Virus record (IMG/VR): IMGVR_UViG_3300022602_003472
Coordinates: 23 to 64,022 of that record
DNA: 64,000 nucleotides
Reading direction: 5' to 3' (one strand)
Source of the DNA: a virus
Lineage: Duplodnaviria; Caudoviricetes
The translations under genes and the position numbers were made by a program. Positions within the stretch are counted from its first letter, which is position 1. Every line of letters starts with the position of its first letter. A model generated the notes under the pieces. It had not been told where the DNA came from. It did not search any database and saw only the letters and a list, made by a program, of their open reading frames with translations. Shown here piece after piece: positions 1 through 64,000 of this stretch.

Positions 1-1458
<1,458 letters not shown>

Positions 1459-1465
1459 CTACTCC

Positions 1466-1756
1466 TCAGTTTTCAATAACGGCAAAAAGTTCTTCTTCTT
1501 TGAGGACAAGTAGGTCTTGCCCGTCAATCTTGATCTGTGTGCCTGCGTACTTGCCAAACAACACGCGATCGTTCACGCTAACATCCAGCGGGATATAGTT
1601 GCCGCTATCATCCTTGGTCCCTTTGCCCACAGCCAGCACTGTGCCTTGATCAGGCTTCTCTGCTGCGGTGTCAGGGATGACGATGCCGCCCTTCGTGACA
1701 GTTTCACTGTCCACGCGCTTCACTATGACCCGATTATTAAGCGGTCTCAGTTCCAT
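1466..1756 (-). CDS. groES: Co-chaperonin GroES
   Basis: [14 protein letters not shown]...[22 protein letters not shown]...VLFGKYAGT, a typical Cpn10. AGGAG SD upstream. Confidence 0.97.
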
Positions 1757-1783
1757 CGTAGTCTCCTATGGTTAAATGGAAAG

Positions 1784-1810
1784 CTAGCACTCCATGAGTG
1801 GCAGTGCTAA
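1784..1810. promoter_or_regulatory. CIRCE operator (HrcA binding site) in the groESL leader
   Basis: CTAGCACTC-catgagtgg-CAGTGCTAA versus consensus TTAGCACTC-N9-GAGTGCTAA: 8/9 match in each arm with an exact 9-bp spacer, located between the promoter and the groES start. Confidence 0.88.
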
Positions 1811-1818
1811 CAGCTCAT

Positions 1819-1847
1819 AATATAATCGGAGATTGATACAAAATCAA
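1819..1847 (-). promoter_or_regulatory. Sigma70-type promoter of groESL
   Basis: Minus strand reads TTGATT-N17-TATATT, ending 8 nt upstream of the CIRCE. Confidence 0.6.
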
Positions 1848-2190
1848 GAGCCGGTTACGCATGCGTCCACTCCTCCGGCGACCTTTATCGTAGGTCCGTT
1901 CACTGCCGCCTAATACCACCTGCTCACGCAGCTGGCGCTTATCAAGCCTACGCACCCAGCGTCACGACCATGCCGTATAGTAGCGCCGTCAGGTCCCGGG
2001 ACCTAGGCTGCTGTGCTGCTCCAGCATGGAAAAGCAGTCAGCCACTAGCTCGTCACCAAGCGTTACTCGATAGATGCGCTGGACGACTGGGCTCTGGGCC
2101 CGCGCTCCCGAGTTGCCAGCTGTGCGGACCCTGGGTGTTGATCCTAGGCAGATTCCCATCAGCGGCAACTCTTCTGATGGCACACAGCTC
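1848..2190 (-). ncRNA. Putative large structured ncRNA of unknown family
   Basis: GC-rich intergenic segment with many helices: AGCUGUGUG/CGCACAGCU, CCAUCAG/CUGAUGG, an 8-bp pseudoknot GAGUUGCC/GGCAACUC, GGCUG/CAGCC, GCUGG/CCAGC, GACCU/AGGUC. A G-U pair favours the minus strand. A TAAACT late-promoter-like hexamer lies 6 nt upstream. Confidence 0.55.
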
Positions 2191-2199
2191 AGCATTAGT

Positions 2200-3372
2200 T
2201 TATGCCTGATTGGTATTTTCGCAAGCTGCGACCAAAGCTGCGTGCATCTCAGGATTTACCTCAGCAAAGCTTTCATTGCGAAGCTGGTCTAATCTTGATA
2301 TAGATCTTAATACTTCTGCTGATGTGAGATTGGGTGGTTGCCTTAACTGGGAAATTATTGTGTTCTTGTTATGCATGATCACCATAGACTCGTCGTGATT
2401 TGACCATGCAGCCAATCGGTCACATATCACAGTCTTTAAATCATCTGGCACATTGTTGAGTGCCAGATATGCAGGATCATATACCAAATGCCCCCAATGC
2501 TCATAGCGAGGCAGGATCTTTATCACTGTTTCCATAAAATCTATGGCAGTGTTGCAGTTAATCAATGACCACGATGTCAAAATGAGTAAGCTGTATCTGT
2601 GATTCAATACCGCTTGATAATGCAGCAAGTTTTCTAGCAACACTGACCAATCGGTGCCAGTGCGCTGGTAATCATTGATTGCTCCGATGCCATCAACGCT
2701 GCACTGCATTTCAATTGACTTGCACTGATCCAACAGAGACAGCATCTCTGCATCAAACAACACCGTGCAATTGGTAGTGATCACCACTTCTAGATTGCCC
2801 AAACCCTGTTGATCGTTGGCAATTCTTCTGAGCAGGTGTTTGAATGCATCTTGTTCAAGCGCAGGTTCACCGCCTACATATCTGAGCCTATCGAGCTTGC
2901 TGATATCAAAAGTTATACCAGTTAGATCTGGTCTCGACAGAGGCGTAGCACTCTTGCCCAAGGCTATTTCATCAACAATCCATTTGCTGCTGTTCCAGCT
3001 ACCACACATGCGACATTTAAGATTGCAGAGATTGCCAAAATCGTATTCTAACCAAACCAAACTGTGGTCAGTTGGTCGTCCATATCTCTCATTGAAAGCA
3101 ATGCGACTGGACCATGTGCCTATCTTCTCGTTTTGATAGCATTCCTTACAGCCTTTGATAGGCATGTTAGACAGCATTGCTGCCCTCAGCGAATCCATCC
3201 ACGCATGGTTGAATGGGTCTGGTTCATCCTTGGCCATGGGTTGACCAATTTGATGATTATCATCATGTGACCACTGGCAACAAGGCTGGCTGCCAAATCT
3301 TGGTTTATGCACCATATGTCTAAAAGGTGCAGCACAGTAAACATCATCATCAAGGTTAAATTTAGGTTCCAT
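2200..3372 (-). CDS. Radical SAM protein with N-terminal twitch/SPASM-like Cys domain
   Basis: CNLKCRMC (CxxxCxxC) and YVGGEP motifs; N-terminal YCAAPF...PCC...CKEC Cys cluster. Confidence 0.9.
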   Translation of the reverse strand: MEPKFNLDDDVYCAAPFRHMVHKPRFGSQPCCQWSHDDNHQIGQPMAKDEPDPFNHAWMDSLRAAMLSNMPIKGCKECYQNEKIGTWSSRIAFNERYGRPTDHSLVWLEYDFGNLCNLKCRMCGSWNSSKWIVDEIALGKSATPLSRPDLTGITFDISKLDRLRYVGGEPALEQDAFKHLLRRIANDQQGLGNLEVVITTNCTVLFDAEMLSLLDQCKSIEMQCSVDGIGAINDYQRTGTDWSVLLENLLHYQAVLNHRYSLLILTSWSLINCNTAIDFMETVIKILPRYEHWGHLVYDPAYLALNNVPDDLKTVICDRLAAWSNHDESMVIMHNKNTIISQLRQPPNLTSAEVLRSISRLDQLRNESFAEVNPEMHAALVAACENTNQA

Positions 3373-3410
3373 AGCAGGTATTTACTTGCAATCTCAACAT
3401 GGTATGATAC

Positions 3411-3434
3411 AAAATCGCAGCCTTGACAGCTGCG
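3411..3434 (-). terminator. Probable intrinsic terminator after the AAA ATPase gene
   Basis: Minus strand CGCAGC-TGTCAAG-GCTGCG followed by ATTTT. Confidence 0.5.
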
Positions 3435-3462
3435 TCTTGCTTCGCAGAAGCTACTATCAGTA

Positions 3463-4485
3463 TCAAGCTGCCTTGCGGTGGCAGTTCTTTTCCACGAAAC
3501 GCTTCCAGTTACCAGGCATGGCCTTGCGCAAATCAGCGATCTTCAGCACCATGCGCAGGCTCAGCTCACGCAACTGCTTGCTGTGGTCATTGATATAGCC
3601 CATGACCTCAGCCTTGGTATCTGCGTCGAAGCCATAGCTGCCCAGCATGTTGCTGCGTTCGACCACATTGCGGATGTGCAGCAGTTTCTCACGAGCAGTG
3701 TCAATGCCGATGTCCATGTAATGGCAGCGGCTCATGATAGCCTCCAGGTGGTTGCCAATGCGTGCGCTCTTGATCTGATCAAACTTCACGTTGGTGATGA
3801 AGATAACACCGCCCTTGTATTCGAAGCTGTTGGGGATGTCCTTGCGCTCCAGATGCAGGCTGCGTGTGTTCCAGCTGATGCGCCGCGTCTTCTTGCTGTC
3901 CAGTGCTGCTTTCAGCACGTTCAAGCTGTCTTCGTCGTAGAGCACACCATCACAGTCGTCAAACACCAGCACCTGGCTGTCTTCACGGTATTCCCAGAGC
4001 TTCTCATACAGCACAGCAGCACTGATGCCACCGCTGATCACTTCATACATCTTGCCCTGTCCAGTGAGCTTGCCCAGCATGTCCAGCGTTTCATGTAGCG
4101 TGGTCTCCACGGTATGGCTCTTGCCGATGCCAGCAGGACCGCTGACCACCAAGCCCTTGACCGTGTTGCTAGCCACAGCCTTGGTCATCTCACCCAGGAT
4201 CTCAAACGTCTCGCGCTGATCGTGTGCAATCTCATCGTCGGTCTTGCTCAGCATTGGCGTTGTACTAGGCGAACCAGCATCCTTGGTAGTAGGTTGGAAG
4301 CAGTGGATGCCTTCCATGTAAACGCGGTTGCGCCCAGCGCGGAGATCAGCACCACCGTCACTGTCAACAGTGATGTACATGCCGTCCTTGTCGCGCTTGA
4401 GATTGTCCAGCAAGAGGAACGCACGGTCCGTGATAGTAGCCCCACCGCGGGTCCAACCTGAGCTAATGCGCACATACTGTTCCAT
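3463..4485 (-). CDS. AAA+ family ATPase (probable early gene)
   Basis: Walker A SGPAGIGKS, Walker B VLVFDDCD, sensor FITN, SRC Arg-finger. GGAGA SD and a sigma70 promoter upstream. Confidence 0.85.
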   Translation of the reverse strand: MEQYVRISSGWTRGGATITDRAFLLLDNLKRDKDGMYITVDSDGGADLRAGRNRVYMEGIHCFQPTTKDAGSPSTTPMLSKTDDEIAHDQRETFEILGEMTKAVASNTVKGLVVSGPAGIGKSHTVETTLHETLDMLGKLTGQGKMYEVISGGISAAVLYEKLWEYREDSQVLVFDDCDGVLYDEDSLNVLKAALDSKKTRRISWNTRSLHLERKDIPNSFEYKGGVIFITNVKFDQIKSARIGNHLEAIMSRCHYMDIGIDTAREKLLHIRNVVERSNMLGSYGFDADTKAEVMGYINDHSKQLRELSLRMVLKIADLRKAMPGNWKRFVEKNCHRKAA

Positions 4486-4518
4486 GAGAATCTCCGTAGC
4501 TGTTGCTCTAATACGTGC

Positions 4519-4546
4519 ATATTAGCACACTGCTACGGTCTGTCAA
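4519..4546 (-). promoter_or_regulatory. Sigma70-like early promoter
   Basis: TTGACA-N16 (ending TGC, extended -10)-TAATAT upstream of the ATPase gene. Confidence 0.7.
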
Positions 4547-4647
4547 GCACTAATTTTCCAAAATATCTCACTGAAATCATTGACAAAAATACGGAAAAAG
4601 ATGTAAAAATTACCGAGTTAAATTTAATAAGAGGCAGAATAAATCAC

Positions 4648-5121
4648 TTAGGATCCAAGCATACCTTGGTCTAATGTTACTGTTTCCATTCCGACCACTC
4701 GTAATCTGATGATATTAGATATGTTATATGATTTCTGTTCCAACCCTTTAATGAGAGCCAGATACTTGTTGCGCACCAGCGCAACTTCGTTGATCAGCGT
4801 GGCCATGGTGACCACGTCATCCTCACCATCTATGTATTTCTCGATGCTGCGATCAGTTAGCTCGCGCTGATAGCGTTCCAGATACCTGCGATAGTGATCG
4901 CTGCGCATCTTGTCATAGCGTATGTTGAGATGTTTGAGTATGGCTTCAACTTCCTGGAGCTGACCAAAACGATAGGCCATGATACCGCTGAGCTCCTGGG
5001 CAGCACGTTCAATGCCACCAATGATCTTGGCTTCAACCCAGGCAGTCTCCAGCTGTTTCTGGAACCAGTCGATGGCATCAGGCAGTTGCCCCATGTCATC
5101 GACTATCTTGTTGTACCACAT
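4648..5121 (-). CDS. uvsY: UvsY-like recombination mediator
   Basis: 157 aa helical protein (YLERYQRELTDRSIEKYIDGEDD...LIKGLEQKSYNISNIIRLRVVG) near uvsX, with T4 UvsY-like C-terminus. Confidence 0.8.
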   Translation of the reverse strand: MWYNKIVDDMGQLPDAIDWFQKQLETAWVEAKIIGGIERAAQELSGIMAYRFGQLQEVEAILKHLNIRYDKMRSDHYRRYLERYQRELTDRSIEKYIDGEDDVVTMATLINEVALVRNKYLALIKGLEQKSYNISNIIRLRVVGMETVTLDQGMLGS

Positions 5122-5331
5122 TTAGATACCAAACTTGTTGTAGAGTTCCCAGAGTTTCCAATCCAATCTCTGAAGGTACTGTAGCATAGCAAACTGTACT
5201 TCTAACTGCACTATGGCAATATCCTTGGATTCACGAGATTCTATGGCCTTGTCTATCTTCTCCTTGAGATCACTAATAAACGTGTCTCCTTGAATGGAAA
5301 TAGAATCAGAGTTGGCTTTCATTACCATCAT
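5122..5331 (-). CDS. Hypothetical protein
   Basis: Small ORF tightly packed in the uvsX-uvsY operon. Confidence 0.6.
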   Translation of the reverse strand: MMVMKANSDSISIQGDTFISDLKEKIDKAIESRESKDIAIVQLEVQFAMLQYLQRLDWKLWELYNKFGI

Positions 5332-5576
5332 TCATCCTCATAGGATAGTTCGTCATCATAGTCATCATAACCAGCTGACTCACCAGTGTACTGTGCTTCA
5401 ATAGCACTGTCAAGGTGCTCATCTTCACCATGTATGGCTTCAAAATCGTCTCGGTCCATGCCCTTGTCTGCGAAGATGTTGACCAGCTTGCGGGCCATGT
5501 CTTCTCGTTTGTTGTTGGGAAGCAATTCACTGACCACTTCCCAGACTTCCAGCATCAAGCTTGCGCTAACGTTCAT
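5328..5576 (-). CDS. Hypothetical acidic protein
   Basis: 82 aa ORF with GGAGG SD and ATGA overlap with the next gene; acidic tail. Confidence 0.7.
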   Translation of the reverse strand: MNVSASLMLEVWEVVSELLPNNKREDMARKLVNIFADKGMDRDDFEAIHGEDEHLDSAIEAQYTGESAGYDDYDDELSYEDE

Positions 5577-5579
5577 ATA

Positions 5580-6668
5580 TCAATCCTCCGATGGTGCGAT
5601 ATCTTGATCATCAGCGTCTGGATCTACAACATCCTGGGCGACAACCACCTTGCTCTCGTCCCATTCAGTCATGATCAGATCCAACAGCTCATCGCTGACG
5701 CCAGACCGGAAGTACTTATGTTCCTTGCCTGTCTTGTCGGTGTACTTGAGCTTGTTGCCATCCTTGACCAACACACCTTTCTTTTCAAACATTTCAATGA
5801 GGCCGCTGTACTCATTCATGCCAGTGTCCCAGGGGATCTTGATCTCCACGCTTTCAAACGGCTTGTTGTAGCGCGTCTTCATGATCTTACAGGCTGCACG
5901 GATACCTCGCACGTCTGTGACCTTCTTGCCTTCTTCATCTTCCTTGAGCTTGAGCTTGCGCATGGCTACCACGATAGATGAAGCATACACGAAACCCTGA
6001 CCGCCTGAGATCTTGTCATCTGGATCAAACATGTCCTGTGACGCATAGGTATGGTTGGTAACCACCAAGCCCACGTCATACTCGCCAAACATGTTCACGC
6101 AGTTGCGCACCAATGCTGCCAGTGCCTTGGGCTTGCGACCCATGTCACCCTTCATCTCGCCAGCTTCAAACTGATTGACGTCTGTGGGTGTCAGCAACAT
6201 GCCCAGACTGTCCAGCACGAACAGGATCTTTGGACGCTCTTCTGGGTCAACCTTGTCAAACCTGCTCTTGTAGTCCTTCATGAAGTCGCTGACCAAACGA
6301 GCAACATCGTCGATCATGGCCATGTTTACCTTGAGCAGCTTTTCTTCGCTTGTATCAACGCCCAGTGGCTTGAGCCAGTTCTCGTCAAGTGCGTTCTCTG
6401 TATCGATCAAGATCGGGAACACACCCGCTCGCTGAGCGTTTCTTATGACGTTGCCTGAGCAGATATAGCTTTTGCCGGAACCAGATTGTCCAGCGAACAT
6501 GGTGACCTTGCCCAACGGGATACCGTTCTTGAAGTCACCACTGATAGCATAGTTTAGTGCGTAATTACCGCTGTGGATCCAAGTCTTTGGATCATGGAAA
6601 CCAAGGCTGAGACTGGGAATGGTCTTGGCGATGTCTTTCCTGAATCGCGAAATGTCAAATGGTTTCAT
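5580..6668 (-). CDS. uvsX: UvsX/RecA-like recombinase
   Basis: Walker A AGQSGSGKS, IDTENALD, FVLDSLG, VTNHTY, SGGQGFVYASS. Confidence 0.95.
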   Translation of the reverse strand: MKPFDISRFRKDIAKTIPSLSLGFHDPKTWIHSGNYALNYAISGDFKNGIPLGKVTMFAGQSGSGKSYICSGNVIRNAQRAGVFPILIDTENALDENWLKPLGVDTSEEKLLKVNMAMIDDVARLVSDFMKDYKSRFDKVDPEERPKILFVLDSLGMLLTPTDVNQFEAGEMKGDMGRKPKALAALVRNCVNMFGEYDVGLVVTNHTYASQDMFDPDDKISGGQGFVYASSIVVAMRKLKLKEDEEGKKVTDVRGIRAACKIMKTRYNKPFESVEIKIPWDTGMNEYSGLIEMFEKKGVLVKDGNKLKYTDKTGKEHKYFRSGVSDELLDLIMTEWDESKVVVAQDVVDPDADDQDIAPSED

Positions 6669-6693
6669 ATTTTGCTCCTGTGATCATGTGGTA

Positions 6694-6717
6694 GGATGGG
6701 CGAGTGGTTGCCCATCC
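6694..6717. terminator. Hairpin between gp32 and uvsX (terminator or processing site)
   Basis: GGATGGGC-N8-GCCCATCC inverted repeat; no clear U-tract. Confidence 0.35.
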
Positions 6718-6730
6718 CAACTGTTATGGA

Positions 6731-7780
6731 TTAAGATTGACCGCCGAGCTTGCGTGCGCGGATAGCTGCCAGGATGTCATCTGGTGAGCTTAGCTTTGGC
6801 TTGTCGCCTGCTGGTGCCGCTGCTGCTTTTGGAGGATCCACATCAAATGGAGCTTCGTCCACAGGAGCTGCCTTGGGAGCTGCACGTTCCATGATGCTGG
6901 CTGCTGTGACTGGTTTGGTCACAGGTGCTGCCACAGTGTTGGCAGTGGCATCATCGTTGTTGCTAGCAAAAGCATCCATGCGCATGCCGTTTGGACGATA
7001 GAACTGTCCCCAACGATCCGCATCATAGAGCTCTTCGTTCACTGATGCTTCAAACAGTTCCATGATGGCTGCGAGATGCGCATCATCTGGCTTCTTTGGA
7101 AGGAAGCTGTTGAGCGTGAACAAGCCGTGCTTTTCCACTGCGCTCAGCTCATCTTCACTGAGGGCACGTTCCTTCATTGACCAACTAGAGCTGCTATAAT
7201 TGGCATAACCTCCCTTAGTTGTCTTGCTAAGGTAAAAATCACGTCCAGATGCGTAATCAGTAGGGCTATTCTCAAGGTCCTGACGCATAAGGATTGCCTT
7301 AATAGCATCAAACACGCTAGGATTGATGATAAATCTCCGGATTGGATTTTCCGGTGTGTTATCATCCTTGTTAGGATTCTGCGTGACAAAACCCTGGAAC
7401 ACATAGCTCTTCTTCCGCCAGTACTTGCGAGCCATATCTTCCAAAGTAGGATCCTTCCACCATGGACGTGTTTCGGCTGCGATGGGGCAGCTGCCCGGCT
7501 TCCACATGTCCATGCAAGGAACCTGCACTTCAACTGGACGAGCATCATTTTGCCCCTTGACTCCAGGGAATGGAATCTTGATGATGAGCCGTTCCACCCA
7601 GAAGAAGTCGTTGGTGTCGTCGCCGTCCGGGAGAAACCTCAGAGTGGCAGTGGAGCCCTCTGGGTTGTTCCAGAATGGATAGATTGAATTGTCTCCGGTA
7701 AATGTGCCGCCCTTGGAGCGGTCTTTGCGAGCCTGTTGCTCGAGTAGTTTAGCTTGTATAGCTTTAAGGTCTAATCCCAT
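6731..7780 (-). CDS. gp32: gp32-like single-stranded DNA binding protein
   Basis: ATLRFLPDGD...FFWVER...CPI...YWRKKSYVFQGFV...GGYANYSSS; adjacent to uvsX; AGGAGG SD. Confidence 0.9.
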   Translation of the reverse strand: MGLDLKAIQAKLLEQQARKDRSKGGTFTGDNSIYPFWNNPEGSTATLRFLPDGDDTNDFFWVERLIIKIPFPGVKGQNDARPVEVQVPCMDMWKPGSCPIAAETRPWWKDPTLEDMARKYWRKKSYVFQGFVTQNPNKDDNTPENPIRRFIINPSVFDAIKAILMRQDLENSPTDYASGRDFYLSKTTKGGYANYSSSSWSMKERALSEDELSAVEKHGLFTLNSFLPKKPDDAHLAAIMELFEASVNEELYDADRWGQFYRPNGMRMDAFASNNDDATANTVAAPVTKPVTAASIMERAAPKAAPVDEAPFDVDPPKAAAAPAGDKPKLSSPDDILAAIRARKLGGQS

Positions 7781-7905
7781 GATAATGTGCCTCCTATGTG
7801 TGCTTTCATGTGCCTAATTGAGTTATAGACAGTCAGCAACGTGATATTGCTAACTGACAGTGTATTTATGCCGCAGCGCTTGTCAAGTGTCAATATTGGT
7901 GATGC

Positions 7906-8937
7906 TTAAACTAAGCCAGCAAGTTCTTCCAATCGCAGGATCTCAATATCCATTGGATCGTCCTTTGGTTCAGCTGGCTTAACTGTGTATCCATTACTGA
8001 TCAGATAGCGTGCCGCTGCTTCTAACGATCCTAATGCACCATCGTCATCTTGTTGACAACCGCAGGTCTCAGCCAAGCTGTTGCGTAGTACTATCACCGT
8101 TTCAGCTGGGGCATTCATGGTTGCTTTGGCAAGATTGGCAATGCCAGTGGCATAACCTTTGCTGCCGCTGAGCCTCTTGCTTTCTTTGGCTAGCTGCTCA
8201 AGTGCTCCCTTTACCTGTAAGCTGAGGTCAGCATCCTTGCCTCGCATCAGCTTGTTGGCTTTCTTAAGCTTGATGAAATCTTCGCTCATCTTGAGGATGG
8301 CCTTGGCAGTGTGATCGTTGTAGCGACCTTCGTTGGCAAGGTGGCGCGCCATGGCACGTGCACCCGCGATGTGAGGGTGAGGATAATTGAAACGTTCACC
8401 CAGCTTGGTTTCTATGAAGATGTTCTTGATATGGCGCCAACGGCTGCCCTTCTTTTCTTCGTTCACGGGATCGGTATGTCTTATGATCAGCTTGCTGTTG
8501 CCAATTTGCTGATAGCTGCTCTTGGTGCTGCCATATGGCTTGCTGATGTCGCGGCTTTCTTGTATGTTGTTCACGGCGTCCTCTCGCGGATCAATGTCAT
8601 GATCAAACTTGTACCAGTTGACGCTGAGATTCTCACGATCGCCAATGTTGTTTTGTAAGCTGTCTTTGATCTTTACAACAGTGTTGAAATCTTGGTCATC
8701 GGCTAGATCAGGCGTCTTGATGTCCATGTGGCTGTTGGTATCTTCGTTGTGTAGGCTGACCAGTATGTTAAAGGTATCAAGATTGGGATCATGGCTGGGT
8801 ACCGTGGCAAAGAATCGTGTAGCATCGTGCGGATCCATGGTCTTGTCGCCGCCCTTGTCAAACATCTGGAGGCGATATCCTCTGCCTCGCAGTATGCCAA
8901 AGATCTTGTCGCCTATGATGTCCCAGTTGTGATTCAT
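7906..8937 (-). CDS. Jumbo-phage hypothetical protein, probable virion/head component
   Basis: 343 aa; TAAATA late motif 7 nt upstream; C-terminus ILRLEELAGLV resembles the scaffold C-terminus. Confidence 0.7.
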   Translation of the reverse strand: MNHNWDIIGDKIFGILRGRGYRLQMFDKGGDKTMDPHDATRFFATVPSHDPNLDTFNILVSLHNEDTNSHMDIKTPDLADDQDFNTVVKIKDSLQNNIGDRENLSVNWYKFDHDIDPREDAVNNIQESRDISKPYGSTKSSYQQIGNSKLIIRHTDPVNEEKKGSRWRHIKNIFIETKLGERFNYPHPHIAGARAMARHLANEGRYNDHTAKAILKMSEDFIKLKKANKLMRGKDADLSLQVKGALEQLAKESKRLSGSKGYATGIANLAKATMNAPAETVIVLRNSLAETCGCQQDDDGALGSLEAAARYLISNGYTVKPAEPKDDPMDIEILRLEELAGLV

Positions 8938-8952
8938 GATGACATATTTAGT

Positions 8953-10539
8953 TTAGTAACCAAAGCTGATCGGCATGGGTTCATCAACTTGCTCAATGAA
9001 TTCATCCTTCATGAGATTGCCAATGTTCTCATCCCAGCGTGTGACCATCTGCATCATTCGAATGCATAGGATGGTTGCCATAACTGCGTCGTCGTTTTCG
9101 CCTACTTTGCCCTCAAAGCTGTTGCCTTTGGCCACGAAAAACTTTAACTGTCGTACCAATGTTTTGCTGCGTAGATCAAGTTTGTTGCTTTCCACGAGGC
9201 TCTTCATCTTGGTGCATGCCATGGCCTTGCTGCGCACGTTGGTATTCAGTCCTCTGCGCAGCCTTGCCACTCCCTTGACTTTTGGTTCGTGTAGCCAGAT
9301 GGCATTAAAGCTTTCTTCGCCCATCTCATCTATGGTCACGATTGCGGCTTCGCCCCAGCTGTTGTTTTCTAATGTAAAGTAAATCTCTGGTTCGCCCCGC
9401 TGATCGGTGAGCTTGCGCATCTCACTGTGTATGAAGTTTATGATGCTCTGCATGGTCTTGACCTGCTGAGGTATGCTGGTGCGATTGTGTGTCCACTCTG
9501 CTACCTGTACCATGTCTGGAAGGCTGAAAACCTGTATGCAGCTGAAATCTTTACCAACACCTGCGCTGGGATCCAGCGCTATTAGATAGGTCTTGTTGGC
9601 TTTGATCTGGTCATACCAGCGTGTCTGTCCTGTTTTGAACAACGGCTCAACTCCTTGTAATTGCAACAGGGTGCTGGCATTGATCAGCGTCTCATCAGCT
9701 GTCACAAACTCGCATCCATATTCTCGGCGAAATCTATCCACCGTGATCTTAGCACGTTCCTTGTCTGCCCAAACTTCGTCTCTGCCTGGTACTTCACTGT
9801 AGTGAGCGGTGAATGCTGCGAACCCATTGATTCCAAGACCATCTGGCGTATCATTACCATAATCGTCAACGGTTTTATTAGCGCCAAACCAAATCTCAGC
9901 GAATTTGTCTTCGTCACTGTTAGGGGTGCTGGTTATGATGCACTTACCACCAGTTGCCAGAGTGGGGCTCATCGCTGTCCAAAACTCGTCAGCGATGCGA
10001 GGTTTCACGAACGCAAACTCGTCTAAGTAAAGCAGCGAGATACTCATGCCACGTCCGCTATCCGGAGTGGTCGTGGTGGCTTTGATTCGAGAACCATTGT
10101 CAAATTTAATGTCCTGCACGTTATAGGTAGCTACACCAGCACGCAACCAATCAGGTAGTTCTTCGTATGCGAATTTCACACGATCCATGATTTCATTAGC
10201 CGCACGGAACTTGTTCGCAGCAATTAGAACCGTGACATCGTCATTGAACATGGCATACCATAGCAGATATCCTGCTGCTGTTGTAGTCTTACCGCTTTGG
10301 CGAGGCAATAACGCTACAACTGAAGTGTTCTTCCAATAGGAGTAAACCAATCTCTTTTGGTATTCATAGGCTTCAAATGCTATGCGCCCCTTGGTAGGAT
10401 GCTGTATCTTCATGTAATTTTCCATGAAGTACAACGGATCCTTGGCACAGCGTGCTATCTCACGTATCTGATGTGCTGTGTACGCAGTCTTCTTGTTAGC
10501 CTGCTTTACCAGCTGAAAATCTATATCGTTCTTAGCCAT
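8953..10539 (-). CDS. terL: Terminase large subunit (gp17-like)
   Basis: Walker A PRQSGKTT, Walker B LLYLDEFAF, ITSTPN, nuclease motifs ALDPSAGVGKD and DDAVMA. Confidence 0.96.
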   Translation of the reverse strand: MAKNDIDFQLVKQANKKTAYTAHQIREIARCAKDPLYFMENYMKIQHPTKGRIAFEAYEYQKRLVYSYWKNTSVVALLPRQSGKTTTAAGYLLWYAMFNDDVTVLIAANKFRAANEIMDRVKFAYEELPDWLRAGVATYNVQDIKFDNGSRIKATTTTPDSGRGMSISLLYLDEFAFVKPRIADEFWTAMSPTLATGGKCIITSTPNSDEDKFAEIWFGANKTVDDYGNDTPDGLGINGFAAFTAHYSEVPGRDEVWADKERAKITVDRFRREYGCEFVTADETLINASTLLQLQGVEPLFKTGQTRWYDQIKANKTYLIALDPSAGVGKDFSCIQVFSLPDMVQVAEWTHNRTSIPQQVKTMQSIINFIHSEMRKLTDQRGEPEIYFTLENNSWGEAAIVTIDEMGEESFNAIWLHEPKVKGVARLRRGLNTNVRSKAMACTKMKSLVESNKLDLRSKTLVRQLKFFVAKGNSFEGKVGENDDAVMATILCIRMMQMVTRWDENIGNLMKDEFIEQVDEPMPISFGY

Positions 10540-10553
10540 GCGTTACTCAAGCA

Positions 10554-10576
10554 AACAGCGGCATTATGCCGCTGTT
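10554..10576. terminator. Perfect hairpin between the 397 aa ORF and terL
   Basis: AACAGCGGCA-TTA-TGCCGCTGTT. Confidence 0.5.
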
Positions 10577-10602
10577 ACTTATGGTTAAATTATGCAAATA
10601 GG

Positions 10603-11796
10603 TCAATTCATTACGTCTTGGCGACCAATATGGCTCAGAGGACTGCGGCTACCGTCGGTCACAGGCTCTTCATTGCTGAAGGGATCCTTGTCAAACGCAT
10701 CCCGGGAATTAGCAGTAAGCGGGCTCTCAGATCCAGCATTACTGTTTTCAAGTTCGGCTTCAATGAGATAGCTGGTGTATTCTTCGTTCAACACGTTGAA
10801 CAAGCTATCTGCACGCTCTGCCTGCTCTGCCATCAGCGTGTTATCGCCGATCTTACCAAAACGTTGGTTGATGTGGCGACCTTGGTAAACGTAATCCTTG
10901 ACATCAAGTGGCTCACCTGCTTCTGGATGCTCATCGTGACCGTAGTCGTGATCAGCATTTTCCATAGCAACTTCTTCACAGGTACAAGCACTCTGTGGAT
11001 TACCGCAATGTGAGCAGGTTGGCTCTGCCGATACACCGTATGGCATACCAGCTTTGGGTGCTGAGACCACAACTTCTGCCGGAGCACTGCTGCGTCCAAT
11101 ACCGCTCATGGCCAGCAAGCGTTCAAGTGTTTCAAAATCTTCGTCAGTGGCTGTGACTGTCATGCTCTTGTGGCTACCTTGATCATCCATGGTTTGATTC
11201 ATAACGATGTTTAGGCTTTCGCGCAACTGCTTCTGGCTCTCGTTATATGCGTATACATAACCAACTTCGCTAGGACCGTTATTGGTAGCGCCGATTGGCG
11301 TGAATGGTATTGGACCCAGAGGAGCATCTTCTTCCATGGTGGCCGACCAGCACTCTTCCATGCCATGCACTGGGCACATCTCGCCCTCAGCGGTCATGTT
11401 GCACTCGCCTTCTTCCATGTTCTCATGCATCTCGTCATGCTCAATCTCATCAGCCACTTTGTGACCAGCACGCTCTGCCTTGTCGTCCTCGCTGTCGCGC
11501 TCGTGACCGTGAATATGATCCTTGTGCTTTTCATCGTATTCAATGTCATGTGCAACTTTGCGGCCAGCCTTTTCAGCCCGTTCATCGCGTTCATGATCTG
11601 ATTCTTCATCCATCATCTCACCGCGACTGTCTTCCATCTGTATGGTGCCTTGATAACCAGCACACTCTTCCATGCCGTGCACAGGGCACAGCTCGCCCTC
11701 TGCAGTCATGTTGCATTCTTCTGCTTCGAAAACACTGTCTCTGCGTCCCAAGGACTCTATAGCCCTAAGCTTTCCCAATATGCCATGGAAATCCAT
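10603..11796 (-). CDS. Acidic, Cys/His-repeat hypothetical protein (probable internal head protein)
   Basis: 397 aa; two ECNMTAEGE(L/M)CPVHGMEEC repeats, two AE(K/R)AG(R/H)KVA repeats and CSHCGNPQSACTC. Confidence 0.75.
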   Translation of the reverse strand: MDFHGILGKLRAIESLGRRDSVFEAEECNMTAEGELCPVHGMEECAGYQGTIQMEDSRGEMMDEESDHERDERAEKAGRKVAHDIEYDEKHKDHIHGHERDSEDDKAERAGHKVADEIEHDEMHENMEEGECNMTAEGEMCPVHGMEECWSATMEEDAPLGPIPFTPIGATNNGPSEVGYVYAYNESQKQLRESLNIVMNQTMDDQGSHKSMTVTATDEDFETLERLLAMSGIGRSSAPAEVVVSAPKAGMPYGVSAEPTCSHCGNPQSACTCEEVAMENADHDYGHDEHPEAGEPLDVKDYVYQGRHINQRFGKIGDNTLMAEQAERADSLFNVLNEEYTSYLIEAELENSNAGSESPLTANSRDAFDKDPFSNEEPVTDGSRSPLSHIGRQDVMN

Positions 11797-11801
11797 TGGT
11801 A

Positions 11802-12626
11802 TTATCCCTTCTTCACGAATTCTGGTTTATTGGGAGTCTTTGGCGCTCCCATGTTCACTCTCTTGCCGTCGCGGTCCTTGTAAAACCTGTACATTATCTG
11901 TGCACCATCGTCAAAGTTACCCTCTGGACCGAGGCCGCTGCGAGGCGTTGGATCAACAACATTGTTGCTAGATGGCTTGTACACTGGTTTAGGCGTGTCG
12001 TATCTGGCATTGAAATCAGCCATGTCCTGCACTGGTTCATGCGGCGCAACCTTGCGCATCTCTAACCAGCTAAACAGCGGTTGGCTAGAATCAACCTCAT
12101 CGCTTGGCCGTGTTGCCTTGATTCCAGCAAGATAATCCAAGAAACGTTTGTTATAAGCATCACCGTATATGTCGGTAACGATTGGCTGTTCTATATCCTG
12201 GTACATGCGATCAGTGCTAAGGCGTCCCATGCTTATGAGATCTTTGTCCTTGGCAATGGTTTGGAAACCACGATCAGTCATGAAGTCATCTGTATATTCT
12301 TCAACTGGCTCTGTAGCAGTGCGAACCACGATGTTCTTTTCTGGAACGTTTAGAACATCCCGCAGACCTTCCATGGTAATGTAGCTGCTCAGCGGCATGG
12401 TGGTAACAAAACTGATCTGCCAGATCTGAACATTCTGTTGATCAACGAAATCTAATTTGTCATCCTTGAGCCACACAGGCTGAGTCATTTCTACCAGACC
12501 AAACTGACTGAGATAAAGTTCTGCCGCATCCAGCTGTTCATCGCTGGGTTCTGCTGCTAGCTTGATCACATACCCGTATTCTCGAGTGCTTTCAGCGAGG
12601 TATTCTCTGAACGACTTCATGGCCAT
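11802..12626 (-). CDS. Hypothetical protein (probable head-associated)
   Basis: 274 aa; N-terminus MKSFREYLAES resembles T4-type head-protein propeptides; TAAATA upstream. Confidence 0.7.
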   Translation of the reverse strand: MAMKSFREYLAESTREYGYVIKLAAEPSDEQLDAAELYLSQFGLVEMTQPVWLKDDKLDFVDQQNVQIWQISFVTTMPLSSYITMEGLRDVLNVPEKNIVVRTATEPVEEYTDDFMTDRGFQTIAKDKDLISMGRLSTDRMYQDIEQPIVTDIYGDAYNKRFLDYLAGIKATRPSDEVDSSQPLFSWLEMRKVAPHEPVQDMADFNARYDTPKPVYKPSSNNVVDPTPRSGLGPEGNFDDGAQIMYRFYKDRDGKRVNMGAPKTPNKPEFVKKG

Positions 12627-12644
12627 AGATGCTCCAATGTGATG

Positions 12645-13145
12645 TTATTTAGCGTCTGTTTCGATTTCGCTAAGCTGTTTCAACAGTTCGTTGCGGTCCA
12701 TCATGGTTGCTTTCACATCAAGCGGTTCTTTATCGCTGCTCTTGGTAGCACGATCTAGCTTGAGCTTGTCTAGCTGTAACTTCAGCATCTTTAGCTTCTT
12801 GTCAACCTTCGCATTCTTAGCATCTACTGCTATCTTCAGCATCTGGCTGCTGCTGCTGAATATCTCACCAGCGTGACGTATCTCCACATTCATGCCCAGA
12901 TCCTGCAGATCCATGTGTGCCTTGATGGCAAGATCTGCCAGATGGTCCATCTCCACATCGTGTTCATCTTTGCCGCGCGCTGTGGACAGTTGCTTGTCAA
13001 TGTCATTGGCCAGTGCTAGTGCTGCATGTATGTCTGCATCACTCGGCGAGTCTATGGCTGCAGTATCCTCTGCGGTGTCATCAAGATCCTCAACAGATTC
13101 TATATCAAATGTGTCTTCAAGTGTCTTGAACCTATTGGCCATCAA
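12645..13145 (-). CDS. Putative terminase small subunit (gp16-like)
   Basis: 166 aa helical protein (DLQDLGMNVEIRHAGEIF...MLKIAVDAK...DRNELLKQL) in the packaging region; call rests on size, pattern and context. Confidence 0.5.
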   Translation of the reverse strand: MMANRFKTLEDTFDIESVEDLDDTAEDTAAIDSPSDADIHAALALANDIDKQLSTARGKDEHDVEMDHLADLAIKAHMDLQDLGMNVEIRHAGEIFSSSSQMLKIAVDAKNAKVDKKLKMLKLQLDKLKLDRATKSSDKEPLDVKATMMDRNELLKQLSEIETDAK

Positions 13146-13582
13146 CGTTTCCTCTTGGGCTTTGTGATATATATGTCATTTTCTGTTAAAATTCTGAAAA
13201 TCATGCCGTGCTTCTTGCAGTAACTCATTGCTGCCGCCCATTTAGCAGTGTTTAATATAAGGCTTACCTTGTCGCGCTTGCTTTTGGCATTCTCTACCAT
13301 GGCTTCTTTGGCAGGTTTGACCTCCACCACTTCTGCTCTGCGCTTGCCATTCTTGTCCTGGTACAGTACCATGAAGTCTGGCACGTATTGGCTGGGCTTT
13401 CCTGTGAGCGGATTTATATACGGTATCCTTATGCTCTCACTGGCCCACTGTATCACGCTTGGATGAGTGTCAAGGAAATTCATAACTGTGAGTTCCCAGC
13501 TACTGCGGAACACCACCTCCTGCTTGCCTATCAACTTGGCAGGATTCTTAGGGATAAATCGACCTTGGCTGTATTTGGTCAT
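13142..13582 (-). CDS. gp4: Head completion nuclease (T4 gp4-like, TnsA-type endonuclease)
   Basis: FRSSWE...WASESIRIPY...YVPDF...VEVKP...KWAAA...FRILTE. Confidence 0.9.
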   Translation of the reverse strand: MTKYSQGRFIPKNPAKLIGKQEVVFRSSWELTVMNFLDTHPSVIQWASESIRIPYINPLTGKPSQYVPDFMVLYQDKNGKRRAEVVEVKPAKEAMVENAKSKRDKVSLILNTAKWAAAMSYCKKHGMIFRILTENDIYITKPKRKR

Positions 13583-14061
13583 AAACCTGTGAACGCTGCT
13601 GCTATGGTAGGACCAAGCGTGGGATTTTTAGTCCAAACTGGATTGGGATTTATGCCAACGTATCCAACCTGGCTAGTAGGCAATCGTATGCTGTTTATAG
13701 TAGACATAAAGTCGTTAAGCAAAACGCCTTTATGAAATAGATTAGTTATAGGTTGTCCTGTTTGGCCAGCATAGTATGTGGCCATGTTAGCTAGAACCTG
13801 TATCAGTTCATCTGGCACACCAGGGCCACCAAACACACCAAGCGCCAATTGATAGGCATTGGTGTTCATGTTTGTCACATATCGAGCGGGAGACTGAGAT
13901 ATAGCGTAATTGGTATAATCATTGCTAGCTGGTAAAGGTTGGCCTTTGCTATCAGCCCACTGATATGAGCCTCCCTGATTGGTAGCTTGTAGCTGCCCAC
14001 TTTGTATGGCTAGCTGTTTGCGTATGTTGCTTTGGATGATGTCTTTAGGGCCGCTCATCAA
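13579..14061 (-). CDS. Hypothetical virion protein
   Basis: 160 aa ORF overlapping both neighbours in the structural operon. Confidence 0.65.
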   Translation of the reverse strand: MMSGPKDIIQSNIRKQLAIQSGQLQATNQGGSYQWADSKGQPLPASNDYTNYAISQSPARYVTNMNTNAYQLALGVFGGPGVPDELIQVLANMATYYAGQTGQPITNLFHKGVLLNDFMSTINSIRLPTSQVGYVGINPNPVWTKNPTLGPTIAAAFTGL

Positions 14062-15740
14062 CTCTCTCCGCTGTTAAAGTTTTCATTTTCATACGGATAA
14101 ACCACAGGCGGCGGATAATTGTCTTCTAAACTACCACCATACACCGAGGGATTATCCAGATAAGCAAAACCAGAAACAGTGTTGTGGCTTAGAGCAGCTG
14201 CAGTTGAAAGGCTGATACCAAATCCAGGACTAGGTGCTGGTTGATAATATGATTGATTGTATCCAGTGTATCCGCCGTAGTTATCATACTCTGGTTGTCC
14301 AAGTGTCACAGTTAAACTGACATCGCCTTGCTGAACCCTGCGTCTAGCATATTGTACCTGTTGGTATTGAGTGAGATAGGTCGGGCCGTCTGATCCATAG
14401 TAAGTGTTTTCTGCAGTGTGGTAACCTATGGTCAAGTTTGGTATACGCTGGCCAGGTCGCACGATCGGCTGCCCCCTTAGCTGTGCTGTATCATTTGGTA
14501 CACCTGGTCTATAGCTTATCTGTCCAGTCAACGGATCATAGCTACCTGTGTAATTACTGCCCACAGCCGTCCTAACTCGGCCGCCGCCAAAATTAAAAGC
14601 TCCAAATGACCCAAGTAGATTATACAAACCAAATGCGCTTACTGGAACAAATTCATCGCTGGATTCCAATGGCAGATATTGATTTGAATATGGCAATTGC
14701 CCGCCTGGTAATCCAGTCAATCCAAAGTTTTCTGGCACTGGTTCATCGCTAGGATTACCTCCTATACCCTGCGACGCAAAAACTGTATCCGTAGCACCAG
14801 AAGCAGCGGAGTATGATTGTTGCCCTGCGGCAGCATTTACCAAAGACCCACTTGGTTCATAGTTGGCATAGTTGCTTACCAAGGTGTTGAGGGCAGATTG
14901 AGACAGTCCAGTTGACGAAGACACTCCGGCCACAGGACTGGTGATGTTAGGCCTGCTAGAAGACAGGACTTGAGGACTTATGCCGCCAGTCAAGTCAGTG
15001 GGAGGAAAAGAAATGCTTGACTCTGGTGTAAAAGACGGCTCAATATACGGCGATGCATCAAATCCAAATTGCCTAGCTAGACTTGGAGTGATCTTGCCAG
15101 CGCTGTACTGCAGGGTTTCGTAACTCAGGGTCATACGAAAATCTTCTAAATCGCTGCTGGACGTGTCATGGTTGCCCCAATCTATGCTGCTTACTTTGGG
15201 ATTAAGATAACTCACTAGAGTGTATTCACGATTGTACATGGCATATACGTTCAGTTTGGTAAAGAATTGAACCTGGTTCACCAATGGTCTCAAACCCCAA
15301 CCTGTGCTGTCATCGAATGTTGGATCAACTGGACTGGTACCCATGGTCATGCTGGATTTTGCTCTAGCGTCGCCAAAGTAATAGTTGAAATATTCAACCC
15401 ACATTGCCAGTGGATCATTATCCACTGTATCATAGATAGAAAGGGTTACCGGTTTGTATTCAGTCTTGGCATATGCGTAGCGCTTGCGATTATATTGGTT
15501 CAGCTCACGCTGTGTAAGATCAACATTGGGTTTATCAACCGTACGAATCTTAAAACTAACCCCACCCTGCCAGTTGCTCATGCGATAAAGATTAGAAAAC
15601 ATGCTCAGCGCTTCTGAACTAACCACAAAATTGGCATAGAACATGTATTTGACCCTGGGGATCGCATACATGGTCTGCCCAGGATTATTGGCTCCAAAAA
15701 ATACGCTTGCGTAGGATGTGTTCTGTAAAATCTTAGCCAT
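14058..15740 (-). CDS. Tail-tube-fold baseplate/tube initiator protein (gp48/gp54-like) with long low-complexity C-terminal extension
   Basis: N-terminus TVDKPNVDL...NQYNRKRY...YKPVTLSIYDT...LNPKVSSIDW...MTLSYE resembles the tube fold; adjacent to gp19. Confidence 0.6.
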   Translation of the reverse strand: MAKILQNTSYASVFFGANNPGQTMYAIPRVKYMFYANFVVSSEALSMFSNLYRMSNWQGGVSFKIRTVDKPNVDLTQRELNQYNRKRYAYAKTEYKPVTLSIYDTVDNDPLAMWVEYFNYYFGDARAKSSMTMGTSPVDPTFDDSTGWGLRPLVNQVQFFTKLNVYAMYNREYTLVSYLNPKVSSIDWGNHDTSSSDLEDFRMTLSYETLQYSAGKITPSLARQFGFDASPYIEPSFTPESSISFPPTDLTGGISPQVLSSSRPNITSPVAGVSSSTGLSQSALNTLVSNYANYEPSGSLVNAAAGQQSYSAASGATDTVFASQGIGGNPSDEPVPENFGLTGLPGGQLPYSNQYLPLESSDEFVPVSAFGLYNLLGSFGAFNFGGGRVRTAVGSNYTGSYDPLTGQISYRPGVPNDTAQLRGQPIVRPGQRIPNLTIGYHTAENTYYGSDGPTYLTQYQQVQYARRRVQQGDVSLTVTLGQPEYDNYGGYTGYNQSYYQPAPSPGFGISLSTAAALSHNTVSGFAYLDNPSVYGGSLEDNYPPPVVYPYENENFNSGES

Positions 15741-15758
15741 GCAGATATTTAGCCATGC

Positions 15759-15791
15759 AAAAACCGTTGGTTTTTAGGCCAACGGCTTTTT
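15759..15791. terminator. Intrinsic terminator downstream of the tail tube gene
   Basis: AAAAA-CCGTTGG-N8-CCAACGG-CTTTTT. Confidence 0.7.
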
Positions 15792-15804
15792 AAAAATCTG
15801 ACTA

Positions 15805-16401
15805 TTAACCTGCTTGCGGACCAAATCCAGTTTCTACTGGGCGCGTGGTCATGATATCTGCATCCTGCGTTGCGTTATCATAACGGATGGTCAGTGTGAT
15901 CATCATCGATTCGCTGTTGCTGTAATCAAACTGATCGTAGGCCACTGTTTCTAGATAGCAGCCTTCGAGGTACCAGTTTTCAAGCACGCCGTCATTGGAG
16001 CCATCTAGGGTTTCAATCTGAGTATTGAACTTGTAGTTGATACCAGCCAGGAAAGAAGTCTGGTTAAAGTGGTTCATCTGTTTCTGTAGCTGATATGCTA
16101 CCAGCGTGCTCACGCTGCTGTTAACATCGTCGCGCACTGTGATTTCTATGTTTTGCCATTCTGGCTTTTGAGCCACGTACATGATGTTATTGTAGCTGTG
16201 TATTGGTGTGCTGTTATGCTGTATGCTAGGACGACCTGCGGTGGCTACCTGAACCGTGAGTTGCGTAGCTGCGCCCGGTGGTCCAAAGCTCTGCATGCTC
16301 ACCCTGAAGCGATATTTCAGCTTCGGCATGAGGATGCCATTGCCACTGACGCCCGGAACTAATGGGACGCCAAACTGGCTGAGTGTTGGTTGGAAAGCCA
16401 T
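15805..16401 (-). CDS. gp19: Tail tube protein (gp19-like)
   Basis: PKLKYRFRV...KPEWQNIEITVRDD...ENWYLEGCYL...ITLTIRYDNA; late promoter upstream. Confidence 0.85.
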   Translation of the reverse strand: MAFQPTLSQFGVPLVPGVSGNGILMPKLKYRFRVSMQSFGPPGAATQLTVQVATAGRPSIQHNSTPIHSYNNIMYVAQKPEWQNIEITVRDDVNSSVSTLVAYQLQKQMNHFNQTSFLAGINYKFNTQIETLDGSNDGVLENWYLEGCYLETVAYDQFDYSNSESMMITLTIRYDNATQDADIMTTRPVETGFGPQAG

Positions 16402-16499
16402 GTTCTAATCTCCTGTCTTGCAGATTATTTATGCCGGACCGGTACAGAAAAAATTACCAAGTAGATTGCTGCAGATGTCGCGATCTGGTAAATTATTGA

Positions 16500-17258
16500 A
16501 TGACATCAAGATTCATTCCAGACAGCTACGCGCTGCTTGTATTGCAGGTCACAGCTCATGTTGGATTAGTTGTCCAGCTACTGTACGGTCATTGGTATCA
16601 TTGGATAGTCACAGCTATCGTATATTTCATGACAGGATGCTGTGGCATGACCATGACGTTTCACAGATTGCTCAGTCATCGCAGCTGGCGTGCACCTCGG
16701 TGGTTCGAGATATTTGGCACGCTCTGTGGTACCTATGGATTGACTGGTAGCAGTGTAGGCTGGGTATCTGTGCACCGAGAACACCATCATCACACTGACA
16801 CTGATCTTGATCCGCACGGTCCAAAACACAAGGGATTTGCCAAAGTGCAATGGTTCAGCATGTTTGAACGTCCTAATCCCAGATACAGTCTACATTTGAT
16901 ACGAGATCAATTCCATTTATGGCTGCACAGACATTACATCATTCTGCATCTGTGTATATTTGTCTCATTAACGTTGATTAACCCCTGGTTATTGTTGTGT
17001 GCATATCTAACGCCTGCAGCCTTGCTATGGAATGCTGGATCATTTATTAACACGCTGACACATATGATAGGATATCGAAATCATCAGACGTCAGATGACA
17101 GCACTAACATCTGGTGGTTAGGCTATCTGATGTGGGGCGAAGGGTGGCATAACAATCATCATAACAGCCCAGGACGATCACAGTTTGGAGAGAAGTGGTG
17201 GGAGTTTGACCTCGGTGGTTGGTTGATCGCAAAGATAGATACATCGGTTAGATCTTGA
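16500..17258 (+). CDS. Membrane fatty acid desaturase (delta-9/acyl-CoA type)
   Basis: Three His boxes HRLLSH, HREHHHH and GEGWHNNHH, plus hydrophobic segments and WWEFD. Confidence 0.92.
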   Translation: MTSRFIPDSYALLVLQVTAHVGLVVQLLYGHWYHWIVTAIVYFMTGCCGMTMTFHRLLSHRSWRAPRWFEIFGTLCGTYGLTGSSVGWVSVHREHHHHTDTDLDPHGPKHKGFAKVQWFSMFERPNPRYSLHLIRDQFHLWLHRHYIILHLCIFVSLTLINPWLLLCAYLTPAALLWNAGSFINTLTHMIGYRNHQTSDDSTNIWWLGYLMWGEGWHNNHHNSPGRSQFGEKWWEFDLGGWLIAKIDTSVRS

Positions 17259-17304
17259 TCCCAGAGATTGTTTGAATTATAATTAATACTAGAGGATACA
17301 TCTC

Positions 17305-17928
17305 ATGGACAAGACCTTATCTAAACACTCGTTGCCTAGCATTGCTAATCTAAATCTCACTATCGATATCAAACGCTTGCAAGATGAATGTGATCGTTTA
17401 GCTGAGAAGTTTGTAGATGTGCGCACAGCCAATCCAATGTTATGCGATAATCATATGGACCTAGTAGCAGACGTTTACGATAATTTTGAACAGATAAATC
17501 TAACTACGCCAACCGTGATACTGCCCTATGAAGCCAGCATCAAGGAGAGATTGCGCCGGCGCGAGGAACATCTTTACAACATTCCAACTAGTGATTACCT
17601 CGATAGTTACTTCCAAACAATCGTCACGCAGTGTAAATCAACAGCAAGCCGGATAAGGATTACCAAGCTAGCTGCAGGCAAAACCATACCGTTTCATGTT
17701 GATTATGATGTCAGCTATGCAGTAAGATGCATAATACCAATCTACGGCGACAGGGATGTGGTGAATCTATTTCGCAGAGATAACCAGTTAGAAGCCTACA
17801 ATCTTGATATAGGTAATGCATACTTCCTCAACATTGGCTATCCACATGCTGTGATCAACATGAGCAAGAAACCAAGGATAGCCTTGATGTTTAGTCTAGA
17901 TGGCACTGCGGATATCGCAAATCTATGA
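17305..17928 (+). CDS. Fe(II)/2OG-dependent oxygenase (Asp/Asn beta-hydroxylase-like cupin)
   Basis: RIRITKLAAG...PFHVDYD...HAVIN...PRIALMF (HxD...H...R). Confidence 0.75.
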   Translation: MDKTLSKHSLPSIANLNLTIDIKRLQDECDRLAEKFVDVRTANPMLCDNHMDLVADVYDNFEQINLTTPTVILPYEASIKERLRRREEHLYNIPTSDYLDSYFQTIVTQCKSTASRIRITKLAAGKTIPFHVDYDVSYAVRCIIPIYGDRDVVNLFRRDNQLEAYNLDIGNAYFLNIGYPHAVINMSKKPRIALMFSLDGTADIANL

Positions 17929-18473
17929 TAGTATTCAGTGATCGAATATTCATACTCATACCAAAAAATGGTTGCTGCAGCATCATGGACCACTACGGTA
18001 TCAATGCATGGACATCGCGCAGAGGCAATGTACATGAAGCGCTATTGTATCTAGATGGCGATTACTGCCATCTGCCTGCAGCAATGGTACCAAGTAGATT
18101 CAGCAGTCTACCAACAGAGGCCATTGTACGCAATCCCTGGGATCGCACAGTGAGCAGATACGTCTATTCAATTCGTACCAAAGGATTGGATATGTCTTTC
18201 TCAGATTTTGTTGACAGTCGATACATTGATCCAAAATATCAAAATGACCCAGGTTATGCCAAATGGGGACCAGTTAGCTGGACACAGCAGGTTGAGTGGC
18301 TTAACAGTGATACCAACGTGCATAAATTTGAGGAATACGATTTCAAATTGCATGTGAATAGGTCGGTATATGATAACCATGCAAGCTATTATGACAAGCG
18401 ACTAAGCAATCTCGTAGGCGATTACTATGCTGATGATATCAAGAGATTTAGGTATAAACCAACGTTTGTATGA
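17925..18473 (+). CDS. Sulfotransferase family 2-like protein
   Basis: FILIPKNGCCSI (5'-PSB-like) and IVRNPWDRTVSRY (3'-PB-like); C-terminal YADDIKRFRY. Confidence 0.7.
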   Translation: MIVFSDRIFILIPKNGCCSIMDHYGINAWTSRRGNVHEALLYLDGDYCHLPAAMVPSRFSSLPTEAIVRNPWDRTVSRYVYSIRTKGLDMSFSDFVDSRYIDPKYQNDPGYAKWGPVSWTQQVEWLNSDTNVHKFEEYDFKLHVNRSVYDNHASYYDKRLSNLVGDYYADDIKRFRYKPTFV

Positions 18474-18491
18474 AATATCGGAATCGCAGAG

Positions 18492-18947
18492 ATGCAATGG
18501 AAGATCTGTCCTGTTGATAACCATGTAAGAGACATACAGCGGTTATTTCGACAGAATACCGACCATAAACATGCTCAGAATTATCTTCTAGATTCACTGT
18601 TGGAACATACGGTGTTTGCACGCATGGCCTTTGATCCACATCTCATATATTATAGTGCAGGCATTGTAAGGCCACAGTATAATGGTTCCATACGTATCAT
18701 GAGCAGGCATACTCGTGATAGGAACTATGATTTTGGTGGTTGGGCTGCGGATATGGCTCGCGGTCTCGAGACGCTTGATGCCAGCACTGCCATGGCCATA
18801 GAGCTGGGTTACAGCAACATCTGGGTCAGCAGGGAGGAGAGCCCCAAGCTGTTGGAATATTTCGGCAAGCACAGCAGATATGCGTGGAATGTCACGCATG
18901 AACAGCTGCACCACGGACAGTACCAATATGTGCTCCGCAAAGCGTAA
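18492..18947 (+). CDS. Hypothetical protein, possibly GNAT-fold
   Basis: 151 aa; IRIMSR...AIELGYSNIWVSRE pattern loosely GNAT-like. Confidence 0.45.
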   Translation: MQWKICPVDNHVRDIQRLFRQNTDHKHAQNYLLDSLLEHTVFARMAFDPHLIYYSAGIVRPQYNGSIRIMSRHTRDRNYDFGGWAADMARGLETLDASTAMAIELGYSNIWVSREESPKLLEYFGKHSRYAWNVTHEQLHHGQYQYVLRKA

Positions 18948-20406
18948 GGTGCTGCTGGCGACCATAAGCTCTGTCTACGAGGACTGGGCACCCTATCCCG
19001 TGGCGTGCCTCATATCACACTGCCTCAAAAATCCGCGCATCACAGCAGCCTATGAGTTCCTCGAACCCGAATATCGCTATCACTGGGATGACGAGGCATT
19101 CAACGACAAGCTGGCCAGCGCTGACATAGTGGGATTGACCTGCTATGTGTGGAACCAAGTGGCCAACGACAGGATAGCGCAGCGTTTCAAGCAGCTCAAT
19201 CCCTTGGGCGTGGTCGTCTATGGCGGTCCTAACGTGCCAGAGGACGACTTGGACAGCTATGTGAGGCCCTATGTGGACCATTACATCACTGGCCCAGGTG
19301 AGGTCAAGTTCGAACGGCTTTTGGATCCCGAAGCTGATTCCGCCTACGCCATACCCACGCCCTACACGGACGGAGTGCTGGACGGCATCATGTCGCGTCC
19401 GGTCAACGTGGCCTTGGAAACCAACCGAGGCTGCCCATATCACTGTGCGTTCTGCGATTGGGGCGGCGTTAGCAGAAGCAAGATTACCCAATTAGAAGAC
19501 AGCAGTGTCTACGCAAATCTTCTACACATCCTCGGCTATAAAGTCAAAAGACTAGAGATGTTAGATGCCAACTATGGCATATTCAAGCGAGATTTAGATT
19601 TCATTGAATTTATCGTTAAGCACAAGCAGCGCAACGACATGCTGCTGACATTCGCAGGATTTACCAAGAACGGCAGCCCTTGGATGGCACCAATAATGAA
19701 CCTAGTTATGGATAACTTCAACGATAAGAAGCGCAATGTAAAGATCAGCCTGCAGACGCTGTCACCCGAAGTGTTGGATACCATTGACAGGAAAAATATC
19801 AAGACCGAGAAACTGTTAGACATCTTGAATGAACTACGAGACGTCAGCGTTAGCAGCGAACTGATCCTAGGGCTGCCAGGTGAGACTGCTGCTTCTTGGA
19901 CAGATACTCTATTCAAGCATCAGGAACTGGGTATAGATTTCGCACGCAGTTATCCGTTGTACATACTCCCTAACACACCGATGGCCAAACAAGAATACAA
20001 AGACAGATATAAGATCAAGACCAAACGTCTAATACTACCAGATGGTGAGACGTTTGAAATGATCTACGAATGTTACAGTTACGATCTAGCAGAAATAAAG
20101 AAGATCTATCTGATTTGGCTGTATTTCAATACATTCTATAATTTTGGACTTGATAAAAACATAACCAAGGACACTCTTGCACAGTTTCTCTTGAATCCGC
20201 CGCCAGAGATGAAGATATACGAAGTAGAAGCAGCGTTAGAAAGAATATTCAAACCAGAGGACACGTATCATTTGGAGAACTATGATTTGAATTTCTTACA
20301 TTATCATCTAGGACGTGGTAAAGAATTGCTCTATATGAAACAAGCAGGATATCCCATCAACAATCCGGACAAGGAACTTCAGAGTCCTTTTGCGGTGTTG
20401 AAATGA
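18928..20406 (+). CDS. Cobalamin-binding radical SAM enzyme (class B methyltransferase-like)
   Basis: N-terminal B12 domain (IVGLTCYVWN...VVYGGPNV...GPGE), ETNRGCPYHCAFCDWG, ELILGLPGET. Start set at ATG 18928, in frame with the 18880 ORF. Confidence 0.9.
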   Translation: MCSAKRKVLLATISSVYEDWAPYPVACLISHCLKNPRITAAYEFLEPEYRYHWDDEAFNDKLASADIVGLTCYVWNQVANDRIAQRFKQLNPLGVVVYGGPNVPEDDLDSYVRPYVDHYITGPGEVKFERLLDPEADSAYAIPTPYTDGVLDGIMSRPVNVALETNRGCPYHCAFCDWGGVSRSKITQLEDSSVYANLLHILGYKVKRLEMLDANYGIFKRDLDFIEFIVKHKQRNDMLLTFAGFTKNGSPWMAPIMNLVMDNFNDKKRNVKISLQTLSPEVLDTIDRKNIKTEKLLDILNELRDVSVSSELILGLPGETAASWTDTLFKHQELGIDFARSYPLYILPNTPMAKQEYKDRYKIKTKRLILPDGETFEMIYECYSYDLAEIKKIYLIWLYFNTFYNFGLDKNITKDTLAQFLLNPPPEMKIYEVEAALERIFKPEDTYHLENYDLNFLHYHLGRGKELLYMKQAGYPINNPDKELQSPFAVLK

Positions 20407-20915
20407 AGGTAGCAGTCACAGGACATACGTCTGGCATAGGCAAAGCCTGTTTTGAACATTTCCATGCTGCGGGCTTCAGTAGGACCAACGGATTTGACAT
20501 CAATTCTCCTGACAAGATCGTAGAACACTGCCGCGATATAGATGTGTTTATCAACTCCGCACATGGTGGATTTGGACAAGCTACCATGCTCAAGGCCATC
20601 TTTAATAGCTGGCGCTACCAACCAAAACACATCTTCAACATCGGAGTAGATAAGGTAAGCCTTAAGAGCTGGGAACTGGTGAGCGAAACCTATCCCGTAG
20701 AAAAAATAGCAGCACATTCCATGTGTGAGGAACTACAAGCGTTGGCAAGATCTTGCCGCATAACCAACATCTGCTTGGGATTCGTCGAAAACTACGGCGG
20801 CGACATCGAGTTTAATGATATCGTAGAAACAATCCATTATATATACAATAAGCCATATGAGATCAAACGCATTCATATAGGCAACGGCGTCAAAAGGACT
20901 GCGGTAAATGATTAG
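20403..20915 (+). CDS. Short, atypical SDR/Rossmann oxidoreductase
   Basis: KVAVTGHTSGIG, DVFINSA, YPVEK (YxxxK). Confidence 0.75.
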   Translation: MKVAVTGHTSGIGKACFEHFHAAGFSRTNGFDINSPDKIVEHCRDIDVFINSAHGGFGQATMLKAIFNSWRYQPKHIFNIGVDKVSLKSWELVSETYPVEKIAAHSMCEELQALARSCRITNICLGFVENYGGDIEFNDIVETIHYIYNKPYEIKRIHIGNGVKRTAVND

Positions 20916-21561
20916 ATTTATGCCATTGGATCTGCCAGTGTTTGAACACAAGCAGAAGGTGCTCGATGAGTTCAATCCCGACGTAGATTTCTATTTTTGG
21001 AAAGAAGAGTACATATCAGAATGGACTCTTAGCGAGCCCCTGCATGCGCCAGCTAAGCTCAAACCGATCCACACTGAATTGGTTGAATATATCAAAGAAT
21101 ATTTTCCATTTGAAAGCATCACTCTACTCAAATTACTGAGGGCCAATCAAGATGTTGCTGCGCACGTAGACGACAGTTATACCGCCTATAAAGGTCCTAA
21201 AGATAATTGTCGATTGATAACAGAAGACTATCGACAGCATCAGCTACAGACCGAACCATGCGGATACAGGATGATAATTGCCGGCGACAGAAGCAGCTTA
21301 TATCTGTCTGACGGCAACCCAGAAGTACGAGACGGTCAGTTGGTTTACAATAAGATAACCGAGAAAAAATATTGCCACGTACCAGAAACCACAGACAGCT
21401 TTGTGTTGAAATCATACGGCAGCATGCACGGAGTAGATAAAACGCCAGGCGACGATAATAGATTGTTGGTGTTTGTTATCGGATGGCTCAATCCGGAAAA
21501 GCATCAAGAACTCATCGCCAGAAGTGAAAAGGTTTACAAAGATTATGTACACTATGCATGA
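20908..21561 (+). CDS. Cupin/Fe(II)-2OG oxygenase-like protein
   Basis: AAHVDD...SMHGV...RLLVFVIG. Confidence 0.55.
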   Translation: MIRFMPLDLPVFEHKQKVLDEFNPDVDFYFWKEEYISEWTLSEPLHAPAKLKPIHTELVEYIKEYFPFESITLLKLLRANQDVAAHVDDSYTAYKGPKDNCRLITEDYRQHQLQTEPCGYRMIIAGDRSSLYLSDGNPEVRDGQLVYNKITEKKYCHVPETTDSFVLKSYGSMHGVDKTPGDDNRLLVFVIGWLNPEKHQELIARSEKVYKDYVHYA

Positions 21562-22165
21562 AGGCTCTTATTGGCCGGTCTTCAAGGAAGTATTTGACGA
21601 GTATCAACCAAAAACAATCGTAGAGATTGGGACATACTATGGCGGATTGTCTTATAAGTTCCACGAACTTCTAAAGGGTCAAGGACATGTCTACGGAGTG
21701 CAGACCATAGATGAGGACAAGCTCATACATGTACCAAACTCAAACATGGGCGATTATAGCATAGGTGAAGCCGAAGGTAATATCGACCCTCGACTAAAGA
21801 AACACGATTGGAAGAAAGCAGTCAAGAAGTATTTTCCAGCACAGTATCATGGAAATTATGATTTCAATCTAACCATACAATCATTCCAACAGATGGAGAA
21901 TGCGACATTGATACTCGACACGTCTCCGTTTTCCTATCCATGGAAGATAGGTTATGATCTCTGCATCCTAGACATAACCACGGAAATAGAAGAGAATCAA
22001 AAGCAAGCTGATTACTGGATCAAATATGCCAATGACGGCGGAGTCTTAATGGTTGGCGCATGGACTCATCAATTGGAATTCTATGAGCTAGCTAAAAATA
22101 GATACGGTTTTCTTACCAAGAGTATCAAAATGAAGGATAAAGAACATGTTCTATTGTGCCTATGA
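21554..22165 (+). CDS. Class I SAM-dependent methyltransferase-like protein
   Basis: PKTIVEIGTYYGG motif I, YDLCILD, GGVLMV. Start chosen at the ATG overlapping the upstream stop. Confidence 0.65.
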   Translation: MHEGSYWPVFKEVFDEYQPKTIVEIGTYYGGLSYKFHELLKGQGHVYGVQTIDEDKLIHVPNSNMGDYSIGEAEGNIDPRLKKHDWKKAVKKYFPAQYHGNYDFNLTIQSFQQMENATLILDTSPFSYPWKIGYDLCILDITTEIEENQKQADYWIKYANDGGVLMVGAWTHQLEFYELAKNRYGFLTKSIKMKDKEHVLLCL

Positions 22166-22733
22166 ACTAGATTTTCCGAGACTGGAAGAGCTCAAGAATG
22201 AATTGCGCGAATTCTATCCAAGCCAGCCAGCAACGTGGCAAGCATCGGAATATCTAAACTACAAGCAGGTTGGACCAGAAACGGCGCGTTTTTATGAGTT
22301 GTTTGATAATTGCTTTCTCAATAACATGAGATTCTTGAGAGCACCAGCTGACACCTACTATGGTCCGCATATTGATATTGATGCACATGAACTGGATCAC
22401 TTTGAAGGTGAGATACCACCTAACATGGCACGCAATGCTACGATTAACATCCTCCTAGGGGACCCAGATCCGACAGTAACCAAGTGGTACATTGATTTAG
22501 AAGCCAAAAAGTACGACTGGAAGACCCATCGAGACATTGCTCACAAGATGAAATTGAAAGTCGTCGACGAATACTCGCTTGGCGAACCACCAATATTGTT
22601 CAACACAGGGCAATGGCATTCGGTGAAATATACCAAGGAAAGATGGATGGCTGGTTTCCATTTCCATCCATTTGTGACGTGGCAGGGCGCAGTAGAATAC
22701 TGCAGAGAGAAAGGATTCTTGATAGAACGATGA
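22146..22733 (+). CDS. Cupin/Fe(II)-2OG oxygenase-like protein
   Basis: GPHIDID...ATINILL...PILFNTGQWHSV...RWMAGF. Confidence 0.6.
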   Translation: MFYCAYELDFPRLEELKNELREFYPSQPATWQASEYLNYKQVGPETARFYELFDNCFLNNMRFLRAPADTYYGPHIDIDAHELDHFEGEIPPNMARNATINILLGDPDPTVTKWYIDLEAKKYDWKTHRDIAHKMKLKVVDEYSLGEPPILFNTGQWHSVKYTKERWMAGFHFHPFVTWQGAVEYCREKGFLIER

Positions 22734-23263
22734 TTATCATACAAGATAACTTCCTGTCAGAGGAATACCTCGGCGAATTGGAAAAAGTCATAGATCAGGG
22801 CAAGCGCATACATTTAGATTCATCAGGCCCGCATGTCATGAAAGAACGAACTGAGTATGACTGGTTCATGATCAATTCTGGCATTCAAAAAGGCAATCTC
22901 AAGAATCAACTGCTGGATAAGATAGAACAGCTAACCTCTAAACCAATTGATCGAGAGAATCTCACACCGGTCCATCTGTTTGCCAAAGAATTTGATGAGA
23001 ACAGTTTTTGTGCTCCTCACAAAGAAGATCCAGAGATCTACGGTGACTGGGTATTCATGTTGTACCTCACAGATGAACAAGATGGCGAGTTTACTACCGA
23101 TAGCATCAGCATACTTCCTCGGCGCAATCGCCTGCTGCTGTGTAGAACTGGTTTTGTACACGCCGTAAATCACTGCACAGGAAGAAGATTAAACATCTCA
23201 GGCTGGCCCTATGCGACCAACGAGGTATTTGAACGTTATACCCGACTCAAGCAGGATCGATAA
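22730..23263 (+). CDS. 2OG-Fe(II) oxygenase (prolyl 4-hydroxylase-like)
   Basis: MIIIQDNFLSEE...APHKED...FMLYL...PRRNRLLL...HAVN...RLNISGW. Start at the ATGA overlap, 22730. Confidence 0.75.
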   Translation: MIIIQDNFLSEEYLGELEKVIDQGKRIHLDSSGPHVMKERTEYDWFMINSGIQKGNLKNQLLDKIEQLTSKPIDRENLTPVHLFAKEFDENSFCAPHKEDPEIYGDWVFMLYLTDEQDGEFTTDSISILPRRNRLLLCRTGFVHAVNHCTGRRLNISGWPYATNEVFERYTRLKQDR

Positions 23264-23876
23264 GCAAGCCTTTTGATCTAGCCAGATCTACTAACGTGTC
23301 CCAATCAATTGTGTAATGCGCATGGAAGCTAAGCATCATTCGCACGCTAGGTCGCACTTGTTCAACATTGTGCCATATACCAGTTCGAAATAGCACAGGC
23401 TTAGTTTTGATTTCAAATTCATAGATGCAATCCATGTCATATTTGCTGTTATTGGTCTTATGATTAGATAAACTATCGCCATCGCCAATCCAAAAATCAT
23501 AGGGCATGATAACGTCAGGGGTAGTTTGACGCCACCAACGAGTGATATCACCCACTGGTTCAAATAACGGAATGTTAAGTGCGCACTGAGTTATGGCATC
23601 CTGGCTAACATTTTCGTATTGCAGATGCTCATTTACATCAAGATGTATTGCTGTGGTTCCTAGCTCAGTTGCCACGTGATTGATCAATCTAACCTTTGGT
23701 GCAAACCAATCCTTTAATGGCCCAAGAACGTCCCAGAGTTCGGGATATTGAGATTTCAATGCTTCTGGTTGAAGATATTTTCTATTTGTTGTTTTGATCT
23801 CATCCCAGATGAATTCAACTCGCTGCCGCAGATTTTCTGGAACATTTAGATTTAATTCATAACAAGGCTTATACAT
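23247..23876 (-). CDS. Cupin/Fe(II)-2OG oxygenase-like protein, paralog of 22146..22733
   Basis: AIHLDVN...CALNIPL...PVLFRTGIWHNV...RMMLSF. Confidence 0.6.
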   Translation of the reverse strand: MYKPCYELNLNVPENLRQRVEFIWDEIKTTNRKYLQPEALKSQYPELWDVLGPLKDWFAPKVRLINHVATELGTTAIHLDVNEHLQYENVSQDAITQCALNIPLFEPVGDITRWWRQTTPDVIMPYDFWIGDGDSLSNHKTNNSKYDMDCIYEFEIKTKPVLFRTGIWHNVEQVRPSVRMMLSFHAHYTIDWDTLVDLARSKGLLIDPA

Positions 23877-23885
23877 GTTGGTTCC

Positions 23886-24656
23886 TCACAATTTGTAGAT
23901 TGGGGCTAGACAAATCCTAGCTAGTGTATCCTGTCGCCTAAACTTGCTGTAATCTCCATGGTAGGTCGTAGCTAACCATACACTATCGCTTGGTAATAAT
24001 CCAAGCTCTTGGCAGACTTCATGCTGTTGTTCGTTTATACGGCTATAAACGTAATCTATTGGGAATTTTCCTATGATAGCTTCAGCAATATCATGCGCAA
24101 TATAGTTGTAATACTTGGCGCCAAATATCAGATCATCAAGCTTATGATCAGCACGCCTGCTAAAGAACCAACCTGTCCGCACGTTTCTCACACCAAAGCT
24201 CTTGCTTAAACTATAGAATACATATTCAACGTTAGGCTGTATATCTATCTTGCGAACAGCTGTGCTACCGACATAAGCAAGATCTAAGGAAACAGGTTGA
24301 TCGCAGGGAACTTCGATGAAATTTCCATCTATAGCACTCGGTACGCTTAGATACTGTATGGTAGATTGATGATTATATCGCGGTACAACCCACTGATAGT
24401 CGCCTGATCTAACCGCAATCGATCTCGGTTCTCTACCTATCCACCAATTCAACCCTTCTGTAATACCATTCATTGGATATACGCTGAAACCAGATAGATC
24501 TATCACAGGTTTAAGCCATTCAACGATGTTTGTTTGGTAAGGTTTCACGCTTTGATGATCTATAGGAATTGAGTTCAGCAGTTGGTAGACTTCTGGTAAT
24601 ATAGAAGTGCGTACAGCGTTGCTCTGGTTTAACAAAATTGCTTTCAACTGCGCCAA
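23886..24656 (-). CDS. Short PLP-dependent enzyme (fold type I-like)
   Basis: NGITEGL, SLDLAYVG (DxA), FYSLSKSFGVRNVRTGW (Schiff-base Lys motif). Confidence 0.7.
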   Translation of the reverse strand: MAQLKAILLNQSNAVRTSILPEVYQLLNSIPIDHQSVKPYQTNIVEWLKPVIDLSGFSVYPMNGITEGLNWWIGREPRSIAVRSGDYQWVVPRYNHQSTIQYLSVPSAIDGNFIEVPCDQPVSLDLAYVGSTAVRKIDIQPNVEYVFYSLSKSFGVRNVRTGWFFSRRADHKLDDLIFGAKYYNYIAHDIAEAIIGKFPIDYVYSRINEQQHEVCQELGLLPSDSVWLATTYHGDYSKFRRQDTLARICLAPIYKL

Positions 24657-24753
24657 CCTGGATCCATGGTATTATATTATATCTTATCCACAACAACATA
24701 TCAAAATGCCGAACTTTGATTGCTTGTGTCTCTGCAACCATATTAAATATGTC

Positions 24754-25332
24754 ATGAAGTATTTTGACCACGTAGATATACCTAGTTTTCCTGAACTGTT
24801 TGATCAGATGCAGACTGTCATCACAGCTCACGATATAAGCTGGAGACCAAATAATCAGATATGCATTAACACTGTGCCCGGTCACGAATCAGACCCAACA
24901 TATGGCACCGGAAGCTTACAGTATGACTGGTCACAGCTTACTGCCGTAGAAGTTGCCGGTCTCAGCAGCCTAGAAATTCCCAGGCGACAAGAACCATTAC
25001 AAGAATCAGATTTCACTATTATCTGCACGCAGTTCAAAGGTACTATCTTTGAAACAATATATGATCTTCTGTCTGCGAGATATCATATTGGCCGAATAAG
25101 GCTGATGCGTAGCGAACCAAAAACCTGTCTATCATGGCACAAAGACGACTCTCCGCGCTTGCACTATCCTATCAAAACGCAAGCTGGATGTTTCATGGTT
25201 ATCGACGATGAAGTTTATCACATACCAGAAAATCGGTGGACCATGACATTGACTGAAAATTTACACACTGCATTCAATGCCAGCAAACACACTCGCATAC
25301 ATCTAGTTGCCTGTATATTAGGAAACCGCTGA
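24754..25332 (+). CDS. Fe(II)/2OG oxygenase (Asp/Asn beta-hydroxylase-like cupin)
   Basis: GRIRLMRSEPKTCLSWHKDDSPRLHYPI...HTAFNAS...RIHLV. Start at ATG 24754, just after TAAATA. Confidence 0.75.
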   Translation: MKYFDHVDIPSFPELFDQMQTVITAHDISWRPNNQICINTVPGHESDPTYGTGSLQYDWSQLTAVEVAGLSSLEIPRRQEPLQESDFTIICTQFKGTIFETIYDLLSARYHIGRIRLMRSEPKTCLSWHKDDSPRLHYPIKTQAGCFMVIDDEVYHIPENRWTMTLTENLHTAFNASKHTRIHLVACILGNR

Positions 25333-25394
25333 TAATTGCAGCATCGTGACATGACAATTATAATACCATTAAGATCCCACATTAAGAGACTGCC

Positions 25395-25886
25395 ATGAAT
25401 GTTCTAGAGTTTAAGCATAAAGTATCAGATGATCTCCTACATAAACTGCGCCTGGCTGTCATGTCTGTCAGCTTTGAATCATATGTGACAGCTAAGGGTA
25501 ATAGAGTATGGTTAGAATGGGCTGATGCTAGTGCTGTTGATGCCAGCGAACTGCTTGCACTGGTTCCATTCAAACCTAATAGGCAAGGGTTCACACGTTT
25601 TGCAGCCAACGGATTCATCAACGTCCATGTTGACGATAAGCTTAATCGATCTAGCTGTCTGAGCGTAGCACTGCTGCCTGAATTAGAAAATTTTGCGCCA
25701 GTGAATTACCATGATAGCTTAGATCTCGATGCTCGCATTACCGAGACTTATCATTACAAGCGTCATCCGATCATATTAAACACAAAAAATCCTCACTCGA
25801 TGGTCAACAACGACCACGACAGATATATGCTACAGATTCAGTACGCTGAAGACATCTCAGAATTTGTGAAATACGCTAGATCATAA
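25395..25886 (+). CDS. Cupin/Fe(II)-2OG oxygenase-like protein
   Basis: NVHVDD...PIILNTKNPHSMVN...RYMLQI. Confidence 0.6.
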   Translation: MNVLEFKHKVSDDLLHKLRLAVMSVSFESYVTAKGNRVWLEWADASAVDASELLALVPFKPNRQGFTRFAANGFINVHVDDKLNRSSCLSVALLPELENFAPVNYHDSLDLDARITETYHYKRHPIILNTKNPHSMVNNDHDRYMLQIQYAEDISEFVKYARS

Positions 25887-26450
25887 CAATGGTCGCAACA
25901 GCGTCATGATATCAGGTTCTATCTTAGATAGCCATTCATTGATTGTTTTTTCTTCCCAGTGCAAGTGATTAGGTGATCGATCTACGGCATATTTGAAATC
26001 AAATGCTTTGATCTTGCCATCCTTGTGAGTGAGATTGCACATCGCATTGTTGCATTTATATAGATTGTGCTGTTTGAATAGCTTAAACATGTCCACTAGT
26101 TGTTCCACAGCATCTGGTATCACGTGAGTTAATCGTGAAACATTATCGTAATAGTGTAACAGGTCAGGTCCAACATATTCTTGGAGAATGTAGTACCCAA
26201 ACTGATCCAGCAAAGGTCCGTGTTCGTATATCTTTATCACACAATCGTGATTTAATTGACTTGACCATTTGATCTCATTTTGATAAAGCGCTGATATCTG
26301 ATCTTGCTCTACATGCAAAGGGGCACTGCCGCGTATGGTTATCCCGTTTGGTTTGTAGAATTTCTTGCAGATGCCTCTTGCAGAATCTATCCAAACCTCT
26401 GCCATAGATCCTCTAGAACCAGAATTAGTTTGATACAATTCAAACGGCAT
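25881..26450 (-). CDS. Protein-kinase-like fold protein
   Basis: GSRGSMAEVW, ICKKFY, NEIKW, ILQEYVG, KIKAFDFKYA; the catalytic loop is atypical (YKCNNAMCN). Confidence 0.65.
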   Translation of the reverse strand: MPFELYQTNSGSRGSMAEVWIDSARGICKKFYKPNGITIRGSAPLHVEQDQISALYQNEIKWSSQLNHDCVIKIYEHGPLLDQFGYYILQEYVGPDLLHYYDNVSRLTHVIPDAVEQLVDMFKLFKQHNLYKCNNAMCNLTHKDGKIKAFDFKYAVDRSPNHLHWEEKTINEWLSKIEPDIMTLLRPLL

Positions 26451-27180
26451 GTAATCTATCTACTATCTCCTTTTGGTATTCTTGTAGTATGGTACGTATG
26501 CGGTATTCTTTTTCATTTCTAAAATCAATACCCAATTTCTCTTTCAACCATACTATTATCGAATCATGGTCATTTGCTGATAGTAGCCCGCATAGATCAA
26601 ATGGATCTTCACAGTCTTTGCTGTTAAATCGTTCTATGTAATGCTGCCACTCGCCGTCGTCCATCGGATAACATGCCTGGCATCGTTGCATCTGATAGTG
26701 TTTACCTGCTGCAGTGTTTGCTACAATGCTTATTCTTCTTAGATTTGTTTGAACGGCTCGTAGCCGTTCAATTGGCAAGGACCGTCGCCAAGAATGAATG
26801 CCTAGAAGAACCCGTTGTCCTTGTAGAGTATAATCTTCGTTGTCATAGAATTTCACCGCTGTAGAACCGTGTTTCCAGCGCTGCCGCAGTGCTATAAGAG
26901 CAGTTCCTACTATCTCAAAATACGCTAACCAATCGTCGACATCTGTTGGTTCACATCTATTCATAAACCAATTGGTTAATTTTTTTGGAATCAAGATATC
27001 GTAGTCTATTTCACGAGTAATCGGGTCGTCGGTTATCGAAGTAGCTGTGAATATGTTTGGATTATCGTATGACATAGTAGCATCCGATTCTGCCCATAAG
27101 CGCATGAGCAATTGACCAGAAGAACCAGGCAAATAATCTATGAGTATCAATTGGTTATTTTCTAAGAACGGATATCGCAT
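26440..27180 (-). CDS. Hypothetical protein, possibly P-loop/sulfotransferase-like
   Basis: N-terminal LILIDYLPGSSGQLL loop; 246 aa within the operon. Confidence 0.5.
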   Translation of the reverse strand: MRYPFLENNQLILIDYLPGSSGQLLMRLWAESDATMSYDNPNIFTATSITDDPITREIDYDILIPKKLTNWFMNRCEPTDVDDWLAYFEIVGTALIALRQRWKHGSTAVKFYDNEDYTLQGQRVLLGIHSWRRSLPIERLRAVQTNLRRISIVANTAAGKHYQMQRCQACYPMDDGEWQHYIERFNSKDCEDPFDLCGLLSANDHDSIIVWLKEKLGIDFRNEKEYRIRTILQEYQKEIVDRLHAV

Positions 27181-27182
27181 TA

Positions 27183-27959
27183 CTACACCAATAGGTCACT
27201 GATACACATGCGATTGGTGCCGCCGCGATCAAAATATTTCCATTTATCGGAAAAATCGAGACCAAAAATTACCGTATCAGACGGCAAAAATCCAAGATCG
27301 CTGCATACTGTTAATTGTTTATCTCTATATGTTTCATACATGTAATCAGGAGACCACTTGTCCAACAACTGGTAATGATATTCTGCGCCAGCTAAGAAAT
27401 GATAGGCCCACGGCTCGTAAACCTTAGAAGGATATTCGTCATTGGTGTAGAGCATACCCGTACGCCAATTGCCTGTACCAAACGTTTTTGATAGAGAGAA
27501 ACATACGCTGTGTATGTTTTGATATGCGCTGAAATCAAAATCAATGTTTCCGCACACACCAAAAAATGCGCAATCTACAAATATAGGTTTGTTATAGGTA
27601 TTTGCTATAGCCAACTTATCGTGAGAAGATTTGCCGTCTGCTGAAAACGGATGGCTCAGCACTATTGCATCACATTGCTCAAGATCAAAAGTAGCTCTAT
27701 CACCAATTATTGTCCGAGTATAACTATACTCACCGCGAAATATGCCAATCTTATGATAAAGGGCATAGGTTTGATTGAGAGCATCAGTGACACCAGACAC
27801 GACGTAGCCCTGTCCGGGTAATCCAGCTACGACTTGCGTGCTGCTGTGTATCCAATCATTTAACTTAGTTTTGAAACCATTGAAATCCTTCACGCTACCA
27901 TAATTTGGATGTATAGCCTTGGCATTCCTAGAGATCGATTCTAGATCATAATTGGTCAT
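27183..27959 (-). CDS. Short PLP-dependent enzyme (fold type I-like)
   Basis: SGVTDAL, IFVDCAFFG, FSLSKTFGTGNWRTGM. Start at the ATGA overlap, 27959. Confidence 0.7.
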   Translation of the reverse strand: MTNYDLESISRNAKAIHPNYGSVKDFNGFKTKLNDWIHSSTQVVAGLPGQGYVVSGVTDALNQTYALYHKIGIFRGEYSYTRTIIGDRATFDLEQCDAIVLSHPFSADGKSSHDKLAIANTYNKPIFVDCAFFGVCGNIDFDFSAYQNIHSVCFSLSKTFGTGNWRTGMLYTNDEYPSKVYEPWAYHFLAGAEYHYQLLDKWSPDYMYETYRDKQLTVCSDLGFLPSDTVIFGLDFSDKWKYFDRGGTNRMCISDLLV

Positions 27960-29080
27960 TTCACCAACCGTGTTTTTGGAATCTTGCTGTCTGCAGAACT
28001 CACACATGCATCTGATATGCAGGGCATAGGTTGATCAAATAGTTTGAATCCAGTCTCTATGTAACCAAGAGGTTTATCTTGGCAGCTATAACTACGTTTG
28101 ATAGCACCATCTGGTTCTCTGATAATAATACTGCGATACCCGCTTTCGCAGTCCCAACCTTTGAAATTATTGAAATTGAATGCATTGAATCTTTCAGCTT
28201 GGTCCATATACCATTTCTTACCAGTATCATCTTCAAATTCCACTTGCATAATCTGTGGCACATTTGCATCGTCGCCGTTACTAATGCTCATATTCTGCAT
28301 GCTAATCGTTGGCTTAGGCCGTTCTACCTTGCTCTTTACTGCAGTGAAATCGCGTTGGGGCATCCCGTTATGCAAAGTAGCTAGCTGCTCTTTAGTGTAA
28401 CCTTCTACTACTCGACTGGCTGTTGAATCGCTTTGTGGCTTAAGAGTTACATTAATTCCGCGGCTAAGGAAATATTCAGCCTCAGCATATAGAATATCAA
28501 ACCATTCGGGTATCATCACAGTGTTTACTGTGACCTGGATGTCATTCTCCTGTAAAAAGACTAATTTATCTGCAAATTTCTCTGTGTGCACCTTTAGATC
28601 GCCTTGCTTTATTCCCTGTTCACGGTGCCAACTAGCTGTGACGCTCACACGGTGCAGATCTTTTGTAGCTGCTACATATTTCTCAAACCATCGAATGCCT
28701 TGCGATATGTTGCTGGTCATATGCACGCTCTGATAATTGCAGTTAGCAGTATCTGTGCTGTAGTGCCCAAGCAGTCTAAGATAATCTGGATATACTGTGG
28801 GTTCGCCTCCGCTGAAACTAAAATGAAAACTGTTAAAACCTCGTTCTCTGCTCTGTTTCTTGATCTCATCCATTGTCATAAGGTTAAGTTCGATAGGACG
28901 ATAGTCCTTGGTATTGCTGCGTGCATATGGCCAACAATAGCTGCAGTTGTAATTGCAATATCTACCTAATAACCAGCTAACAGCAAATATGTCTCTGTAA
29001 AGCAGCGTGCGCTGACCAAATTTTACGATATGATCAAACGGTATCTGAGTGAAATCATAGCTGCTCCATGCTTCATTCAT
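27956..29080 (-). CDS. Radical SAM protein with C-terminal SPASM/twitch-like Cys motif
   Basis: CNYNCSYC, FSGGEPT, C-terminal CESG...SYSC...PCISDACVSSAD. Confidence 0.9.
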   Translation of the reverse strand: MNEAWSSYDFTQIPFDHIVKFGQRTLLYRDIFAVSWLLGRYCNYNCSYCWPYARSNTKDYRPIELNLMTMDEIKKQSRERGFNSFHFSFSGGEPTVYPDYLRLLGHYSTDTANCNYQSVHMTSNISQGIRWFEKYVAATKDLHRVSVTASWHREQGIKQGDLKVHTEKFADKLVFLQENDIQVTVNTVMIPEWFDILYAEAEYFLSRGINVTLKPQSDSTASRVVEGYTKEQLATLHNGMPQRDFTAVKSKVERPKPTISMQNMSISNGDDANVPQIMQVEFEDDTGKKWYMDQAERFNAFNFNNFKGWDCESGYRSIIIREPDGAIKRSYSCQDKPLGYIETGFKLFDQPMPCISDACVSSADSKIPKTRLVK

Positions 29081-29642
29081 ACCAAGTTTCCATTTGCATG
29101 GGATCAATGCTTAACTCGTTTAATGCTATTCCAGTTGGTATTTCAGTTAACCATTTTATAAAATTAGCAGCTGTATCCACTGACATGCATTTCCTATCTG
29201 TGTGTTTATGTTGATTGTTGTCCAAAGTTCCTAGGCTTATCAGTGTTACATGAGGACCTCCGCTCCATACACTCATCATCGACAATCCAGTGCAGTAATT
29301 GCGCAGAGCTTTCTTTTCCTGTTGGTACATCCAATCTCTGGCTCCAGTGGCACGATCGGTGGTGCTGCCAATGCAAATGATGCGCAAGTCATGTTTGTCT
29401 TGTTTTGCTTTTTTATAGATTTTTTCAAGTATCAGCGTCTGATGAAATTTCCACAGTGCGCTGTTGTTTATAAAAATATCATGTGCTGCAGACAATGAAA
29501 CTAGCTTTTCTTGGTCAGTGTCTACTGTGAGATCGTATCCCGTGGATCTGCTTACAAAGGTAGCAGACGGCCAGATGTTTGCCAAAGCTGCCGCTAAACC
29601 TTTTTCACTATTACCAGTGATGAGAACTTTTTTATCCAACAT
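29073..29642 (-). CDS. Short SDR/Rossmann oxidoreductase
   Basis: KVLITGNSEKGLA, DIFINNS, ICIGS, YQQEK (YxxxK). Confidence 0.7.
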   Translation of the reverse strand: MLDKKVLITGNSEKGLAAALANIWPSATFVSRSTGYDLTVDTDQEKLVSLSAAHDIFINNSALWKFHQTLILEKIYKKAKQDKHDLRIICIGSTTDRATGARDWMYQQEKKALRNYCTGLSMMSVWSGGPHVTLISLGTLDNNQHKHTDRKCMSVDTAANFIKWLTEIPTGIALNELSIDPMQMETWYE

Positions 29643-30897
29643 GTTTGTGTGCATTTTCTGCATCCCAGGCATGAACCACATTTCTTAAGGTCAATCCTTC
29701 CCCGTCATCAACTTTCATTTGCATCATAACCGGAGCAATATCACGAGTATGTTTGTGAAATATACCAAGCGATACATCGTCGCGCCTGGCTTTTGGCACA
29801 CATTGTCCGCAACCGCAATGTGTCTTTGGGCAACGAATTAACGGAATCGATCCTGTCTGTTTGATAGTTGTCTCTAACTGATCGCAGTATTTGTCTAATT
29901 CACTGACTCGACATATGGGTTTGACTTCTCCGTTCAAATCAACTTGACAGGTTTGATGATGCCAAACTTGGTCAATCTCTTGATGTATGTATAAGAAATA
30001 CCAATTGATCATGCAATTCCAACCTTGGAAATTGTTATTGGTAAGGAATTTGGCATCGTCCCAATTACCAATTTCATCCATTAACGACATACGACGCCCA
30101 CCGCAGCAAGGTCGACCAATGCTTTGTCCAACCAGATTCTTTGGTTGTTGTGGAGTATTAGATTGAGCAATTTGTTGTGTAGATACTGTGTCAGTTTCCT
30201 TATCCTCGCGCAACACATGTGAGTTTTTTAGATTCCAAAATTGCTTGAGCCAATCCATCTGCCAATCTGAATAGAGATGCACAGTCTTGTCTCTCAATCC
30301 CAGCTTGATAGTTCCTTCGTCTCCTATGACACGCGGTGTATATGATATACCAACATCATCAAACCATTGGCATAGATCGATGCATTCTTTGAAATATTCA
30401 TCATCTTGATGAAACATGACATTTACTTTGAACTTATACTTGCGCTCGTGCATAATTTTCATGTTTAATCTTACTCGAGCCTTCTGCTCAGCAGTGCTTT
30501 CACAATGATAGCTGATTGTAGAAAAAGTAGTGTTGTTCATGACCTGTTCCAATCTGCGTTCACTGTAGAAACCATTGGTTGTCACGGTCCTATGCATGCT
30601 GGGATGTTTTTCGCTCAGATATTCGAGAAAGGGGAAGAAATCTGGATTTACAGTTGGTTCGCCTCCGGTAAAACTGCAGGATATCTTGAAAGGTTTTGAT
30701 CTGTATCTGTTATAAATCTCGCCATATCTAGCCACGCTATCAGCTGTGCGCACCAATTCATCAAAACGTGCAGTGGGACTCCAATTGTTTCTTCGGTGCG
30801 GCGGGCAGTAAGAACACGTATATGTGCATCTGCGGCCAAGGTCCCAGATCACTAAGAGACTATCAGTTTCGTTATCATCAACAGCACAGAAACTCAT
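29632..30897 (-). CDS. Radical SAM protein with C-terminal Cys cluster
   Basis: CTYTCSYC, FTGGEPT, TTNG, RPCCGG, CPKTHCGCGQC. Confidence 0.9.
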   Translation of the reverse strand: MSFCAVDDNETDSLLVIWDLGRRCTYTCSYCPPHRRNNWSPTARFDELVRTADSVARYGEIYNRYRSKPFKISCSFTGGEPTVNPDFFPFLEYLSEKHPSMHRTVTTNGFYSERRLEQVMNNTTFSTISYHCESTAEQKARVRLNMKIMHERKYKFKVNVMFHQDDEYFKECIDLCQWFDDVGISYTPRVIGDEGTIKLGLRDKTVHLYSDWQMDWLKQFWNLKNSHVLREDKETDTVSTQQIAQSNTPQQPKNLVGQSIGRPCCGGRRMSLMDEIGNWDDAKFLTNNNFQGWNCMINWYFLYIHQEIDQVWHHQTCQVDLNGEVKPICRVSELDKYCDQLETTIKQTGSIPLIRCPKTHCGCGQCVPKARRDDVSLGIFHKHTRDIAPVMMQMKVDDGEGLTLRNVVHAWDAENAHKHVG

Positions 30898-30910
30898 ATC
30901 ACAATCCTTT

Positions 30911-32224
30911 TCATAGCATCCACGGTTGTAGATCTGGAAATACGTCTAACACATTTTGACCGCGTATCTTGTCAAGGTTGTCTGTAGATTTTTTAAAGGC
31001 TGACCAATCTTTTCTATATGTATGAGAATAATTCATGTAACCGCAAACACTATTTCTAATATCATCAGCACTTTTTATCACGATATCGCTGTAACCTTCC
31101 AGTTTTACCCAGTCAACAAATTGATCAAACTTGTGCATGACAATGTTTTTAACCATCTTAGGTAACACTCTGATGTTTAATTCAGACGGCATATGAGCCA
31201 TATGGTAGCTTATGATTGGTTGCGTTGTGGAATTATTGAATTTTTTCAATCCACTCTTTTCAAGCTTCCACTGCATGAAATCGGGCATGTGCAACACGTT
31301 ATATGCTGTGACGGTAAAGGCAAACCATGCTCTGATATTATCAGATGCTGCATCAACTTTCTGTATGTTACGCCATACTTTTTCCCAATTAGCTGGGTGT
31401 CTTTGATATTCAAAAACCTTACCATATCCATCAATGCTAGCGCCAACTTCTATGTTTTTAAAATGCGTCCAAAGATCCAATACCCTGGGAGATATGCTGG
31501 TCATGTTGGTGTTATATTCCACAGTCATAGACGCTGCAGCACCGTTATCAATACAACGCTGTAAAAATTCATAGTGCCGTGCTATCAATAGCGGCTCGCC
31601 CCCTGCCATATAAACATGCTGCACGTTATGTGCATTTGTTTCTATTTGCTCCCAGAATGAATCGTTGTTATGCCATCCATAGCTGTGGCTGATTAATTTA
31701 CCTTGTTGCCTATGTATATGTTCTCGGCCGTGAGTATCGTTAAACCAGTTTCTGTTTGCTAGTTTTATGTAATCTTCATACCACCCAGTGCTGTCTTGAG
31801 GTCCGCACATGCGGCAAGCCAGATTACACAGATTGCCAAAACGCAAATCATAATAGGTAACCGGAAGAGCATCAACATCAATGCTCCCGTCAATGGCCGT
31901 GTGATCTATCACATCACCACGACGTAATTTCCACCTATCTTGTTCGTAGAGCCTGCGGCTTACCATACCCGATTGCTCTTCCGACTTACATCTACCACAT
32001 TCGCTGCTCCATATACCATCTAACATGTTGCGTCTCACTGATCGCATGAGATCACTGTTTCTAGATACAGACATATCATCACGAGCGGCGTTATACGGAG
32101 TTCCGTCTGGCTTTCTAAGCACACCTTTGTCTTTGGTAATATTGGCTTGACAGCACACACGAAGATCGCCATTGCTGCGAACTGCTTGGAAATTCCAAGG
32201 TATTGGGCACCATGTATCAGACAT
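30911..32224 (-). CDS. Radical SAM protein with N-terminal twitch domain
   Basis: WCPIPW...NGDLRVCC...CGRC; DLRFGNLCNLACRMC; YMAGGEPL; YNTN; ASIDG. Confidence 0.92.
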   Translation of the reverse strand: MSDTWCPIPWNFQAVRSNGDLRVCCQANITKDKGVLRKPDGTPYNAARDDMSVSRNSDLMRSVRRNMLDGIWSSECGRCKSEEQSGMVSRRLYEQDRWKLRRGDVIDHTAIDGSIDVDALPVTYYDLRFGNLCNLACRMCGPQDSTGWYEDYIKLANRNWFNDTHGREHIHRQQGKLISHSYGWHNNDSFWEQIETNAHNVQHVYMAGGEPLLIARHYEFLQRCIDNGAAASMTVEYNTNMTSISPRVLDLWTHFKNIEVGASIDGYGKVFEYQRHPANWEKVWRNIQKVDAASDNIRAWFAFTVTAYNVLHMPDFMQWKLEKSGLKKFNNSTTQPIISYHMAHMPSELNIRVLPKMVKNIVMHKFDQFVDWVKLEGYSDIVIKSADDIRNSVCGYMNYSHTYRKDWSAFKKSTDNLDKIRGQNVLDVFPDLQPWML

Positions 32225-33500
32225 TATATCTATCTCGCCAGTCATTGACTGCAATAGCAGCATGCGGAAATATAGAATCCCAATCTTGTTGCTGATTGTC
32301 TTTGAAACGCTGCCAGACCATCACCAATCGCTGCCTGTGTTCAGCTGCATCGTCGTCTGGCATGCGATACCTATGATATAATTTCTCGTAATGATCTAAC
32401 TTCTTGTTGAGTTTAGAACTGATAGATCCAACAGATATGCTGGACCGTGCAGACTTTAAGATGTTGTCTATGTGCTGTGGTTCAAGAATGTTGATATTGA
32501 AATACACAGGGTTATAAACCATGTGGCTGAAATGCTCGTTGATCTTCTTGAACCGTTGATCGGCTGCCCATTGCAATAATGCCCCGTAATGCTCCAAAGA
32601 AAGCACGCTAATAGTAGTCGATATAAACACCGATATGTGATCATCGCTTTGGTCTAACATTCGTATGTTGTCTGATACTGTTTCCCAGTTGCTTAGATAT
32701 CGTATGGCATCATTGGCAGGACCCAATGCATCAATGCTGGCACAGATACGTATCTTTTTGAATTGTTTCCACAGAGTAAACAAATCAGGTGGGAAGAAAG
32801 TGAGGTTAACACTGTATTCCAGTTCCATGTTTCTGCTGTAGCCAGATGATATCAGAGATTCCAGTAGATATCTGTGATGCTTGATCAACAAGGGTTCTCC
32901 GCCGCCAAAATTAATCTTCAGCAAACCGTTTGATGATCTTATCAAGGCATCAATGTTGTTCTTGTCTTTGGACCAACCAAACGCACTACTGGAATTTCCA
33001 AGATCATATACCTTGTCATCGACCACGAAATAATCCAAACCAGTTATCTCTTGGTGAGCATCATACCATTTTGATGCTTCGCCGGGGAAACACATTACAC
33101 AGCGCAGATTACACTGATTGCCTATTCGCAAATCAAAATCTTGGAATTTAAGACCAGTAACAGAACCATCTGGTGCTGTGGATTCCAATGCCATTGCTTT
33201 GGTAAAACTGTGCAAGTGTCGTTCCGTTTCCCATTGGTCTCGGCTGTTGGATCCCACAGACGATTCCTGTTCGCATCGCCTGCACTGTATAGGCCAATCT
33301 CCATCTAGCATCTTACGGCGCACATCCTTGAGAGTGTCGCAGTTTAACACATCTTCGCGATCCAAATCAGTGATGTTTAATATGTGTTGATTGTTATACA
33401 ACAGCGTGTTGCCCTGGCCAGCACTTTGGCTATGGCTACACATGCGGAGGTCGCCATTATTTTTAACGCCCAAGTGCGTCCAAGGTAAAGGGCACCACAT
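32217..33500 (-). CDS. Radical SAM protein with N-terminal twitch domain
   Basis: WCPLPW...NGDLRMCS...CRRC; DLRIGNQCNLRCVMC; NFGGGEPL; ASIDA. Confidence 0.92.
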   Translation of the reverse strand: MWCPLPWTHLGVKNNGDLRMCSHSQSAGQGNTLLYNNQHILNITDLDREDVLNCDTLKDVRRKMLDGDWPIQCRRCEQESSVGSNSRDQWETERHLHSFTKAMALESTAPDGSVTGLKFQDFDLRIGNQCNLRCVMCFPGEASKWYDAHQEITGLDYFVVDDKVYDLGNSSSAFGWSKDKNNIDALIRSSNGLLKINFGGGEPLLIKHHRYLLESLISSGYSRNMELEYSVNLTFFPPDLFTLWKQFKKIRICASIDALGPANDAIRYLSNWETVSDNIRMLDQSDDHISVFISTTISVLSLEHYGALLQWAADQRFKKINEHFSHMVYNPVYFNINILEPQHIDNILKSARSSISVGSISSKLNKKLDHYEKLYHRYRMPDDDAAEHRQRLVMVWQRFKDNQQQDWDSIFPHAAIAVNDWRDRYNV

Positions 33501-33568
33501 TATTTGAAATCCAGAGATATATCCATGCTAATTTATAATATATCCTATCACGCAAGTAAACTTGTAAC

Positions 33569-34423
33569 ATGAGAGATGGACCAAATAGACAATACTCAGC
33601 TGAATGGCTACAGGTCGAAAGACCTCAGCCTATGTATGATAGCAACATTCGCAAGCTATATGGTGCTATATATAACGAAAATCCAGTAGATTCTTCAAAT
33701 ATTGTCAATGATTTCAAAGATACATTCTTAGAGTATCTCGACGCACATAGCTTGAGCAATCTACGCGGATATAGAAGTTTCGCTCGATTAGACGCATGCG
33801 TTGGGTGCACTCAATTCATTGATGACTTGTATCAGCGTTTGGGCAACAACCGCCTCATGGTTTTTGAAAACGAGTACAAATACCATTGGCGATTGAATGA
33901 AAACATAGAATACACCACTATACCAACCTTGGATTCTAGCAAAGAGCTGCTGATATCAATGCCATTCCCTGCGCACGGAGATGTGCACCCAGAAATGTCT
34001 CAGATATTAGACCGATGTGCCGAGCTTCGCATACCCGTGCACATCGACGGCGCATGGGTCTCGTGCAGCCAAGGCATAGATTTCAATTTTGACCATCCTG
34101 CTATTCAAACATTCGCAATAAGCCTCAGCAAGGGCGGTCTTGGCAATGACAGGGTGGCCTTGAGATTTGCCAGGTCCAGACCAGACGGTGCCATCAGCAT
34201 AATGAATGATTTCAACATGAATTGCCAAAGCTTGATGCACATCGGAATGCAATTCATGCGACAGATAGGTCCAGAATACTTTTGGAAGAAATATGGCACA
34301 GCCTATCAGACTGTGTGTGCTGATTTCAATCTCACACCAACCAAAGCCATCCACCTAGCCAAAGATCAAAAAGGTTCGCCTGTGGGCGTGAGACCACTGT
34401 TGCGATGCCTCATTAAATCTTAA
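33569..34423 (+). CDS. Short PLP-dependent enzyme (fold type I-like)
   Basis: VGCTQFI, ISMPF, VHIDGAW, ISLSKGGLGNDRVALRF. Confidence 0.7.
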   Translation: MRDGPNRQYSAEWLQVERPQPMYDSNIRKLYGAIYNENPVDSSNIVNDFKDTFLEYLDAHSLSNLRGYRSFARLDACVGCTQFIDDLYQRLGNNRLMVFENEYKYHWRLNENIEYTTIPTLDSSKELLISMPFPAHGDVHPEMSQILDRCAELRIPVHIDGAWVSCSQGIDFNFDHPAIQTFAISLSKGGLGNDRVALRFARSRPDGAISIMNDFNMNCQSLMHIGMQFMRQIGPEYFWKKYGTAYQTVCADFNLTPTKAIHLAKDQKGSPVGVRPLLRCLIKS

Positions 34424-35325
34424 ACCACAGTCTTTTCTACCAGAGCATCCCACTTGCATGGACACAGGTCTTGATCGCATATGACGCCATCGCTGGGTAG
34501 ATCATACTCACCAAAGATGTTACCCACAGTACTGCCTACTCTGCGCGAACAACGATGTATGTCTCCTCCTATATCAACATAGAATCTGCGCACACCTGCT
34601 TGGCATTTCATGCCGTTGAACGCATGTAAACCTCGATCTAGAATGAGCGGGAATCTGATTCGTTCCCCGTCCAGATGTAGGTTAACCGGCAGCTGCCACG
34701 ACATCGCATGAGGTTTCATCTTGAGATATCTATAATTGGTTATCCACTGTCGCTGTTCTTCTGTGTATCCTAAGAACACAGTTGATCCTATCTCTTCTCT
34801 GACAAATCGAGGCAGTATTTCTATGTTCAATCCTTCCAATCTGCCAGCCAGCCGCTTGGCCCTCTCAAAATTCTCAGGTACCACCATCAGCGCCACACCG
34901 CAGCTAACCTTGTGTTGTAATATCTTGGCCACTTCAATAAAATGATCATCGTCACACTGCTCATGATGCCAACTCATCATGATGTACATGGGTCCAGCTG
35001 CGAACGAATCCCAATATCTAAGACTACGGGATGCATTTGTGCTGAATTCTATATACGTGTTTTGATCACTGACTGCTGATACGAAATCTCTGAACTGTGG
35101 CCATATGGTTGGTTCTCCGCCCATGAATTCCACATAGGTGTATTGGTTCCTTGCTCTGACTTTTACCAAGAAGTCTATGAAAGGCGCAGGGTCATCAGGC
35201 CATCTATTGCTCTTGTTGTTGTGTACAGGGCTACAATAAGAACAGCTAAAGTTACAGTAGTTGTGCATGAATAGTGTTACCAAAGCACAATCTAAATTCT
35301 CATTGGTCACATGAGCCAGCATCAA
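34420..35325 (-). CDS. Radical SAM protein with C-terminal SPASM/twitch-like motif
   Basis: CNFSCSYC, FMGGEPT, STNAS, CQAG...GDIHRC...ICDQDLCPC. Confidence 0.9.
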   Translation of the reverse strand: MMLAHVTNENLDCALVTLFMHNYCNFSCSYCSPVHNNKSNRWPDDPAPFIDFLVKVRARNQYTYVEFMGGEPTIWPQFRDFVSAVSDQNTYIEFSTNASRSLRYWDSFAAGPMYIMMSWHHEQCDDDHFIEVAKILQHKVSCGVALMVVPENFERAKRLAGRLEGLNIEILPRFVREEIGSTVFLGYTEEQRQWITNYRYLKMKPHAMSWQLPVNLHLDGERIRFPLILDRGLHAFNGMKCQAGVRRFYVDIGGDIHRCSRRVGSTVGNIFGEYDLPSDGVICDQDLCPCKWDALVEKTVV

Positions 35326-35606
35326 GCGTGTCCTATGATTCCAAAATTTTGTATGTCGTTGAGCTTGCTGACTTCGGTAATTTGATCAGTCATGATCTTG
35401 TTTACTAGTTTGATATTCTTTTTATGGTAAGACGGATCAAGCTGACCGATGATATGACCCAAATTCAAACTCAATACCGACAATACCACATCATTGGCTG
35501 TCTCGGCATTGGTTTTGGTTTCTAACTGCAGATGCAGTCCGGCTAGATAGGTGTAAAGCGCGGCGCTGAGATCATTCTTGAGATCGATTGTGGTCTGTTC
35601 ATCCAT
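35322..35606 (-). CDS. Hypothetical protein
   Basis: 94 aa; TAAATA 4 nt upstream; overlaps the downstream rSAM start. Confidence 0.6.
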   Translation of the reverse strand: MDEQTTIDLKNDLSAALYTYLAGLHLQLETKTNAETANDVVLSVLSLNLGHIIGQLDPSYHKKNIKLVNKIMTDQITEVSKLNDIQNFGIIGHA

Positions 35607-35654
35607 AATTTATTTAATGATCTAATAGCCAACTTTGCAACACTGCAGATAAGG

Positions 35655-35679
35655 TAAACCGGGCTAAATGCCCGGTTTA
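35655..35679. terminator. Terminator-like hairpin downstream of the tail sheath gene
   Basis: TAAACCGGGC-TAAAT-GCCCGGTTTA. Confidence 0.6.
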
Positions 35680-35685
35680 TCTCTA

Positions 35686-38600
35686 TTAAATTGCAGTCTG
35701 CGTGCTACCCGTACTCTGAGACCCACCTGGCAGAGGTTGAGTCAAGCTCAGCACCCTGATTGGTATGTAGATGAACTCGATGGCAATCTCTGGTTGTATA
35801 GCAACATCGATCCAAAGCTCGTGTGCCGATATCCTAGCTGCTGTGTTGTTGCTGGTATCGCAAACCACTGAGTAATCGTAGATAGCTCGCAAGCCAACTA
35901 GATTACCCATGAAGCTATTGAATGCTGCTGTCACAGCCTGTCGAGTCTGTTGATCGTTTGGTTCAAACAAGAACGGTTGAGCCAGCGTGTTTAGGTTGCG
36001 CGACAAGTAGTTTACAAGTCGAGCAACATTGACTCTGTCCAATTCCGTTGAGATCGGATCCAGCGTCTTCTGACCAAATATCACCAAACCGCGATTTGGT
36101 ATGAAGCTGATTGGATTGATGCTGTTTATATACAGCACATCTCGCTGACCTTGGTTCAACGTAACTGGTTGATAGGTACCGTCTGCCTTGAGATAGCCAA
36201 CGCTCAACGCACCATTTACAAGTCCGCGGTTGAATCCAGCAGGAGCAAACCAGGGGTATGCCACTTGGTCGTTGTATGCATAAGTGGTCAGTGCCATCAC
36301 GCTAGGAGGAACAAACACGTTCTGTCCATCGAGATTTGTTTCAAGAGCCCAAGGATAATAAACAGCAGCATAGGAGCTGTGAGTTATCAATCCATCTGGA
36401 CCATCTTCTGCTGCGTTGTTGGCATTGGTAGCCCAATTTGCTAGGCTGGTTGTGTCAGCTGTCAGTTCACCAGGCGGATCAGCAAGCACAAAGAATGTGT
36501 CTTGGCGATCTGTGTTCAATTCCACCATGTTAGCCAAGCACTCGATGTAACCCGGTGTCGCCATGAGGTTATAGTAAACAGCTTCGCCGCGTATCTCTTG
36601 ATTGCTCACGATGCTAGCATTGAGCGCATTGGTTATCATTACTCTTTGAGCAGATGAACCCATGTAAGGAGTACCATCTGGACGGTTGCCGCTTGCTGTT
36701 ACCCAGCAATCTGGATCATACGGTGCGCTCAGTGTTGGGAAGTAGTTCTTGTAATACTGCTTGACATTGTATGTGCTATAACGTGTGTTGAACAGCAACA
36801 TACCTGCTGGATATAGCTCGGCGTTAGGAGCATCGCTATCCACATAGTTGCTGACTACCATAGCGCTAGGTGCTTGGCTGCCATCAACATAACCGTCATT
36901 GTTCCAACGAGCGTCAGTGAAGATAATACCCGATGGACTGGTGTGGTTTGTGTTATCTATTAGCGAGAACGAGCTGCTTGAAGCATCATAACGATACAAC
37001 ACAGGATATGGTGTGACACTGCTGTCCACCCATATATCATTGGTTACTAATGGATTACCGTTGCTTTGTGTTGTAGGCATGCTGCCGTCTATGATCGGAC
37101 CATTTGGATCTGTGGCAGGATATGCATTCTTGTAACCCTGCCAGATCTGGCCGTTACCAACCATGATATCAACCTGTAGATAGGTATTATACCATAATGT
37201 GCCGTTTGCTGGAGGTCCAACTGGGGCTGTGGCACTGGCTGTATAAGTCAGAGGCTGCCAGCTTGAACCATCCCAGTAATACAGAACTGTGTTGGCTTCT
37301 GGTGGTGTATCGCCGTCGTTGTTGTATCTTGCGTAAACTGTGCCGATGGCACGCAACGCACCAAACGCAGCGTTAGCCACACTGTCACTGCTGTACATGG
37401 GCACAGTACCAGTGTTTGGACTGATGTTTTCCTGTATCCAAAGCGAGCCGTTGTACTTACTAACCACGAGGTTTGCCCCACGATCCTGGCTGGTTGTGTT
37501 AATCCACACGTTAGTTGCCGCAGTCTGTGGCAATGAGCTAGGCACAGTGAGGCTTGGATAGTAGCCTTGGTAAACCAATTGACGACCAAACACATATCCA
37601 TTCTGTATACCTGCGCTATTCAGCGGGGTACCACTGATATCCTTTACCGTGAACTGCGTGTTGTTGGTGTTTGTGATTGTGAGATAGTTGCCAGTAGCTG
37701 CTGATGCCACTATTGGACCAGCTGGGAATGCAGTGTTGATGGCTGACACCACACCTGCCAGCGTGTTGTTAGGTGCTGCTGGTACATTGATTGTCACCGG
37801 ATTACCAGTACCTGGATCAATGCTAAAGGTGTTTGAAGTCAAGAATCCCATGGTAACATTAAACGTAGCATTGCTGCCACTACCACTTGTTACGCTCACT
37901 GGATTGGTCGGATTCACTGTGTAAGCACCTTGGTTACCAATAGTCACAGTGTTTACACCCCAACCAAGCGTAAATGTAGCATTGATGCCGCCACCGCTGG
38001 TTGATGTAGGAGTAACGGGATTGGTTGGCACACTGCCAGTGCGCTGACCTGCCGACGTGATAGTAACACCAGTGATGGTACCACCCGAAACGTTGCTGAC
38101 TGTCAGCACCAATGGGCTTGTGTAATTTACACCAGAGAACGTTAGGGTATCACCGAGATTGTAACCAGATCCGCCTGCGGCTGGTGTTGCTGATATTGCC
38201 TTGACTGATGCCACCGACAACACAGCAGCAATGCTATGAGTGCCGCCAACTACGTTCAGCGTATCGCCAGGTACATAACCAGCACCTGGTGTAACTGTAG
38301 TCGCAGATGCTACATAGGTGGTAGCAGCCACAAACGTTGGATTGGCCACAGTGCCTGTGACAGCGCCATAGTAAGTCTGTGTCACAGGCATACCGGCATT
38401 TTGCCACGGATGAGTGAGATCACTTTCTGTGGTGATGTCAGCAAAGGCTGTGTCAGTACCGTCATAGTTGGTTATTACTAGATAGTGGCTAGAGCCACTG
38501 GTTGCTGTGCTAGCATAAGCATTGAAACTGTTAGCATCAAGCACGGCATTGATGTCACTTACAAACGATGTAAGTGTGGTTCCGCTCAGCGTTATAGTGA

Positions 38601-39753
38601 CTGGTATGCTATCGCCAATGCTGATGGTGCACTGGTTGCCTACTGTGAAAGTTGGATTTGCAACAGTACCTGTGATAACACGCGGCACAGCCTCGCGCCA
38701 TCCCCAACCAGGATAGCTGGCATCAACACTGCCTACCTTGAACCACCAAGCAGCAGTAGTACCGTCCAAAGTGGTCTGTTCAATCTTCTGCCATATGCCA
38801 TTCTTCTTTAGTCCGTCATATGGATTAGTGCTGTATGCGTCAACAATATATTGACCGACACTGCCAAACGTATACGCTGGGAGGATGACATTATTAGGTT
38901 CTGGGGTAGTAAATCCAAGATCTGTTAGAATGTTGCTGTTGCTGTAAAGCAGATCAATCATAGTGGTTATATCACTGCCAACAATGCGCAGATAATACAT
39001 GTCATCAACAGCTGCTACTGTTACATCTGGCTTGCCTGTGCGTGCGTAAATGTAAGCTTTGATTCCTGCCTGTGTAATAGTGGTATTGCTGTTAATGGTG
39101 CTAGCTACGGTGCTGAGACTCATGCCAGTTGTCAATGCTATGGTGGTACCGTTTATCACTAGGTTAGCATTCAGTGTTATAACCGAACTGCTGGCATTGG
39201 TAGTTATAAAACCACTCTGTACCATGATTTCTAAATCTGTTGAACTAGTCAAAACCACAGGCGAATGTGCTGACCAAGCATTGGCACTGTTTACATTACC
39301 GTTGCTGGAAAAGATTCCCCAAGTTGACAGCGCAGAGTTCAACCAAAATTGGCCGGTAGTTGGAGTTCCAGAAGGTTCAGTGGTGCTTGGGACAAGCTGT
39401 CCAAGATCAATATCAGCACGCAACACATATGCGGTATTTGCTATACCAAGATATTGATATGCTGTGAACAATCCAAGCTCGTTTAGTTGGTTACCATAGT
39501 CCGGTGTACCTGCTATGCTATAAAAAGTCGGTGTACCAAACGTCTGCAGCAGGTCTCGTTGGCTGCTGATGAGGTACAGTTTGTCAGCGTTCGCTGCCAA
39601 CGTACCTGGTGCGTAAGTGGTTGTGCTACCCGGCGCTAACTTGTTAGCTGCGGTTGCGATCATTATCAGTGGTATTGTTCCGGTGCCAGCGCTGGCATAG
39701 ACACTTTCATCTGTGACTGTTACGCTTACGCCTGGTGATACTAAGGTGGCCAT
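35686..39753 (-). CDS. gp18: Tail sheath protein (gp18-like) with very large internal insertion
   Basis: N-terminal LVSPGVSVTVTDES; C-terminal PWFAPAGFNRG, NSINPI, FGQKT, DRVNVARL, FLFEPND, EFIYIPIR; 1355 aa. Confidence 0.95.
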   Translation of the reverse strand: MATLVSPGVSVTVTDESVYASAGTGTIPLIMIATAANKLAPGSTTTYAPGTLAANADKLYLISSQRDLLQTFGTPTFYSIAGTPDYGNQLNELGLFTAYQYLGIANTAYVLRADIDLGQLVPSTTEPSGTPTTGQFWLNSALSTWGIFSSNGNVNSANAWSAHSPVVLTSSTDLEIMVQSGFITTNASSSVITLNANLVINGTTIALTTGMSLSTVASTINSNTTITQAGIKAYIYARTGKPDVTVAAVDDMYYLRIVGSDITTMIDLLYSNSNILTDLGFTTPEPNNVILPAYTFGSVGQYIVDAYSTNPYDGLKKNGIWQKIEQTTLDGTTAAWWFKVGSVDASYPGWGWREAVPRVITGTVANPTFTVGNQCTISIGDSIPVTITLSGTTLTSFVSDINAVLDANSFNAYASTATSGSSHYLVITNYDGTDTAFADITTESDLTHPWQNAGMPVTQTYYGAVTGTVANPTFVAATTYVASATTVTPGAGYVPGDTLNVVGGTHSIAAVLSVASVKAISATPAAGGSGYNLGDTLTFSGVNYTSPLVLTVSNVSGGTITGVTITSAGQRTGSVPTNPVTPTSTSGGGINATFTLGWGVNTVTIGNQGAYTVNPTNPVSVTSGSGSNATFNVTMGFLTSNTFSIDPGTGNPVTINVPAAPNNTLAGVVSAINTAFPAGPIVASAATGNYLTITNTNNTQFTVKDISGTPLNSAGIQNGYVFGRQLVYQGYYPSLTVPSSLPQTAATNVWINTTSQDRGANLVVSKYNGSLWIQENISPNTGTVPMYSSDSVANAAFGALRAIGTVYARYNNDGDTPPEANTVLYYWDGSSWQPLTYTASATAPVGPPANGTLWYNTYLQVDIMVGNGQIWQGYKNAYPATDPNGPIIDGSMPTTQSNGNPLVTNDIWVDSSVTPYPVLYRYDASSSSFSLIDNTNHTSPSGIIFTDARWNNDGYVDGSQAPSAMVVSNYVDSDAPNAELYPAGMLLFNTRYSTYNVKQYYKNYFPTLSAPYDPDCWVTASGNRPDGTPYMGSSAQRVMITNALNASIVSNQEIRGEAVYYNLMATPGYIECLANMVELNTDRQDTFFVLADPPGELTADTTSLANWATNANNAAEDGPDGLITHSSYAAVYYPWALETNLDGQNVFVPPSVMALTTYAYNDQVAYPWFAPAGFNRGLVNGALSVGYLKADGTYQPVTLNQGQRDVLYINSINPISFIPNRGLVIFGQKTLDPISTELDRVNVARLVNYLSRNLNTLAQPFLFEPNDQQTRQAVTAAFNSFMGNLVGLRAIYDYSVVCDTSNNTAARISAHELWIDVAIQPEIAIEFIYIPIRVLSLTQPLPGGSQSTGSTQTAI

Positions 39754-39896
39754 CTGTGAACCTCTCCATTGGGGATGTGTGCTGATCTATTTATCAGCAC
39801 CCTGATAAAAATATCGGTTTTACGCATGGTCAACCACGGCACACCAGCTTGATCAACTGGCCAATCTGCCTTAATATCAACACAGAGGAGATCTAG

Positions 39897-40484
39897 ATGA
39901 TAATTGGAATCTGCGGATTGATCGGCAGCGGCAAGGGAACCGTGGCAGACATGCTGGAGCAAGAGCATGGATTTGTCAAGGTTAGTTTTGCTGACAGCCT
40001 CAAGGACGCAGTGGCAGCAGTGTTTAGTTGGCCGAGGCACCTGCTAGAAGGTGATACTACAGATAGCAGAACCTGGCGAGAAGAACTGGACCCATGGTGG
40101 GCCAAACGATTGGGCATACCTCATCTCACACCTCGTTGGGTTCTACAATACTGGGGCACCGAAGTACTACGCCGCGGATTCCATGACGATATCTGGGTGG
40201 CCAGCATCGAAAACAAGCTCAGAGACACTTCGCGCAATTATGTGATACCGGACACACGCTTTCCCAACGAAATCGATATGATCATCCACAACGGTGGTAA
40301 AGTATGGCATGTGCGACGAGGCGAAGATCCAGAATGGTTTCAAAAGTATCAGAGCCATAGAATTATACCAGAAGGCATTCATGCCAGCGAATGGTCATGG
40401 GCACTAAACACATTTGATCATACTATCAACAACGACGGCAGTCTAGCACAGCTACAGCAAACTGTTCAACGATTGATAAGCTGA
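39897..40484 (+). CDS. Deoxynucleoside monophosphate kinase (T4 gp1-like)
   Basis: IIGICGLIGSGKGT, SFADSLKD, TPRWVLQYWGTE, IPDTRFPNE. Confidence 0.92.
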   Translation: MIIGICGLIGSGKGTVADMLEQEHGFVKVSFADSLKDAVAAVFSWPRHLLEGDTTDSRTWREELDPWWAKRLGIPHLTPRWVLQYWGTEVLRRGFHDDIWVASIENKLRDTSRNYVIPDTRFPNEIDMIIHNGGKVWHVRRGEDPEWFQKYQSHRIIPEGIHASEWSWALNTFDHTINNDGSLAQLQQTVQRLIS

Positions 40485-40511
40485 TTAAATAGATCACACA
40501 GGAAGAATAAC

Positions 40512-41099
40512 ATGGTTGAAACCAGTCCAATAATGTTATGCGATGCTGGCGAGAGCCAGACTAATGCGCTAGCAGCTGAACTGGCAAGAGCTGCTGGTCA
40601 CAGGAATAATACACTAACCTATCCTGGTTCAGAAGGATCGCACAACGGTTTTGATTCATTTGAGCTTGACATAGAGCATCTCAAAGAAGCCAACCGTTAT
40701 CTCATGCGAGCAAACAAGAGCATGCATCGTTCGTGGCCAAGGAGACAGTTAAACACAGATAATGCGCTGAGACGCGACAGCTGGATAGCCAGATGGTCAC
40801 ATCAGATTTACATGTTTGGTTTGTTCACCCAAGATGCTAGCTTGCTCAAGATCAACACAGACATGGCCTGGGCTGCTCAGATGTACGTGGATCGCTTTCT
40901 CTACGATCAAGAACCCTGGGATCTCTGTGAGTTGTATCTGTTTGACATGAAGAGCGAAAGCTGGTGGCAGTGGAAACAGCAGTGGCAACGAATTGAAGCT
41001 GTTCCGGCTCCTACCGGTGTGTATACTGTGATGGGTCAAGACAAGATTACCAACAGCGGCAAAGCTGCGCTAAGAGATCTTTTCTCAGTTAGCCAATGA
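40512..41099 (+). CDS. Hypothetical protein
   Basis: 195 aa ORF with AGGA SD and TAAATA upstream. Confidence 0.65.
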   Translation: MVETSPIMLCDAGESQTNALAAELARAAGHRNNTLTYPGSEGSHNGFDSFELDIEHLKEANRYLMRANKSMHRSWPRRQLNTDNALRRDSWIARWSHQIYMFGLFTQDASLLKINTDMAWAAQMYVDRFLYDQEPWDLCELYLFDMKSESWWQWKQQWQRIEAVPAPTGVYTVMGQDKITNSGKAALRDLFSVSQ

Positions 41100-41877
41100 T
41101 CACGCCAAGCGGCATAGCATTGTCGATATAAAGATCAATGTCCTTCTCAAGACGTTCAATGGTCGCCTTGCTCTCATCCATCAACTGCTGACCTTTTAGA
41201 GTTGTACCACCTTGCGGTCCGGCTAGAGTATTGTACTTGCTATAGGCCTCTCCAAGCATGCGCTGGCACCAAGCTAATGTGTAATCTCTGATCCAAGGGC
41301 GAGCAAATGGATCTTTGATAATCACATCGTTGGCACGATACATGTAAGCCCAAATAAGTATCTGCTCATTGCCACTGGGCCTACGCACTATGCTCAGTCG
41401 TTTCGTGACTGTATCAAAGGTATAGTTGATGTCACGACCAAACATTCGTCCAGCTTGATCGAGATATTCATAAAACAGTTCATAGGTCAGCAATCCGGCA
41501 CTGTAGCCGCCACCTGCGCCTGCCTGCAGCAGATATAGATTGGTATATGCCAAGCTGAATGGATCTATCTGTGTGCCGCCTGTTATGCCACCAAGTCCTC
41601 TGCGAAATAGCTGACGAACTGACACCACGTTATCAGGCAGATAGTAATCAGTGATGTCATTCTGTAACAGCAGGAACAGATAGCTTTCCTCATCAGCATT
41701 ACCGCTACGCTGCCTGTATCTGTCAAAGGCCAATGTTAAAGCAGTGTTATAATGACCCGGATCTAATTCAATATCAACCATGCCCCCACCAAGCATGAAC
41801 TGAACTTCGTCAATAATTTGCTGTTGTAAAGGCGAAGTCTGTGTAGCGGGCGGTACTTGCACTGTTGAGGTAGCCAT
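41089..41877 (-). CDS. gp13: Neck protein (gp13-like)
   Basis: LGGGMVDIELD...WIRDYTLA...LGEAYSKY...GGTTLKG. Confidence 0.85.
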   Translation of the reverse strand: MATSTVQVPPATQTSPLQQQIIDEVQFMLGGGMVDIELDPGHYNTALTLAFDRYRQRSGNADEESYLFLLLQNDITDYYLPDNVVSVRQLFRRGLGGITGGTQIDPFSLAYTNLYLLQAGAGGGYSAGLLTYELFYEYLDQAGRMFGRDINYTFDTVTKRLSIVRRPSGNEQILIWAYMYRANDVIIKDPFARPWIRDYTLAWCQRMLGEAYSKYNTLAGPQGGTTLKGQQLMDESKATIERLEKDIDLYIDNAMPLGVIIG

Positions 41878-41913
41878 GTTTCATTGATCTCCAATGATAT
41901 TTATGGCGATGTG

Positions 41914-42372
41914 TCAGTCAGCTTTCATGATCTTCATGACATTGCGGCAGTATCTGCTGGGTTTCTTGCGCAATGTCTTGCCAAGCCCTTGATTATACAA
42001 TGTCAATGCGCTGCATTGATCATCGTGCGCTTCATCTAAAGCCATGCGCATGTATTTCATGCTGTATTCAAGATTCACTTCTGGTTGCAGCAATGCAGCG
42101 CATTTGCCGTCAAATCCAATGCCTCGTGCCGTGCCACACTTGATCTGACCCAGACCATAGTTGCCTTGACTCAAAGCTTTTGCATCCCAGTTACTCTCTA
42201 ACGTCACAACAGCGATTGCCAGGGTGCTTGGCACGTTATGTTCATGGGCCTTGTCAGCTGTAAGCTGAACCAGAGGAGCGTTGCTGTAATTCGCACCCCC
42301 GGCACTCACTGTCTCACAGCCTGCGCATGCTAAACAGAGAGCTACGACCATAGCCATCTTTGTCATTGGCAT
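41914..42372 (-). CDS. Lytic transglycosylase (SLT domain), possibly exported or lipid-anchored
   Basis: AVVTLESNWD (catalytic Glu), YGLGQI, NLEYSMKY, ALTLYNQG; hydrophobic N-terminus with LACAGC. Confidence 0.85.
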   Translation of the reverse strand: MPMTKMAMVVALCLACAGCETVSAGGANYSNAPLVQLTADKAHEHNVPSTLAIAVVTLESNWDAKALSQGNYGLGQIKCGTARGIGFDGKCAALLQPEVNLEYSMKYMRMALDEAHDDQCSALTLYNQGLGKTLRKKPSRYCRNVMKIMKAD

Positions 42373-42406
42373 CTATATTTAGCTTCCCAGCAACGCTGTT
42401 GTCAAC

Positions 42407-43456
42407 TTACTTGAACACTTTGATTACCAACGTGTCCTTGTTGAGCCGTCCGTTCACCGGATGCTTCTTGCCTTTGATGTAATCTCCCATGACCACATCC
42501 ACTCGCTTGCTGGTGGCCGCATCACGCAAGGTCCCTAAGATCTGCTTGGGGTTGCGCAGCGTCTTGGCAAAGCTGGCAGACTCGTCATAGCCTGTGACCT
42601 TGGTGCCTTTGATACCAAGTCCCGACTCGCCTGCCACGTACAAGTATACCTTGCGGCTCTTGCTGTTGTAAACCAGCGCCTTGCTGCTGCCTGGGATCAT
42701 AGCAGGGTTGATGCTGGCCATGTCAGTGTTGAGATCCACAGTCTTGAACTTGGCCTTGCTGGCCTGCTTCACGCTCTTGCGGCTAGCACCGCGGCTGTCT
42801 GCCACTGCCTTGGCATTACCTGTGCTGGTTGCCAGCACGTTGACCACTGTGACAATAGGTTCGATGGTCTCAGCTACTAGCTCGTTGTCTTTGTCGCGCA
42901 GAGCATCAGCAAAGCTTTCTTTGAAGTGATCATACAGCTTTTTCAGCATCTGCTGGTTAGGGTGTGCGCGATCCAAGAACTTCTTGGTGGCTTCTTCGAT
43001 GTCAGCAGGGTTGCTCATGTGCTTGCGCCAGATAGCTTCCATGTTGCTGTACAGCGTGACATATTCCATGTTGCGCTTCTGTACCGTGCTCAGCTTGCGC
43101 TGAGGTTCATCATCTTCAGTGGCTGCTACCTTGATCTGCAGTAGCTCGTCAACCTTAGCATCAAACCATGCTTGGATGTCTTCTGGCATCACAGCACCGT
43201 GCTGTACCACGAAAGCGATGCGGCCTACCATAGCGTAATGATGAGTAGGAAGCGCAGCCCAATGTGCTTGCTCATCTAGATCGCGGTTCAGCTTGGCCCA
43301 TGCTTGGAAGTATTGCTTGAGAGTGGCATAATCCATCTCCACGCGGGCCCAGTCCATGGCTTCGCGCCATGCTTTAGCATGATTGTCGTTCTCAGGGCCC
43401 GCAGCACTGAAATCTACGCCCTTGATCTTGCGGGGAATAACAGCAATCTGTTCCAT
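42407..43456 (-). CDS. Hypothetical protein (probable early gene)
   Basis: ~350 aa ORF; GGAGGG SD before ATG 43456; sigma70 promoter upstream. Confidence 0.75.
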   Translation of the reverse strand: MEQIAVIPRKIKGVDFSAAGPENDNHAKAWREAMDWARVEMDYATLKQYFQAWAKLNRDLDEQAHWAALPTHHYAMVGRIAFVVQHGAVMPEDIQAWFDAKVDELLQIKVAATEDDEPQRKLSTVQKRNMEYVTLYSNMEAIWRKHMSNPADIEEATKKFLDRAHPNQQMLKKLYDHFKESFADALRDKDNELVAETIEPIVTVVNVLATSTGNAKAVADSRGASRKSVKQASKAKFKTVDLNTDMASINPAMIPGSSKALVYNSKSRKVYLYVAGESGLGIKGTKVTGYDESASFAKTLRNPKQILGTLRDAATSKRVDVVMGDYIKGKKHPVNGRLNKDTLVIKVFK

Positions 43457-43479
43457 ATCTCGTCCCTCCAACATAGCTT

Positions 43480-43507
43480 ATAGTAGCACAGTTTACGGCA
43501 CTGTCAA
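43480..43507 (-). promoter_or_regulatory. Sigma70-like early promoter
   Basis: TTGACA-N16 (ending TGC)-TACTAT, same architecture as 4519..4546. Confidence 0.7.
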
Positions 43508-43608
43508 CTGTTTTTTCACGGTTTTTGCGATATTTTTCCTGTAAAATCAATGGTGTAATCCACTGATCTCGCTGAATAAATACCTGCGCATATGTTTAGG
43601 AGCCAAAA

Positions 43609-44748
43609 GTGCCACCATTAACCCTGTGGAAGGGCGCAGCCGTAAGGACCAACGATTACAAGCTGTTTGATCGCTTGATCAGCGAAGAATACAGGATTGG
43701 CGGAACTGAGTTCCTAGTCCACAAATACCTAGGTCCTAAACCCAGCAATGCCACAGGCGATTTCACTCAACCAAACACTGGATTAGATGCTATCAACAGC
43801 GGAATGAGCAATGTGCTAGAGATATCTGATGTGCTCAACATGGAGATCAGGGATCGCGCCTATGATCAAGACGTGCTATCGCTCAAAGGACACTATGCCA
43901 TCAGCGACACCGAGTTTGACCTGCGTCAGTTTGGATTGTTCCTCAGCAACGAAACCATATTCATAACATTCCACCTCAACGACATGGTCAACAGCATTGG
44001 CCGCACGCTGATGAGCGGTGATGTCATAGAGATCAGCCATCGCCGAGATGATCTAGCCCTTGGAGATTTCGTGCTTCCAAAATACTATGTTGTTCAGGAA
44101 GGAGCTCGCCCAGCAGAAGGTTACAGCCCCACATGGTGGCCTCACATATGGCGAGTCAAGTGTGATCCGATCACAGACAGCCAGGAATATCGAGACATAC
44201 TGCAGAAGCCAGCCACAGACCTCAACGGCGATCCCATACCAAATCCAAACGGCACTGGCACGCTGACCATGGCAGACATGCTCAGTGTCTACAACAGGGA
44301 AATTGCAATCAACGATCAGATTGTGGCGCAGGCAACCGCAGAAGTTCCATTCCGCAATCTGCAAGGACAGCAGTTCTATGTGTTGGAAGGTCAGCTAAAT
44401 CAACCTGTGAGCATATTGAGCACCAACGGTATCCCACCAAACCAGAGCAATCCAGTGCTCACAGCTGTCAGCTTCCCGCCAGGAGCCCCCGCAGGTACCT
44501 GGGTACTCAGAGCAGACTACAGTCCACCTCAGCTGTTCCAGCGTGTTCAACTAGCTAACAACACCGGTGCTGTGTGGACAAGGCATGAGATTGACTACAG
44601 GACTAGCTGGACGCCTAGCACAGCCGCTCTAGCTAGCTTCATAAATAACGGCAACACCACTAGCATATTGAATACCGGCACGGTCATTCCTGTTCAACAG
44701 GATCTACGCACTGTGCTCAGAGCCAAACTGGATCCAGACATCATATAG
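43609..44748 (+). CDS. gp14: Neck/head-closure protein (gp14-like)
   Basis: VHKYLGP...RDRAYD...FDLRQFGLFL...FITFHLNDM...GDVIE; near gp13 and gp15; late promoter upstream. Confidence 0.7.
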   Translation: MPPLTLWKGAAVRTNDYKLFDRLISEEYRIGGTEFLVHKYLGPKPSNATGDFTQPNTGLDAINSGMSNVLEISDVLNMEIRDRAYDQDVLSLKGHYAISDTEFDLRQFGLFLSNETIFITFHLNDMVNSIGRTLMSGDVIEISHRRDDLALGDFVLPKYYVVQEGARPAEGYSPTWWPHIWRVKCDPITDSQEYRDILQKPATDLNGDPIPNPNGTGTLTMADMLSVYNREIAINDQIVAQATAEVPFRNLQGQQFYVLEGQLNQPVSILSTNGIPPNQSNPVLTAVSFPPGAPAGTWVLRADYSPPQLFQRVQLANNTGAVWTRHEIDYRTSWTPSTAALASFINNGNTTSILNTGTVIPVQQDLRTVLRAKLDPDII

Positions 44749-44757
44749 GAGCAATAG

Positions 44758-45372
44758 ATGGTATCCGTGAGTCAATTACAGCAGATATTCCCACAAGGCG
44801 ATGCCAGCGATCTCGCAGAAATTTGCGAACCGTTGAATGCTGCCATGGCAGAGTTTAACATCAGCGGTGCACAAGAACAGGCCATGTTTCTAGCACAATG
44901 CGGACATGAAAGCGGTAACTTCAGCACCGTGCAAGAGAATCTCAATTACAAAGCAGAAACTTTAGTCAAGGTATTTCCAAAGTATTTCAGAGACGTTAAC
45001 CCAGCAGATTACGAGAAGCAACCAGAGAAGATTGCCAACCGTGTCTATGGCGGACGCATGGGCAACGGTGACGAGAGCACAGGCGACGGATATCGCTATC
45101 GTGGTCGTGGCTTGATACAGCTAACAGGCAAGGACAACTACAATTCCTGTGCTGCAGCACTCAAATTTGATCTTAATGCTGACCCTGATTATCTAGAAAC
45201 AGCCGAAGGCGCTGCTCGCAGTGCTGCTTGGTTCTGGGCACATAACGGATTAAACAAGTTCGCAGACGCTGACGACATCGTGGGTTGTACAAAACGTGTG
45301 AACGGTGGGACCATTGGCCTAGAAGAACGTACACAGCATTATAACGCCGCAAAGGCCGTGCTAGTCGGCTGA
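44758..45372 (+). CDS. Glycoside hydrolase family 19 endolysin/chitinase-like lysozyme
   Basis: FLAQCGHES, ENLNY, DGYRYRGRGLIQLTGKDNY, SAAWFW, TKRVNGG. Confidence 0.93.
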   Translation: MVSVSQLQQIFPQGDASDLAEICEPLNAAMAEFNISGAQEQAMFLAQCGHESGNFSTVQENLNYKAETLVKVFPKYFRDVNPADYEKQPEKIANRVYGGRMGNGDESTGDGYRYRGRGLIQLTGKDNYNSCAAALKFDLNADPDYLETAEGAARSAAWFWAHNGLNKFADADDIVGCTKRVNGGTIGLEERTQHYNAAKAVLVG

Positions 45373-45576
45373 TTTAGCTCGTATGCGCTGTTGAACGTCC
45401 ACGACTTTCTCAGTCTCTATTAAATCTATGATCTGATTTGTCACGCTTATCTCGTGTCGAATCAGATCCAGTCTTACCATGAGTTTCTTCAGTTCTTTGT
45501 GATAGAATTCAAGTTCATCTTCTTTGCGCTTGCGTATCTCATAGATGTCATCAAGCAGTATCAGTTTGGCAGTCAT
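45361..45576 (-). CDS. Small coiled-coil hypothetical protein
   Basis: 71 aa; GAGGT SD and TAAATA upstream. Confidence 0.65.
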   Translation of the reverse strand: MTAKLILLDDIYEIRKRKEDELEFYHKELKKLMVRLDLIRHEISVTNQIIDLIETEKVVDVQQRIRAKSAD

Positions 45577-45608
45577 GCTAGATACCTCTGAGATATTTAT
45601 AAACCACC

Positions 45609-45616
45609 TATAAATA
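45609..45616 (+). promoter_or_regulatory. T4-type late promoter TATAAATA (representative of ~20 TAAATA sites)
   Basis: Exact T4 late consensus here, at 47308 (+) and at 63670-63677 (-). The core TAAATA also occurs at 3379, 7863, 8945, 12646, 15746, 16426, 35611, 39788, 41898, 45594, 54646, 59373, 60500 and 61849 (all -), and at 24744, 40486 and 43577 (+), in each case just upstream of a gene on the same strand. Confidence 0.8.
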
Positions 45617-45635
45617 TCACCAGCAAGGAAACAAC

Positions 45636-47312
45636 ATGGATTATTGGTACTCAGGACAGCTGCGCAACTATCGACTGCAGTTCATACGAGCGTTCAGCAA
45701 TTTTTATTACAGCGTTGGTACCAATCCGGATGGTTCTCCGCAGCTGGTTCGATGCCCCTGCCGATACGGAGACCCAACCAGAATAGCTGCTACTGTGGTC
45801 AGAGGTAACAGTGAGAACAAGCTGTTAACCACCCCTTTCATCACCTGTTGGATCAGCGGACTCAGTACTGCACCAAATCGCAGGCAAGGTCCTCAGGTAA
45901 TTGACAGCATGCAGGTTGATACGAGACAGTATGATCCAAATACCGGGCAGTATCTCAACACTCCGGGCAACCAATACAGTGTTGCTAGATACATGCCGGT
46001 TCCTTATGAGCTCAGCATGAGCGTGGACATATGGACTCCCAACGAAAGCGTGAAAGAACAGCTCGTTGAACAGATAATGGTGTTGTATAATCCTTCCATT
46101 GAGATACAAACCAGCAACAATCCCATAGACTGGACTGTTCTCAGCTGGATTGAGATGCAGGATCAGATCACATGGAGCAGCCGTACCATTCCCATAGGGA
46201 CTGATAACCCTATTGACGTACTGACCATGGTATTCCGCTTTCCCATATGGATAAGCCCACCAGCACAGGTCACGCAACAGAATCTCATACAGAGCATCGT
46301 TACCAACATCATACACGGTATCAAAGAAACTCCGGATCAAGTAGAGTGGTCAGAATACGAGTTCCTCACGCGAGCCACTACCACACCAGGTGATTACAGC
46401 GTCAATCTCACATGGATTGGCAATAACCAGTACACCATGAGCCTAGCAAGCTCGGCTGGTAATAGTATCGAATTGCAGAACAAGGCAACAGTTACCTACT
46501 CACAAGTAAACCCCGTGCTTACTCCGGGTTTGACATTTAGCTTCAACGGTATACTGATACCAATCACTACCTCTAACATAGCTACGTTTGTTGACAACGC
46601 AGCAGCACTTATGGTTAATACCAGCTATAACATACAGCTACAGAACTACAATCAGATCATGTTCATTAACAACACAGCCGGAGACAATGTGTTTGAGAAC
46701 GTGATAGGCACACCACTGGCAGGCATGGGACTGCTACCTACTGTATATCCAGGCGGTCAGATCGCGTGGTGGCGATTGTTCTTACCGTTTGGTACGTTGA
46801 ATCCATATAACACATACGGAACCAATGCCAGCCAGATCACAGTGTGGACTACCATACCAAATCAAGATCCAACAACCACCTATCAGGCAGCAGGATGGAT
46901 TGATCTCCATCCAACTGATCAAAATCTTCTGATATGGACAGTTGAACCTGATAGCATACCTTCTACAACATTGTCTCCAATAACTGCTGTGATAGATCCG
47001 CAATCAAAAGGACCTGGTTTTGGTCTACCTCTGGCAGCTGTTAGTCAAAGCTATCTCATAACCAACGCACCAAGCGAGAACAGTGCAGGTTGGGGCGATA
47101 TCTTTGCGCAAGTTAACGACATCATTGCGTTCAATGGAACTGTGTGGGAAGTGATTTGGTCAGCTGCTAATCATTCATTTGCTAATCAGCAAGGCACCTT
47201 AGATTACGTGCAGAACATGTTCACCGGCAAGCTCCTAGAATGGAACGGAGAGCAATGGAGCGAATATATCCTGCCTAGGTATGCACCTGGTTACTGGCGC
47301 TTGGCCCTATAA
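45636..47312 (+). CDS. gp15: Tail sheath stabilizer/terminator (gp15-like) with C-terminal extension
   Basis: MDYWYSGQLRNYRLQF...MPVPYEL...QLVEQIMVLYNP...PIWISPP; TATAAATA upstream. Confidence 0.8.
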   Translation: MDYWYSGQLRNYRLQFIRAFSNFYYSVGTNPDGSPQLVRCPCRYGDPTRIAATVVRGNSENKLLTTPFITCWISGLSTAPNRRQGPQVIDSMQVDTRQYDPNTGQYLNTPGNQYSVARYMPVPYELSMSVDIWTPNESVKEQLVEQIMVLYNPSIEIQTSNNPIDWTVLSWIEMQDQITWSSRTIPIGTDNPIDVLTMVFRFPIWISPPAQVTQQNLIQSIVTNIIHGIKETPDQVEWSEYEFLTRATTTPGDYSVNLTWIGNNQYTMSLASSAGNSIELQNKATVTYSQVNPVLTPGLTFSFNGILIPITTSNIATFVDNAAALMVNTSYNIQLQNYNQIMFINNTAGDNVFENVIGTPLAGMGLLPTVYPGGQIAWWRLFLPFGTLNPYNTYGTNASQITVWTTIPNQDPTTTYQAAGWIDLHPTDQNLLIWTVEPDSIPSTTLSPITAVIDPQSKGPGFGLPLAAVSQSYLITNAPSENSAGWGDIFAQVNDIIAFNGTVWEVIWSAANHSFANQQGTLDYVQNMFTGKLLEWNGEQWSEYILPRYAPGYWRLAL

Positions 47313-47319
47313 ATATTCC

Positions 47320-48069
47320 ATGCTTACTGAGAAAATTGCCAATCTTAACATAGATACAGAGAAATTTGAAGAGGTGTTCACACCCAATGTACATCGTGTT
47401 GCTGATGTGCTACGCAAGTATGGGTTTGATGCCAGAGTAGTGGGTGGAGCTGTGCGCGATTTTGTACGTGGTCAAGCACCCAGAGACATAGATTTTGCCA
47501 CAGATGCCGACCCCAGTGAGCTTATCTATATCTTCAACATGGAAAACATTGATCACGATGACAAGGGCATAGGTCACGGAACTATCAAGGCAGTGTTCCC
47601 CGATGGCAAGGTTGATGTGACCAGCATTGCCTACAAGCTTGAGCTTAAGGATGGAAAGGTACGCATCATACGCGGCCAAGACTGGGAACAGGATGCGCAA
47701 CACAGAGACCTCAGCATCAACAGCATGAGCATAGACAAGGACGGCACCCTATACGATTACACCGGTGGTCTCAATGATCTGCGCAATCAACGGGTGGTCA
47801 TGCTACCTGTTACGCAAGATCGAATCAAGGAAGATCCTCATCTAATCATGCGTTGGTTCAAGGCACTGGGATATTTTGATAACCCTCGTTGGCCCAAACA
47901 CGACCTTGCAGTAATCAAAGAAAACATGCCTTTGCTTTTAACGATAAAAGACGATGAAAAGACTGATCGCGAGCTTAGCAGCATCATGCACAGCAAGAAC
48001 GGACAGAAGATACTGCGCATGATGTGCACCATGGGTGCAGACAAGTATCTGGGAATAAATTGCGATTGA
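47320..48069 (+). CDS. tRNA nucleotidyltransferase (CCA-adding/poly(A) polymerase family, class II)
   Basis: VVGGAVRD, RDIDFAT, DAQHRDLSINSM, IKEDPHLIMR. Confidence 0.88.
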   Translation: MLTEKIANLNIDTEKFEEVFTPNVHRVADVLRKYGFDARVVGGAVRDFVRGQAPRDIDFATDADPSELIYIFNMENIDHDDKGIGHGTIKAVFPDGKVDVTSIAYKLELKDGKVRIIRGQDWEQDAQHRDLSINSMSIDKDGTLYDYTGGLNDLRNQRVVMLPVTQDRIKEDPHLIMRWFKALGYFDNPRWPKHDLAVIKENMPLLLTIKDDEKTDRELSSIMHSKNGQKILRMMCTMGADKYLGINCD

Positions 48070-48093
48070 TGCGGGTAAACCGCACAATAACGC

Positions 48094-48957
48094 ATGTCAA
48101 AAGATCTCATAATAGGTTCATTTACCAACTACGACTGGGATAAGATCCAGTACTGGGTCAACAGCATAGATGCCTGCGACTTCAAGGGCGACAAGGCCAT
48201 GCTGGTATACAACGCCGAATTAAGCACTGTGCAGAAACTCAACGACAAGGGTTTCAAGATCATGGGATTTGGTCAAGATCCCAGCACAGGCAATCTGGTT
48301 TATAATGGTCAGCTGATCATAGTAGTTGAGCGCTTCTTGCATCTGCACAGCTTCCTCGAAAATCTCATGCAGAATGAGGACTATCGCTATGTGATACACA
48401 CAGACGTCAAGGATGTGGTATTCCAGCGCAATCCCAGCGAATGGTTAGATGCCAACATGGACGATGCCAAGATACTGGCCAGCTGTGAGAGCTTGCAGTA
48501 CCAGCACGAACCCTGGGGCAACGAGAATCTACAGCACAGCTTCCCTTGGGTCTATGACAAGATGAAAGCCAATCCCATATGGAACTGTGGTGTGCAGTGC
48601 GGCGTGCCCAGCGTGATGAAGGACCTGTGGCTCAACATCTATCTGCTCAGCGTGGGCAGCCAACATGCTACCAAGGTGCACAATCCAGATCAAGCAGCAT
48701 ACAACGTGCTGCTGGGACTGGAACCTTACAAGAGCATCACCAAGTTTACAATGAGTGAAGACGGTTGGGCATGCCAAGCTGGTACAAGCTATGATCCAGC
48801 CAAGATGCACACTTTCAAACCACACTTGCTGGAACCACAACCTCAGTGGGATGGAGAGCATGCTACTACCAGTAATGGCACCACACATTTCATCTTACAT
48901 CAATATGATCGCATACCAGACTGGAAACCCATAATAGAGGCCAGATATGCAGGTTAA
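48094..48957 (+). CDS. Putative GT-A glycosyltransferase
   Basis: VIHTDVKDVVFQRNP (DxD-like), NCG, DQAAYN, HQYDR. Confidence 0.6.
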   Translation: MSKDLIIGSFTNYDWDKIQYWVNSIDACDFKGDKAMLVYNAELSTVQKLNDKGFKIMGFGQDPSTGNLVYNGQLIIVVERFLHLHSFLENLMQNEDYRYVIHTDVKDVVFQRNPSEWLDANMDDAKILASCESLQYQHEPWGNENLQHSFPWVYDKMKANPIWNCGVQCGVPSVMKDLWLNIYLLSVGSQHATKVHNPDQAAYNVLLGLEPYKSITKFTMSEDGWACQAGTSYDPAKMHTFKPHLLEPQPQWDGEHATTSNGTTHFILHQYDRIPDWKPIIEARYAG

Positions 48958-49912
48958 TCTACAGGAAGAATATCAAAAGACTGATCAGATGCTGAGCCGC
49001 TTGGGTGTTCCACATTGGAAGCCAGGACGCAGCATCGTTACCAGCGTATACGGCAAAGAGATTGCCAGCGGCTACGTGCTCATGCGCGAGTTGATACTGC
49101 AGGAAGTGGCGCTGCCCATAGAGATATTCCATCGCAAGGACGAGATCACACCAGAGCAAGCTGCTATACTGCGTAGTCCTGCACCAGATCAGATCACAGT
49201 GCGAGAGATACAAGGTGATCCCAAGGATTTCATCACGCCATATGGTACCAAAGCAGGATGGAGCACTAAACCGTACAGTCTCTGGGAGAGTGAGTATGCC
49301 GAAAACTTATGGTTAGATGCAGACAGCTTTCCCATACGCAATCCAGAATTTCTTTTTGATGATCAGGAATATCAAGACAAGGGCAGCTTGTTCTGGAGAG
49401 ATGTGTTTAGCACAGACAGAGCCAATCGCTATCACGATAATGCTCCCATGTGGCGAATATTCAATGTCAATCCCACAGATGCAGAACCTTTTGAAACCGG
49501 ACAGCTGCTGATCAACAAGGCACAATGCTGGGCCGAAATGAACTTGGTCAAGCACTACGCAGATAATTGCGAAGTCTATTATCACTTTGGCGGCGATGCT
49601 GAGACCTTCCGCATGGCATGGTCACATTGGTATCTACGCAACGGTGGTCAGCTACAGTACATCAACTATCAAGCTGATCCCAAAGTACCATATGGATTCA
49701 TGCCATTTGGACCTTTCCACAAAGGCAATGCCAACCAATACAAGAAGTGGGGCGGTGGTACAGTGATGGTTCAGCGCGATCGCAACGGCAATGAACTGTT
49801 TAACCATCGCAACATGGAAAAATTCTCTCTGGGTGCAAACCCAGTGTACCATGACATAACCAATGAGCTGCGCTACCATCAACACATAGAAGATCTGAGG
49901 CGTTTGATATGA
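48947..49912 (+). CDS. Alpha-mannosyltransferase-like glycosyltransferase (GT71/Mnn2-like)
   Basis: LPIEIF, LWLDADSFPIRNPEFLFD...Y...GSLFWRD, ETGQLLINK, GDAETF. Confidence 0.7.
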   Translation: MQVNLQEEYQKTDQMLSRLGVPHWKPGRSIVTSVYGKEIASGYVLMRELILQEVALPIEIFHRKDEITPEQAAILRSPAPDQITVREIQGDPKDFITPYGTKAGWSTKPYSLWESEYAENLWLDADSFPIRNPEFLFDDQEYQDKGSLFWRDVFSTDRANRYHDNAPMWRIFNVNPTDAEPFETGQLLINKAQCWAEMNLVKHYADNCEVYYHFGGDAETFRMAWSHWYLRNGGQLQYINYQADPKVPYGFMPFGPFHKGNANQYKKWGGGTVMVQRDRNGNELFNHRNMEKFSLGANPVYHDITNELRYHQHIEDLRRLI

Positions 49913-51051
49913 TAGATCCAGTCACCAACGTTAAATTTCCCAGTTCTTGGCCTATTAAGCGAGAGCCAGCTAGATTGCCAGAGCAGCGCATAGATTACTG
50001 TGGTGGTATGAAGTTTAACGACAACTTTGACTGGGATAACCTCTGGTATGACTGCGTTCAGCTCAACGAGTATCAGACCATACTGATAGGTCCGCCCATC
50101 TATGATGCCAAAAATTGGTTCAAGGATCACGCAGGGTTTGGCGATAGCGATAACAATCTTCTAAATTATCAGTTCTACGATCTCGATAGAGTAAGCTATA
50201 CAGTGATTCAGACTCGCAAGATAGATTCTCATATCGTGCTGCTCAGCAAGGACACAGATCCTTTGCCAATTGAAGTAAACCACAACGATGGATACTTTAA
50301 CGGTCACAAGGTAATGGTTACTTTACAAAGAGATAATCCCATAGAGTGGATTGAACAGTGGATGGACTATCACTATCGTGTGCATGGCATAGATGGATTT
50401 CTCATCTATGATAACGCCAGCAGCAGTTACACTGTGGGCGAGCTAGACCATCGACTGAGCAGGGATTATCTCAAGCTGAAGATAGTACCATGGCCCTATC
50501 CATATGGTCCACAGGGCAGCGACTATGCGCCGTGGGATAGCGATTACGGTCAGTATTGCATGCTTGAACATGCCAAGTATCGCTATCTCAGCAATGCCAG
50601 CATGGTACTTAACAATGACATAGATGAGCTTATAGTGACCAAAGGTCCAAGCTTAGAACAGATACGTACACAACTTGAACAAGGACCACAGCATTGCCTC
50701 TACTATCTGGGCAAGTGGATTGAACCACATGATGTGCCTAACAACCGAGGGGCATATGAAGTTCCCTGGGAATCACGCAGGTTCAAAGATTATTGCTGCA
50801 TGGATGATGATAACAGGCGCGGCATAGGCAACAAGTGGATGTTAATACCACAAAAATGCATGCAGTACCAATGGCGTGTGCATCATATTGCTGGACCAGC
50901 TGGACAGAGCACTGATCTTTATTATGCGCATTATCTTGCAATGAACACCAATTGGAGCTGGCCCAGAGACAAGTTTGAAGGTGATGTGATGAATCTACGT
51001 CCAGAACCTTGGCTTCACACTGCATTACAGAAGATAGAGGTATACAAATGA
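49909..51051 (+). CDS. GT92/GT2-like glycosyltransferase
   Basis: WIEQWMDYH...GIDGFLIYDNAS, LNNDIDEL. Confidence 0.7.
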   Translation: MIDPVTNVKFPSSWPIKREPARLPEQRIDYCGGMKFNDNFDWDNLWYDCVQLNEYQTILIGPPIYDAKNWFKDHAGFGDSDNNLLNYQFYDLDRVSYTVIQTRKIDSHIVLLSKDTDPLPIEVNHNDGYFNGHKVMVTLQRDNPIEWIEQWMDYHYRVHGIDGFLIYDNASSSYTVGELDHRLSRDYLKLKIVPWPYPYGPQGSDYAPWDSDYGQYCMLEHAKYRYLSNASMVLNNDIDELIVTKGPSLEQIRTQLEQGPQHCLYYLGKWIEPHDVPNNRGAYEVPWESRRFKDYCCMDDDNRRGIGNKWMLIPQKCMQYQWRVHHIAGPAGQSTDLYYAHYLAMNTNWSWPRDKFEGDVMNLRPEPWLHTALQKIEVYK

Positions 51052-52004
51052 GGTTGCTATTCGTTGTACACAGATACGTGCCATATCCCGGCGGAAGTGA
51101 ATACTATACAGCTGCAATGGCCGAAGAAGCGCTGAGCCGTGGTCACGAAGTCACAGTGTTTGCTGGTGAACATCAAGGCGATTACAACGGTGTGAAGGTT
51201 ACCAGTGATCCACAGATACTGGGTTGGCCTTGGGATCTCATAGTGGTACACGGTGGAGACGTTGGTTTACAGAATTTCGTGCTAAGCAATGCCACACGCA
51301 TACCAAATCCCATACTCTACATGCTGATACTACCTAGCAACAGCGACGTGTGCGTGACGGCACTCAAGGAATGTGCATACTTAGGTTGGAGCACACCTGA
51401 TGATGTCAATCACATACGCAAATATGGTCAGAGTGATAAAGCCAAGCGAGTGCGCCACGGAATCAAGCTCAACGAAAGCTTGGGTAAACCGGGATTCAAG
51501 GCCAAACATGGCATAAACCAGCGCATGTTCCTCAGCTGCGGCGGTTACTGGCCCAACAAGAAGATGCGCGAGCTTGCCGAAGTGTTCAAACGTGCCGAGT
51601 TGGAAGACGCAGTATTAGTTACTTGTGGATACGACAATCGCATGGATCTCATGCCTACTGCTAGTGATAACATCATACCTTTGTTGATTGACGACAAGGC
51701 AGAAGTGCTCAGTGCGATATCAGAAGCTGATTGCTACCTCATGCACAGCAATCAAGAAGGTTTTGGATTAGTGATACTAGAAAGCATGCTCAACAGCACT
51801 CCTTGGATATCACGACAGATAGCCGGTGCTGCTATGCTTAACAAGTTTGGTCAGACCTATCAGACTGACGGACAGCTAATTAATCTGCTTAAAAACTTTG
51901 ATCCAATAGTATATGATTTACCTGCTGCCAAAAAGTACATCTTAGATAATCATACCATAAGCAGCACTGTTGATGATATAGAAGCTGTGGTCAACGCTTC
52001 TTAG
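51048..52004 (+). CDS. GT4 (GT-B) glycosyltransferase
   Basis: YVPYPGGSE...RGHEVTV; EGFGLVILESM. Confidence 0.85.
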   Translation: MRLLFVVHRYVPYPGGSEYYTAAMAEEALSRGHEVTVFAGEHQGDYNGVKVTSDPQILGWPWDLIVVHGGDVGLQNFVLSNATRIPNPILYMLILPSNSDVCVTALKECAYLGWSTPDDVNHIRKYGQSDKAKRVRHGIKLNESLGKPGFKAKHGINQRMFLSCGGYWPNKKMRELAEVFKRAELEDAVLVTCGYDNRMDLMPTASDNIIPLLIDDKAEVLSAISEADCYLMHSNQEGFGLVILESMLNSTPWISRQIAGAAMLNKFGQTYQTDGQLINLLKNFDPIVYDLPAAKKYILDNHTISSTVDDIEAVVNAS

Positions 52005-53574
52005 CACGACCCAGTGCCACGGTATCTGGCACACGCGGATCACGGATATCTCGCTCACCTGGCTTTACTATCCTGCCAACAGCCTGCTGTGCTTTCTTTT
52101 CAGCTGCTTTGGCCTGTGCTTTCTGACGTTTTTGATCATCTGGAGTAGATAACAAAGTTGGATCAACTGGTTCTGATGCTTTGTTGCCGGCACCTATTCG
52201 AAATCCAATCTTACCATTGATATCAGTCGCAGTGAATGAACGTCCGGCATCAAATGTAATCTTACCTTCAAATCGCATAGGCCAAACTAATTTGAAGATC
52301 TTGCATATCACATCTTGTTTGCTGAGTCGAGCATCAAAATACATCTGCACCATGCTAGCATGGTTTAATACTTCTTTGAGAACGTCGCTGTAATCTTCAT
52401 CATTCAACAGGCGAACTGCTTGCCTTGCTACACCTGCTAAAGCATGTTTTGCTGGATGATAATTCTTGTTGTCTGTCCTAGCAGGATAATTATTCATGTA
52501 TTTCTTTAGATTGATGCTTGGTTTGAAATCTTTGGTATTGTATTTGTCTAATCCAGATTTTATTTTATTGATATCATTGATATCTACCAAACCATATTGC
52601 TTTGCTATCTCTAAGGTACCATTAACCATAGAATTGTCAGCGATTTGTAAGACAATATTTCTAAATTTTTTAGCCCTAGGTCGATTCCAAAAGCCAGTTG
52701 GAAACTTATCTGCGTACTTGGTCATTGCATCATGGATGCCTTTTAGGCTTGCAGATGCACCGCCAGCTGATGCTTTGCTGCTAATCAATATCTCATAATC
52801 AGAAATTACTACCATGCTGTCAAACAGTAATGCGTTGACGTCAGTGTTATATAATATTGATCCTACATTGAGATTAGTTCCATTGGTTAAATTTTCTTGT
52901 ATCTCATTGATTTGAGAACTTGGTTCAAACTGCTTGGTTATCAGAGCTATCGGAGCTGCCCATTCACCCAGATATTTTTGATAGAGTGTTAGATCTTTGG
53001 CTGCATCTTTGATCACATAATCCACACCGTTACCTTTGGCTAAAGCTTTGAGATAACCTTGCATGTTATCAATCACAACTGGGTCTGCTTTACCCCTGGC
53101 ATTGTTCAGCAATGCTGCAACTTGATTTGGTTTTACTAGGCTTTCATTGGTTAAAACCTCTGCTGGTTTAAGTCCAGAGCGTTCGCTAGTACTGGCCGCT
53201 GTGTTCAATTTGTAGCCGCCATGTCCTGGAATAACACCAGGAGGTATATCTGATATCTTACCTTTGAGATTGCCAACTTCTGTCACGTATTTGATATAAT
53301 GTTCCAGACCACGAGGAGTATCCATGGTCACTATCACAGCAGCAAGGAATCTTGAGCTAGGTTTGTTAACTTCGTAAATGTAACCTTCTGCTGTTTCTTC
53401 CCACTCTATCACTGCTTCCATCATTTCTTCAGGACTATCGTATCGTGGATAGTCTTGGGGCAATCTATCTAACTTTATAAATGTAGCTATATCTTTCTTA
53501 TCAGGTGCGATGAATTGATCACCGATTTTGCGATTCACAAAACCTTTGGCTTCTTGAAGATCGTATAGTCTCAC
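51991..53574 (-). CDS. Hypothetical protein, possible PD-(D/E)XK-like nuclease; head-propeptide-like N-terminus
   Basis: 527 aa; MRLYDLQEA N-terminus; YLGE...FDS...ISSK pattern. Confidence 0.55.
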   Translation of the reverse strand: MRLYDLQEAKGFVNRKIGDQFIAPDKKDIATFIKLDRLPQDYPRYDSPEEMMEAVIEWEETAEGYIYEVNKPSSRFLAAVIVTMDTPRGLEHYIKYVTEVGNLKGKISDIPPGVIPGHGGYKLNTAASTSERSGLKPAEVLTNESLVKPNQVAALLNNARGKADPVVIDNMQGYLKALAKGNGVDYVIKDAAKDLTLYQKYLGEWAAPIALITKQFEPSSQINEIQENLTNGTNLNVGSILYNTDVNALLFDSMVVISDYEILISSKASAGGASASLKGIHDAMTKYADKFPTGFWNRPRAKKFRNIVLQIADNSMVNGTLEIAKQYGLVDINDINKIKSGLDKYNTKDFKPSINLKKYMNNYPARTDNKNYHPAKHALAGVARQAVRLLNDEDYSDVLKEVLNHASMVQMYFDARLSKQDVICKIFKLVWPMRFEGKITFDAGRSFTATDINGKIGFRIGAGNKASEPVDPTLLSTPDDQKRQKAQAKAAEKKAQQAVGRIVKPGERDIRDPRVPDTVALGRAKKR

Positions 53575-54308
53575 ATGGAATCTCCTGGTATGTTTATGAT
53601 TCCTTTAGCAGCCGACTCTTTAGCCTGTGCTAGTTTAGCATCTCGCTCTGGATCATTCGCCAGTGCTTTTAATATAGTCTTTACTGAATTTAAATCGTCA
53701 GCGGTTGCAGCCGGATTCAGCAATATCTTAGCAACTGCATCTCTGTCTCTGGCTACCACTGTGTTATCATCTCTGCGCATCAGCTTACCACCAAATGCAT
53801 CAAACTTCAAACCCAGTGCTTTGCCTATGCTGTTCATCACTATGAATATATCGCTGCCTTTGAAATCTGGATCTTCGTAGCTGCCGCGAGGACCATGTTG
53901 ATGATACGGTGCTACTGTAGGCACATCTTCTATGACCATGTAATCTACTTGAGCAATACCTCCGTCAAACGGAATGCCAACATGCACGTTGCGACCGCTC
54001 ATGTTTGACTCGTAGCCTTTTTGCTTGAGATATTCTTCCAGTGCCTTCTTAGCAGATTTCACAGGATCTTTCTCACCAGCTGTCTTGAACTGCTTGACCA
54101 GATCATCTGATTCAATCATGAGATCAATATCACCTGGTGGAACTTTCTTGAAGCCAGCTGAGCCTATATCTTTGGCTAGATTCACACGAAGGATTGGCGG
54201 TAATAGGCTTACAGCGCGATCAACCACAGATTGAACTTGGTCCAAGGGCACCGAAGTGGCACCTGGTATTTGATTACCACCTTCTAGCAATATATCGCGC
54301 AACCGCAT
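53571..54308 (-). CDS. Pol-beta superfamily nucleotidyltransferase-like protein with head-propeptide-like N-terminus
   Basis: IGSAG...GDIDLMI (GS..DxD) and QVDYM (third Asp); MRLRDILLEGG N-terminus. Confidence 0.65.
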   Translation of the reverse strand: MRLRDILLEGGNQIPGATSVPLDQVQSVVDRAVSLLPPILRVNLAKDIGSAGFKKVPPGDIDLMIESDDLVKQFKTAGEKDPVKSAKKALEEYLKQKGYESNMSGRNVHVGIPFDGGIAQVDYMVIEDVPTVAPYHQHGPRGSYEDPDFKGSDIFIVMNSIGKALGLKFDAFGGKLMRRDDNTVVARDRDAVAKILLNPAATADDLNSVKTILKALANDPERDAKLAQAKESAAKGIINIPGDSM

Positions 54309-54317
54309 GAATTTTCC

Positions 54318-54623
54318 TCAGAAATTAAAAGTTTTTACTGAATGGCTGTTTACACTATTTGCATATTCTGCTGCCAATTGCGATTCAATAGTAGATTGAT
54401 TGATTGTAGAGAAGACCCAAGATCTCACTTGAGATTCTGTTAATGCAGAAAATGGAGTGAAACCAGCAGCAGTAGGTGTGCCAAGAGGCACAGCACCGCT
54501 CTGTTTATAAGTAGTACCATCTGGTGCGTATGCTGTGCAGTACCACATGACATGATGCACCACATCGGCTAGTGTACCAACATTATGTACTTCAGCAGGT
54601 CCAATCGACCAATCGTATCTCAT
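54318..54623 (-). CDS. Hypothetical protein
   Basis: 101 aa; AGGAG SD and TAAATA upstream. Confidence 0.7.
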   Translation of the reverse strand: MRYDWSIGPAEVHNVGTLADVVHHVMWYCTAYAPDGTTYKQSGAVPLGTPTAAGFTPFSALTESQVRSWVFSTINQSTIESQLAAEYANSVNSHSVKTFNF

Positions 54624-54773
54624 GTGCTTGCTCCTTGACGCAGCATATTTATGGTGATTTGATTAGATAATATCGCAATGGTCATGCCAGAACCTACATT
54701 AACAATCATAATTGCATGGCTCAAGGCCAACAGATAAATTGACACCGTAGCCTATTACCAGATATATAATGTT

Positions 54774-56201
54774 ATGAAAGACATGATAGCTAATCTGATA
54801 TCTGCTAAACCAAAACATTACGCAAGACTCATCAAAAAACATCCACAGATGTTGGAATGGGTCAGAGCTAATTCGAGATTCATAAGCGATAGCGTGCCAG
54901 AGATGGTGTACAGCGCACTGCATGGATCAGATAATCACTGCCAACATGGTAATAAGAAAAAATTTGTCAACATAACAAATGGATTCAGCGGCTGTGGACC
55001 TGCAGCATCATGTAGATGCACTCGCGAGAACATTAGCAATTCTGTGAAATTGGTCAAAGACTCATACTCCTCAGAGCAAAGGCAGGCCATCAATAACAAG
55101 CGCAGCGAGACTATGCTGTCTAGATTTGGCGTCATGCATAATAGCCAGCGAGAGGACATACACCATCTATGGAAGAGACCAAAGATCAAACCAGAAGCGT
55201 ATGACAAGTTAACAGATCATGCATGGATGCATGATCAGTACATGATCCAAAAGAGATCAGCTGTGGATATCGCAGACGAACTCAGTGTCTATTACAGCAC
55301 GGTGATAGACTATTGCTTGAGGCATGGATTCCAGATAAGGCAACGCAGCAATTACAGCCTAGTTGAACTGTCTGTGGCTAGATGGTTAGATGAGCTAGGC
55401 ATATCATATGTCCAGGGAGACTGGAAGACCATAGGCAAGGAGCTGGATATCTACATACCATCAGCACATTTGGCCATAGAGATCAATGGATTATATTGGC
55501 ATAGCTGGCATCCTAATTCGCTCAAGATAGAAGACAAGACTCGACATCTGGACAAGACCAAATTAGCAGCACAACAAGGCATAGATCTGATGCACATCAC
55601 TGACCTAGAGTGGAGTGATAAGACTGGCATAATCAAGTCAATGCTGAGATCAAAACTGGGACTGAACCAACGCATCAATGCTCGAGATTGCGCTGTTCGC
55701 ACAGTGGACAGCAAGTTAGAGAGGCGATTTCTAAATGAGCATCATATCCAAGGGTATGTACCTAGCGTGCTAGCAATTGGATTGTTCGATGGTGATGATC
55801 TGTTGTCAATAATGTCAGTGGGCAAAAGCAGATTCAACAGCATAGCAGAGAATGAGATATTACGTTTTTGCTCTAAGCCTGGCATCACGATAGTCGGAGG
55901 CGGCAGCAGATTGACACATGCTATAAAGAAGACACACCCATCGCTCATGACCTATTGCGATCTGTCTAAAGGTAACGGACGAGGTTACGAGCTCATGGGA
56001 TTCCAGCATGTACGCGATACCGATCCTGGTTACTTCTGGACCAATGGAGACTTGGTTATATCGAGGTTTAAGAGCCAACGCACCCAGCTGAGCAGATGGT
56101 TACAGGGTTATGATCCCCTCAAGAGCGAGTCTGAGAACATGTTCGCTGCTGGTTACCGACGATTCCACGATTGCGGGAATAGGATATTCCTGTTGGCATG
56201 A
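54774..56201 (+). mobile_element. Free-standing homing endonuclease gene (Hef-like/Vsr-type PD-(D/E)XK)
   Basis: KELDIYIP...AIEINGLYWHS nuclease motif, then RINARDC...FLNEHHIQG...EILRFC...GGGSRL. Opposite strand to its neighbours, next to the capsid gene, with its own TTGACA promoter at 54739. Confidence 0.75.
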
Positions 56202-56203
56202 CA

Positions 56204-56231
56204 AAAAACCCGGGATTTCTCCCGGGTTTTT
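56204..56231. terminator. Bidirectional intrinsic terminator between the capsid and endonuclease genes
   Basis: AAAAACCCGGGA-TTTC-TCCCGGGTTTTT. Confidence 0.85.
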
Positions 56232-56273
56232 GCTGAATATTTGACTGATATAGTGGTATAAACCACTGATATC

Positions 56274-57473
56274 TCACAAAAATTTCAAATGGGCCGTGTT
56301 GATCGAGATACCAGCGAGGTAGTCAGCTGCGTTACCCAAGCTGCTTGCCGTGTTGGTAAGCTCTAGGTAGCCATAACGGGACATGAAGCTCACTACTGGC
56401 TCGAAGGTATTCGGATCAATGATAACGCCTGAAGACGTTAGCGGAACGTATGGGCAGTAATAAGCTGCTGCATCAATTTCGCCTGGACCCTTGTAACCAA
56501 CGAGAACGTTGGTAGCATCGCTTGCGTACTGGTTGACGTAAACACGCATGCTGTTGTTCAAAGTACCAACGAACTTGGTGTTGGTTGGAGCTTCGAACGT
56601 GCCTTCCGTGGTACGTGCAAACGCAGAAGTCGTTGCAGACTGTAGGATGGTGAGAGCGGTTGGGCTCACAACAACCCAGTTGCCTGCGCCACGACGTGTG
56701 CGTGCAGCGATCAAGTTAGCAGCACGGTTGATGAGGATCGCAAGAGCTGCGTGCTCGTCACCAACGAATGTTGCTGTACCAGAAACTGCAGCCTGATCGT
56801 AGGTCAGTGTAGTACCAGCGAGAGCGAGCAAGGAGGTCAAGATCTCCTGATCGATTTCAGCGGTAATTTCCTGAGCTAGAGCAGCCATGATTTCTGCTTC
56901 GATATCAATGCCCTGCTGTGCCTGTGCATCCTGTGCAGCTTCAAAGGTCCAACGAGCTGATAGCTTGCGGGTCTTTGCTTCCACAACTTCCTTGAGGATC
57001 TGGATGTTCAAGCGCTTACCAGCAACGCCTTCGAGGACGCTAACTGGTGCAGCTGCCGGAGCAGTGCTGTTGCCGTTACCAGAGTAGAACGCAGCGATCT
57101 GGAATGGGCTAAGTGCTTCTGTGTTAGCTGCAACTGGATTTGGCGAACCAAACGTGTCAGCATAACGAACGCGCAGCGTGTGGATCTGGCCAACTGGGCC
57201 AGTCATAGGCTGAACGCCAATGATTTCGTTCGCGATAACCGTAGGCATAACGCGACGAATAACTGGGAGGATAACCTTGTTGAGAGTAGCAACGTTACCT
57301 GCAGACGTGCTGCCTGGTGTTGCACTTTCAAAAAGTATTCCGGACTTGCTCTGCAGGTCCTTCTTGGTGTTCTCAAGGACAACTTCCATTACCTTCTTGC
57401 GATTGCCTGAGAGACCTTCGCAGAGTGCGGTCTTGGTAGCCGACCAATGAGTTTCAAATAGATTCTTGCTCAT
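56274..57473 (-). CDS. gp23: Major capsid protein (gp23-like)
   Basis: IIGVQPMTGPVGQI, AKTRKLSARWTFE, EITAEIDQE, YYCPYVPL, SFMSRYG. Confidence 0.96.
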   Translation of the reverse strand: MSKNLFETHWSATKTALCEGLSGNRKKVMEVVLENTKKDLQSKSGILFESATPGSTSAGNVATLNKVILPVIRRVMPTVIANEIIGVQPMTGPVGQIHTLRVRYADTFGSPNPVAANTEALSPFQIAAFYSGNGNSTAPAAAPVSVLEGVAGKRLNIQILKEVVEAKTRKLSARWTFEAAQDAQAQQGIDIEAEIMAALAQEITAEIDQEILTSLLALAGTTLTYDQAAVSGTATFVGDEHAALAILINRAANLIAARTRRGAGNWVVVSPTALTILQSATTSAFARTTEGTFEAPTNTKFVGTLNNSMRVYVNQYASDATNVLVGYKGPGEIDAAAYYCPYVPLTSSGVIIDPNTFEPVVSFMSRYGYLELTNTASSLGNAADYLAGISINTAHLKFL

Positions 57474-57488
57474 AGTTTTGGCTTCCTT

Positions 57489-58691
57489 TTACTTGTTAAT
57501 GCCTGCGAGATAGAGAATTTGACCAATGTCTTGGTTATCTTCTCTCACCGCTTCTGACAGCTTGTTTGGCCTGTCACCCGTGAATGCCACGGACTTATTG
57601 GTAGCATTCTCAGACAGTCTCTGCCTGATAGCGCCAGTTGCTTCACCGTTCATCACGGTTGGAAGGTAACGATTGAAGGCTTCCTTAAGATTTACCGTCT
57701 TAATGTCCTGCAACATTTCTTCCATTATTGCCTTCTTATCGCGTGCCAGAGGAGCTAGCATCTCACTCATGAGCTCCAGCCTCTGTGTGCGATCGTTGGC
57801 TGCCTTGATCTGCGCTGCTGCTGATTCAACGAGCTTTGTCTTCTCGGTGATCTGCTTCTTTGCTTCGTCAATGCGTGACTGGCTTTCAGCCAGCTGGCGC
57901 TGCAGCTTCTTGACTTCACTGCCTTCTGAGAGGTAGCTAGCCATGTATTCGCTTGCAACGGCTTCGAAGATCCTACGACCAAAGTTGTTCTCACGAGCAA
58001 CCTTGATGTCGTCTCTCCACTGTACCAGTTCCTTGCGGATGACTTCGTTCAACGTCTTGTCCAGCGTTGAAGTTGCCTTGCTGAGGAATGCTGCCTTGGT
58101 TTCGTTGATCTTCTGCTTGCCCTCAGCAGCGAGCTTGGCGCGCTGCTCAATTAGGGCTTTCTTGTCAGTTTCAAACTCAGCAATCTCTTCTGAAAGCTTC
58201 TTGACCACGAAACCTTCGAGCTTGCTGATGCGATCCTGAGTTGACTTCTTTGCGCTTTCGCGGATAGCTTCGACTTGCTTAGCCATCTGCTTGCGCTGTG
58301 ATTCTAGCGTCTTCCTATCGGAGACGAACTCTGCCACTTCTTCCTTGAGCTGCTTGGCAATGAATGCGTTAAGCAGTTTAGTGTGTTGAGCTACCTTAGC
58401 CTCTGCGATACGCTTAGCTGCTAGAGTTTCACGGCTGAGCTTGGCCTTCTGTGCTATCAGAGCAGCGCGGTCTTCTGCGAACTCTTCAAGCTCAGAGCGG
58501 ATGGTATCGCTCATCATGTTGTCCATTGCCTCAACAAGCTGTTGCTTGTCATTGGCATAGCGTGCAGCATAATCTTCCTGCAGTTGGGCTTCGGCTTGCT
58601 TGATCTTAGCTTGGAATGCTTCTTGGAGCGCAGACTTGACCTCAGGGCCAAGCACTTCGTTCTCAAGGAGCTCTTCTAGTTTCGTTGTCAT
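57489..58691 (-). CDS. gp22: Prohead core scaffold protein (gp22-like)
   Basis: Coiled-coil, E/K/A-rich protein between the protease and capsid genes; FGRRIFEA motif. Confidence 0.8.
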   Translation of the reverse strand: MTTKLEELLENEVLGPEVKSALQEAFQAKIKQAEAQLQEDYAARYANDKQQLVEAMDNMMSDTIRSELEEFAEDRAALIAQKAKLSRETLAAKRIAEAKVAQHTKLLNAFIAKQLKEEVAEFVSDRKTLESQRKQMAKQVEAIRESAKKSTQDRISKLEGFVVKKLSEEIAEFETDKKALIEQRAKLAAEGKQKINETKAAFLSKATSTLDKTLNEVIRKELVQWRDDIKVARENNFGRRIFEAVASEYMASYLSEGSEVKKLQRQLAESQSRIDEAKKQITEKTKLVESAAAQIKAANDRTQRLELMSEMLAPLARDKKAIMEEMLQDIKTVNLKEAFNRYLPTVMNGEATGAIRQRLSENATNKSVAFTGDRPNKLSEAVREDNQDIGQILYLAGINK

Positions 58692-58703
58692 TCAACCGAC
58701 TCC

Positions 58704-59345
58704 TTATCTCAGTTTCAACTCGTCAACCCAGTTAAGCAGTACCTTCGTTAGATGCTTTTGTGCACCCACATCATGGCGAACTGCTTCAGCGAGTTCGTGA
58801 GTTCGGTATCCGTGTTTGCGATTCATGATTGCCTCGTACATAGGCACAGGGTAAGCATTAGGCGCGCTTGGCTTTGCGACGATATCAACTGTGAGCATGT
58901 CAAAGTCGCTAACTTCGCCGTTATCGTCTACGTTTCCTGAACCGCGGCTGCTAACACCAAGCTTGATGCCGCTTTGCAGTAGTGTGCGGACGATCTCACC
59001 GCAAGGCGTTGGCAACACTTGAAGCTTGCCGTAACCATTGGCTCCATCCATCCACATTTCAGTGATCTTGTGGCTTACGCGATCGAGATGTATCTGGAGC
59101 TCTTGTGGGTGATCACACTCACCGAGCACTCCGCTATCCTGTCTGATTGACTCATTCAGGGTCTCAACTGCTTTGCGGATCTCATTCACGGGATATACAC
59201 GACCGTTATGGTTGCGCAGACCACCTTGTATGAAGATGCCTTTCATGTAGACATTCTTTGGTTGGCCCTCACCAGCCGATTCAGTTATGACTTCGGCTTT
59301 CGCAGTGTCGTAGGCGAGGTGTTCAACTAGGATATTTTCTTTCAT
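58704..59345 (-). CDS. gp21: Prohead protease (gp21-like)
   Basis: GIFIQG...NHNGRVYP, GECDHP, VSHKI, LGVSSRGSG, DIVAKPSAPNA. Confidence 0.95.
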   Translation of the reverse strand: MKENILVEHLAYDTAKAEVITESAGEGQPKNVYMKGIFIQGGLRNHNGRVYPVNEIRKAVETLNESIRQDSGVLGECDHPQELQIHLDRVSHKITEMWMDGANGYGKLQVLPTPCGEIVRTLLQSGIKLGVSSRGSGNVDDNGEVSDFDMLTVDIVAKPSAPNAYPVPMYEAIMNRKHGYRTHELAEAVRHDVGAQKHLTKVLLNWVDELKLR

Positions 59346-59422
59346 GACACTACCTATATAGTTTGGGTGTGATATTTAGTGACAGTTTGATTAACCTGCC
59401 GCAAATAGGTGTTTTTTATGCG

Positions 59423-59455
59423 AAAATACCGCAGGATCAATTCCTGCGGTATTTT
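59423..59455. terminator. Intrinsic terminator
   Basis: AAAATACCGCAGGA-TCAAT-TCCTGCGGTATTTT. Confidence 0.8.
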
Positions 59456-59477
59456 GATATCATATCAGCAGTCTCAA

Positions 59478-60455
59478 TTACTTGCGCGGAGCATGTGTGA
59501 GTGGGCTGGTTTGGTTGCCCTTGCCGAAAGTGCGATCAGTTGTGTCAAGTGCGCTCTTGCTATCTTCCTTAGCACCGTACTTGCCACTCTGCTCGTTTTC
59601 CATGCCGTCTGTGGCCTTCTTGCGTTGGTTACCTTTGGCTTCGATAGGAAGCTTGTCGCTTGATGGTGCAGACTGTAGAGCGTAACCGTTGGCTGTTGGA
59701 CCCTTGCCAGTCTTGATTGGCTCAGCACCAAAGCGTGAGGTCTGGCTCGGTGGTAGTGGGCTCTTGGCCTTTTCATTGGCATCGCGTGGGCTGAACTTAC
59801 CAGCACCTACTTCGCCGCTGTGTGGCACAGTGACCTTCTCAAGCTCAACCGCTTCAGCGAGATCGTCAAAGTCTTCTTCGGTGAACATTTCGTCCATCTC
59901 TTCTTCGCCTTCTTCTTCGCCTTCCTCGTCGCTCATCTCTTCGCCGCCCATGTCATCCATGTCGCTCATTTCGCCGTCATCTGAACCACCTTCGAGGCGT
60001 TCAAACTCTGCCTTGAGATCTGCGAGTGCTGTTTCAAGATCACCCATGGTACCTTCAATGTCGCTCATGACGTCGCTGCTCATTGCAGCATCATCCATGT
60101 CCATAGCAGCATCGTCAGTTGCTGCCATAGCATCGCCGAGATCGTCTTCAGCGTCAGCCATGTCCATGTCAGCATCAGCTGCCATCATGTCTTCGTCTTC
60201 GCCCATGATCTCTTCTGATTCGATCTCATTGCTGAGTTCTTCAATGTGATCACTGTGATGCATCATGTCGTGACGCAGCTGCTTGCCTTCGTCACCACCC
60301 AGTGTTTCTTCTTCCATGTCTTCGTCAGCACTGATCAGTTCCTCGTGAATAGCACGGGCCTTTTCAATGAATACCTGATGAAGTAGGTCTTTTGCCTTGG
60401 CTTCGTCGCCTGCGACGAGATGCTCTAGGACTTGTTCTAGCTTGCTCTTAGCCAT
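59478..60455 (-). CDS. Highly acidic prohead core protein (gp67-like position)
   Basis: D/E/M-rich 325 aa protein upstream of the protease; AGGAGA SD; TAAATA upstream. Confidence 0.7.
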   Translation of the reverse strand: MAKSKLEQVLEHLVAGDEAKAKDLLHQVFIEKARAIHEELISADEDMEEETLGGDEGKQLRHDMMHHSDHIEELSNEIESEEIMGEDEDMMAADADMDMADAEDDLGDAMAATDDAAMDMDDAAMSSDVMSDIEGTMGDLETALADLKAEFERLEGGSDDGEMSDMDDMGGEEMSDEEGEEEGEEEMDEMFTEEDFDDLAEAVELEKVTVPHSGEVGAGKFSPRDANEKAKSPLPPSQTSRFGAEPIKTGKGPTANGYALQSAPSSDKLPIEAKGNQRKKATDGMENEQSGKYGAKEDSKSALDTTDRTFGKGNQTSPLTHAPRK

Positions 60456-60569
60456 TGTCTTAGTCTCCTGTGTTGTAAGATGTGGTACAGACTCGGGTAT
60501 ATTTAATACCGCAAGATGAATCTGGTGAAATATAGGTGAAAAATTACAGATTAATGACAGATATCAATA

Positions 60570-61616
60570 TTAGTAGACTTTTTGTATGTATGTAGTACCA
60601 GACGGCGCAGTGTTGTTAATGTTCACTGTGATCACTGATCCACCACCGTTTGGTAGTGTTACAGTTTGACCATCGGCTACTGCCCAACCAACTGGTAGTG
60701 TGCTGCTGGTAGGCAGCAGTATGATACCATTAGTAGGCATGGGGTTATCAAGGAACGTAGTAGTGATTATGATGTTGCTGTTACCGTGGAATATATTGCT
60801 TCCGCCAACCACGCCGTTGATTATGATGTTTGAACCAAAGCTGAGACTGTTGGCTACACCGTTGACTGGGCTAGGAACATATCCAAGTGCAGTGGAAATA
60901 TCATTGGCATTTAATTGTTGACCGCTAGTAACTATACCGTTGCTGCCAACCACCACATTTTGATAGTAACCAGCTGTGACCACATTGATCAGAGATAGCG
61001 GCATCACAACATTACTGCTGCCGTCAAAGCTTACACTTGCGTTAGCACTGCCTGTCACAGCGATAGTCATGTTGCTGGCAAAGGCATTAGCTGTGCGAGC
61101 TGTACCCCAAAGTTGTAGCCCATTTGAATCGGTAGCTAATGTAACTCCTGCCCCCAGTCCCTGCGGAAATCTACTTGACATAGAATAATACGCATCATTG
61201 ATTAGCACACTAGCAGGCAGTGCTGCCTGTGCTAGAGGTACTAGGCTTGCCGCATAGATTATCTGGTTATCTGCCAGTGTTAGTGCTACTGCTTGTCCGG
61301 AAATGCTGGTTGTGGCAGTACCAGCAGCGCCATCATAAGGAGGTGTTAACACCTTCCACTGCACACCGTTGTAATATTTGATTGCTGCTGTTATGGTATC
61401 ATACCAAAGCTGTCCTATCAGAGGACTGATGGGAGCAGTGTTACTGGCAAAAGTCTGCAGCAATTCTATGAAGTTTTGATTGATGTAAAGACCAAAATTC
61501 ACTGTATTAGCACCAACCAATGCCAAGCTAGTGCTGGTTGTGTCTATGGTACCATCTTGTACCACAATATTGCCTTGGCTAATAGCAGTCTTTTGATATG
61601 GTATGTAATAGGTCAT
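60570..61616 (-). CDS. Fibre-like virion protein (N-terminal anchor, tail-collar-like C-terminus)
   Basis: DGTIDT...NQNFIELLQTFA...GQLWYD N-terminus; SVSFDGSSNV repeat; LPVGWAVADG collar-like motif. Confidence 0.65.
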   Translation of the reverse strand: MTYYIPYQKTAISQGNIVVQDGTIDTTSTSLALVGANTVNFGLYINQNFIELLQTFASNTAPISPLIGQLWYDTITAAIKYYNGVQWKVLTPPYDGAAGTATTSISGQAVALTLADNQIIYAASLVPLAQAALPASVLINDAYYSMSSRFPQGLGAGVTLATDSNGLQLWGTARTANAFASNMTIAVTGSANASVSFDGSSNVVMPLSLINVVTAGYYQNVVVGSNGIVTSGQQLNANDISTALGYVPSPVNGVANSLSFGSNIIINGVVGGSNIFHGNSNIIITTTFLDNPMPTNGIILLPTSSTLPVGWAVADGQTVTLPNGGGSVITVNINNTAPSGTTYIQKVY

Positions 61617-61828
61617 AGAGCAGGGCCGCCTTCTTCTGCAGGAGCATATTGTATCTCAAGATGGTCAGCATGCACTAGATCTTCCAATGCTTTTGCTGCT
61701 CTCATCTTTTTCAGTTTGTTCAGCTGTACCAAGGTAAGTCTTGGACGGCGAGTGTCATGCAGATGAGCAGGAGTAAACTTGTCATCCTGTGGTGAATAGT
61801 ACGCACCTTCAATCTCATCAGCTCTCAT
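61613..61828 (-). CDS. Small hypothetical head-module protein
   Basis: DTRRPRLTLVQLNKLKKMR...QY; AGGAG SD and TAAATA upstream. Confidence 0.7.
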   Translation of the reverse strand: MRADEIEGAYYSPQDDKFTPAHLHDTRRPRLTLVQLNKLKKMRAAKALEDLVHADHLEIQYAPAEEGGPAL

Positions 61829-61863
61829 AACTTATGCTCCTACTTGGATATTTATGGTTGATA

Positions 61864-63642
61864 TCAGCCACCTAGTATGCCACCACCCGGAGGTGCTGCT
61901 GCTGCGCCGCCCGGTGCTTCACCACCTGCTGGAGGTTCTCCGCCAGCTTCTGGTGCTTCACCTTCTAATCCCTCTGGTGCTTCACCTTCTGGAGCTGGTG
62001 ATTCGGATTCTGGACGCAGGCCTATGGCATTCATGCCCGGTGGTTCAGATGCTGATGCTGTACCAGTCTTGGTCTTGACTTTCTCAGCATTTTCCTCGCG
62101 CCACATCTCTTCGTTGCGAGATATGTCATCTTGGCTCCAACCTAGATATCGTTCAAGCGCAAAGCGCTTGCTCACATACTTGGTAGCTTCTGTGCCCATG
62201 AGTGTGCTAAACAAGTTGATCTGTTCAGCATCCATACCCATCCTACGATATTCACCAAAGCTTTGGGGTGGGAAGAACTGAAGTTCAAACAGATTGCTCT
62301 GTATCTCGATACCACGGTGCTTGAGGAACAGCTTGAATTCTTTATCCAGCACAGGACTCATCAGGTTTTGCAAGCGTTCGCAGTACTTGGTAAAGCGATA
62401 TTCCTGCACGAATGCAGTGCCCATCTTACCGTCGTTATAAGTTGCTGTACCATCATCTGGTCCAGTTGGCAAATAACTGCTTGGTACGCCGAGACCGCGT
62501 ATCATCTTGTTGTTGAAGTATTTCAAATCGTCGATCTGACCAAGGTTCTCACCAGCATTGAGGGTATCAATGCGGGTACCTTTGCCTTCTGCGTTGGTAG
62601 CTAAGAAGAAATCTTCGTTGATACTGATTGGATTATACGCAGCATCAATCACGCTGGTACCACCACCTGTGCGGTTAGGTATGCGGCGTTGATATATCTC
62701 GTTCTTGATGCGTTCAACATACTGCATGGCTCGAGGACCACTGAGCGATCCCACGTCAATGTAGAACACACGACGCTCAGGTGCACGCACGATGCGATAG
62801 ATTAAGATACAATCTTCAAGCAAGTCCTTCTGCTTGTAGACTTTATAAATGCTCTCGAGGATGCTGGTACCAAAAGGCCATTGGTTATCCATGCCTTCGC
62901 TGAGGCTGAGATGTACCACGTGTGTACCGTCAACTGCAGTGTCATTGGGCAGATTGTCAAAACGCGACTGCCTAGAACCAGGACTGTTTGACTGGCCGTA
63001 ATTCAGAGTACCTGCACCACTAGCAGGATTACCTGAACGAGGATAACCTCCAGGAAAGCTGTATTGGTCATGCACCAGCATGTTTGTACCAACTAACGAT
63101 GTTAGATTGAAGTCAATGTCACGGATCACGTATTGCTCAATGCTCTTGCCCTTGTCTTCATTGACGATGATCTTCTCAACCTTGGTTGGGTCAATCCAGA
63201 TCAACTTAAAAGTTTCTGGATCGCGCACATAGATCTGATCACCATATTTGATCACGTTGCGGAACATGCGCCACAGTCGCTGGCGCCACTTGTTTAGACT
63301 GCTCCATTGCTGCAGCGTCTCTGTTAAGAGCTTTATCTCAGTTTCGCTGAGCTTGCCTTTGTAGCTGATCTGGAAAGGTTCGTCGTCTTTTTCAAAGCTC
63401 TGAGTGCTAAAGTCACTGATAGTATCTAATGCACGCGATATCTCAGAATCCAAATCCATCTGTTCGTATTGGATGTAGCGTTCTATACGATTAGGAGCTC
63501 CGCTATAAACTTCTGGTAGATAGCTGTTGTATTTTGATGCGCTACCAGGCTTAGCATCGCCATCGCTGTTCCACTGTTCCATGCGCTGCTGCATGCGAGC
63601 CTGAGTGGGAACTGCGCTGAAATATTTTTTCCAAGATGCCAT
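61864..63642 (-). CDS. gp20: Portal protein (gp20-like)
   Basis: LLEDCILIYRIVRAPERRVFYIDVG, EDFF, GENLGQIDDLKYF, LGVPSSYL. Confidence 0.96.
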   Translation of the reverse strand: MASWKKYFSAVPTQARMQQRMEQWNSDGDAKPGSASKYNSYLPEVYSGAPNRIERYIQYEQMDLDSEISRALDTISDFSTQSFEKDDEPFQISYKGKLSETEIKLLTETLQQWSSLNKWRQRLWRMFRNVIKYGDQIYVRDPETFKLIWIDPTKVEKIIVNEDKGKSIEQYVIRDIDFNLTSLVGTNMLVHDQYSFPGGYPRSGNPASGAGTLNYGQSNSPGSRQSRFDNLPNDTAVDGTHVVHLSLSEGMDNQWPFGTSILESIYKVYKQKDLLEDCILIYRIVRAPERRVFYIDVGSLSGPRAMQYVERIKNEIYQRRIPNRTGGGTSVIDAAYNPISINEDFFLATNAEGKGTRIDTLNAGENLGQIDDLKYFNNKMIRGLGVPSSYLPTGPDDGTATYNDGKMGTAFVQEYRFTKYCERLQNLMSPVLDKEFKLFLKHRGIEIQSNLFELQFFPPQSFGEYRRMGMDAEQINLFSTLMGTEATKYVSKRFALERYLGWSQDDISRNEEMWREENAEKVKTKTGTASASEPPGMNAIGLRPESESPAPEGEAPEGLEGEAPEAGGEPPAGGEAPGGAAAAPPGGGILGG

Positions 63643-63707
63643 GTGGTTTTTGCCTCGATATCAATGCGATATTTATAGTATGCTACTGATTGGATCAGCT
63701 AATCAAC

Positions 63708-64000
63708 TTAATGCACCACACCGCTGATACCAGAAAACCCATCGCTCATCACGCGAGTTTGGCGATCTTCAACTGCTAAAAGTGCTGCCATGTTATCGTT
63801 TAACTGACCAAGCAAGTCCATCATCTGCTGATGTTTTTGGTCAGCTGACACATGCGCCACCTTGGCTGCTGCGGTGGTTACACCAGGTGTAGGAGCTGTA
63901 GTTGCAGGCTCTGGTGTGCTGCTGCCCCCAAACAGACTTCCTAATATACCAGGGTTATTAGCACTTGCCTGTTTGTTGACCAGCGTGGTCAATCCAACTA
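63708..64000 (-). CDS. C-terminal part of a hypothetical protein (frame open to the right window edge)
   Basis: No stop codon in frame up to 64000; the ending LLGQLNDNMAALL resembles tails of large baseplate hub/tape proteins. Confidence 0.55.
   Translation of the reverse strand, partial: VGLTTLVNKQASANNPGILGSLFGGSSTPEPATTAPTPGVTTAAAKVAHVSADQKHQQMMDLLGQLNDNMAALLAVEDRQTRVMSDGFSGISGVVH

What the first reader, a model, noticed from the sequence alone, without database searches (positions are those of the whole stretch)
1848..2202. Candidate novel ~340 nt pseudoknotted ncRNA upstream of groESL
Seen on the minus strand: P1 AGCUGUGUG (2189-2181) pairs with CGCACAGCU (2126-2118). It encloses P2, CCAUCAG (2180-2174)/CUGAUGG (2162-2156), and a P3 hairpin at about 2148-2130. 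The P2 loop GAGUUGCC (2171-2164) is perfectly complementary to GGCAACUC (2117-2110) immediately 3' of P1, giving a three-way junction locked by an 8-bp pseudoknot. Further hairpins follow (UCGUC/GACGA, GGCUG/CAGCC, GCUGG/CCAGC, GACCU/AGGUC), with palindromes AGGTCCCGGGACCT (1991-2004) and ACGCATGCGT (1857-1866). The segment is GC-richer than its flanks, has no credible ORF, and starts 6 nt after TAAACT (2202-2197), the spacing seen at late promoters here. I found no tmRNA, RNase P, SRP or hammerhead signature. Inference: a late-expressed structured RNA or ribozyme of an unrecognised class.
Basis: partly seen in the sequence, partly recalled or inferred. Interest (0 to 1): 0.75.

Follow-up and report, generated by a model that had tools for sequence, protein, structure and literature searches.

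The report
Unclassified structured RNA beside phage groESL
A small clade of giant T4-like freshwater phages carries a conserved, non-coding gene of about 340 bases for a highly folded RNA of no known family, just upstream of the phages' own chaperonin genes; what the RNA does is still unknown.

Summary
The segment (window about 2190-1850, minus strand) is a real conserved non-coding element. It occurs once per contig, in 13 distinct variants, always directly upstream of groES, and only in phages whose GroES is at least 90% identical. It is far better conserved than silent sites of groEL (0.72-0.98 against 0.49-0.79). It has frameshifting indels and no codon periodicity. 98.8% of predicted pair cells form pairs, and 11 pairs have compensatory double changes (2.2 in shuffles). 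G-U pairs, alignment-level folding and promoter direction all favour the groES-sense strand. No Rfam 15 family, tRNA or tmRNA matches.

- The 8-bp pseudoknot is not supported by covariation.
- TAAACT is the -10 box of a sigma70-type promoter. A conserved -35 TTGC lies 16-17 nt upstream in 13 of 13 variants, in four different upstream contexts. It is not this phage's late motif, which is ATAAATA.
- A second conserved sigma70 promoter plus a CIRCE operator separates the element from groES.

My best reading is a stand-alone, host-polymerase-transcribed structured RNA of a new family. Its function and its ends are not shown.

The parts
2197..2224 (-). Sigma70-type promoter of the RNA: -35 TTGCGA (2224-2219), 16-nt spacer, -10 TAAACT (2202-2197). 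The predicted start is near 2190.
   Evidence: TTGC[GTA][AT], then 16-17 nt, then TAAA[CAT]T is present in 13 of 13 variants. The spacer sequence varies, and the upstream context differs in four ways. It scores 8 of 12 to consensus, below the scan's threshold, so it was not listed. Inferred; no mapped 5' end.
1848..2190 (-). Conserved structured non-coding RNA, about 340 nt. Its ends are inferred from conservation and from the promoter position.
   Evidence: Model R1 scores 443.5 bits over 1838-2203. There are 13 distinct homologues. Identity is 0.72-0.98 against 0.49-0.79 at groEL fourfold sites. It is non-coding. Contigs from 4 of 4 RNA libraries lie within 1864-2165.
2110..2189 (-). 5' domain: a three-way junction of P1 (2189-2181/2126-2118), P2 (2180-2174/2162-2156) and P3 (2148-2143/2134-2130), followed by GGCAACUC (2117-2110).
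   Evidence: P2 has 4 of 7 pairs changed on both sides and P3 has 2 of 5, all in the L012 lineage. P1 is invariant or varies by G-U wobble only. The pseudoknot between the P2 loop and 2117-2110 is not supported.
1851..2109 (-). Central and 3' multi-helix domain: about 12 helices inside a long-range closing helix in the consensus model. It includes the hairpins at 2004-1991 and about 1897-1880.
   Evidence: The RNAalifold consensus is. Compensatory changes occur in helices 9, 13, 14 and 15; helix 14 is G-C in 8 rows and U-A in 5 rows. Helix 15 is replaced by a shorter hairpin of different sequence in L012. The long-range helices never covary, so they are model only.
1819..1847 (-). groES promoter: -35 TTGATT (1847-1842), 17-nt spacer, -10 TATATT (1824-1819).
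   Evidence: Listed by the scan. The hexamers are conserved and the spacer varies in all 11 variants that reach this far.
1784..1810 (-). CIRCE-like inverted repeat (HrcA operator type): TTAGCACTG, 9 nt, GAGTGCTAG.
   Evidence: Read and conserved in the variants. A regex found it in 3 of 3 clade loci tested and in 0 of 29 more divergent groES phage loci. The consensus is recalled, not taken from a tool.
1466..1756 (-). groES (96 aa), with Shine-Dalgarno AGGAGA at 1767-1762.
   Evidence: phrog_3188 co-chaperonin GroES, E 2e-27; ORF.
1..1452 (-). groEL, cut by the window end (484 aa held).
   Evidence: PF00118 relatives. The nearest named cellular GroELs are about 70-71% identical.

Best explanation
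The segment is a separate gene for a highly structured non-coding RNA of about 340 nt, belonging to a family not yet described. The host's sigma70 RNA polymerase transcribes it from its own promoter (-35 at 2224-2219, -10 at 2202-2197, start near 2190), in the same direction as groES. It ends at or near the stem just before the groES promoter, around 1850. It most likely acts through its folded shape, as a protein-binding scaffold or decoy made from early in infection, and not as a regulator of groESL in cis.

Shown: conservation above neutral, non-coding nature, conserved base pairing with compensatory changes, strand preference, conserved promoter-like hexamers, and presence in RNA libraries.

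Inferred: the promoter's activity, both RNA ends, that the RNA is a discrete stable molecule, and its mode of action.
For: (1) Purifying selection. Element identity against groEL fourfold-site identity is 0.98/0.79 (L003), 0.93/0.74 (L005), 0.91/0.63 (L006), 0.95/0.66 (L009) and 0.72/0.49 (L012).
(2) Non-coding. There are 1-, 2- and 8-nt indels, no frame open in all 13 variants, and variable columns at 38/39/39 against 10/7/43 for groES.
(3) Structure. 110 predicted pairs; 98.8% of 1398 cells paired; 11 pairs with double changes against 2.2 in shuffles (0 of 500) and 0-2 in slid controls. Alignment-level z is -3.37, with 0 of 100 shuffles as low.
(4) Strand. 186 G-U cells against 9 A-C cells; 98.8% paired on this strand against 86.1% on the other. 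The opposite-strand consensus reaches only -94.1 kcal/mol, z -2.13.
(5) Own promoter. TTGC[GTA][AT], 16-17 nt, TAAA[CAT]T in 13 of 13 variants with a variable spacer, whether the upstream neighbour is a radical-SAM cassette, the AAA gene directly, a 62%-identical AAA variant, or a divergently oriented small gene.
(6) A second conserved sigma70 promoter and CIRCE lie between the element and groES, so groES does not need the element as a leader.
(7) Contigs from 4 of 4 lake metatranscriptome runs (4 studies) lie within 1864-2165 with few differences. Among the pieces listed, none joins the element to groES or to the upstream gene.
(8) No Rfam 15 family at gathering score or at E up to 10, in the window or in three relatives. 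No tRNA or tmRNA.
Against: - The single sequence folds no better than its shuffles (z 0.00).
- There is no canonical intrinsic terminator at the 3' end. The local 3' hairpin is no more stable than shuffles (z -0.80 to +1.07 in 4 variants), so read-through into groESL is possible.
- The promoter matches consensus at only 8 of 12 positions and was not listed by the scan.
- Diversity is small: 13 distinct sequences in effectively two or three lineages. 9 of the 11 compensated pairs come from the single L012 lineage. The counts were made on an alignment fitted to a structure predicted from these same sequences.
- Contigs from RNA libraries show neither strand, ends nor level. Parts of the neighbouring AAA gene (3481-3600) are covered in 2 of the 4 runs, and groES is covered too. 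The uncovered radical-SAM gene is a variable cassette, so it is not a valid silent control.
- No partner protein is known. No reverse transcriptase or Ro60/TROVE gene was found in the three records searched.
Confidence: 0.55

Rival explanations
1. The element is a long 5' leader of groESL. Transcripts from the upstream promoter read through the element, the downstream promoter and CIRCE into groES-groEL. The folded leader then controls stability, processing or translation, for example as a sensor of temperature or a ligand, giving a second route of expression that is not started at the HrcA-controlled promoter.
For: The element is on the same strand as groES and directly adjacent to it in every complete copy. 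Sequence similarity to relatives that carry a different upstream gene begins at the element's 5' edge, so the element travels with groESL. There is no canonical terminator between the element and groES. The element and CIRCE are present together in this clade, and both are absent from more divergent groES phages.
Against: A conserved sigma70 promoter with its operator lies between the element and groES, about 90 nt from the start codon. I saw no alternative pairing that links the element to the Shine-Dalgarno sequence. The 7-nt complementarity to CIRCE lies inside helix 13, whose change in L012 is compensated within the helix. About 340 nt with some 16 helices is far larger than known heat-shock leaders (recalled). 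Among the pieces listed, no RNA-library contig bridges 1790-1863; this is only a weak hint.
Confidence: 0.2
2. It is a very divergent or reduced member of a known RNA class (RNase P RNA, tmRNA, group I intron, a large orphan RNA such as GOLLD, ROOL or HEARO, or 6S RNA) that covariance models fail to recognise.
For: The size (about 340 nt) and multi-helix architecture are in the range of RNase P RNA and tmRNA (recalled). Huge phages are reported to carry translation-related RNAs (recalled).
Against: No family reaches even E = 10 over the element in the window or in three relatives. ARAGORN finds no tmRNA. The 5' and 3' ends do not pair with each other, as they do in RNase P RNA and tmRNA (consensus; the comparison is recalled). 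The three-way junction does not carry the hammerhead core in any rotation (inspection; core recalled).
Confidence: 0.08
3. It acts in DNA replication or recombination, for example as a structured primer transcript forming an R-loop at an origin (as with ColE1 RNA II or the T4 origin transcripts), or as a DNA-level site.
For: It is transcribed from a sigma70-type promoter. It lies 2.5-5.6 kb from the uvsY-like, uvsX and gp32 genes. T4 oriF lies in uvsY (recalled).
Against: G-U pairs (186 cells against 9 A-C) and strand-specific folding point to selection on an RNA fold, not on duplex DNA. The element is GC-rich, with no AT-rich unwinding stretch or repeats. It sits inside a long block of genes on one strand. 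Cumulative GC skew shows no turn at the element, though the window ends 1.8 kb away.
Confidence: 0.06
4. It has no function of its own: a chance fold in a GC-rich remnant of captured host DNA, or a hidden small protein gene, conserved only because the phages are close relatives.
For: The single-sequence z-score is 0.00. The clade is narrow. A stop-free plus-strand frame of 122 codons spans 1838-2203 in the window.
Against: The element is much better conserved than silent sites of the adjoining groEL in all 5 comparisons with a full-length or near full-length groEL. Compensatory changes exceed the controls. That frame is open in only 2 of 13 variants. There is no codon periodicity. Pfam finds nothing in the four small ORFs. 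The exact two-block pattern found no true copy in 185,579 species genomes; its 2 hits were chance.
Confidence: 0.05

Closest known systems
Large orphan structured RNAs linked with phages and metagenomes (GOLLD, ROOL, HEARO, raiA)
   Same: It is long for a bacterial or phage non-coding RNA (over 300 nt), has many helices and conserved junction sequences, was found by comparative analysis of uncultivated sequence, is phage-borne, and has no known function.
   Different: No covariance-model match to any Rfam 15 family; that these classes are in Rfam is recalled. It is shorter than GOLLD and ROOL (recalled). There are no tRNA genes in the 64-kb window. It is restricted to one narrow phage clade. 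Loop palindromes that could mediate self-association are not conserved.
Cis-acting leaders of heat-shock genes (RNA thermometers such as ROSE; riboswitch-type 5' UTRs)
   Same: It lies upstream of a heat-shock operon on the same strand and is always adjacent to it.
   Different: It is separated from the ORF by a conserved promoter and operator. It is several times larger (recalled). No pairing with the ribosome-binding site was found.
6S RNA and other protein-sequestering RNAs
   Same: It would be a stable RNA made by sigma70 polymerase that works through its shape and not through coding or antisense pairing. This is the mode of action proposed here (inference).
   Different: 6S RNA is a rod of about 185 nt with a central bubble (recalled). 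This RNA is branched, with a three-way junction and a multi-helix domain. No Rfam match.
Hammerhead and other small self-cleaving ribozymes built on three-way junctions
   Same: The 5' domain is a compact three-way junction with conserved joining strands: GA(A/G)UCUG between P2 and P3, and GUC between P3 and P1.
   Different: The junction strands do not match the hammerhead core in any rotation (inspection; core recalled). No Rfam ribozyme family matches. Cleavage was not tested.
Candidate structured RNAs mined from IMG/VR intergenic regions (Fremin et al. 2023, PMC10690425)
   Same: That study mined the same kind of data, IMG/VR intergenic regions with covariation screens, so parts of this element may already be among its 8,495 unnamed candidates.
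   Different: Its candidates are 29-151 bases long (passages read), while this element is about 340 nt. Its main text does not mention groES or chaperonins (0 occurrences).

Membership tests
Any Rfam 15 family | Covariance-model match at the family's gathering score | tested here: not met
   0 matches in the whole 64-kb window at gathering score. At E up to 10 over 1400-2700 there were only two chance snoRNA hits, both outside the element. Nothing over the element in three relatives.
tmRNA / tRNA | tRNA-like domain (and, for tmRNA, a tag reading frame) recognised by ARAGORN | tested here: not met
   0 genes in the window.
RNase P RNA | 5' and 3' ends paired (P1), long-range P4 helix with its universally conserved nucleotides (features recalled) | tested here: not met
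   No RNase P model hit at E up to 10. In the consensus fold the 5' helix closes only an 80-nt domain and does not pair with the 3' end.
Hammerhead ribozyme | Three-way junction carrying the conserved core strands and cleavage triplet (recalled) | tested here: not met
   The junction strands are 0 nt, GA(A/G)UCUG and GUC. They do not fit the core in any rotation. No Rfam hit. Self-cleavage was not assayed.
Cis-regulatory 5' leader (riboswitch or RNA thermometer) | Lies within the 5' UTR, between the transcription start and the regulated ORF | tested here: inconclusive
   A conserved sigma70 promoter and CIRCE lie between the element and groES, so it is outside that transcript's UTR. With no canonical terminator, read-through from the upstream promoter cannot be excluded.
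Cis-regulatory 5' leader (riboswitch or RNA thermometer) | Expression platform: alternative pairing with a terminator or the ribosome-binding site | tested here: not met
   None was seen in the consensus fold or in the local 3' folds of 4 variants. The element ends about 85 nt before the Shine-Dalgarno sequence.
Stand-alone non-coding RNA gene | Own promoter | tested here: met
   The -35 and -10 hexamers are conserved at 16-17 nt spacing in 13 of 13 variants and four upstream contexts. This is sequence evidence only; activity was not tested.
Stand-alone non-coding RNA gene | Own terminator or defined 3' end | tested here: not met
   No terminator-like site at 1840-1870. The 3' hairpin is not more stable than shuffles. 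Only a U-rich tail that overlaps the groES -35 box.
Stand-alone non-coding RNA gene | Discrete transcript of the predicted size | not testable with these tools
   Only assembled contigs of RNA libraries were available. They lie within 1864-2165 in 4 of 4 runs but cannot show ends, strand or level.
   88.5% of 104 cells are paired, the same as shuffles (267 of 500). There is 1 compensated pair. The central pair is broken in 7 of 13 variants, and L008 has two uncompensated loop changes. A GCC/GGC core is invariant, so a shorter contact is not excluded.
CIRCE / HrcA operator (neighbouring feature) | 9-nt inverted repeat with a 9-nt spacer close to the consensus (recalled), overlapping the promoter or start of a chaperone operon | tested here: met
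   TTAGCACTG, 9 nt, GAGTGCTAG at 1810-1784, starting 8 nt after the -10 box and 27 nt before the groES start codon. It is conserved in the variants. HrcA binding was not tested.

The most novel reading that the evidence does not exclude
This is the founding member of a new class of large structured RNA peculiar to giant T4-like phages. It would have a complex tertiary fold that works as a ribozyme, an RNA-only assembly or the core of a ribonucleoprotein. It is made by the host polymerase beside a phage chaperonin operon that the phage has placed under the host's HrcA/CIRCE heat-shock control.
Probability: 0.2. Interest if true: 0.85.

Novelty: categorically new. Interest (0 to 1): 0.6.

Why it matters
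Non-coding RNAs longer than 300 nt with many conserved helices are rare in bacteria and phages. Those that have been understood turned out to be ribozymes, ribonucleoprotein cores or self-assembling RNA cages (recalled).

This one has no detectable relative among 4227 Rfam families. It is under clear purifying selection and appears to have its own host-type promoter. It sits in genomes of roughly 500 kb whose biology is almost unknown.

'Categorically new' here means a new RNA family by sequence and structure. Whether its function is new cannot be said yet. The clade is narrow, the statistical power is limited, and part of the element may already be listed, unnamed, in a 2023 catalogue whose supplements I could not open.

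The neighbouring finding has its own interest. A phage groESL under a CIRCE operator suggests that the phage ties its chaperonin supply to the host's sensor of unfolded protein.

Tried and rejected
- **Relatives through the radical-SAM protein:** none found.
- **GenBank phage records:** no DNA match to the intergenic region among 50,697 records in distant mode. The 6-kb query matched only a bacterial GroL.
- **Six exact-pattern scans of viral contigs from different conserved blocks** (one viral scan left unused), plus one metagenome scan and one species-genome scan. All true hits belong to the same clade.
  - The extra loci had no model match: 10, 11 of 21, and 10.
  - L073 and L074 share an 18-mer that lies inside a 641-aa ORF.
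  - L102 and L103 (actinobacterial genomes) and nine metagenome contigs share only the two pattern blocks.
- **Model R1 on more distant groES phages:** no match in 44 more divergent groES loci, nor in five larger related records, two of them 98-100% complete.
- **Partner proteins:** no RVT_1 or TROVE in three records.
- **Coincidences checked and dropped:**
  - The loop CUACGAU is identical to the groES start region in the window, but that region varies in relatives.
  - GGCAGUG is complementary to CIRCE, but its change in L012 is compensated inside helix 13.
  - A possible GUUG/CAAC contact between the P2 and P3 loops is not kept in L008 or L012.
  - The palindromic loops are not conserved.
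- **RNA libraries:**
  - No cover over 2281-3000 in 4 runs. That gene is a variable cassette, so the hole says nothing.
  - Among the listed pieces, no contig covers 1790-1863.
- **Literature:** five searches found nothing on a structured RNA beside phage groES or on CIRCE in phages (listings only). A 2026 preprint on non-coding sequence space has no occurrence of groES, chaperonin, phage or CIRCE.
- **Failed script:** one script gave no answer and was rerun in a smaller form.
Full report
**Setting.** The window is a 64-kb IMG/VR virus record that CheckV rates 12% complete, which implies a genome of about 500 kb. A related contig of 216 kb is rated 42% complete. The window encodes T4-type functions: UvsX/RecA, a UvsY-like protein, gp32 and a T4-type large terminase.

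On the minus strand the gene order is:
- an AAA-type ATPase (4485-3463);
- a twitch-domain radical-SAM protein (3372-2200; NF033640, 217 bits);
- a 443-nt gap (2199-1757);
- groES (1756-1466);
- groEL (1452-1, cut by the window end).

**The observation.** The segment has 0.56-0.61 G+C against 0.42 in the radical-SAM gene, but groEL is 0.51-0.57. On its own, the sequence folds no better than dinucleotide shuffles: z is 0.00 on the minus strand and -1.27 on the plus strand. The case therefore rests on comparison with relatives.

**Relatives.** A GroES-based scan of viral contigs gave 58 loci.
- The 443-nt gap is homologous (75-96% identity) in 13 of them, all with GroES at least 90% identical. 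A 14th locus, cut by its contig end, holds the last 71 nt.
- Six pattern scans of viral contigs, one metagenome scan and one scan of species genomes added only members of the same clade. All other hits were chance.
- Covariance model R1 found one copy per record in three records.
- R1 found none in 44 more divergent groES loci, nor in five larger related phage records, two of them 98-100% complete.
- In those divergent phages the upstream ORF ends mostly 77-176 nt before groES, and no CIRCE is present (0 of 29 loci).
- The family as found comprises 13 distinct sequences in 15 aligned rows.

**It is selected and non-coding.** The table gives identity to the window over the element and at fourfold-degenerate sites of groEL.

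| Locus | Element identity | groEL fourfold-site identity |
|---|---|---|
| L003 | 0.98 | 0.79 |
| L005 | 0.93 | 0.74 |
| L006 | 0.91 | 0.63 |
| L009 | 0.95 | 0.66 |
| L012 | 0.72 | 0.49 |

- The alignment has 1-, 2- and 8-nt indels.
- No reading frame is open in all variants. The stop-free plus-strand frame across 1838-2203 exists in only 2 of 13.
- Variable columns fall 38/39/39 by position mod 3, against 10/7/43 for groES.
- Pfam finds nothing in the four small ORFs.

**It has a conserved fold on the groES-sense strand.**
- RNAalifold predicts 110 pairs in 16 helices. The 5' domain is a three-way junction (P1, P2, P3). A multi-helix domain follows, closed in the model by a long-range helix.
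- On the 13 distinct sequences, 98.8% of 1398 pair cells are standard pairs. 11 pairs have changes on both sides, against 2.2 +/- 1.0 in shuffles (0 of 500) and 0-2 when partners are slid.
- P2 carries four compensated pairs and P3 two. Helix 14 switches between G-C (8 rows) and U-A (5 rows). Helix 15 is replaced in L012 by a shorter hairpin of different sequence.
- At alignment level (6 of the 13 sequences, the most divergent ones), the consensus energy is -120.5 kcal/mol against -100.05 +/- 6.07 for column shuffles (z -3.37, 0 of 100). SCI is 0.87 against 0.737.
- There are 186 G-U cells against 9 A-C cells. The same pairs would be only 86.1% paired on the other strand. The opposite strand reaches -94.1 kcal/mol, z -2.13.

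Caveats apply. The structure was predicted from these sequences and A2 was fitted to it. Nine of the 11 compensated pairs come from the L012 lineage. P1 and the long-range helices show only invariance or wobble changes.

**The pseudoknot.** The proposed 8-bp pairing is perfect in 4 of 13 distinct variants.
- Six variants have an uncompensated A-to-C change in the 3' strand.
- L008 has two uncompensated loop changes.
- L012 and L014 differ on both strands, with one compensated pair.

Overall 88.5% of cells pair, no better than shuffles (267 of 500). A GCC/GGC core never varies. I call the pseudoknot unsupported but not excluded.

**Transcription signals.**
- The phage's enriched upstream motif is ATAAATA. 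11 of its 12 occurrences lie within 120 nt upstream of ORFs, typically 15-30 nt before a Shine-Dalgarno sequence and ATG. It resembles the T4 late promoter (recalled).
- TAAACT is not enriched (4 of 30 occurrences upstream of ORFs; CATAAACT occurs 3 times against 2.5 expected).
- Instead, in 13 of 13 variants TAAA[CAT]T lies 16-17 nt downstream of TTGC[GTA][AT], and the spacer differs in sequence.
- This holds in four upstream contexts: the end of a radical-SAM gene; a 28-nt gap after the AAA gene; a gap after a 62%-identical AAA variant; and the gap next to a divergently oriented 77-aa gene in L012.
- That is the signature of a sigma70-type promoter (window -35 at 2224-2219, -10 at 2202-2197). 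It places the start near 2190, at the foot of P1.
- At the other end, the last conserved bases of the element run straight into a second promoter, TTGATT-17-TATATT (1847-1819), which the scan lists. Its hexamers are conserved and its spacer varies.
- That promoter is followed by a CIRCE-type inverted repeat (1810-1784), a Shine-Dalgarno sequence and groES.
- No canonical terminator separates the two units. Only a U-rich tail overlaps the groES -35 box.

**Module structure.** The radical-SAM gene is a variable cassette.
- It is absent in three kinds of relatives.
- Elsewhere it is only 47-54% identical in protein, while the flanking AAA gene (90-96%) and groES (96-100%) are nearly the same.
- The element's 5' edge is the boundary of that variable site.
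- Element, promoter, CIRCE and groESL always stay together.

The phage GroEL is about 70-71% identical to the nearest named cellular proteins (Burkholderiaceae, other Betaproteobacteria, Chromatiales) and 76-86% identical to other phage clades. The operon is therefore an old phage gene, not a recent capture. That argues against the element being a fresh host fragment.

**Expression.** Five runs on record as RNA hold a small share of the words of 1400-2400. In all 4 runs laid (4 studies), contigs lie within the element:
- X19: 1864-2046, with 1 difference in 183 nt;
- X22: 1873-2092, with 2 differences;
- X21: 1916-2103, with 4 differences;
- X23: pieces over 1885-2165.

Among the pieces listed, none joins the element to groES or to the upstream gene. 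This shows presence in RNA libraries, nothing more. Contigs give no ends, strand or level, and groES and part of the AAA gene are covered too. The uncovered radical-SAM gene is a variable cassette, so it is not a valid control.

**Comparison with known families.**
- No Rfam 15 family matches at gathering score in the window, or at E up to 10 in the region or in three relatives.
- There is no tRNA or tmRNA.
- The architecture does not pair the 5' end with the 3' end, as RNase P RNA and tmRNA do (recalled).
- The junction strands do not fit the hammerhead core (recalled).
- No reverse transcriptase or Ro60 gene, which would suggest retron-type or Y-RNA-type partners, is present in the three records searched.
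- Five literature searches found no description of such an RNA or of CIRCE in a phage (listings only).
- A 2023 catalogue of candidate structured RNAs mined IMG/VR intergenic regions. Its candidates are 29-151 bases long, and its text does not mention groES (passages read). Its supplements were closed, so I cannot exclude that fragments of this element are listed there.

**Verdict.** The element is a real, selected, structured non-coding feature of a new family.
- Most likely it is a separate RNA gene read by the host polymerase (0.55).
- It may instead be a read-through leader of groESL (0.2).
- Remaining weight goes to an unrecognised known class (0.08), a replication-related transcript (0.06) and no function of its own (0.05).

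Its mode of action, binding a protein through its fold, is inference only.

Noticed in passing
window 1784-1847 (minus strand): The phage groESL has a conserved sigma70-type promoter (TTGATT-17-TATATT) followed at once by a CIRCE-type inverted repeat, the operator type bound by the bacterial heat-shock repressor HrcA. It is present in all variants of this clade that reach that far, and absent by regex from 29 more divergent groES phage loci. Five literature searches found no report of CIRCE in a phage.
   Followed up: partly
window 2200-3372 (minus strand): The twitch-domain radical-SAM gene (NF033640, 217 bits) is a variable cassette. It is missing in several close relatives and only 47-54% identical in protein in others, while the AAA gene and groES on either side are 90-100% identical.
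   Followed up: partly
window-wide, e.g. 45610, 61855, 54652, 41904, 16432: ATAAATA (often cATAAATAt) has 11 of its 12 occurrences within 120 nt upstream of ORFs, usually 15-30 nt before a Shine-Dalgarno sequence and ATG. It looks like this phage's version of the T4 late promoter.
   Followed up: partly
window 1838-2203 (plus strand): A stop-free frame of 122 codons runs antisense through the whole element in the window and in L091 only (2 of 13 variants). It is a by-product of the GC-rich sequence, not a gene.
   Followed up: yes
window 13142-13582 (minus strand): A 146-aa protein carries a TnsA-like endonuclease N-terminal domain (PF08722, E 1.9e-21) inside a block of otherwise unannotated phage genes.
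   Followed up: no
L012 3245-3478 (minus strand of the locus): In the most divergent relative, the AAA and radical-SAM genes are replaced by a divergently oriented 77-aa hydrophobic ORF that follows a strong terminator-like hairpin after the uvsY-like gene.
   Followed up: no

What the first reader, a model, noticed from the sequence alone, without database searches (positions are those of the whole stretch)
16500..35606. ~19 kb phage-encoded tailoring-enzyme cluster inserted between the tail tube and tail sheath genes
Seen: about 25 contiguous, often overlapping ORFs separate gp19 from gp18, which are adjacent in T4. They comprise 6 radical SAM enzymes (one B12-binding, five with twitch/SPASM-like Cys motifs), 7 HxD...H Fe(II)/2OG-cupin oxygenases, 3 PLP enzymes, 2 SDRs, a desaturase, a methyltransferase, a kinase-like protein, 1-2 sulfotransferase-like proteins and a possible GNAT. 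There is no scaffold synthase (NRPS, PKS, terpene cyclase), transporter or integrase, so the substrate must be supplied from elsewhere. Several units start just after late-promoter-like hexamers (TAAATT 16489, TAAATA 24744 and 35611, TAAACT 33557). Known: SPASM/twitch rSAMs mostly modify peptides or proteins, and PLP, rSAM, 2OG-oxygenase and acetyltransferase enzymes also build hypermodified thymidines in phages such as M6, PaMx11 and YuA. Inference: this is an undescribed late-expressed modification pathway that decorates the virion (sheath, tube, fibres or their glycans), or alternatively modifies DNA or makes a small molecule.
Basis: partly seen in the sequence, partly recalled or inferred. 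Interest (0 to 1): 0.9.

Follow-up and report, generated by a model that had tools for sequence, protein, structure and literature searches.

The report
Radical-SAM sugar-tailoring island, giant phage
An uncultured freshwater giant phage carries, between its tail-sheath and tail-tube genes, a real 19-kb block of 25 intact enzyme genes rich in iron-sulfur "radical SAM" enzymes that most likely edits a sugar-type molecule by chemistry nobody has tested.

Summary
25 tightly packed ORFs (16500-35606) lie between the tail tube (15805-16401) and a 1355-aa sheath (35686-39753). Six are radical SAM (rSAM) enzymes with intact CxxxCxxC motifs. It is not an assembly chimera. An independent IMG/VR contig has the same gene order from sheath to tube, and contigs from public runs bridge both junctions.

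In 56 related loci the sheath-tube gap runs from 110 bp to 8.9 kb. In larger contigs and the window it reaches 14.7-25.7 kb, so this is an insertion hotspot.

A core recurs: g18 rSAM with a short SDR, N-terminal-twitch rSAMs (NF033640), and a short PLP enzyme. The rest is mosaic accessory content. g6-g9 were exchanged recently (pS 0.01-0.05, against 0.6-0.9 elsewhere).

The same core occurs in Bdellovibrio-like and Parcubacteria genomes next to glycosyltransferases. In a complete 518-kb relative the island itself encodes UDP-glucose dehydrogenase-like and NAD epimerase/dehydratase enzymes. N-twitch rSAM and the short PLP domain occur naturally fused.

Best reading (about 0.5): the island tailors a nucleotide-linked sugar or glycoconjugate. 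The acceptor is unknown. Late expression and virion decoration are not shown.

The scan has found this kind of island on other DNA before (e1-5863163 and others). No biochemical study turned up in my literature searches.

The parts
15805..16401 (-). Tail tube protein (gp19-like); left boundary of the island.
   Evidence: PF06841 E 0.0031. 47-52% identical to the annotated tube proteins of Atu_ph07 and Phosso, and 94% to G001. CATAAATA lies 32 nt upstream.
16500..17258 (+). g1: membrane di-iron fatty-acid-desaturase-family protein.
   Evidence: PF00487 56.6 bits; NF049918 84 bits, below its cut-off. PDB acyl-CoA desaturase 1, 7.7e-15. Sits next to the tube in G001, G002 and G004 as well.
17305..17928 (+). 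g2: Asp/Arg beta-hydroxylase-type 2OG oxygenase.
   Evidence: PF05118 22.9 bits. hhalign probability 100 with g13. HxD...H seen.
17925..18473 (+). g3: sulfotransferase-like (weak).
   Evidence: PF00685 E 0.0064, below cut-off. phrog_3347 'Galactose-3-O-sulfotransferase' 1.6e-4 over the full length.
18492..18947 (+). g4: unknown 151-aa protein.
   Evidence: No family hit. 77% identical orthologue in G001.
18880..20406 (+). g5: cobalamin-type rSAM C-methyltransferase-like enzyme.
   Evidence: PF04055 33 bits; PF02310 19.5 bits, below cut-off; NF033712 KedN5 151 bits against a cut-off of 700. PDB TokK 1.4e-44 and CysS 2.6e-28.
20403..20915 (+). g6: short SDR-like protein.
   Evidence: adh_short E 0.003, below cut-off. 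Paralogue of g19, 5e-6. TGxxxGIG and YxxxK seen. 100% identical in G001.
20908..21561 (+). g7: unknown protein with an HxD...H motif only.
   Evidence: No family hit. No profile link to the other cupins.
21473..22165 (+). g8: methyltransferase-like (weak).
   Evidence: Methyltransf_24 E 0.02; RMNT_CmcI E 0.067.
22146..22733 (+). g9: cupin-like candidate, paralogue of g11.
   Evidence: phmmer against g11 4e-13. Its profile hits g14 at E 0.004. HxD...H seen.
22613..23263 (+). g10: unknown protein with HxE/D...H. The true start is probably internal.
   Evidence: phrog_274 (annotated 'DNA endonuclease V') 6.7e-7. No Pfam or PDB hit.
23247..23876 (-). g11: cupin-like candidate, paralogue of g9.
23886..24656 (-). 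g12: short fold-type-I PLP-like protein.
   Evidence: phmmer against g17 1e-15. SLSK...R motif. A sigma70-like site (11 of 12 matches) lies at 24704-24676, upstream.
24607..25332 (+). g13: Asp/Arg beta-hydroxylase-type 2OG oxygenase.
   Evidence: PF05118 32.9 bits. PDB Cpz10 (7V4F) 1.3e-11.
25395..25886 (+). g14: distant member of the g2/g13 oxygenase family.
   Evidence: The g2 and g13 profiles hit it at 4.5e-6 and 5.7e-7. hhalign probability 62%.
25881..26450 (-). g15: unknown protein.
   Evidence: No family hit. Orthologues at 48-56% in G001, L008 and L074.
26440..27180 (-). g16: unknown protein.
   Evidence: No family hit. Orthologues at 42-52%.
27183..28007 (-). g17: short fold-type-I PLP-like protein.
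   Evidence: PF00155 21.6 bits, above the 19.7 cut-off. Paralogue of g12 and g23.
27956..29107 (-). g18: core rSAM with a C-terminal 4-Cys auxiliary-cluster domain. It is the most conserved gene of the island.
   Evidence: PF04055 45.7 bits. 86-91% identical where the sheath is 57-74% identical. 4786 homologues. Invariant C320, C342, C363 and C368. AF2 pLDDT 84.9. BlsE Z 16.7, viperin 16.2 and SkfB 16.1 are tied.
29073..29681 (-). g19: short SDR-like partner of g18.
   Evidence: Directly upstream of g18 in 15 of the 16 IMG/VR loci that hold a g18 orthologue at 80% identity or more; in the sixteenth, L021, it lies about 1.4 kb away. Homologues in L093 and L098 hit adh_short at 3.5e-5 and 1.1e-4. 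YxxxK seen.
29632..30897 (-). g20: rSAM, paralogue of g18 and g24, with a Cys-rich C-terminus.
   Evidence: PF04055 45.3 bits. phmmer against g18 2e-15.
30911..32263 (-). g21: N-terminal-twitch rSAM (NF033640 member).
   Evidence: NF033640 379 bits against a cut-off of 170. Invariant C19, C37, C89, C92 plus C146, C150, C153. AF2 pLDDT 91. Best PDB Z 12.6, covering the core only.
32217..33500 (-). g22: N-terminal-twitch rSAM (NF033640 member).
   Evidence: NF033640 288 bits. The SPASM Pfam hit lies at residues 3-77. TATAAATT lies 37 nt upstream.
33569..34423 (+). g23: core short PLP-like enzyme.
   Evidence: 319 representative clusters, typically 270-320 aa. D160 is invariant; K188 and R195 are each conserved in at least 90% of 32 sequences. 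Profile against a PDB aminotransferase 1.3e-4. Natural fusions to N-twitch rSAM.
34420..35325 (-). g24: rSAM, paralogue of g18 and g20.
   Evidence: PF04055 36.6 bits; NF038073 56.6 bits, below cut-off.
35322..35606 (-). g25: unknown 94-aa protein directly downstream of the sheath gene.
   Evidence: No family hit. 41-100% identical in island-bearing phage loci, and not found in the cellular loci. No similarity to the small ORFs after the Atu_ph07 and Phosso sheath genes.
35686..39753 (-). Tail sheath, 1355 aa; right boundary of the island.
   Evidence: PF17482 2.3e-13. 44% identical to the Atu_ph07 sheath.
48094..52004 (+). Four-gene glycosyltransferase operon; a possible user of the island's product (inferred).
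   Evidence: Mannosyl_trans3 1.4e-18, GT92 1.3e-8, GT1/GT4 1.4e-9; the first ORF has no hit.
2200..3372 (-). Third N-twitch rSAM of the window, outside the island.
   Evidence: NF033640 217 bits, above cut-off. PF04055 25.7 bits.

Best explanation
The block is one instance of a widespread but biochemically untested cassette that is rich in radical SAM (rSAM) enzymes. It sits in an insertion hotspot between the sheath and tube genes of a clade of freshwater giant phages distantly related to Agrobacterium phage Atu_ph07.

Proposed mechanism (inferred):
- A nucleotide-linked sugar is taken from the host pool. In some relatives the island itself makes one.
- The conserved core edits it. The g18-type rSAM works with its short SDR partner g19, in a radical dehydration, decarboxylation or oxidation followed by a reduction.
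- The N-terminal-twitch rSAMs g21 and g22 work with the short PLP enzyme g23, either by radical oxidation followed by transamination or by a radical amino shift.
- Swappable accessory enzymes then decorate the product: a TokK/CysS-like B12 C-methylase (g5), Cpz10-like 2OG hydroxylases (g2, g13, g14), and sulfotransferase-, methyltransferase- and desaturase-like proteins.
- The product is probably passed to glycosyltransferases, such as the four at 48-52 kb. These would place it on an acceptor made in the infected cell. A virion protein is the favoured guess but is unproven.

Shown: gene content, conservation, mosaicism, the cellular counterparts, and the fusions. Inferred: the substrate class, the reaction types, and the acceptor.
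For: 1. The genes are real and under selection. In 23 gene pairs between the window and G001, pN is 0.00-0.41 while pS is 0.59-0.87 in 17 of the 23 (lower, 0.009-0.37, in g5-g10). An independent contig has the same order, and contigs bridge both junctions.
2. There is a core and an accessory part. The order g25-(g24)-g23-g22-g21-g19-g18-tube recurs in 7 of 56 loci that span sheath to tube, and in further partial loci. g18 stays 86-91% identical.
3. All 9 genome-contig loci that hold a full-length g18 match (56-67% identical) carry several N-twitch rSAMs nearby. Two are clearly cellular (L093, a 2.9-Mb chromosome; L098, a 1.27-Mb contig). In these the cluster abuts GT2, PMT_2 (GT-C), GT28_C and an rSAM-GT2 fusion. 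GT2 lies within 10 kb in 4 of the 9 loci with a full-length g18 match.
4. The homologous 25.7-kb island of the complete 518-kb relative G002 encodes an NAD epimerase/dehydratase (PF01370, 1e-31) and a UDP-glucose/GDP-mannose dehydrogenase (1.7e-16). An epimerase homologue also lies in cellular locus L099.
5. Natural fusions exist. P0172 is an N-twitch rSAM (33% identical to g21, 2e-81) followed by a g23-like domain. P0205 has the reverse order. P0222 joins a PhyH dioxygenase to a g23-like domain.
6. The nearest characterised relatives act on small molecules, nucleosides or acyl-CoA rather than on peptides: TokK and CysS, Cpz10, acyl-CoA desaturase. g3 matches a PHROG annotated as galactose-3-O-sulfotransferase.
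7. Homologues of the window's GT operon lie upstream of the sheath in 4 of 4 island-bearing loci that have a full upstream flank, against 2 of 16 loci without the island. This count is confounded by relatedness.
Against: - No glycosyltransferase, nucleotidyltransferase or recognisable nucleotide-sugar enzyme lies inside this window's own island.
- The fold searches do not separate sugar or nucleoside enzymes from peptide maturases. For g18, BlsE, viperin, SkfB and EpeE lie within 1 Z unit of each other. For g21, CteB, SkfB, BlsE and anSME are tied at Z 12.5-12.6.
- The rSAM half of the L098 rSAM-GT2 fusion is not of the g18, g24 or N-twitch type.
- 5 of the 9 genome-contig loci with a full-length g18 match showed no GT2 by my local search.
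- The GT operon also occurs in L025 and L036, which lack the island at this locus.
- The membrane desaturase g1 and the LpxO-family hydroxylases would also fit a lipid substrate.
- 7 of the 25 ORFs have no family match at all (g4, g7, g9, g11, g15, g16, g25).
- No product, substrate or expression data exist.
Confidence: 0.5

Rival explanations
1. Nucleotide, nucleoside or DNA chemistry. The cassette would build a modified nucleotide or a nucleoside-type small molecule, for example a DNA hypermodification precursor, an anti-defence molecule or an antibiotic-like compound, and not a glycan.
For: - g18's best structural neighbours include viperin (CTP/UTP), BlsE (blasticidin S), MoaA (GTP) and DesII.
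- g13's closest solved relative, Cpz10, acts on a uridine-derived intermediate.
- Unchecked earlier notes report g18-like rSAM plus SDR next to QueC-like ATPases in other phages.
- A paper on cyanophage S-SCSM2R annotates a neighbouring rSAM, aminotransferase-family gene and amidinotransferase as 'antibiotic synthesis genes' (passages read).
Against: - None of the 25 ORFs hit a DNA-transferase, TGT/DpdA-like, kinase or hydroxymethylase family in Pfam.
- The cellular counterparts sit beside GT2, GT-C and GT28 genes.
- G002's island carries UDP-glucose dehydrogenase-like and epimerase genes. A nucleotide-sugar is also a nucleotide, so this rival partly overlaps the best reading.
Confidence: 0.2
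2. Peptide or protein modification. The SPASM/twitch-type rSAMs would mature a ribosomal peptide (g25 or another small ORF), or directly modify residues of the sheath, tube or another virion protein.
For: - Fold neighbours include the peptide maturases CteB, SkfB, SuiB, EpeE and anSME.
- NCBIfam gives low-scoring hits to PapB, YhhB and RumMC models.
- The island lies between two virion genes.
- g25 is a conserved 94-aa ORF with no assigned family.
Against: - No PqqD/RRE domain, protease, leader-type peptide or exporter was hit.
- All peptide-maturase NCBIfam scores are far below their cut-offs.
- g25 is absent from the cellular clusters that keep the rSAM core.
- The same families form arrays far from tail genes in G002 and G015, and in bacteria.
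- The N-twitch rSAM is fused to a PLP domain, and nucleotide-sugar enzymes lie inside a sister island.
Confidence: 0.12
3. Host-envelope remodelling. The product would be a lipid-linked sugar or a lipid A/LPS-type modification placed on the infected cell's surface, for example to exclude other phages, and not on the virion.
For: - g1 is a membrane acyl-desaturase-family enzyme conserved at the tube-proximal end of the island.
- g2, g13 and g14 belong to the Asp/Arg hydroxylase family. From memory, this family includes the lipid A hydroxylase LpxO.
- Cellular locus L093 pairs a GT2 with a PMT_2 (ArnT-like) GT-C enzyme, an SDR and a PLP enzyme, which recalls the Arn pathway (the pathway is recalled).
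- The pelagimyophage paper proposes host O-chain modification for phage glycosyltransferases (passages read).
Against: - Among the 25 island ORFs and 29 flanking ORFs sent to Pfam, no flippase, GT-C, polymerase or exporter was found. Not every ORF of the window was scanned.
- The window's glycosyltransferase hits are to Mannosyl_trans3, GT92 and GT1/GT4; from memory these are soluble nucleotide-sugar-dependent types.
- The island sits in the structural gene region.
Confidence: 0.13

Closest known systems
NCBIfam NF033640, 'twitch domain-containing radical SAM protein' (N_Twi_rSAM)
   Same: g21 (379 bits), g22 (288 bits) and ORF 2200-3372 (217 bits) all score above the 170-bit cut-off. They have the N-terminal 4-Cys domain followed by CxxxCxxC.
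   Different: The family is only catalogued. My paper searches found no substrate or reaction. Here it is part of a larger cassette, is expanded to 16 copies in a sister phage genome, and occurs fused to a PLP domain.
rSAM gene cassettes in hypervariable regions of T4-like marine phages (Zaragoza-Solas et al. 2020, PMC7029224; Nishimura et al. 2017, PMC5332604)
   Same: T4-like phages carrying many rSAM genes (up to 12). The cassettes come and go in variable regions alongside glycosyltransferases and Asp/Asn beta-hydroxylases (passages read).
   Different: Those papers record presence only. The location differs: the host-recognition cluster there, the sheath-tube gap here. This lineage is a freshwater, Atu_ph07-like giant phage. 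The supplements were closed, so I could not check whether the families are the same.
Cobalamin-dependent rSAM C-methyltransferases TokK, CysS and KedN5
   Same: g5 matches TokK at 1.4e-44, CysS at 2.6e-28 and the KedN5 model at 2.7e-44 over the rSAM core.
   Different: g5 is 508 aa, against 645-681 aa. Its score of 151 bits is far below the 700-bit family cut-off, and its B12-domain hit is below Pfam's cut-off. From memory, those enzymes work in carbapenem, cystobactamid and enediyne pathways.
Twitch rSAM plus partner-enzyme logic of aminoglycoside pathways (BtrN dehydrogenase with an aminotransferase; AprD4 dehydratase with the AprD3 reductase). Recalled knowledge.
   Same: rSAM enzymes with an auxiliary cluster are paired with a PLP enzyme (g21/g22 with g23, fused in nature) or with an SDR (g18 with g19, adjacent). 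Both BtrN and AprD4 appear among the structural matches, but low in the lists (Z 12.2 for g18; Z 7.4 for g21).
   Different: There is no sequence-level membership. The twitch domain is N-terminal in g21 and g22. The PLP enzyme is a short (about 280 aa) class-I-like form, not a DegT/DnrJ sugar aminotransferase. No reaction has been shown.
Phage thymidine hypermodification pathways (Lee et al. 2018 and 2021, PMC5889632 and PMC8989533; search listing and abstracts only)
   Same: Phage-encoded sets of PLP, rSAM and other tailoring enzymes that act after a scaffold has been supplied.
   Different: None of the enzyme types I recall as defining these pathways (5-hmdU DNA kinase, amino-acid:DNA transferase, dUMP hydroxymethylase) hit any of the 25 ORFs in Pfam. 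The cassette also lives in bacterial chromosomes beside glycosyltransferases.

Membership tests
NF033640 N_Twi_rSAM | Whole-protein score above NCBI's curated cut-off (170 bits). | tested here: met
   g21 379 bits and g22 288 bits. ORF 2200-3372 217 bits. None of 14 control genomes exceeds the cut-off.
NF033640 N_Twi_rSAM | An N-terminal Cys-rich (twitch-like) domain before the CxxxCxxC rSAM motif. | tested here: met
   C19, C37, C89, C92 and C146, C150, C153 are invariant in 23 of 23 aligned sequences. The SPASM Pfam hit lies at residues 3-77 of g22.
Radical SAM superfamily (PF04055) | A Pfam score above cut-off together with a CxxxCxxC motif. | tested here: met
   Six of six ORFs score 30.4-45.7 bits against a cut-off of 29.5. 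The motifs were read.
KedN5/TokK-type cobalamin rSAM methyltransferases | A score above the NF033712 cut-off (700 bits) and a B12-binding domain above Pfam's cut-off. | tested here: not met
   151 bits. PF02310 19.5 bits against a cut-off of 32.1. Homology to TokK is nevertheless strong, at 1.4e-44. g5 works like the family but is not a curated member.
Asp/Arg beta-hydroxylase 2OG oxygenases (PF05118) | A Pfam score above cut-off and an HxD...H iron triad. | tested here: met
   This holds for g13 (32.9 bits) and g2 (22.9 bits against a cut-off of 22.6). g14 is linked only through profiles. g7, g9, g10 and g11 were not met or were inconclusive.
Fold-type I PLP enzymes (Aminotran_1_2) | A Pfam hit above cut-off, a Schiff-base Lys in an S-x-S-K context, and a conserved Asp. 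| tested here: met
   g17 scores 21.6 bits against a cut-off of 19.7. D160 is invariant, and K188 and R195 are each conserved in at least 90% of 32 sequences. The profile hits a PDB aminotransferase at 1.3e-4. The family is short (270-320 aa), so it is a distant branch.
RiPP maturase systems (SPASM rSAM plus precursor peptide) | An RRE/PqqD-like domain or a cognate precursor peptide, and a score above cut-off for a peptide-maturase model. | tested here: not met
   There is no PqqD hit. All maturase models fall far below their cut-offs, for example PapB at 30-36 bits against 340. No precursor was identified. g25 remains untested as a substrate.
Prokaryotic viperins (NF038283) | A score above the 180-bit cut-off. 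| tested here: not met
   g18 scores 40.5 bits. The fold resemblance (Z 16.2) is tied with unrelated rSAMs.
Phage thymidine hypermodification clusters | A 5-hmdU DNA kinase, an amino-acid:DNA transferase and a dUMP hydroxymethylase near the tailoring enzymes (defining features recalled). | tested here: inconclusive
   No such Pfam family was hit in the 25 ORFs. Only 64 kb of a probably >400-kb genome is held.
Nucleotide-sugar tailoring / glycan biosynthesis clusters | Nucleotide-sugar enzymes and glycosyltransferases in the same cluster. | tested here: inconclusive
   Neither is present inside this window's island. Both are present in sister and cellular versions of it: PF01370 and UDPG_MGDP_dh in G002, and GT2, GT28_C and PMT_2 in L093 and L098. 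Four glycosyltransferase genes lie 12 kb away in the window.

The most novel reading that the evidence does not exclude
The N-terminal-twitch rSAMs, the g18-type rSAM and the short PLP enzymes may together form a virus-expanded enzymology, so far uncharacterised, for radical editing of carbohydrates. The reactions would be C-H amination, epimerisation, deoxygenation and iterative C-methylation. Giant phages would shuffle these enzymes as cassettes to build hypermodified, strain-specific sugars on their own particles. That would make them a phage counterpart of bacterial O-antigen diversity.
Probability: 0.3. Interest if true: 0.85.

Novelty: new variant of a known kind. Interest (0 to 1): 0.62.

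Why it matters
The two rSAM families at the heart of this island number in the thousands of sequences. Their nearest Atlas clusters are 88-100% viral. A single 518-kb phage carries 16 copies of one of them. Neither family turned up with a described reaction or substrate in my searches.

If these enzymes edit sugars, they would add new radical carbohydrate chemistry. They would also explain what giant phages do with a sizeable part of their 'extra' genome.

The natural rSAM-PLP fusions and the conserved rSAM-SDR pair give concrete two-enzyme units to reconstitute. The recent swap of a four-gene segment between diverged phages shows that the cassette evolves by module exchange. That pattern is expected for traits under diversifying pressure, such as surface or recognition structures.

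Tried and rejected
- **Chimeric assembly:** rejected. G001 has the same order, and X1 contigs bridge 16309-18450 and 35078-35971 with no differences. X1 may be the source sample. G001 comes from another record.
- **Late promoters:** exact TATAAATA is found 4 times against 1.85 expected, and 16 of 100 shuffles reach 4. None lies in the island. Sites with one mismatch lie within 120 nt upstream of 6 of 27 starts, against about 1.7 expected from my own rough rate. This is suggestive only. The sigma70 and terminator scans fall below the shuffle means.
- **Expression:** no RNA holder was listed, so there is no evidence either way.
- **Cultured phages:** megablast of the island found no match. g18 by tblastn found no match. 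g21 found only 4 weak records.
- **g25:** compared with the small ORFs after the Atu_ph07 and Phosso sheath genes. No similarity.
- **Fold searches** for g18 and g21 gave only generic rSAM neighbours. They do not identify a substrate class.
- **g10:** no PDB hit. The PHROG label 'DNA endonuclease V' is left unresolved.
- **GT2 whole-genome searches** were usable only for G006 and G011, because contig numbers could not be mapped to my loci.
- **Pfam at E up to 10** gave nothing credible for g4, g7, g9, g10, g11, g14, g15, g16 and g25.
- **Literature:** searches found no functional study of these families.

Full report
**What is there.** The window is the whole of a 64-kb virus record. It has T4-type structural and replication genes: the gp23 capsid protein, gp15, large terminase, gp32 and a RecA/UvsX-like protein. 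The 1355-aa sheath is 44% identical to that of Agrobacterium phage Atu_ph07 and 41% to that of Sinorhizobium phage Phosso.

Between the tube gene (15805-16401, minus strand) and the sheath gene (35686-39753, minus strand) lie 19,284 bases. They hold 25 ORFs, which I call g1 to g25. Seventeen of the 24 internal junctions overlap when the longest ORFs are taken. G+C is 0.405-0.427 between 20 and 34 kb, against 0.456-0.54 over most of the rest of the window.

**Enzyme content.**
- Six ORFs pass Pfam's Radical_SAM cut-off and carry CxxxCxxC: g5, g18, g20, g21, g22, g24.
- g21 and g22 are members of NCBIfam NF033640, the N-terminal-twitch rSAM family (379 and 288 bits; cut-off 170).
- g18, g20 and g24 are paralogues with Cys-rich C-termini. 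In 28 g18 homologues, four C-terminal Cys are invariant.
- g5 matches the cobalamin rSAM methylases TokK (1.4e-44) and CysS (2.6e-28). It stays far below the KedN5 family cut-off.
- g1 is a fatty-acid-desaturase-family membrane protein.
- g2 and g13 are Asp/Arg-hydroxylase-type 2OG oxygenases. g13's nearest solved relative is Cpz10 of caprazamycin biosynthesis. g14 joins them through profiles.
- g9 and g11 are paralogues linked to that group only weakly. g7 and g10 have only the motif.
- g12, g17 and g23 are short (256-284 aa) fold-type-I PLP-like proteins. The pyridine-binding Asp is invariant, and the Schiff-base Lys and an Arg are conserved in at least 90% of 32 sequences.
- g6 and g19 are short SDR-like paralogues, below Pfam's cut-off.
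- g3 is weakly sulfotransferase-like. g8 is weakly methyltransferase-like.
- g4, g7, g9, g11, g15, g16 and g25 matched no family in Pfam or PHROGs; g16 was also run against NCBIfam without a hit.

**It is real and functional.** IMG/VR record G001 carries the same order: sheath, g25, g24, g23, g22, g21, g20, g19, g18, g16, g15, g12, g11, g10 down to g1, then tube. It lacks only g13, g14 and g17.

Contigs from public freshwater metagenome runs tile the island. They bridge both junctions without a difference: 16309-18450 and 35078-35971 in run X1. That run may be the source sample.

Across 23 gene pairs between the window and G001, non-synonymous divergence (pN) is 0.00-0.41. Synonymous sites (pS) are near saturation at 0.59-0.87 in 17 of the pairs. 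The genes are therefore under purifying selection.

The exception is informative. g6-g9 have pS of 0.009-0.05, and g5 and g10 have 0.29-0.37. A segment of about 3.6 kb therefore moved recently between otherwise old lineages. This matches a 3.6-kb contig in X1 and a mosaic contig in X4.

**A variable locus.** Fifty-six related IMG/VR loci hold both the sheath C-terminus and the tube. In them the gap runs from 110 bp to 8.9 kb.
- Seventeen gaps are under 200 bp, which is the T4-like adjacent state.
- Seven loci hold the rSAM core. All seven have sheath identity of 65% or more.
- One holds g1- and g13-like genes.
- Forty-eight hold no island gene.

Larger contigs have gaps of about 17.3 kb (G001), 14.7 kb (G004) and 25.7 kb (G002, a complete 518-kb genome with terminal repeats). 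In Atu_ph07 and Phosso the same gap is 3-4 kb and holds a Ro-like RNA-binding protein.

The minimal island is g25, (g24), g23, g22, g21, g19, g18 (for example L033 and L039). g18 is 86-91% identical even where the sheath is only 57-74% identical.

**Beyond this clade.** g18 has 4786 database homologues. It has none in 50,697 cultured phage records. The nearest Atlas clusters of g18 and g21 are 88-100% viral.

NF033640 genes above cut-off number 3 in the window, 16 in G002 (in four arrays, one with eight copies in 15 kb), 10 in complete genome G015, and none in 14 control genomes. In G015 the g18 homologue lies far from the tail genes, next to a g23-like gene.

g18 homologues at 56-67% identity also occur in MAGs labelled Bacteriovoracaceae, Bdellovibrionales, Parcubacteria, Rickettsiales, Alphaproteobacteria and Gammaproteobacteria, and one labelled only 'bacterium'. 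The nine loci with a full-length match all have several N-twitch rSAMs nearby. Some of these contigs may be misbinned phage. The 2.9-Mb chromosome (L093) and the 1.27-Mb contig with enolase and TsaD (L098) are cellular.

**Clues to the substrate.**
- In L093 the rSAM, SDR and PLP cluster abuts a 623-aa GT2 and a PMT_2 (GT-C) protein. In L098 it abuts a GT28_C protein and an rSAM-GT2 fusion.
- My local search found GT2 within 10 kb in 4 of the 9 loci with a full-length g18 match.
- G002's island encodes, right after its g1 homologue, an NAD-dependent epimerase/dehydratase (1e-31) and a UDP-glucose/GDP-mannose dehydrogenase (1.7e-16). It also has further Asp/Arg hydroxylases and a B12 rSAM.
- The g23 family (319 representative clusters, typically 270-320 aa) includes natural fusions. 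P0172 is a full N-twitch rSAM (33% identical to g21, 2e-81) followed by a g23-like domain. P0205 has the opposite order. P0212 is an rSAM plus a g23-like domain. P0222 is a PhyH dioxygenase plus a g23-like domain. P0260 is a g23-like domain plus a methyltransferase. The fusions argue that N-twitch rSAM and the short PLP enzyme act on the same molecule.
- The window holds four glycosyltransferase genes at 48094-52004. Their homologues lie upstream of the sheath in 4 of 4 island-bearing loci with a full flank, against 2 of 16 without. Shared ancestry confounds that count.

**What the evidence does not settle.**
- AF2 models of g18 (pLDDT 84.9) and g21 (pLDDT 91.0) find only generic rSAM neighbours.
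- BlsE, viperin, SkfB and EpeE tie for g18 at Z 15.7-16.7. CteB, SkfB, BlsE and anSME tie for g21 at Z 12.5-12.6, over the core only.
- This window's island has no glycosyltransferase or nucleotide-sugar enzyme of its own.
- The rSAM half of the L098 rSAM-GT2 fusion is not of the window's families.
- A membrane desaturase and LpxO-family hydroxylases would suit a lipid.
- No RNA run was listed.

**Interpretation.** I read the block as a cassette that tailors a nucleotide-linked sugar or glycoconjugate (confidence about 0.5).
- It has a conserved core of two enzyme pairs: rSAM g18 with SDR g19, and N-twitch rSAM with PLP g23.
- From memory, these pairs resemble AprD4/AprD3 and BtrN plus its aminotransferase.
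- Around the core is a swappable set of methylating, hydroxylating and possibly sulfating enzymes.
- The acceptor is open. I favour a virion protein only weakly, because the glycosyltransferases hit families that I recall as soluble types and the region is structural.
- The rivals are nucleotide or DNA chemistry (0.2), host-envelope remodelling (0.13) and peptide or protein modification (0.12).

**What is known already.**
- The literature notes many rSAM genes in T4-like environmental phages (PMC5332604, passages).
- It notes rSAM cassettes in the hypervariable host-recognition cluster of pelagimyophages (PMC7029224, passages).
- A cyanophage paper calls a similar trio of genes 'antibiotic synthesis genes' (PMC12801897, passages).
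- None of these assigns a reaction, and my searches found no biochemical study.
- This scan has reported the same kind of island before on other DNA, including one between sheath and tube genes (e1-5863163) and many N-twitch arrays. Those are unchecked AI notes. I re-derived the parts I rely on.

Noticed in passing
window 20403-22733 (g6-g9), with g5 and g10 partly included: The segment is near-identical to G001 (aa identity 98.6-100%, pS 0.009-0.05), while the flanking genes have saturated synonymous divergence. This indicates a recent recombinational transfer of a four-gene module between old phage lineages.
   Followed up: partly
window 2200-3372 (-): A third NF033640 N-twitch rSAM (217 bits) lies outside the island, near the groES/groEL end of the window.
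   Followed up: partly
G002 (complete 518-kb relative): 86997-102161, 143766-152209, 380914-387505, 454543-457634: Sixteen NF033640 genes sit in four arrays in one phage genome, eight of them within 15 kb. Complete genome G015 has ten.
   Followed up: no
window 24704-24676 (-): This is the best sigma70-like site in the island (TTGATA, 17-nt spacer, TATAAT; 11 of 12 matches). It lies just upstream of g12 and might give the g12-g11 unit host-type transcription. Overall such sites are fewer than in shuffles.
   Followed up: no
window 45594-45616, 47308-47315, 63670-63677: Exact TATAAATA (T4 late-promoter consensus, recalled) occurs four times. One site lies about 20 nt upstream of the gp15-like gene start (45636) and one upstream of the 63642 minus-strand gene.
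   Followed up: partly
window 47281-48069 (+): An ORF with a PolyA_pol head domain (8e-26), probably a nucleotidyltransferase of the CCA-adding/poly(A) polymerase type, lies between gp15 and the glycosyltransferase operon.
   Followed up: no
L001 (Atu_ph07) 24140-25795; L002 (Phosso) 25624-27288: In the cultured relatives the sheath-tube gap holds a Ro-like RNA-binding protein instead of the enzyme island. Atu_ph07 has two annotated rSAM genes 17-20 kb upstream of its sheath gene.
   Followed up: no
L098 14990-16606 (Parcubacteria contig): A single 538-aa protein fuses an rSAM domain to a GT2 glycosyltransferase domain. Its rSAM part is unrelated to the window's rSAM families.
   Followed up: partly
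G015:C1:424303-425412: The g18 homologue of this complete 457-kb phage was reported with one in-frame TGA inside the match. I did not check whether this is the gene's end, a recoding event or an error.
   Followed up: no
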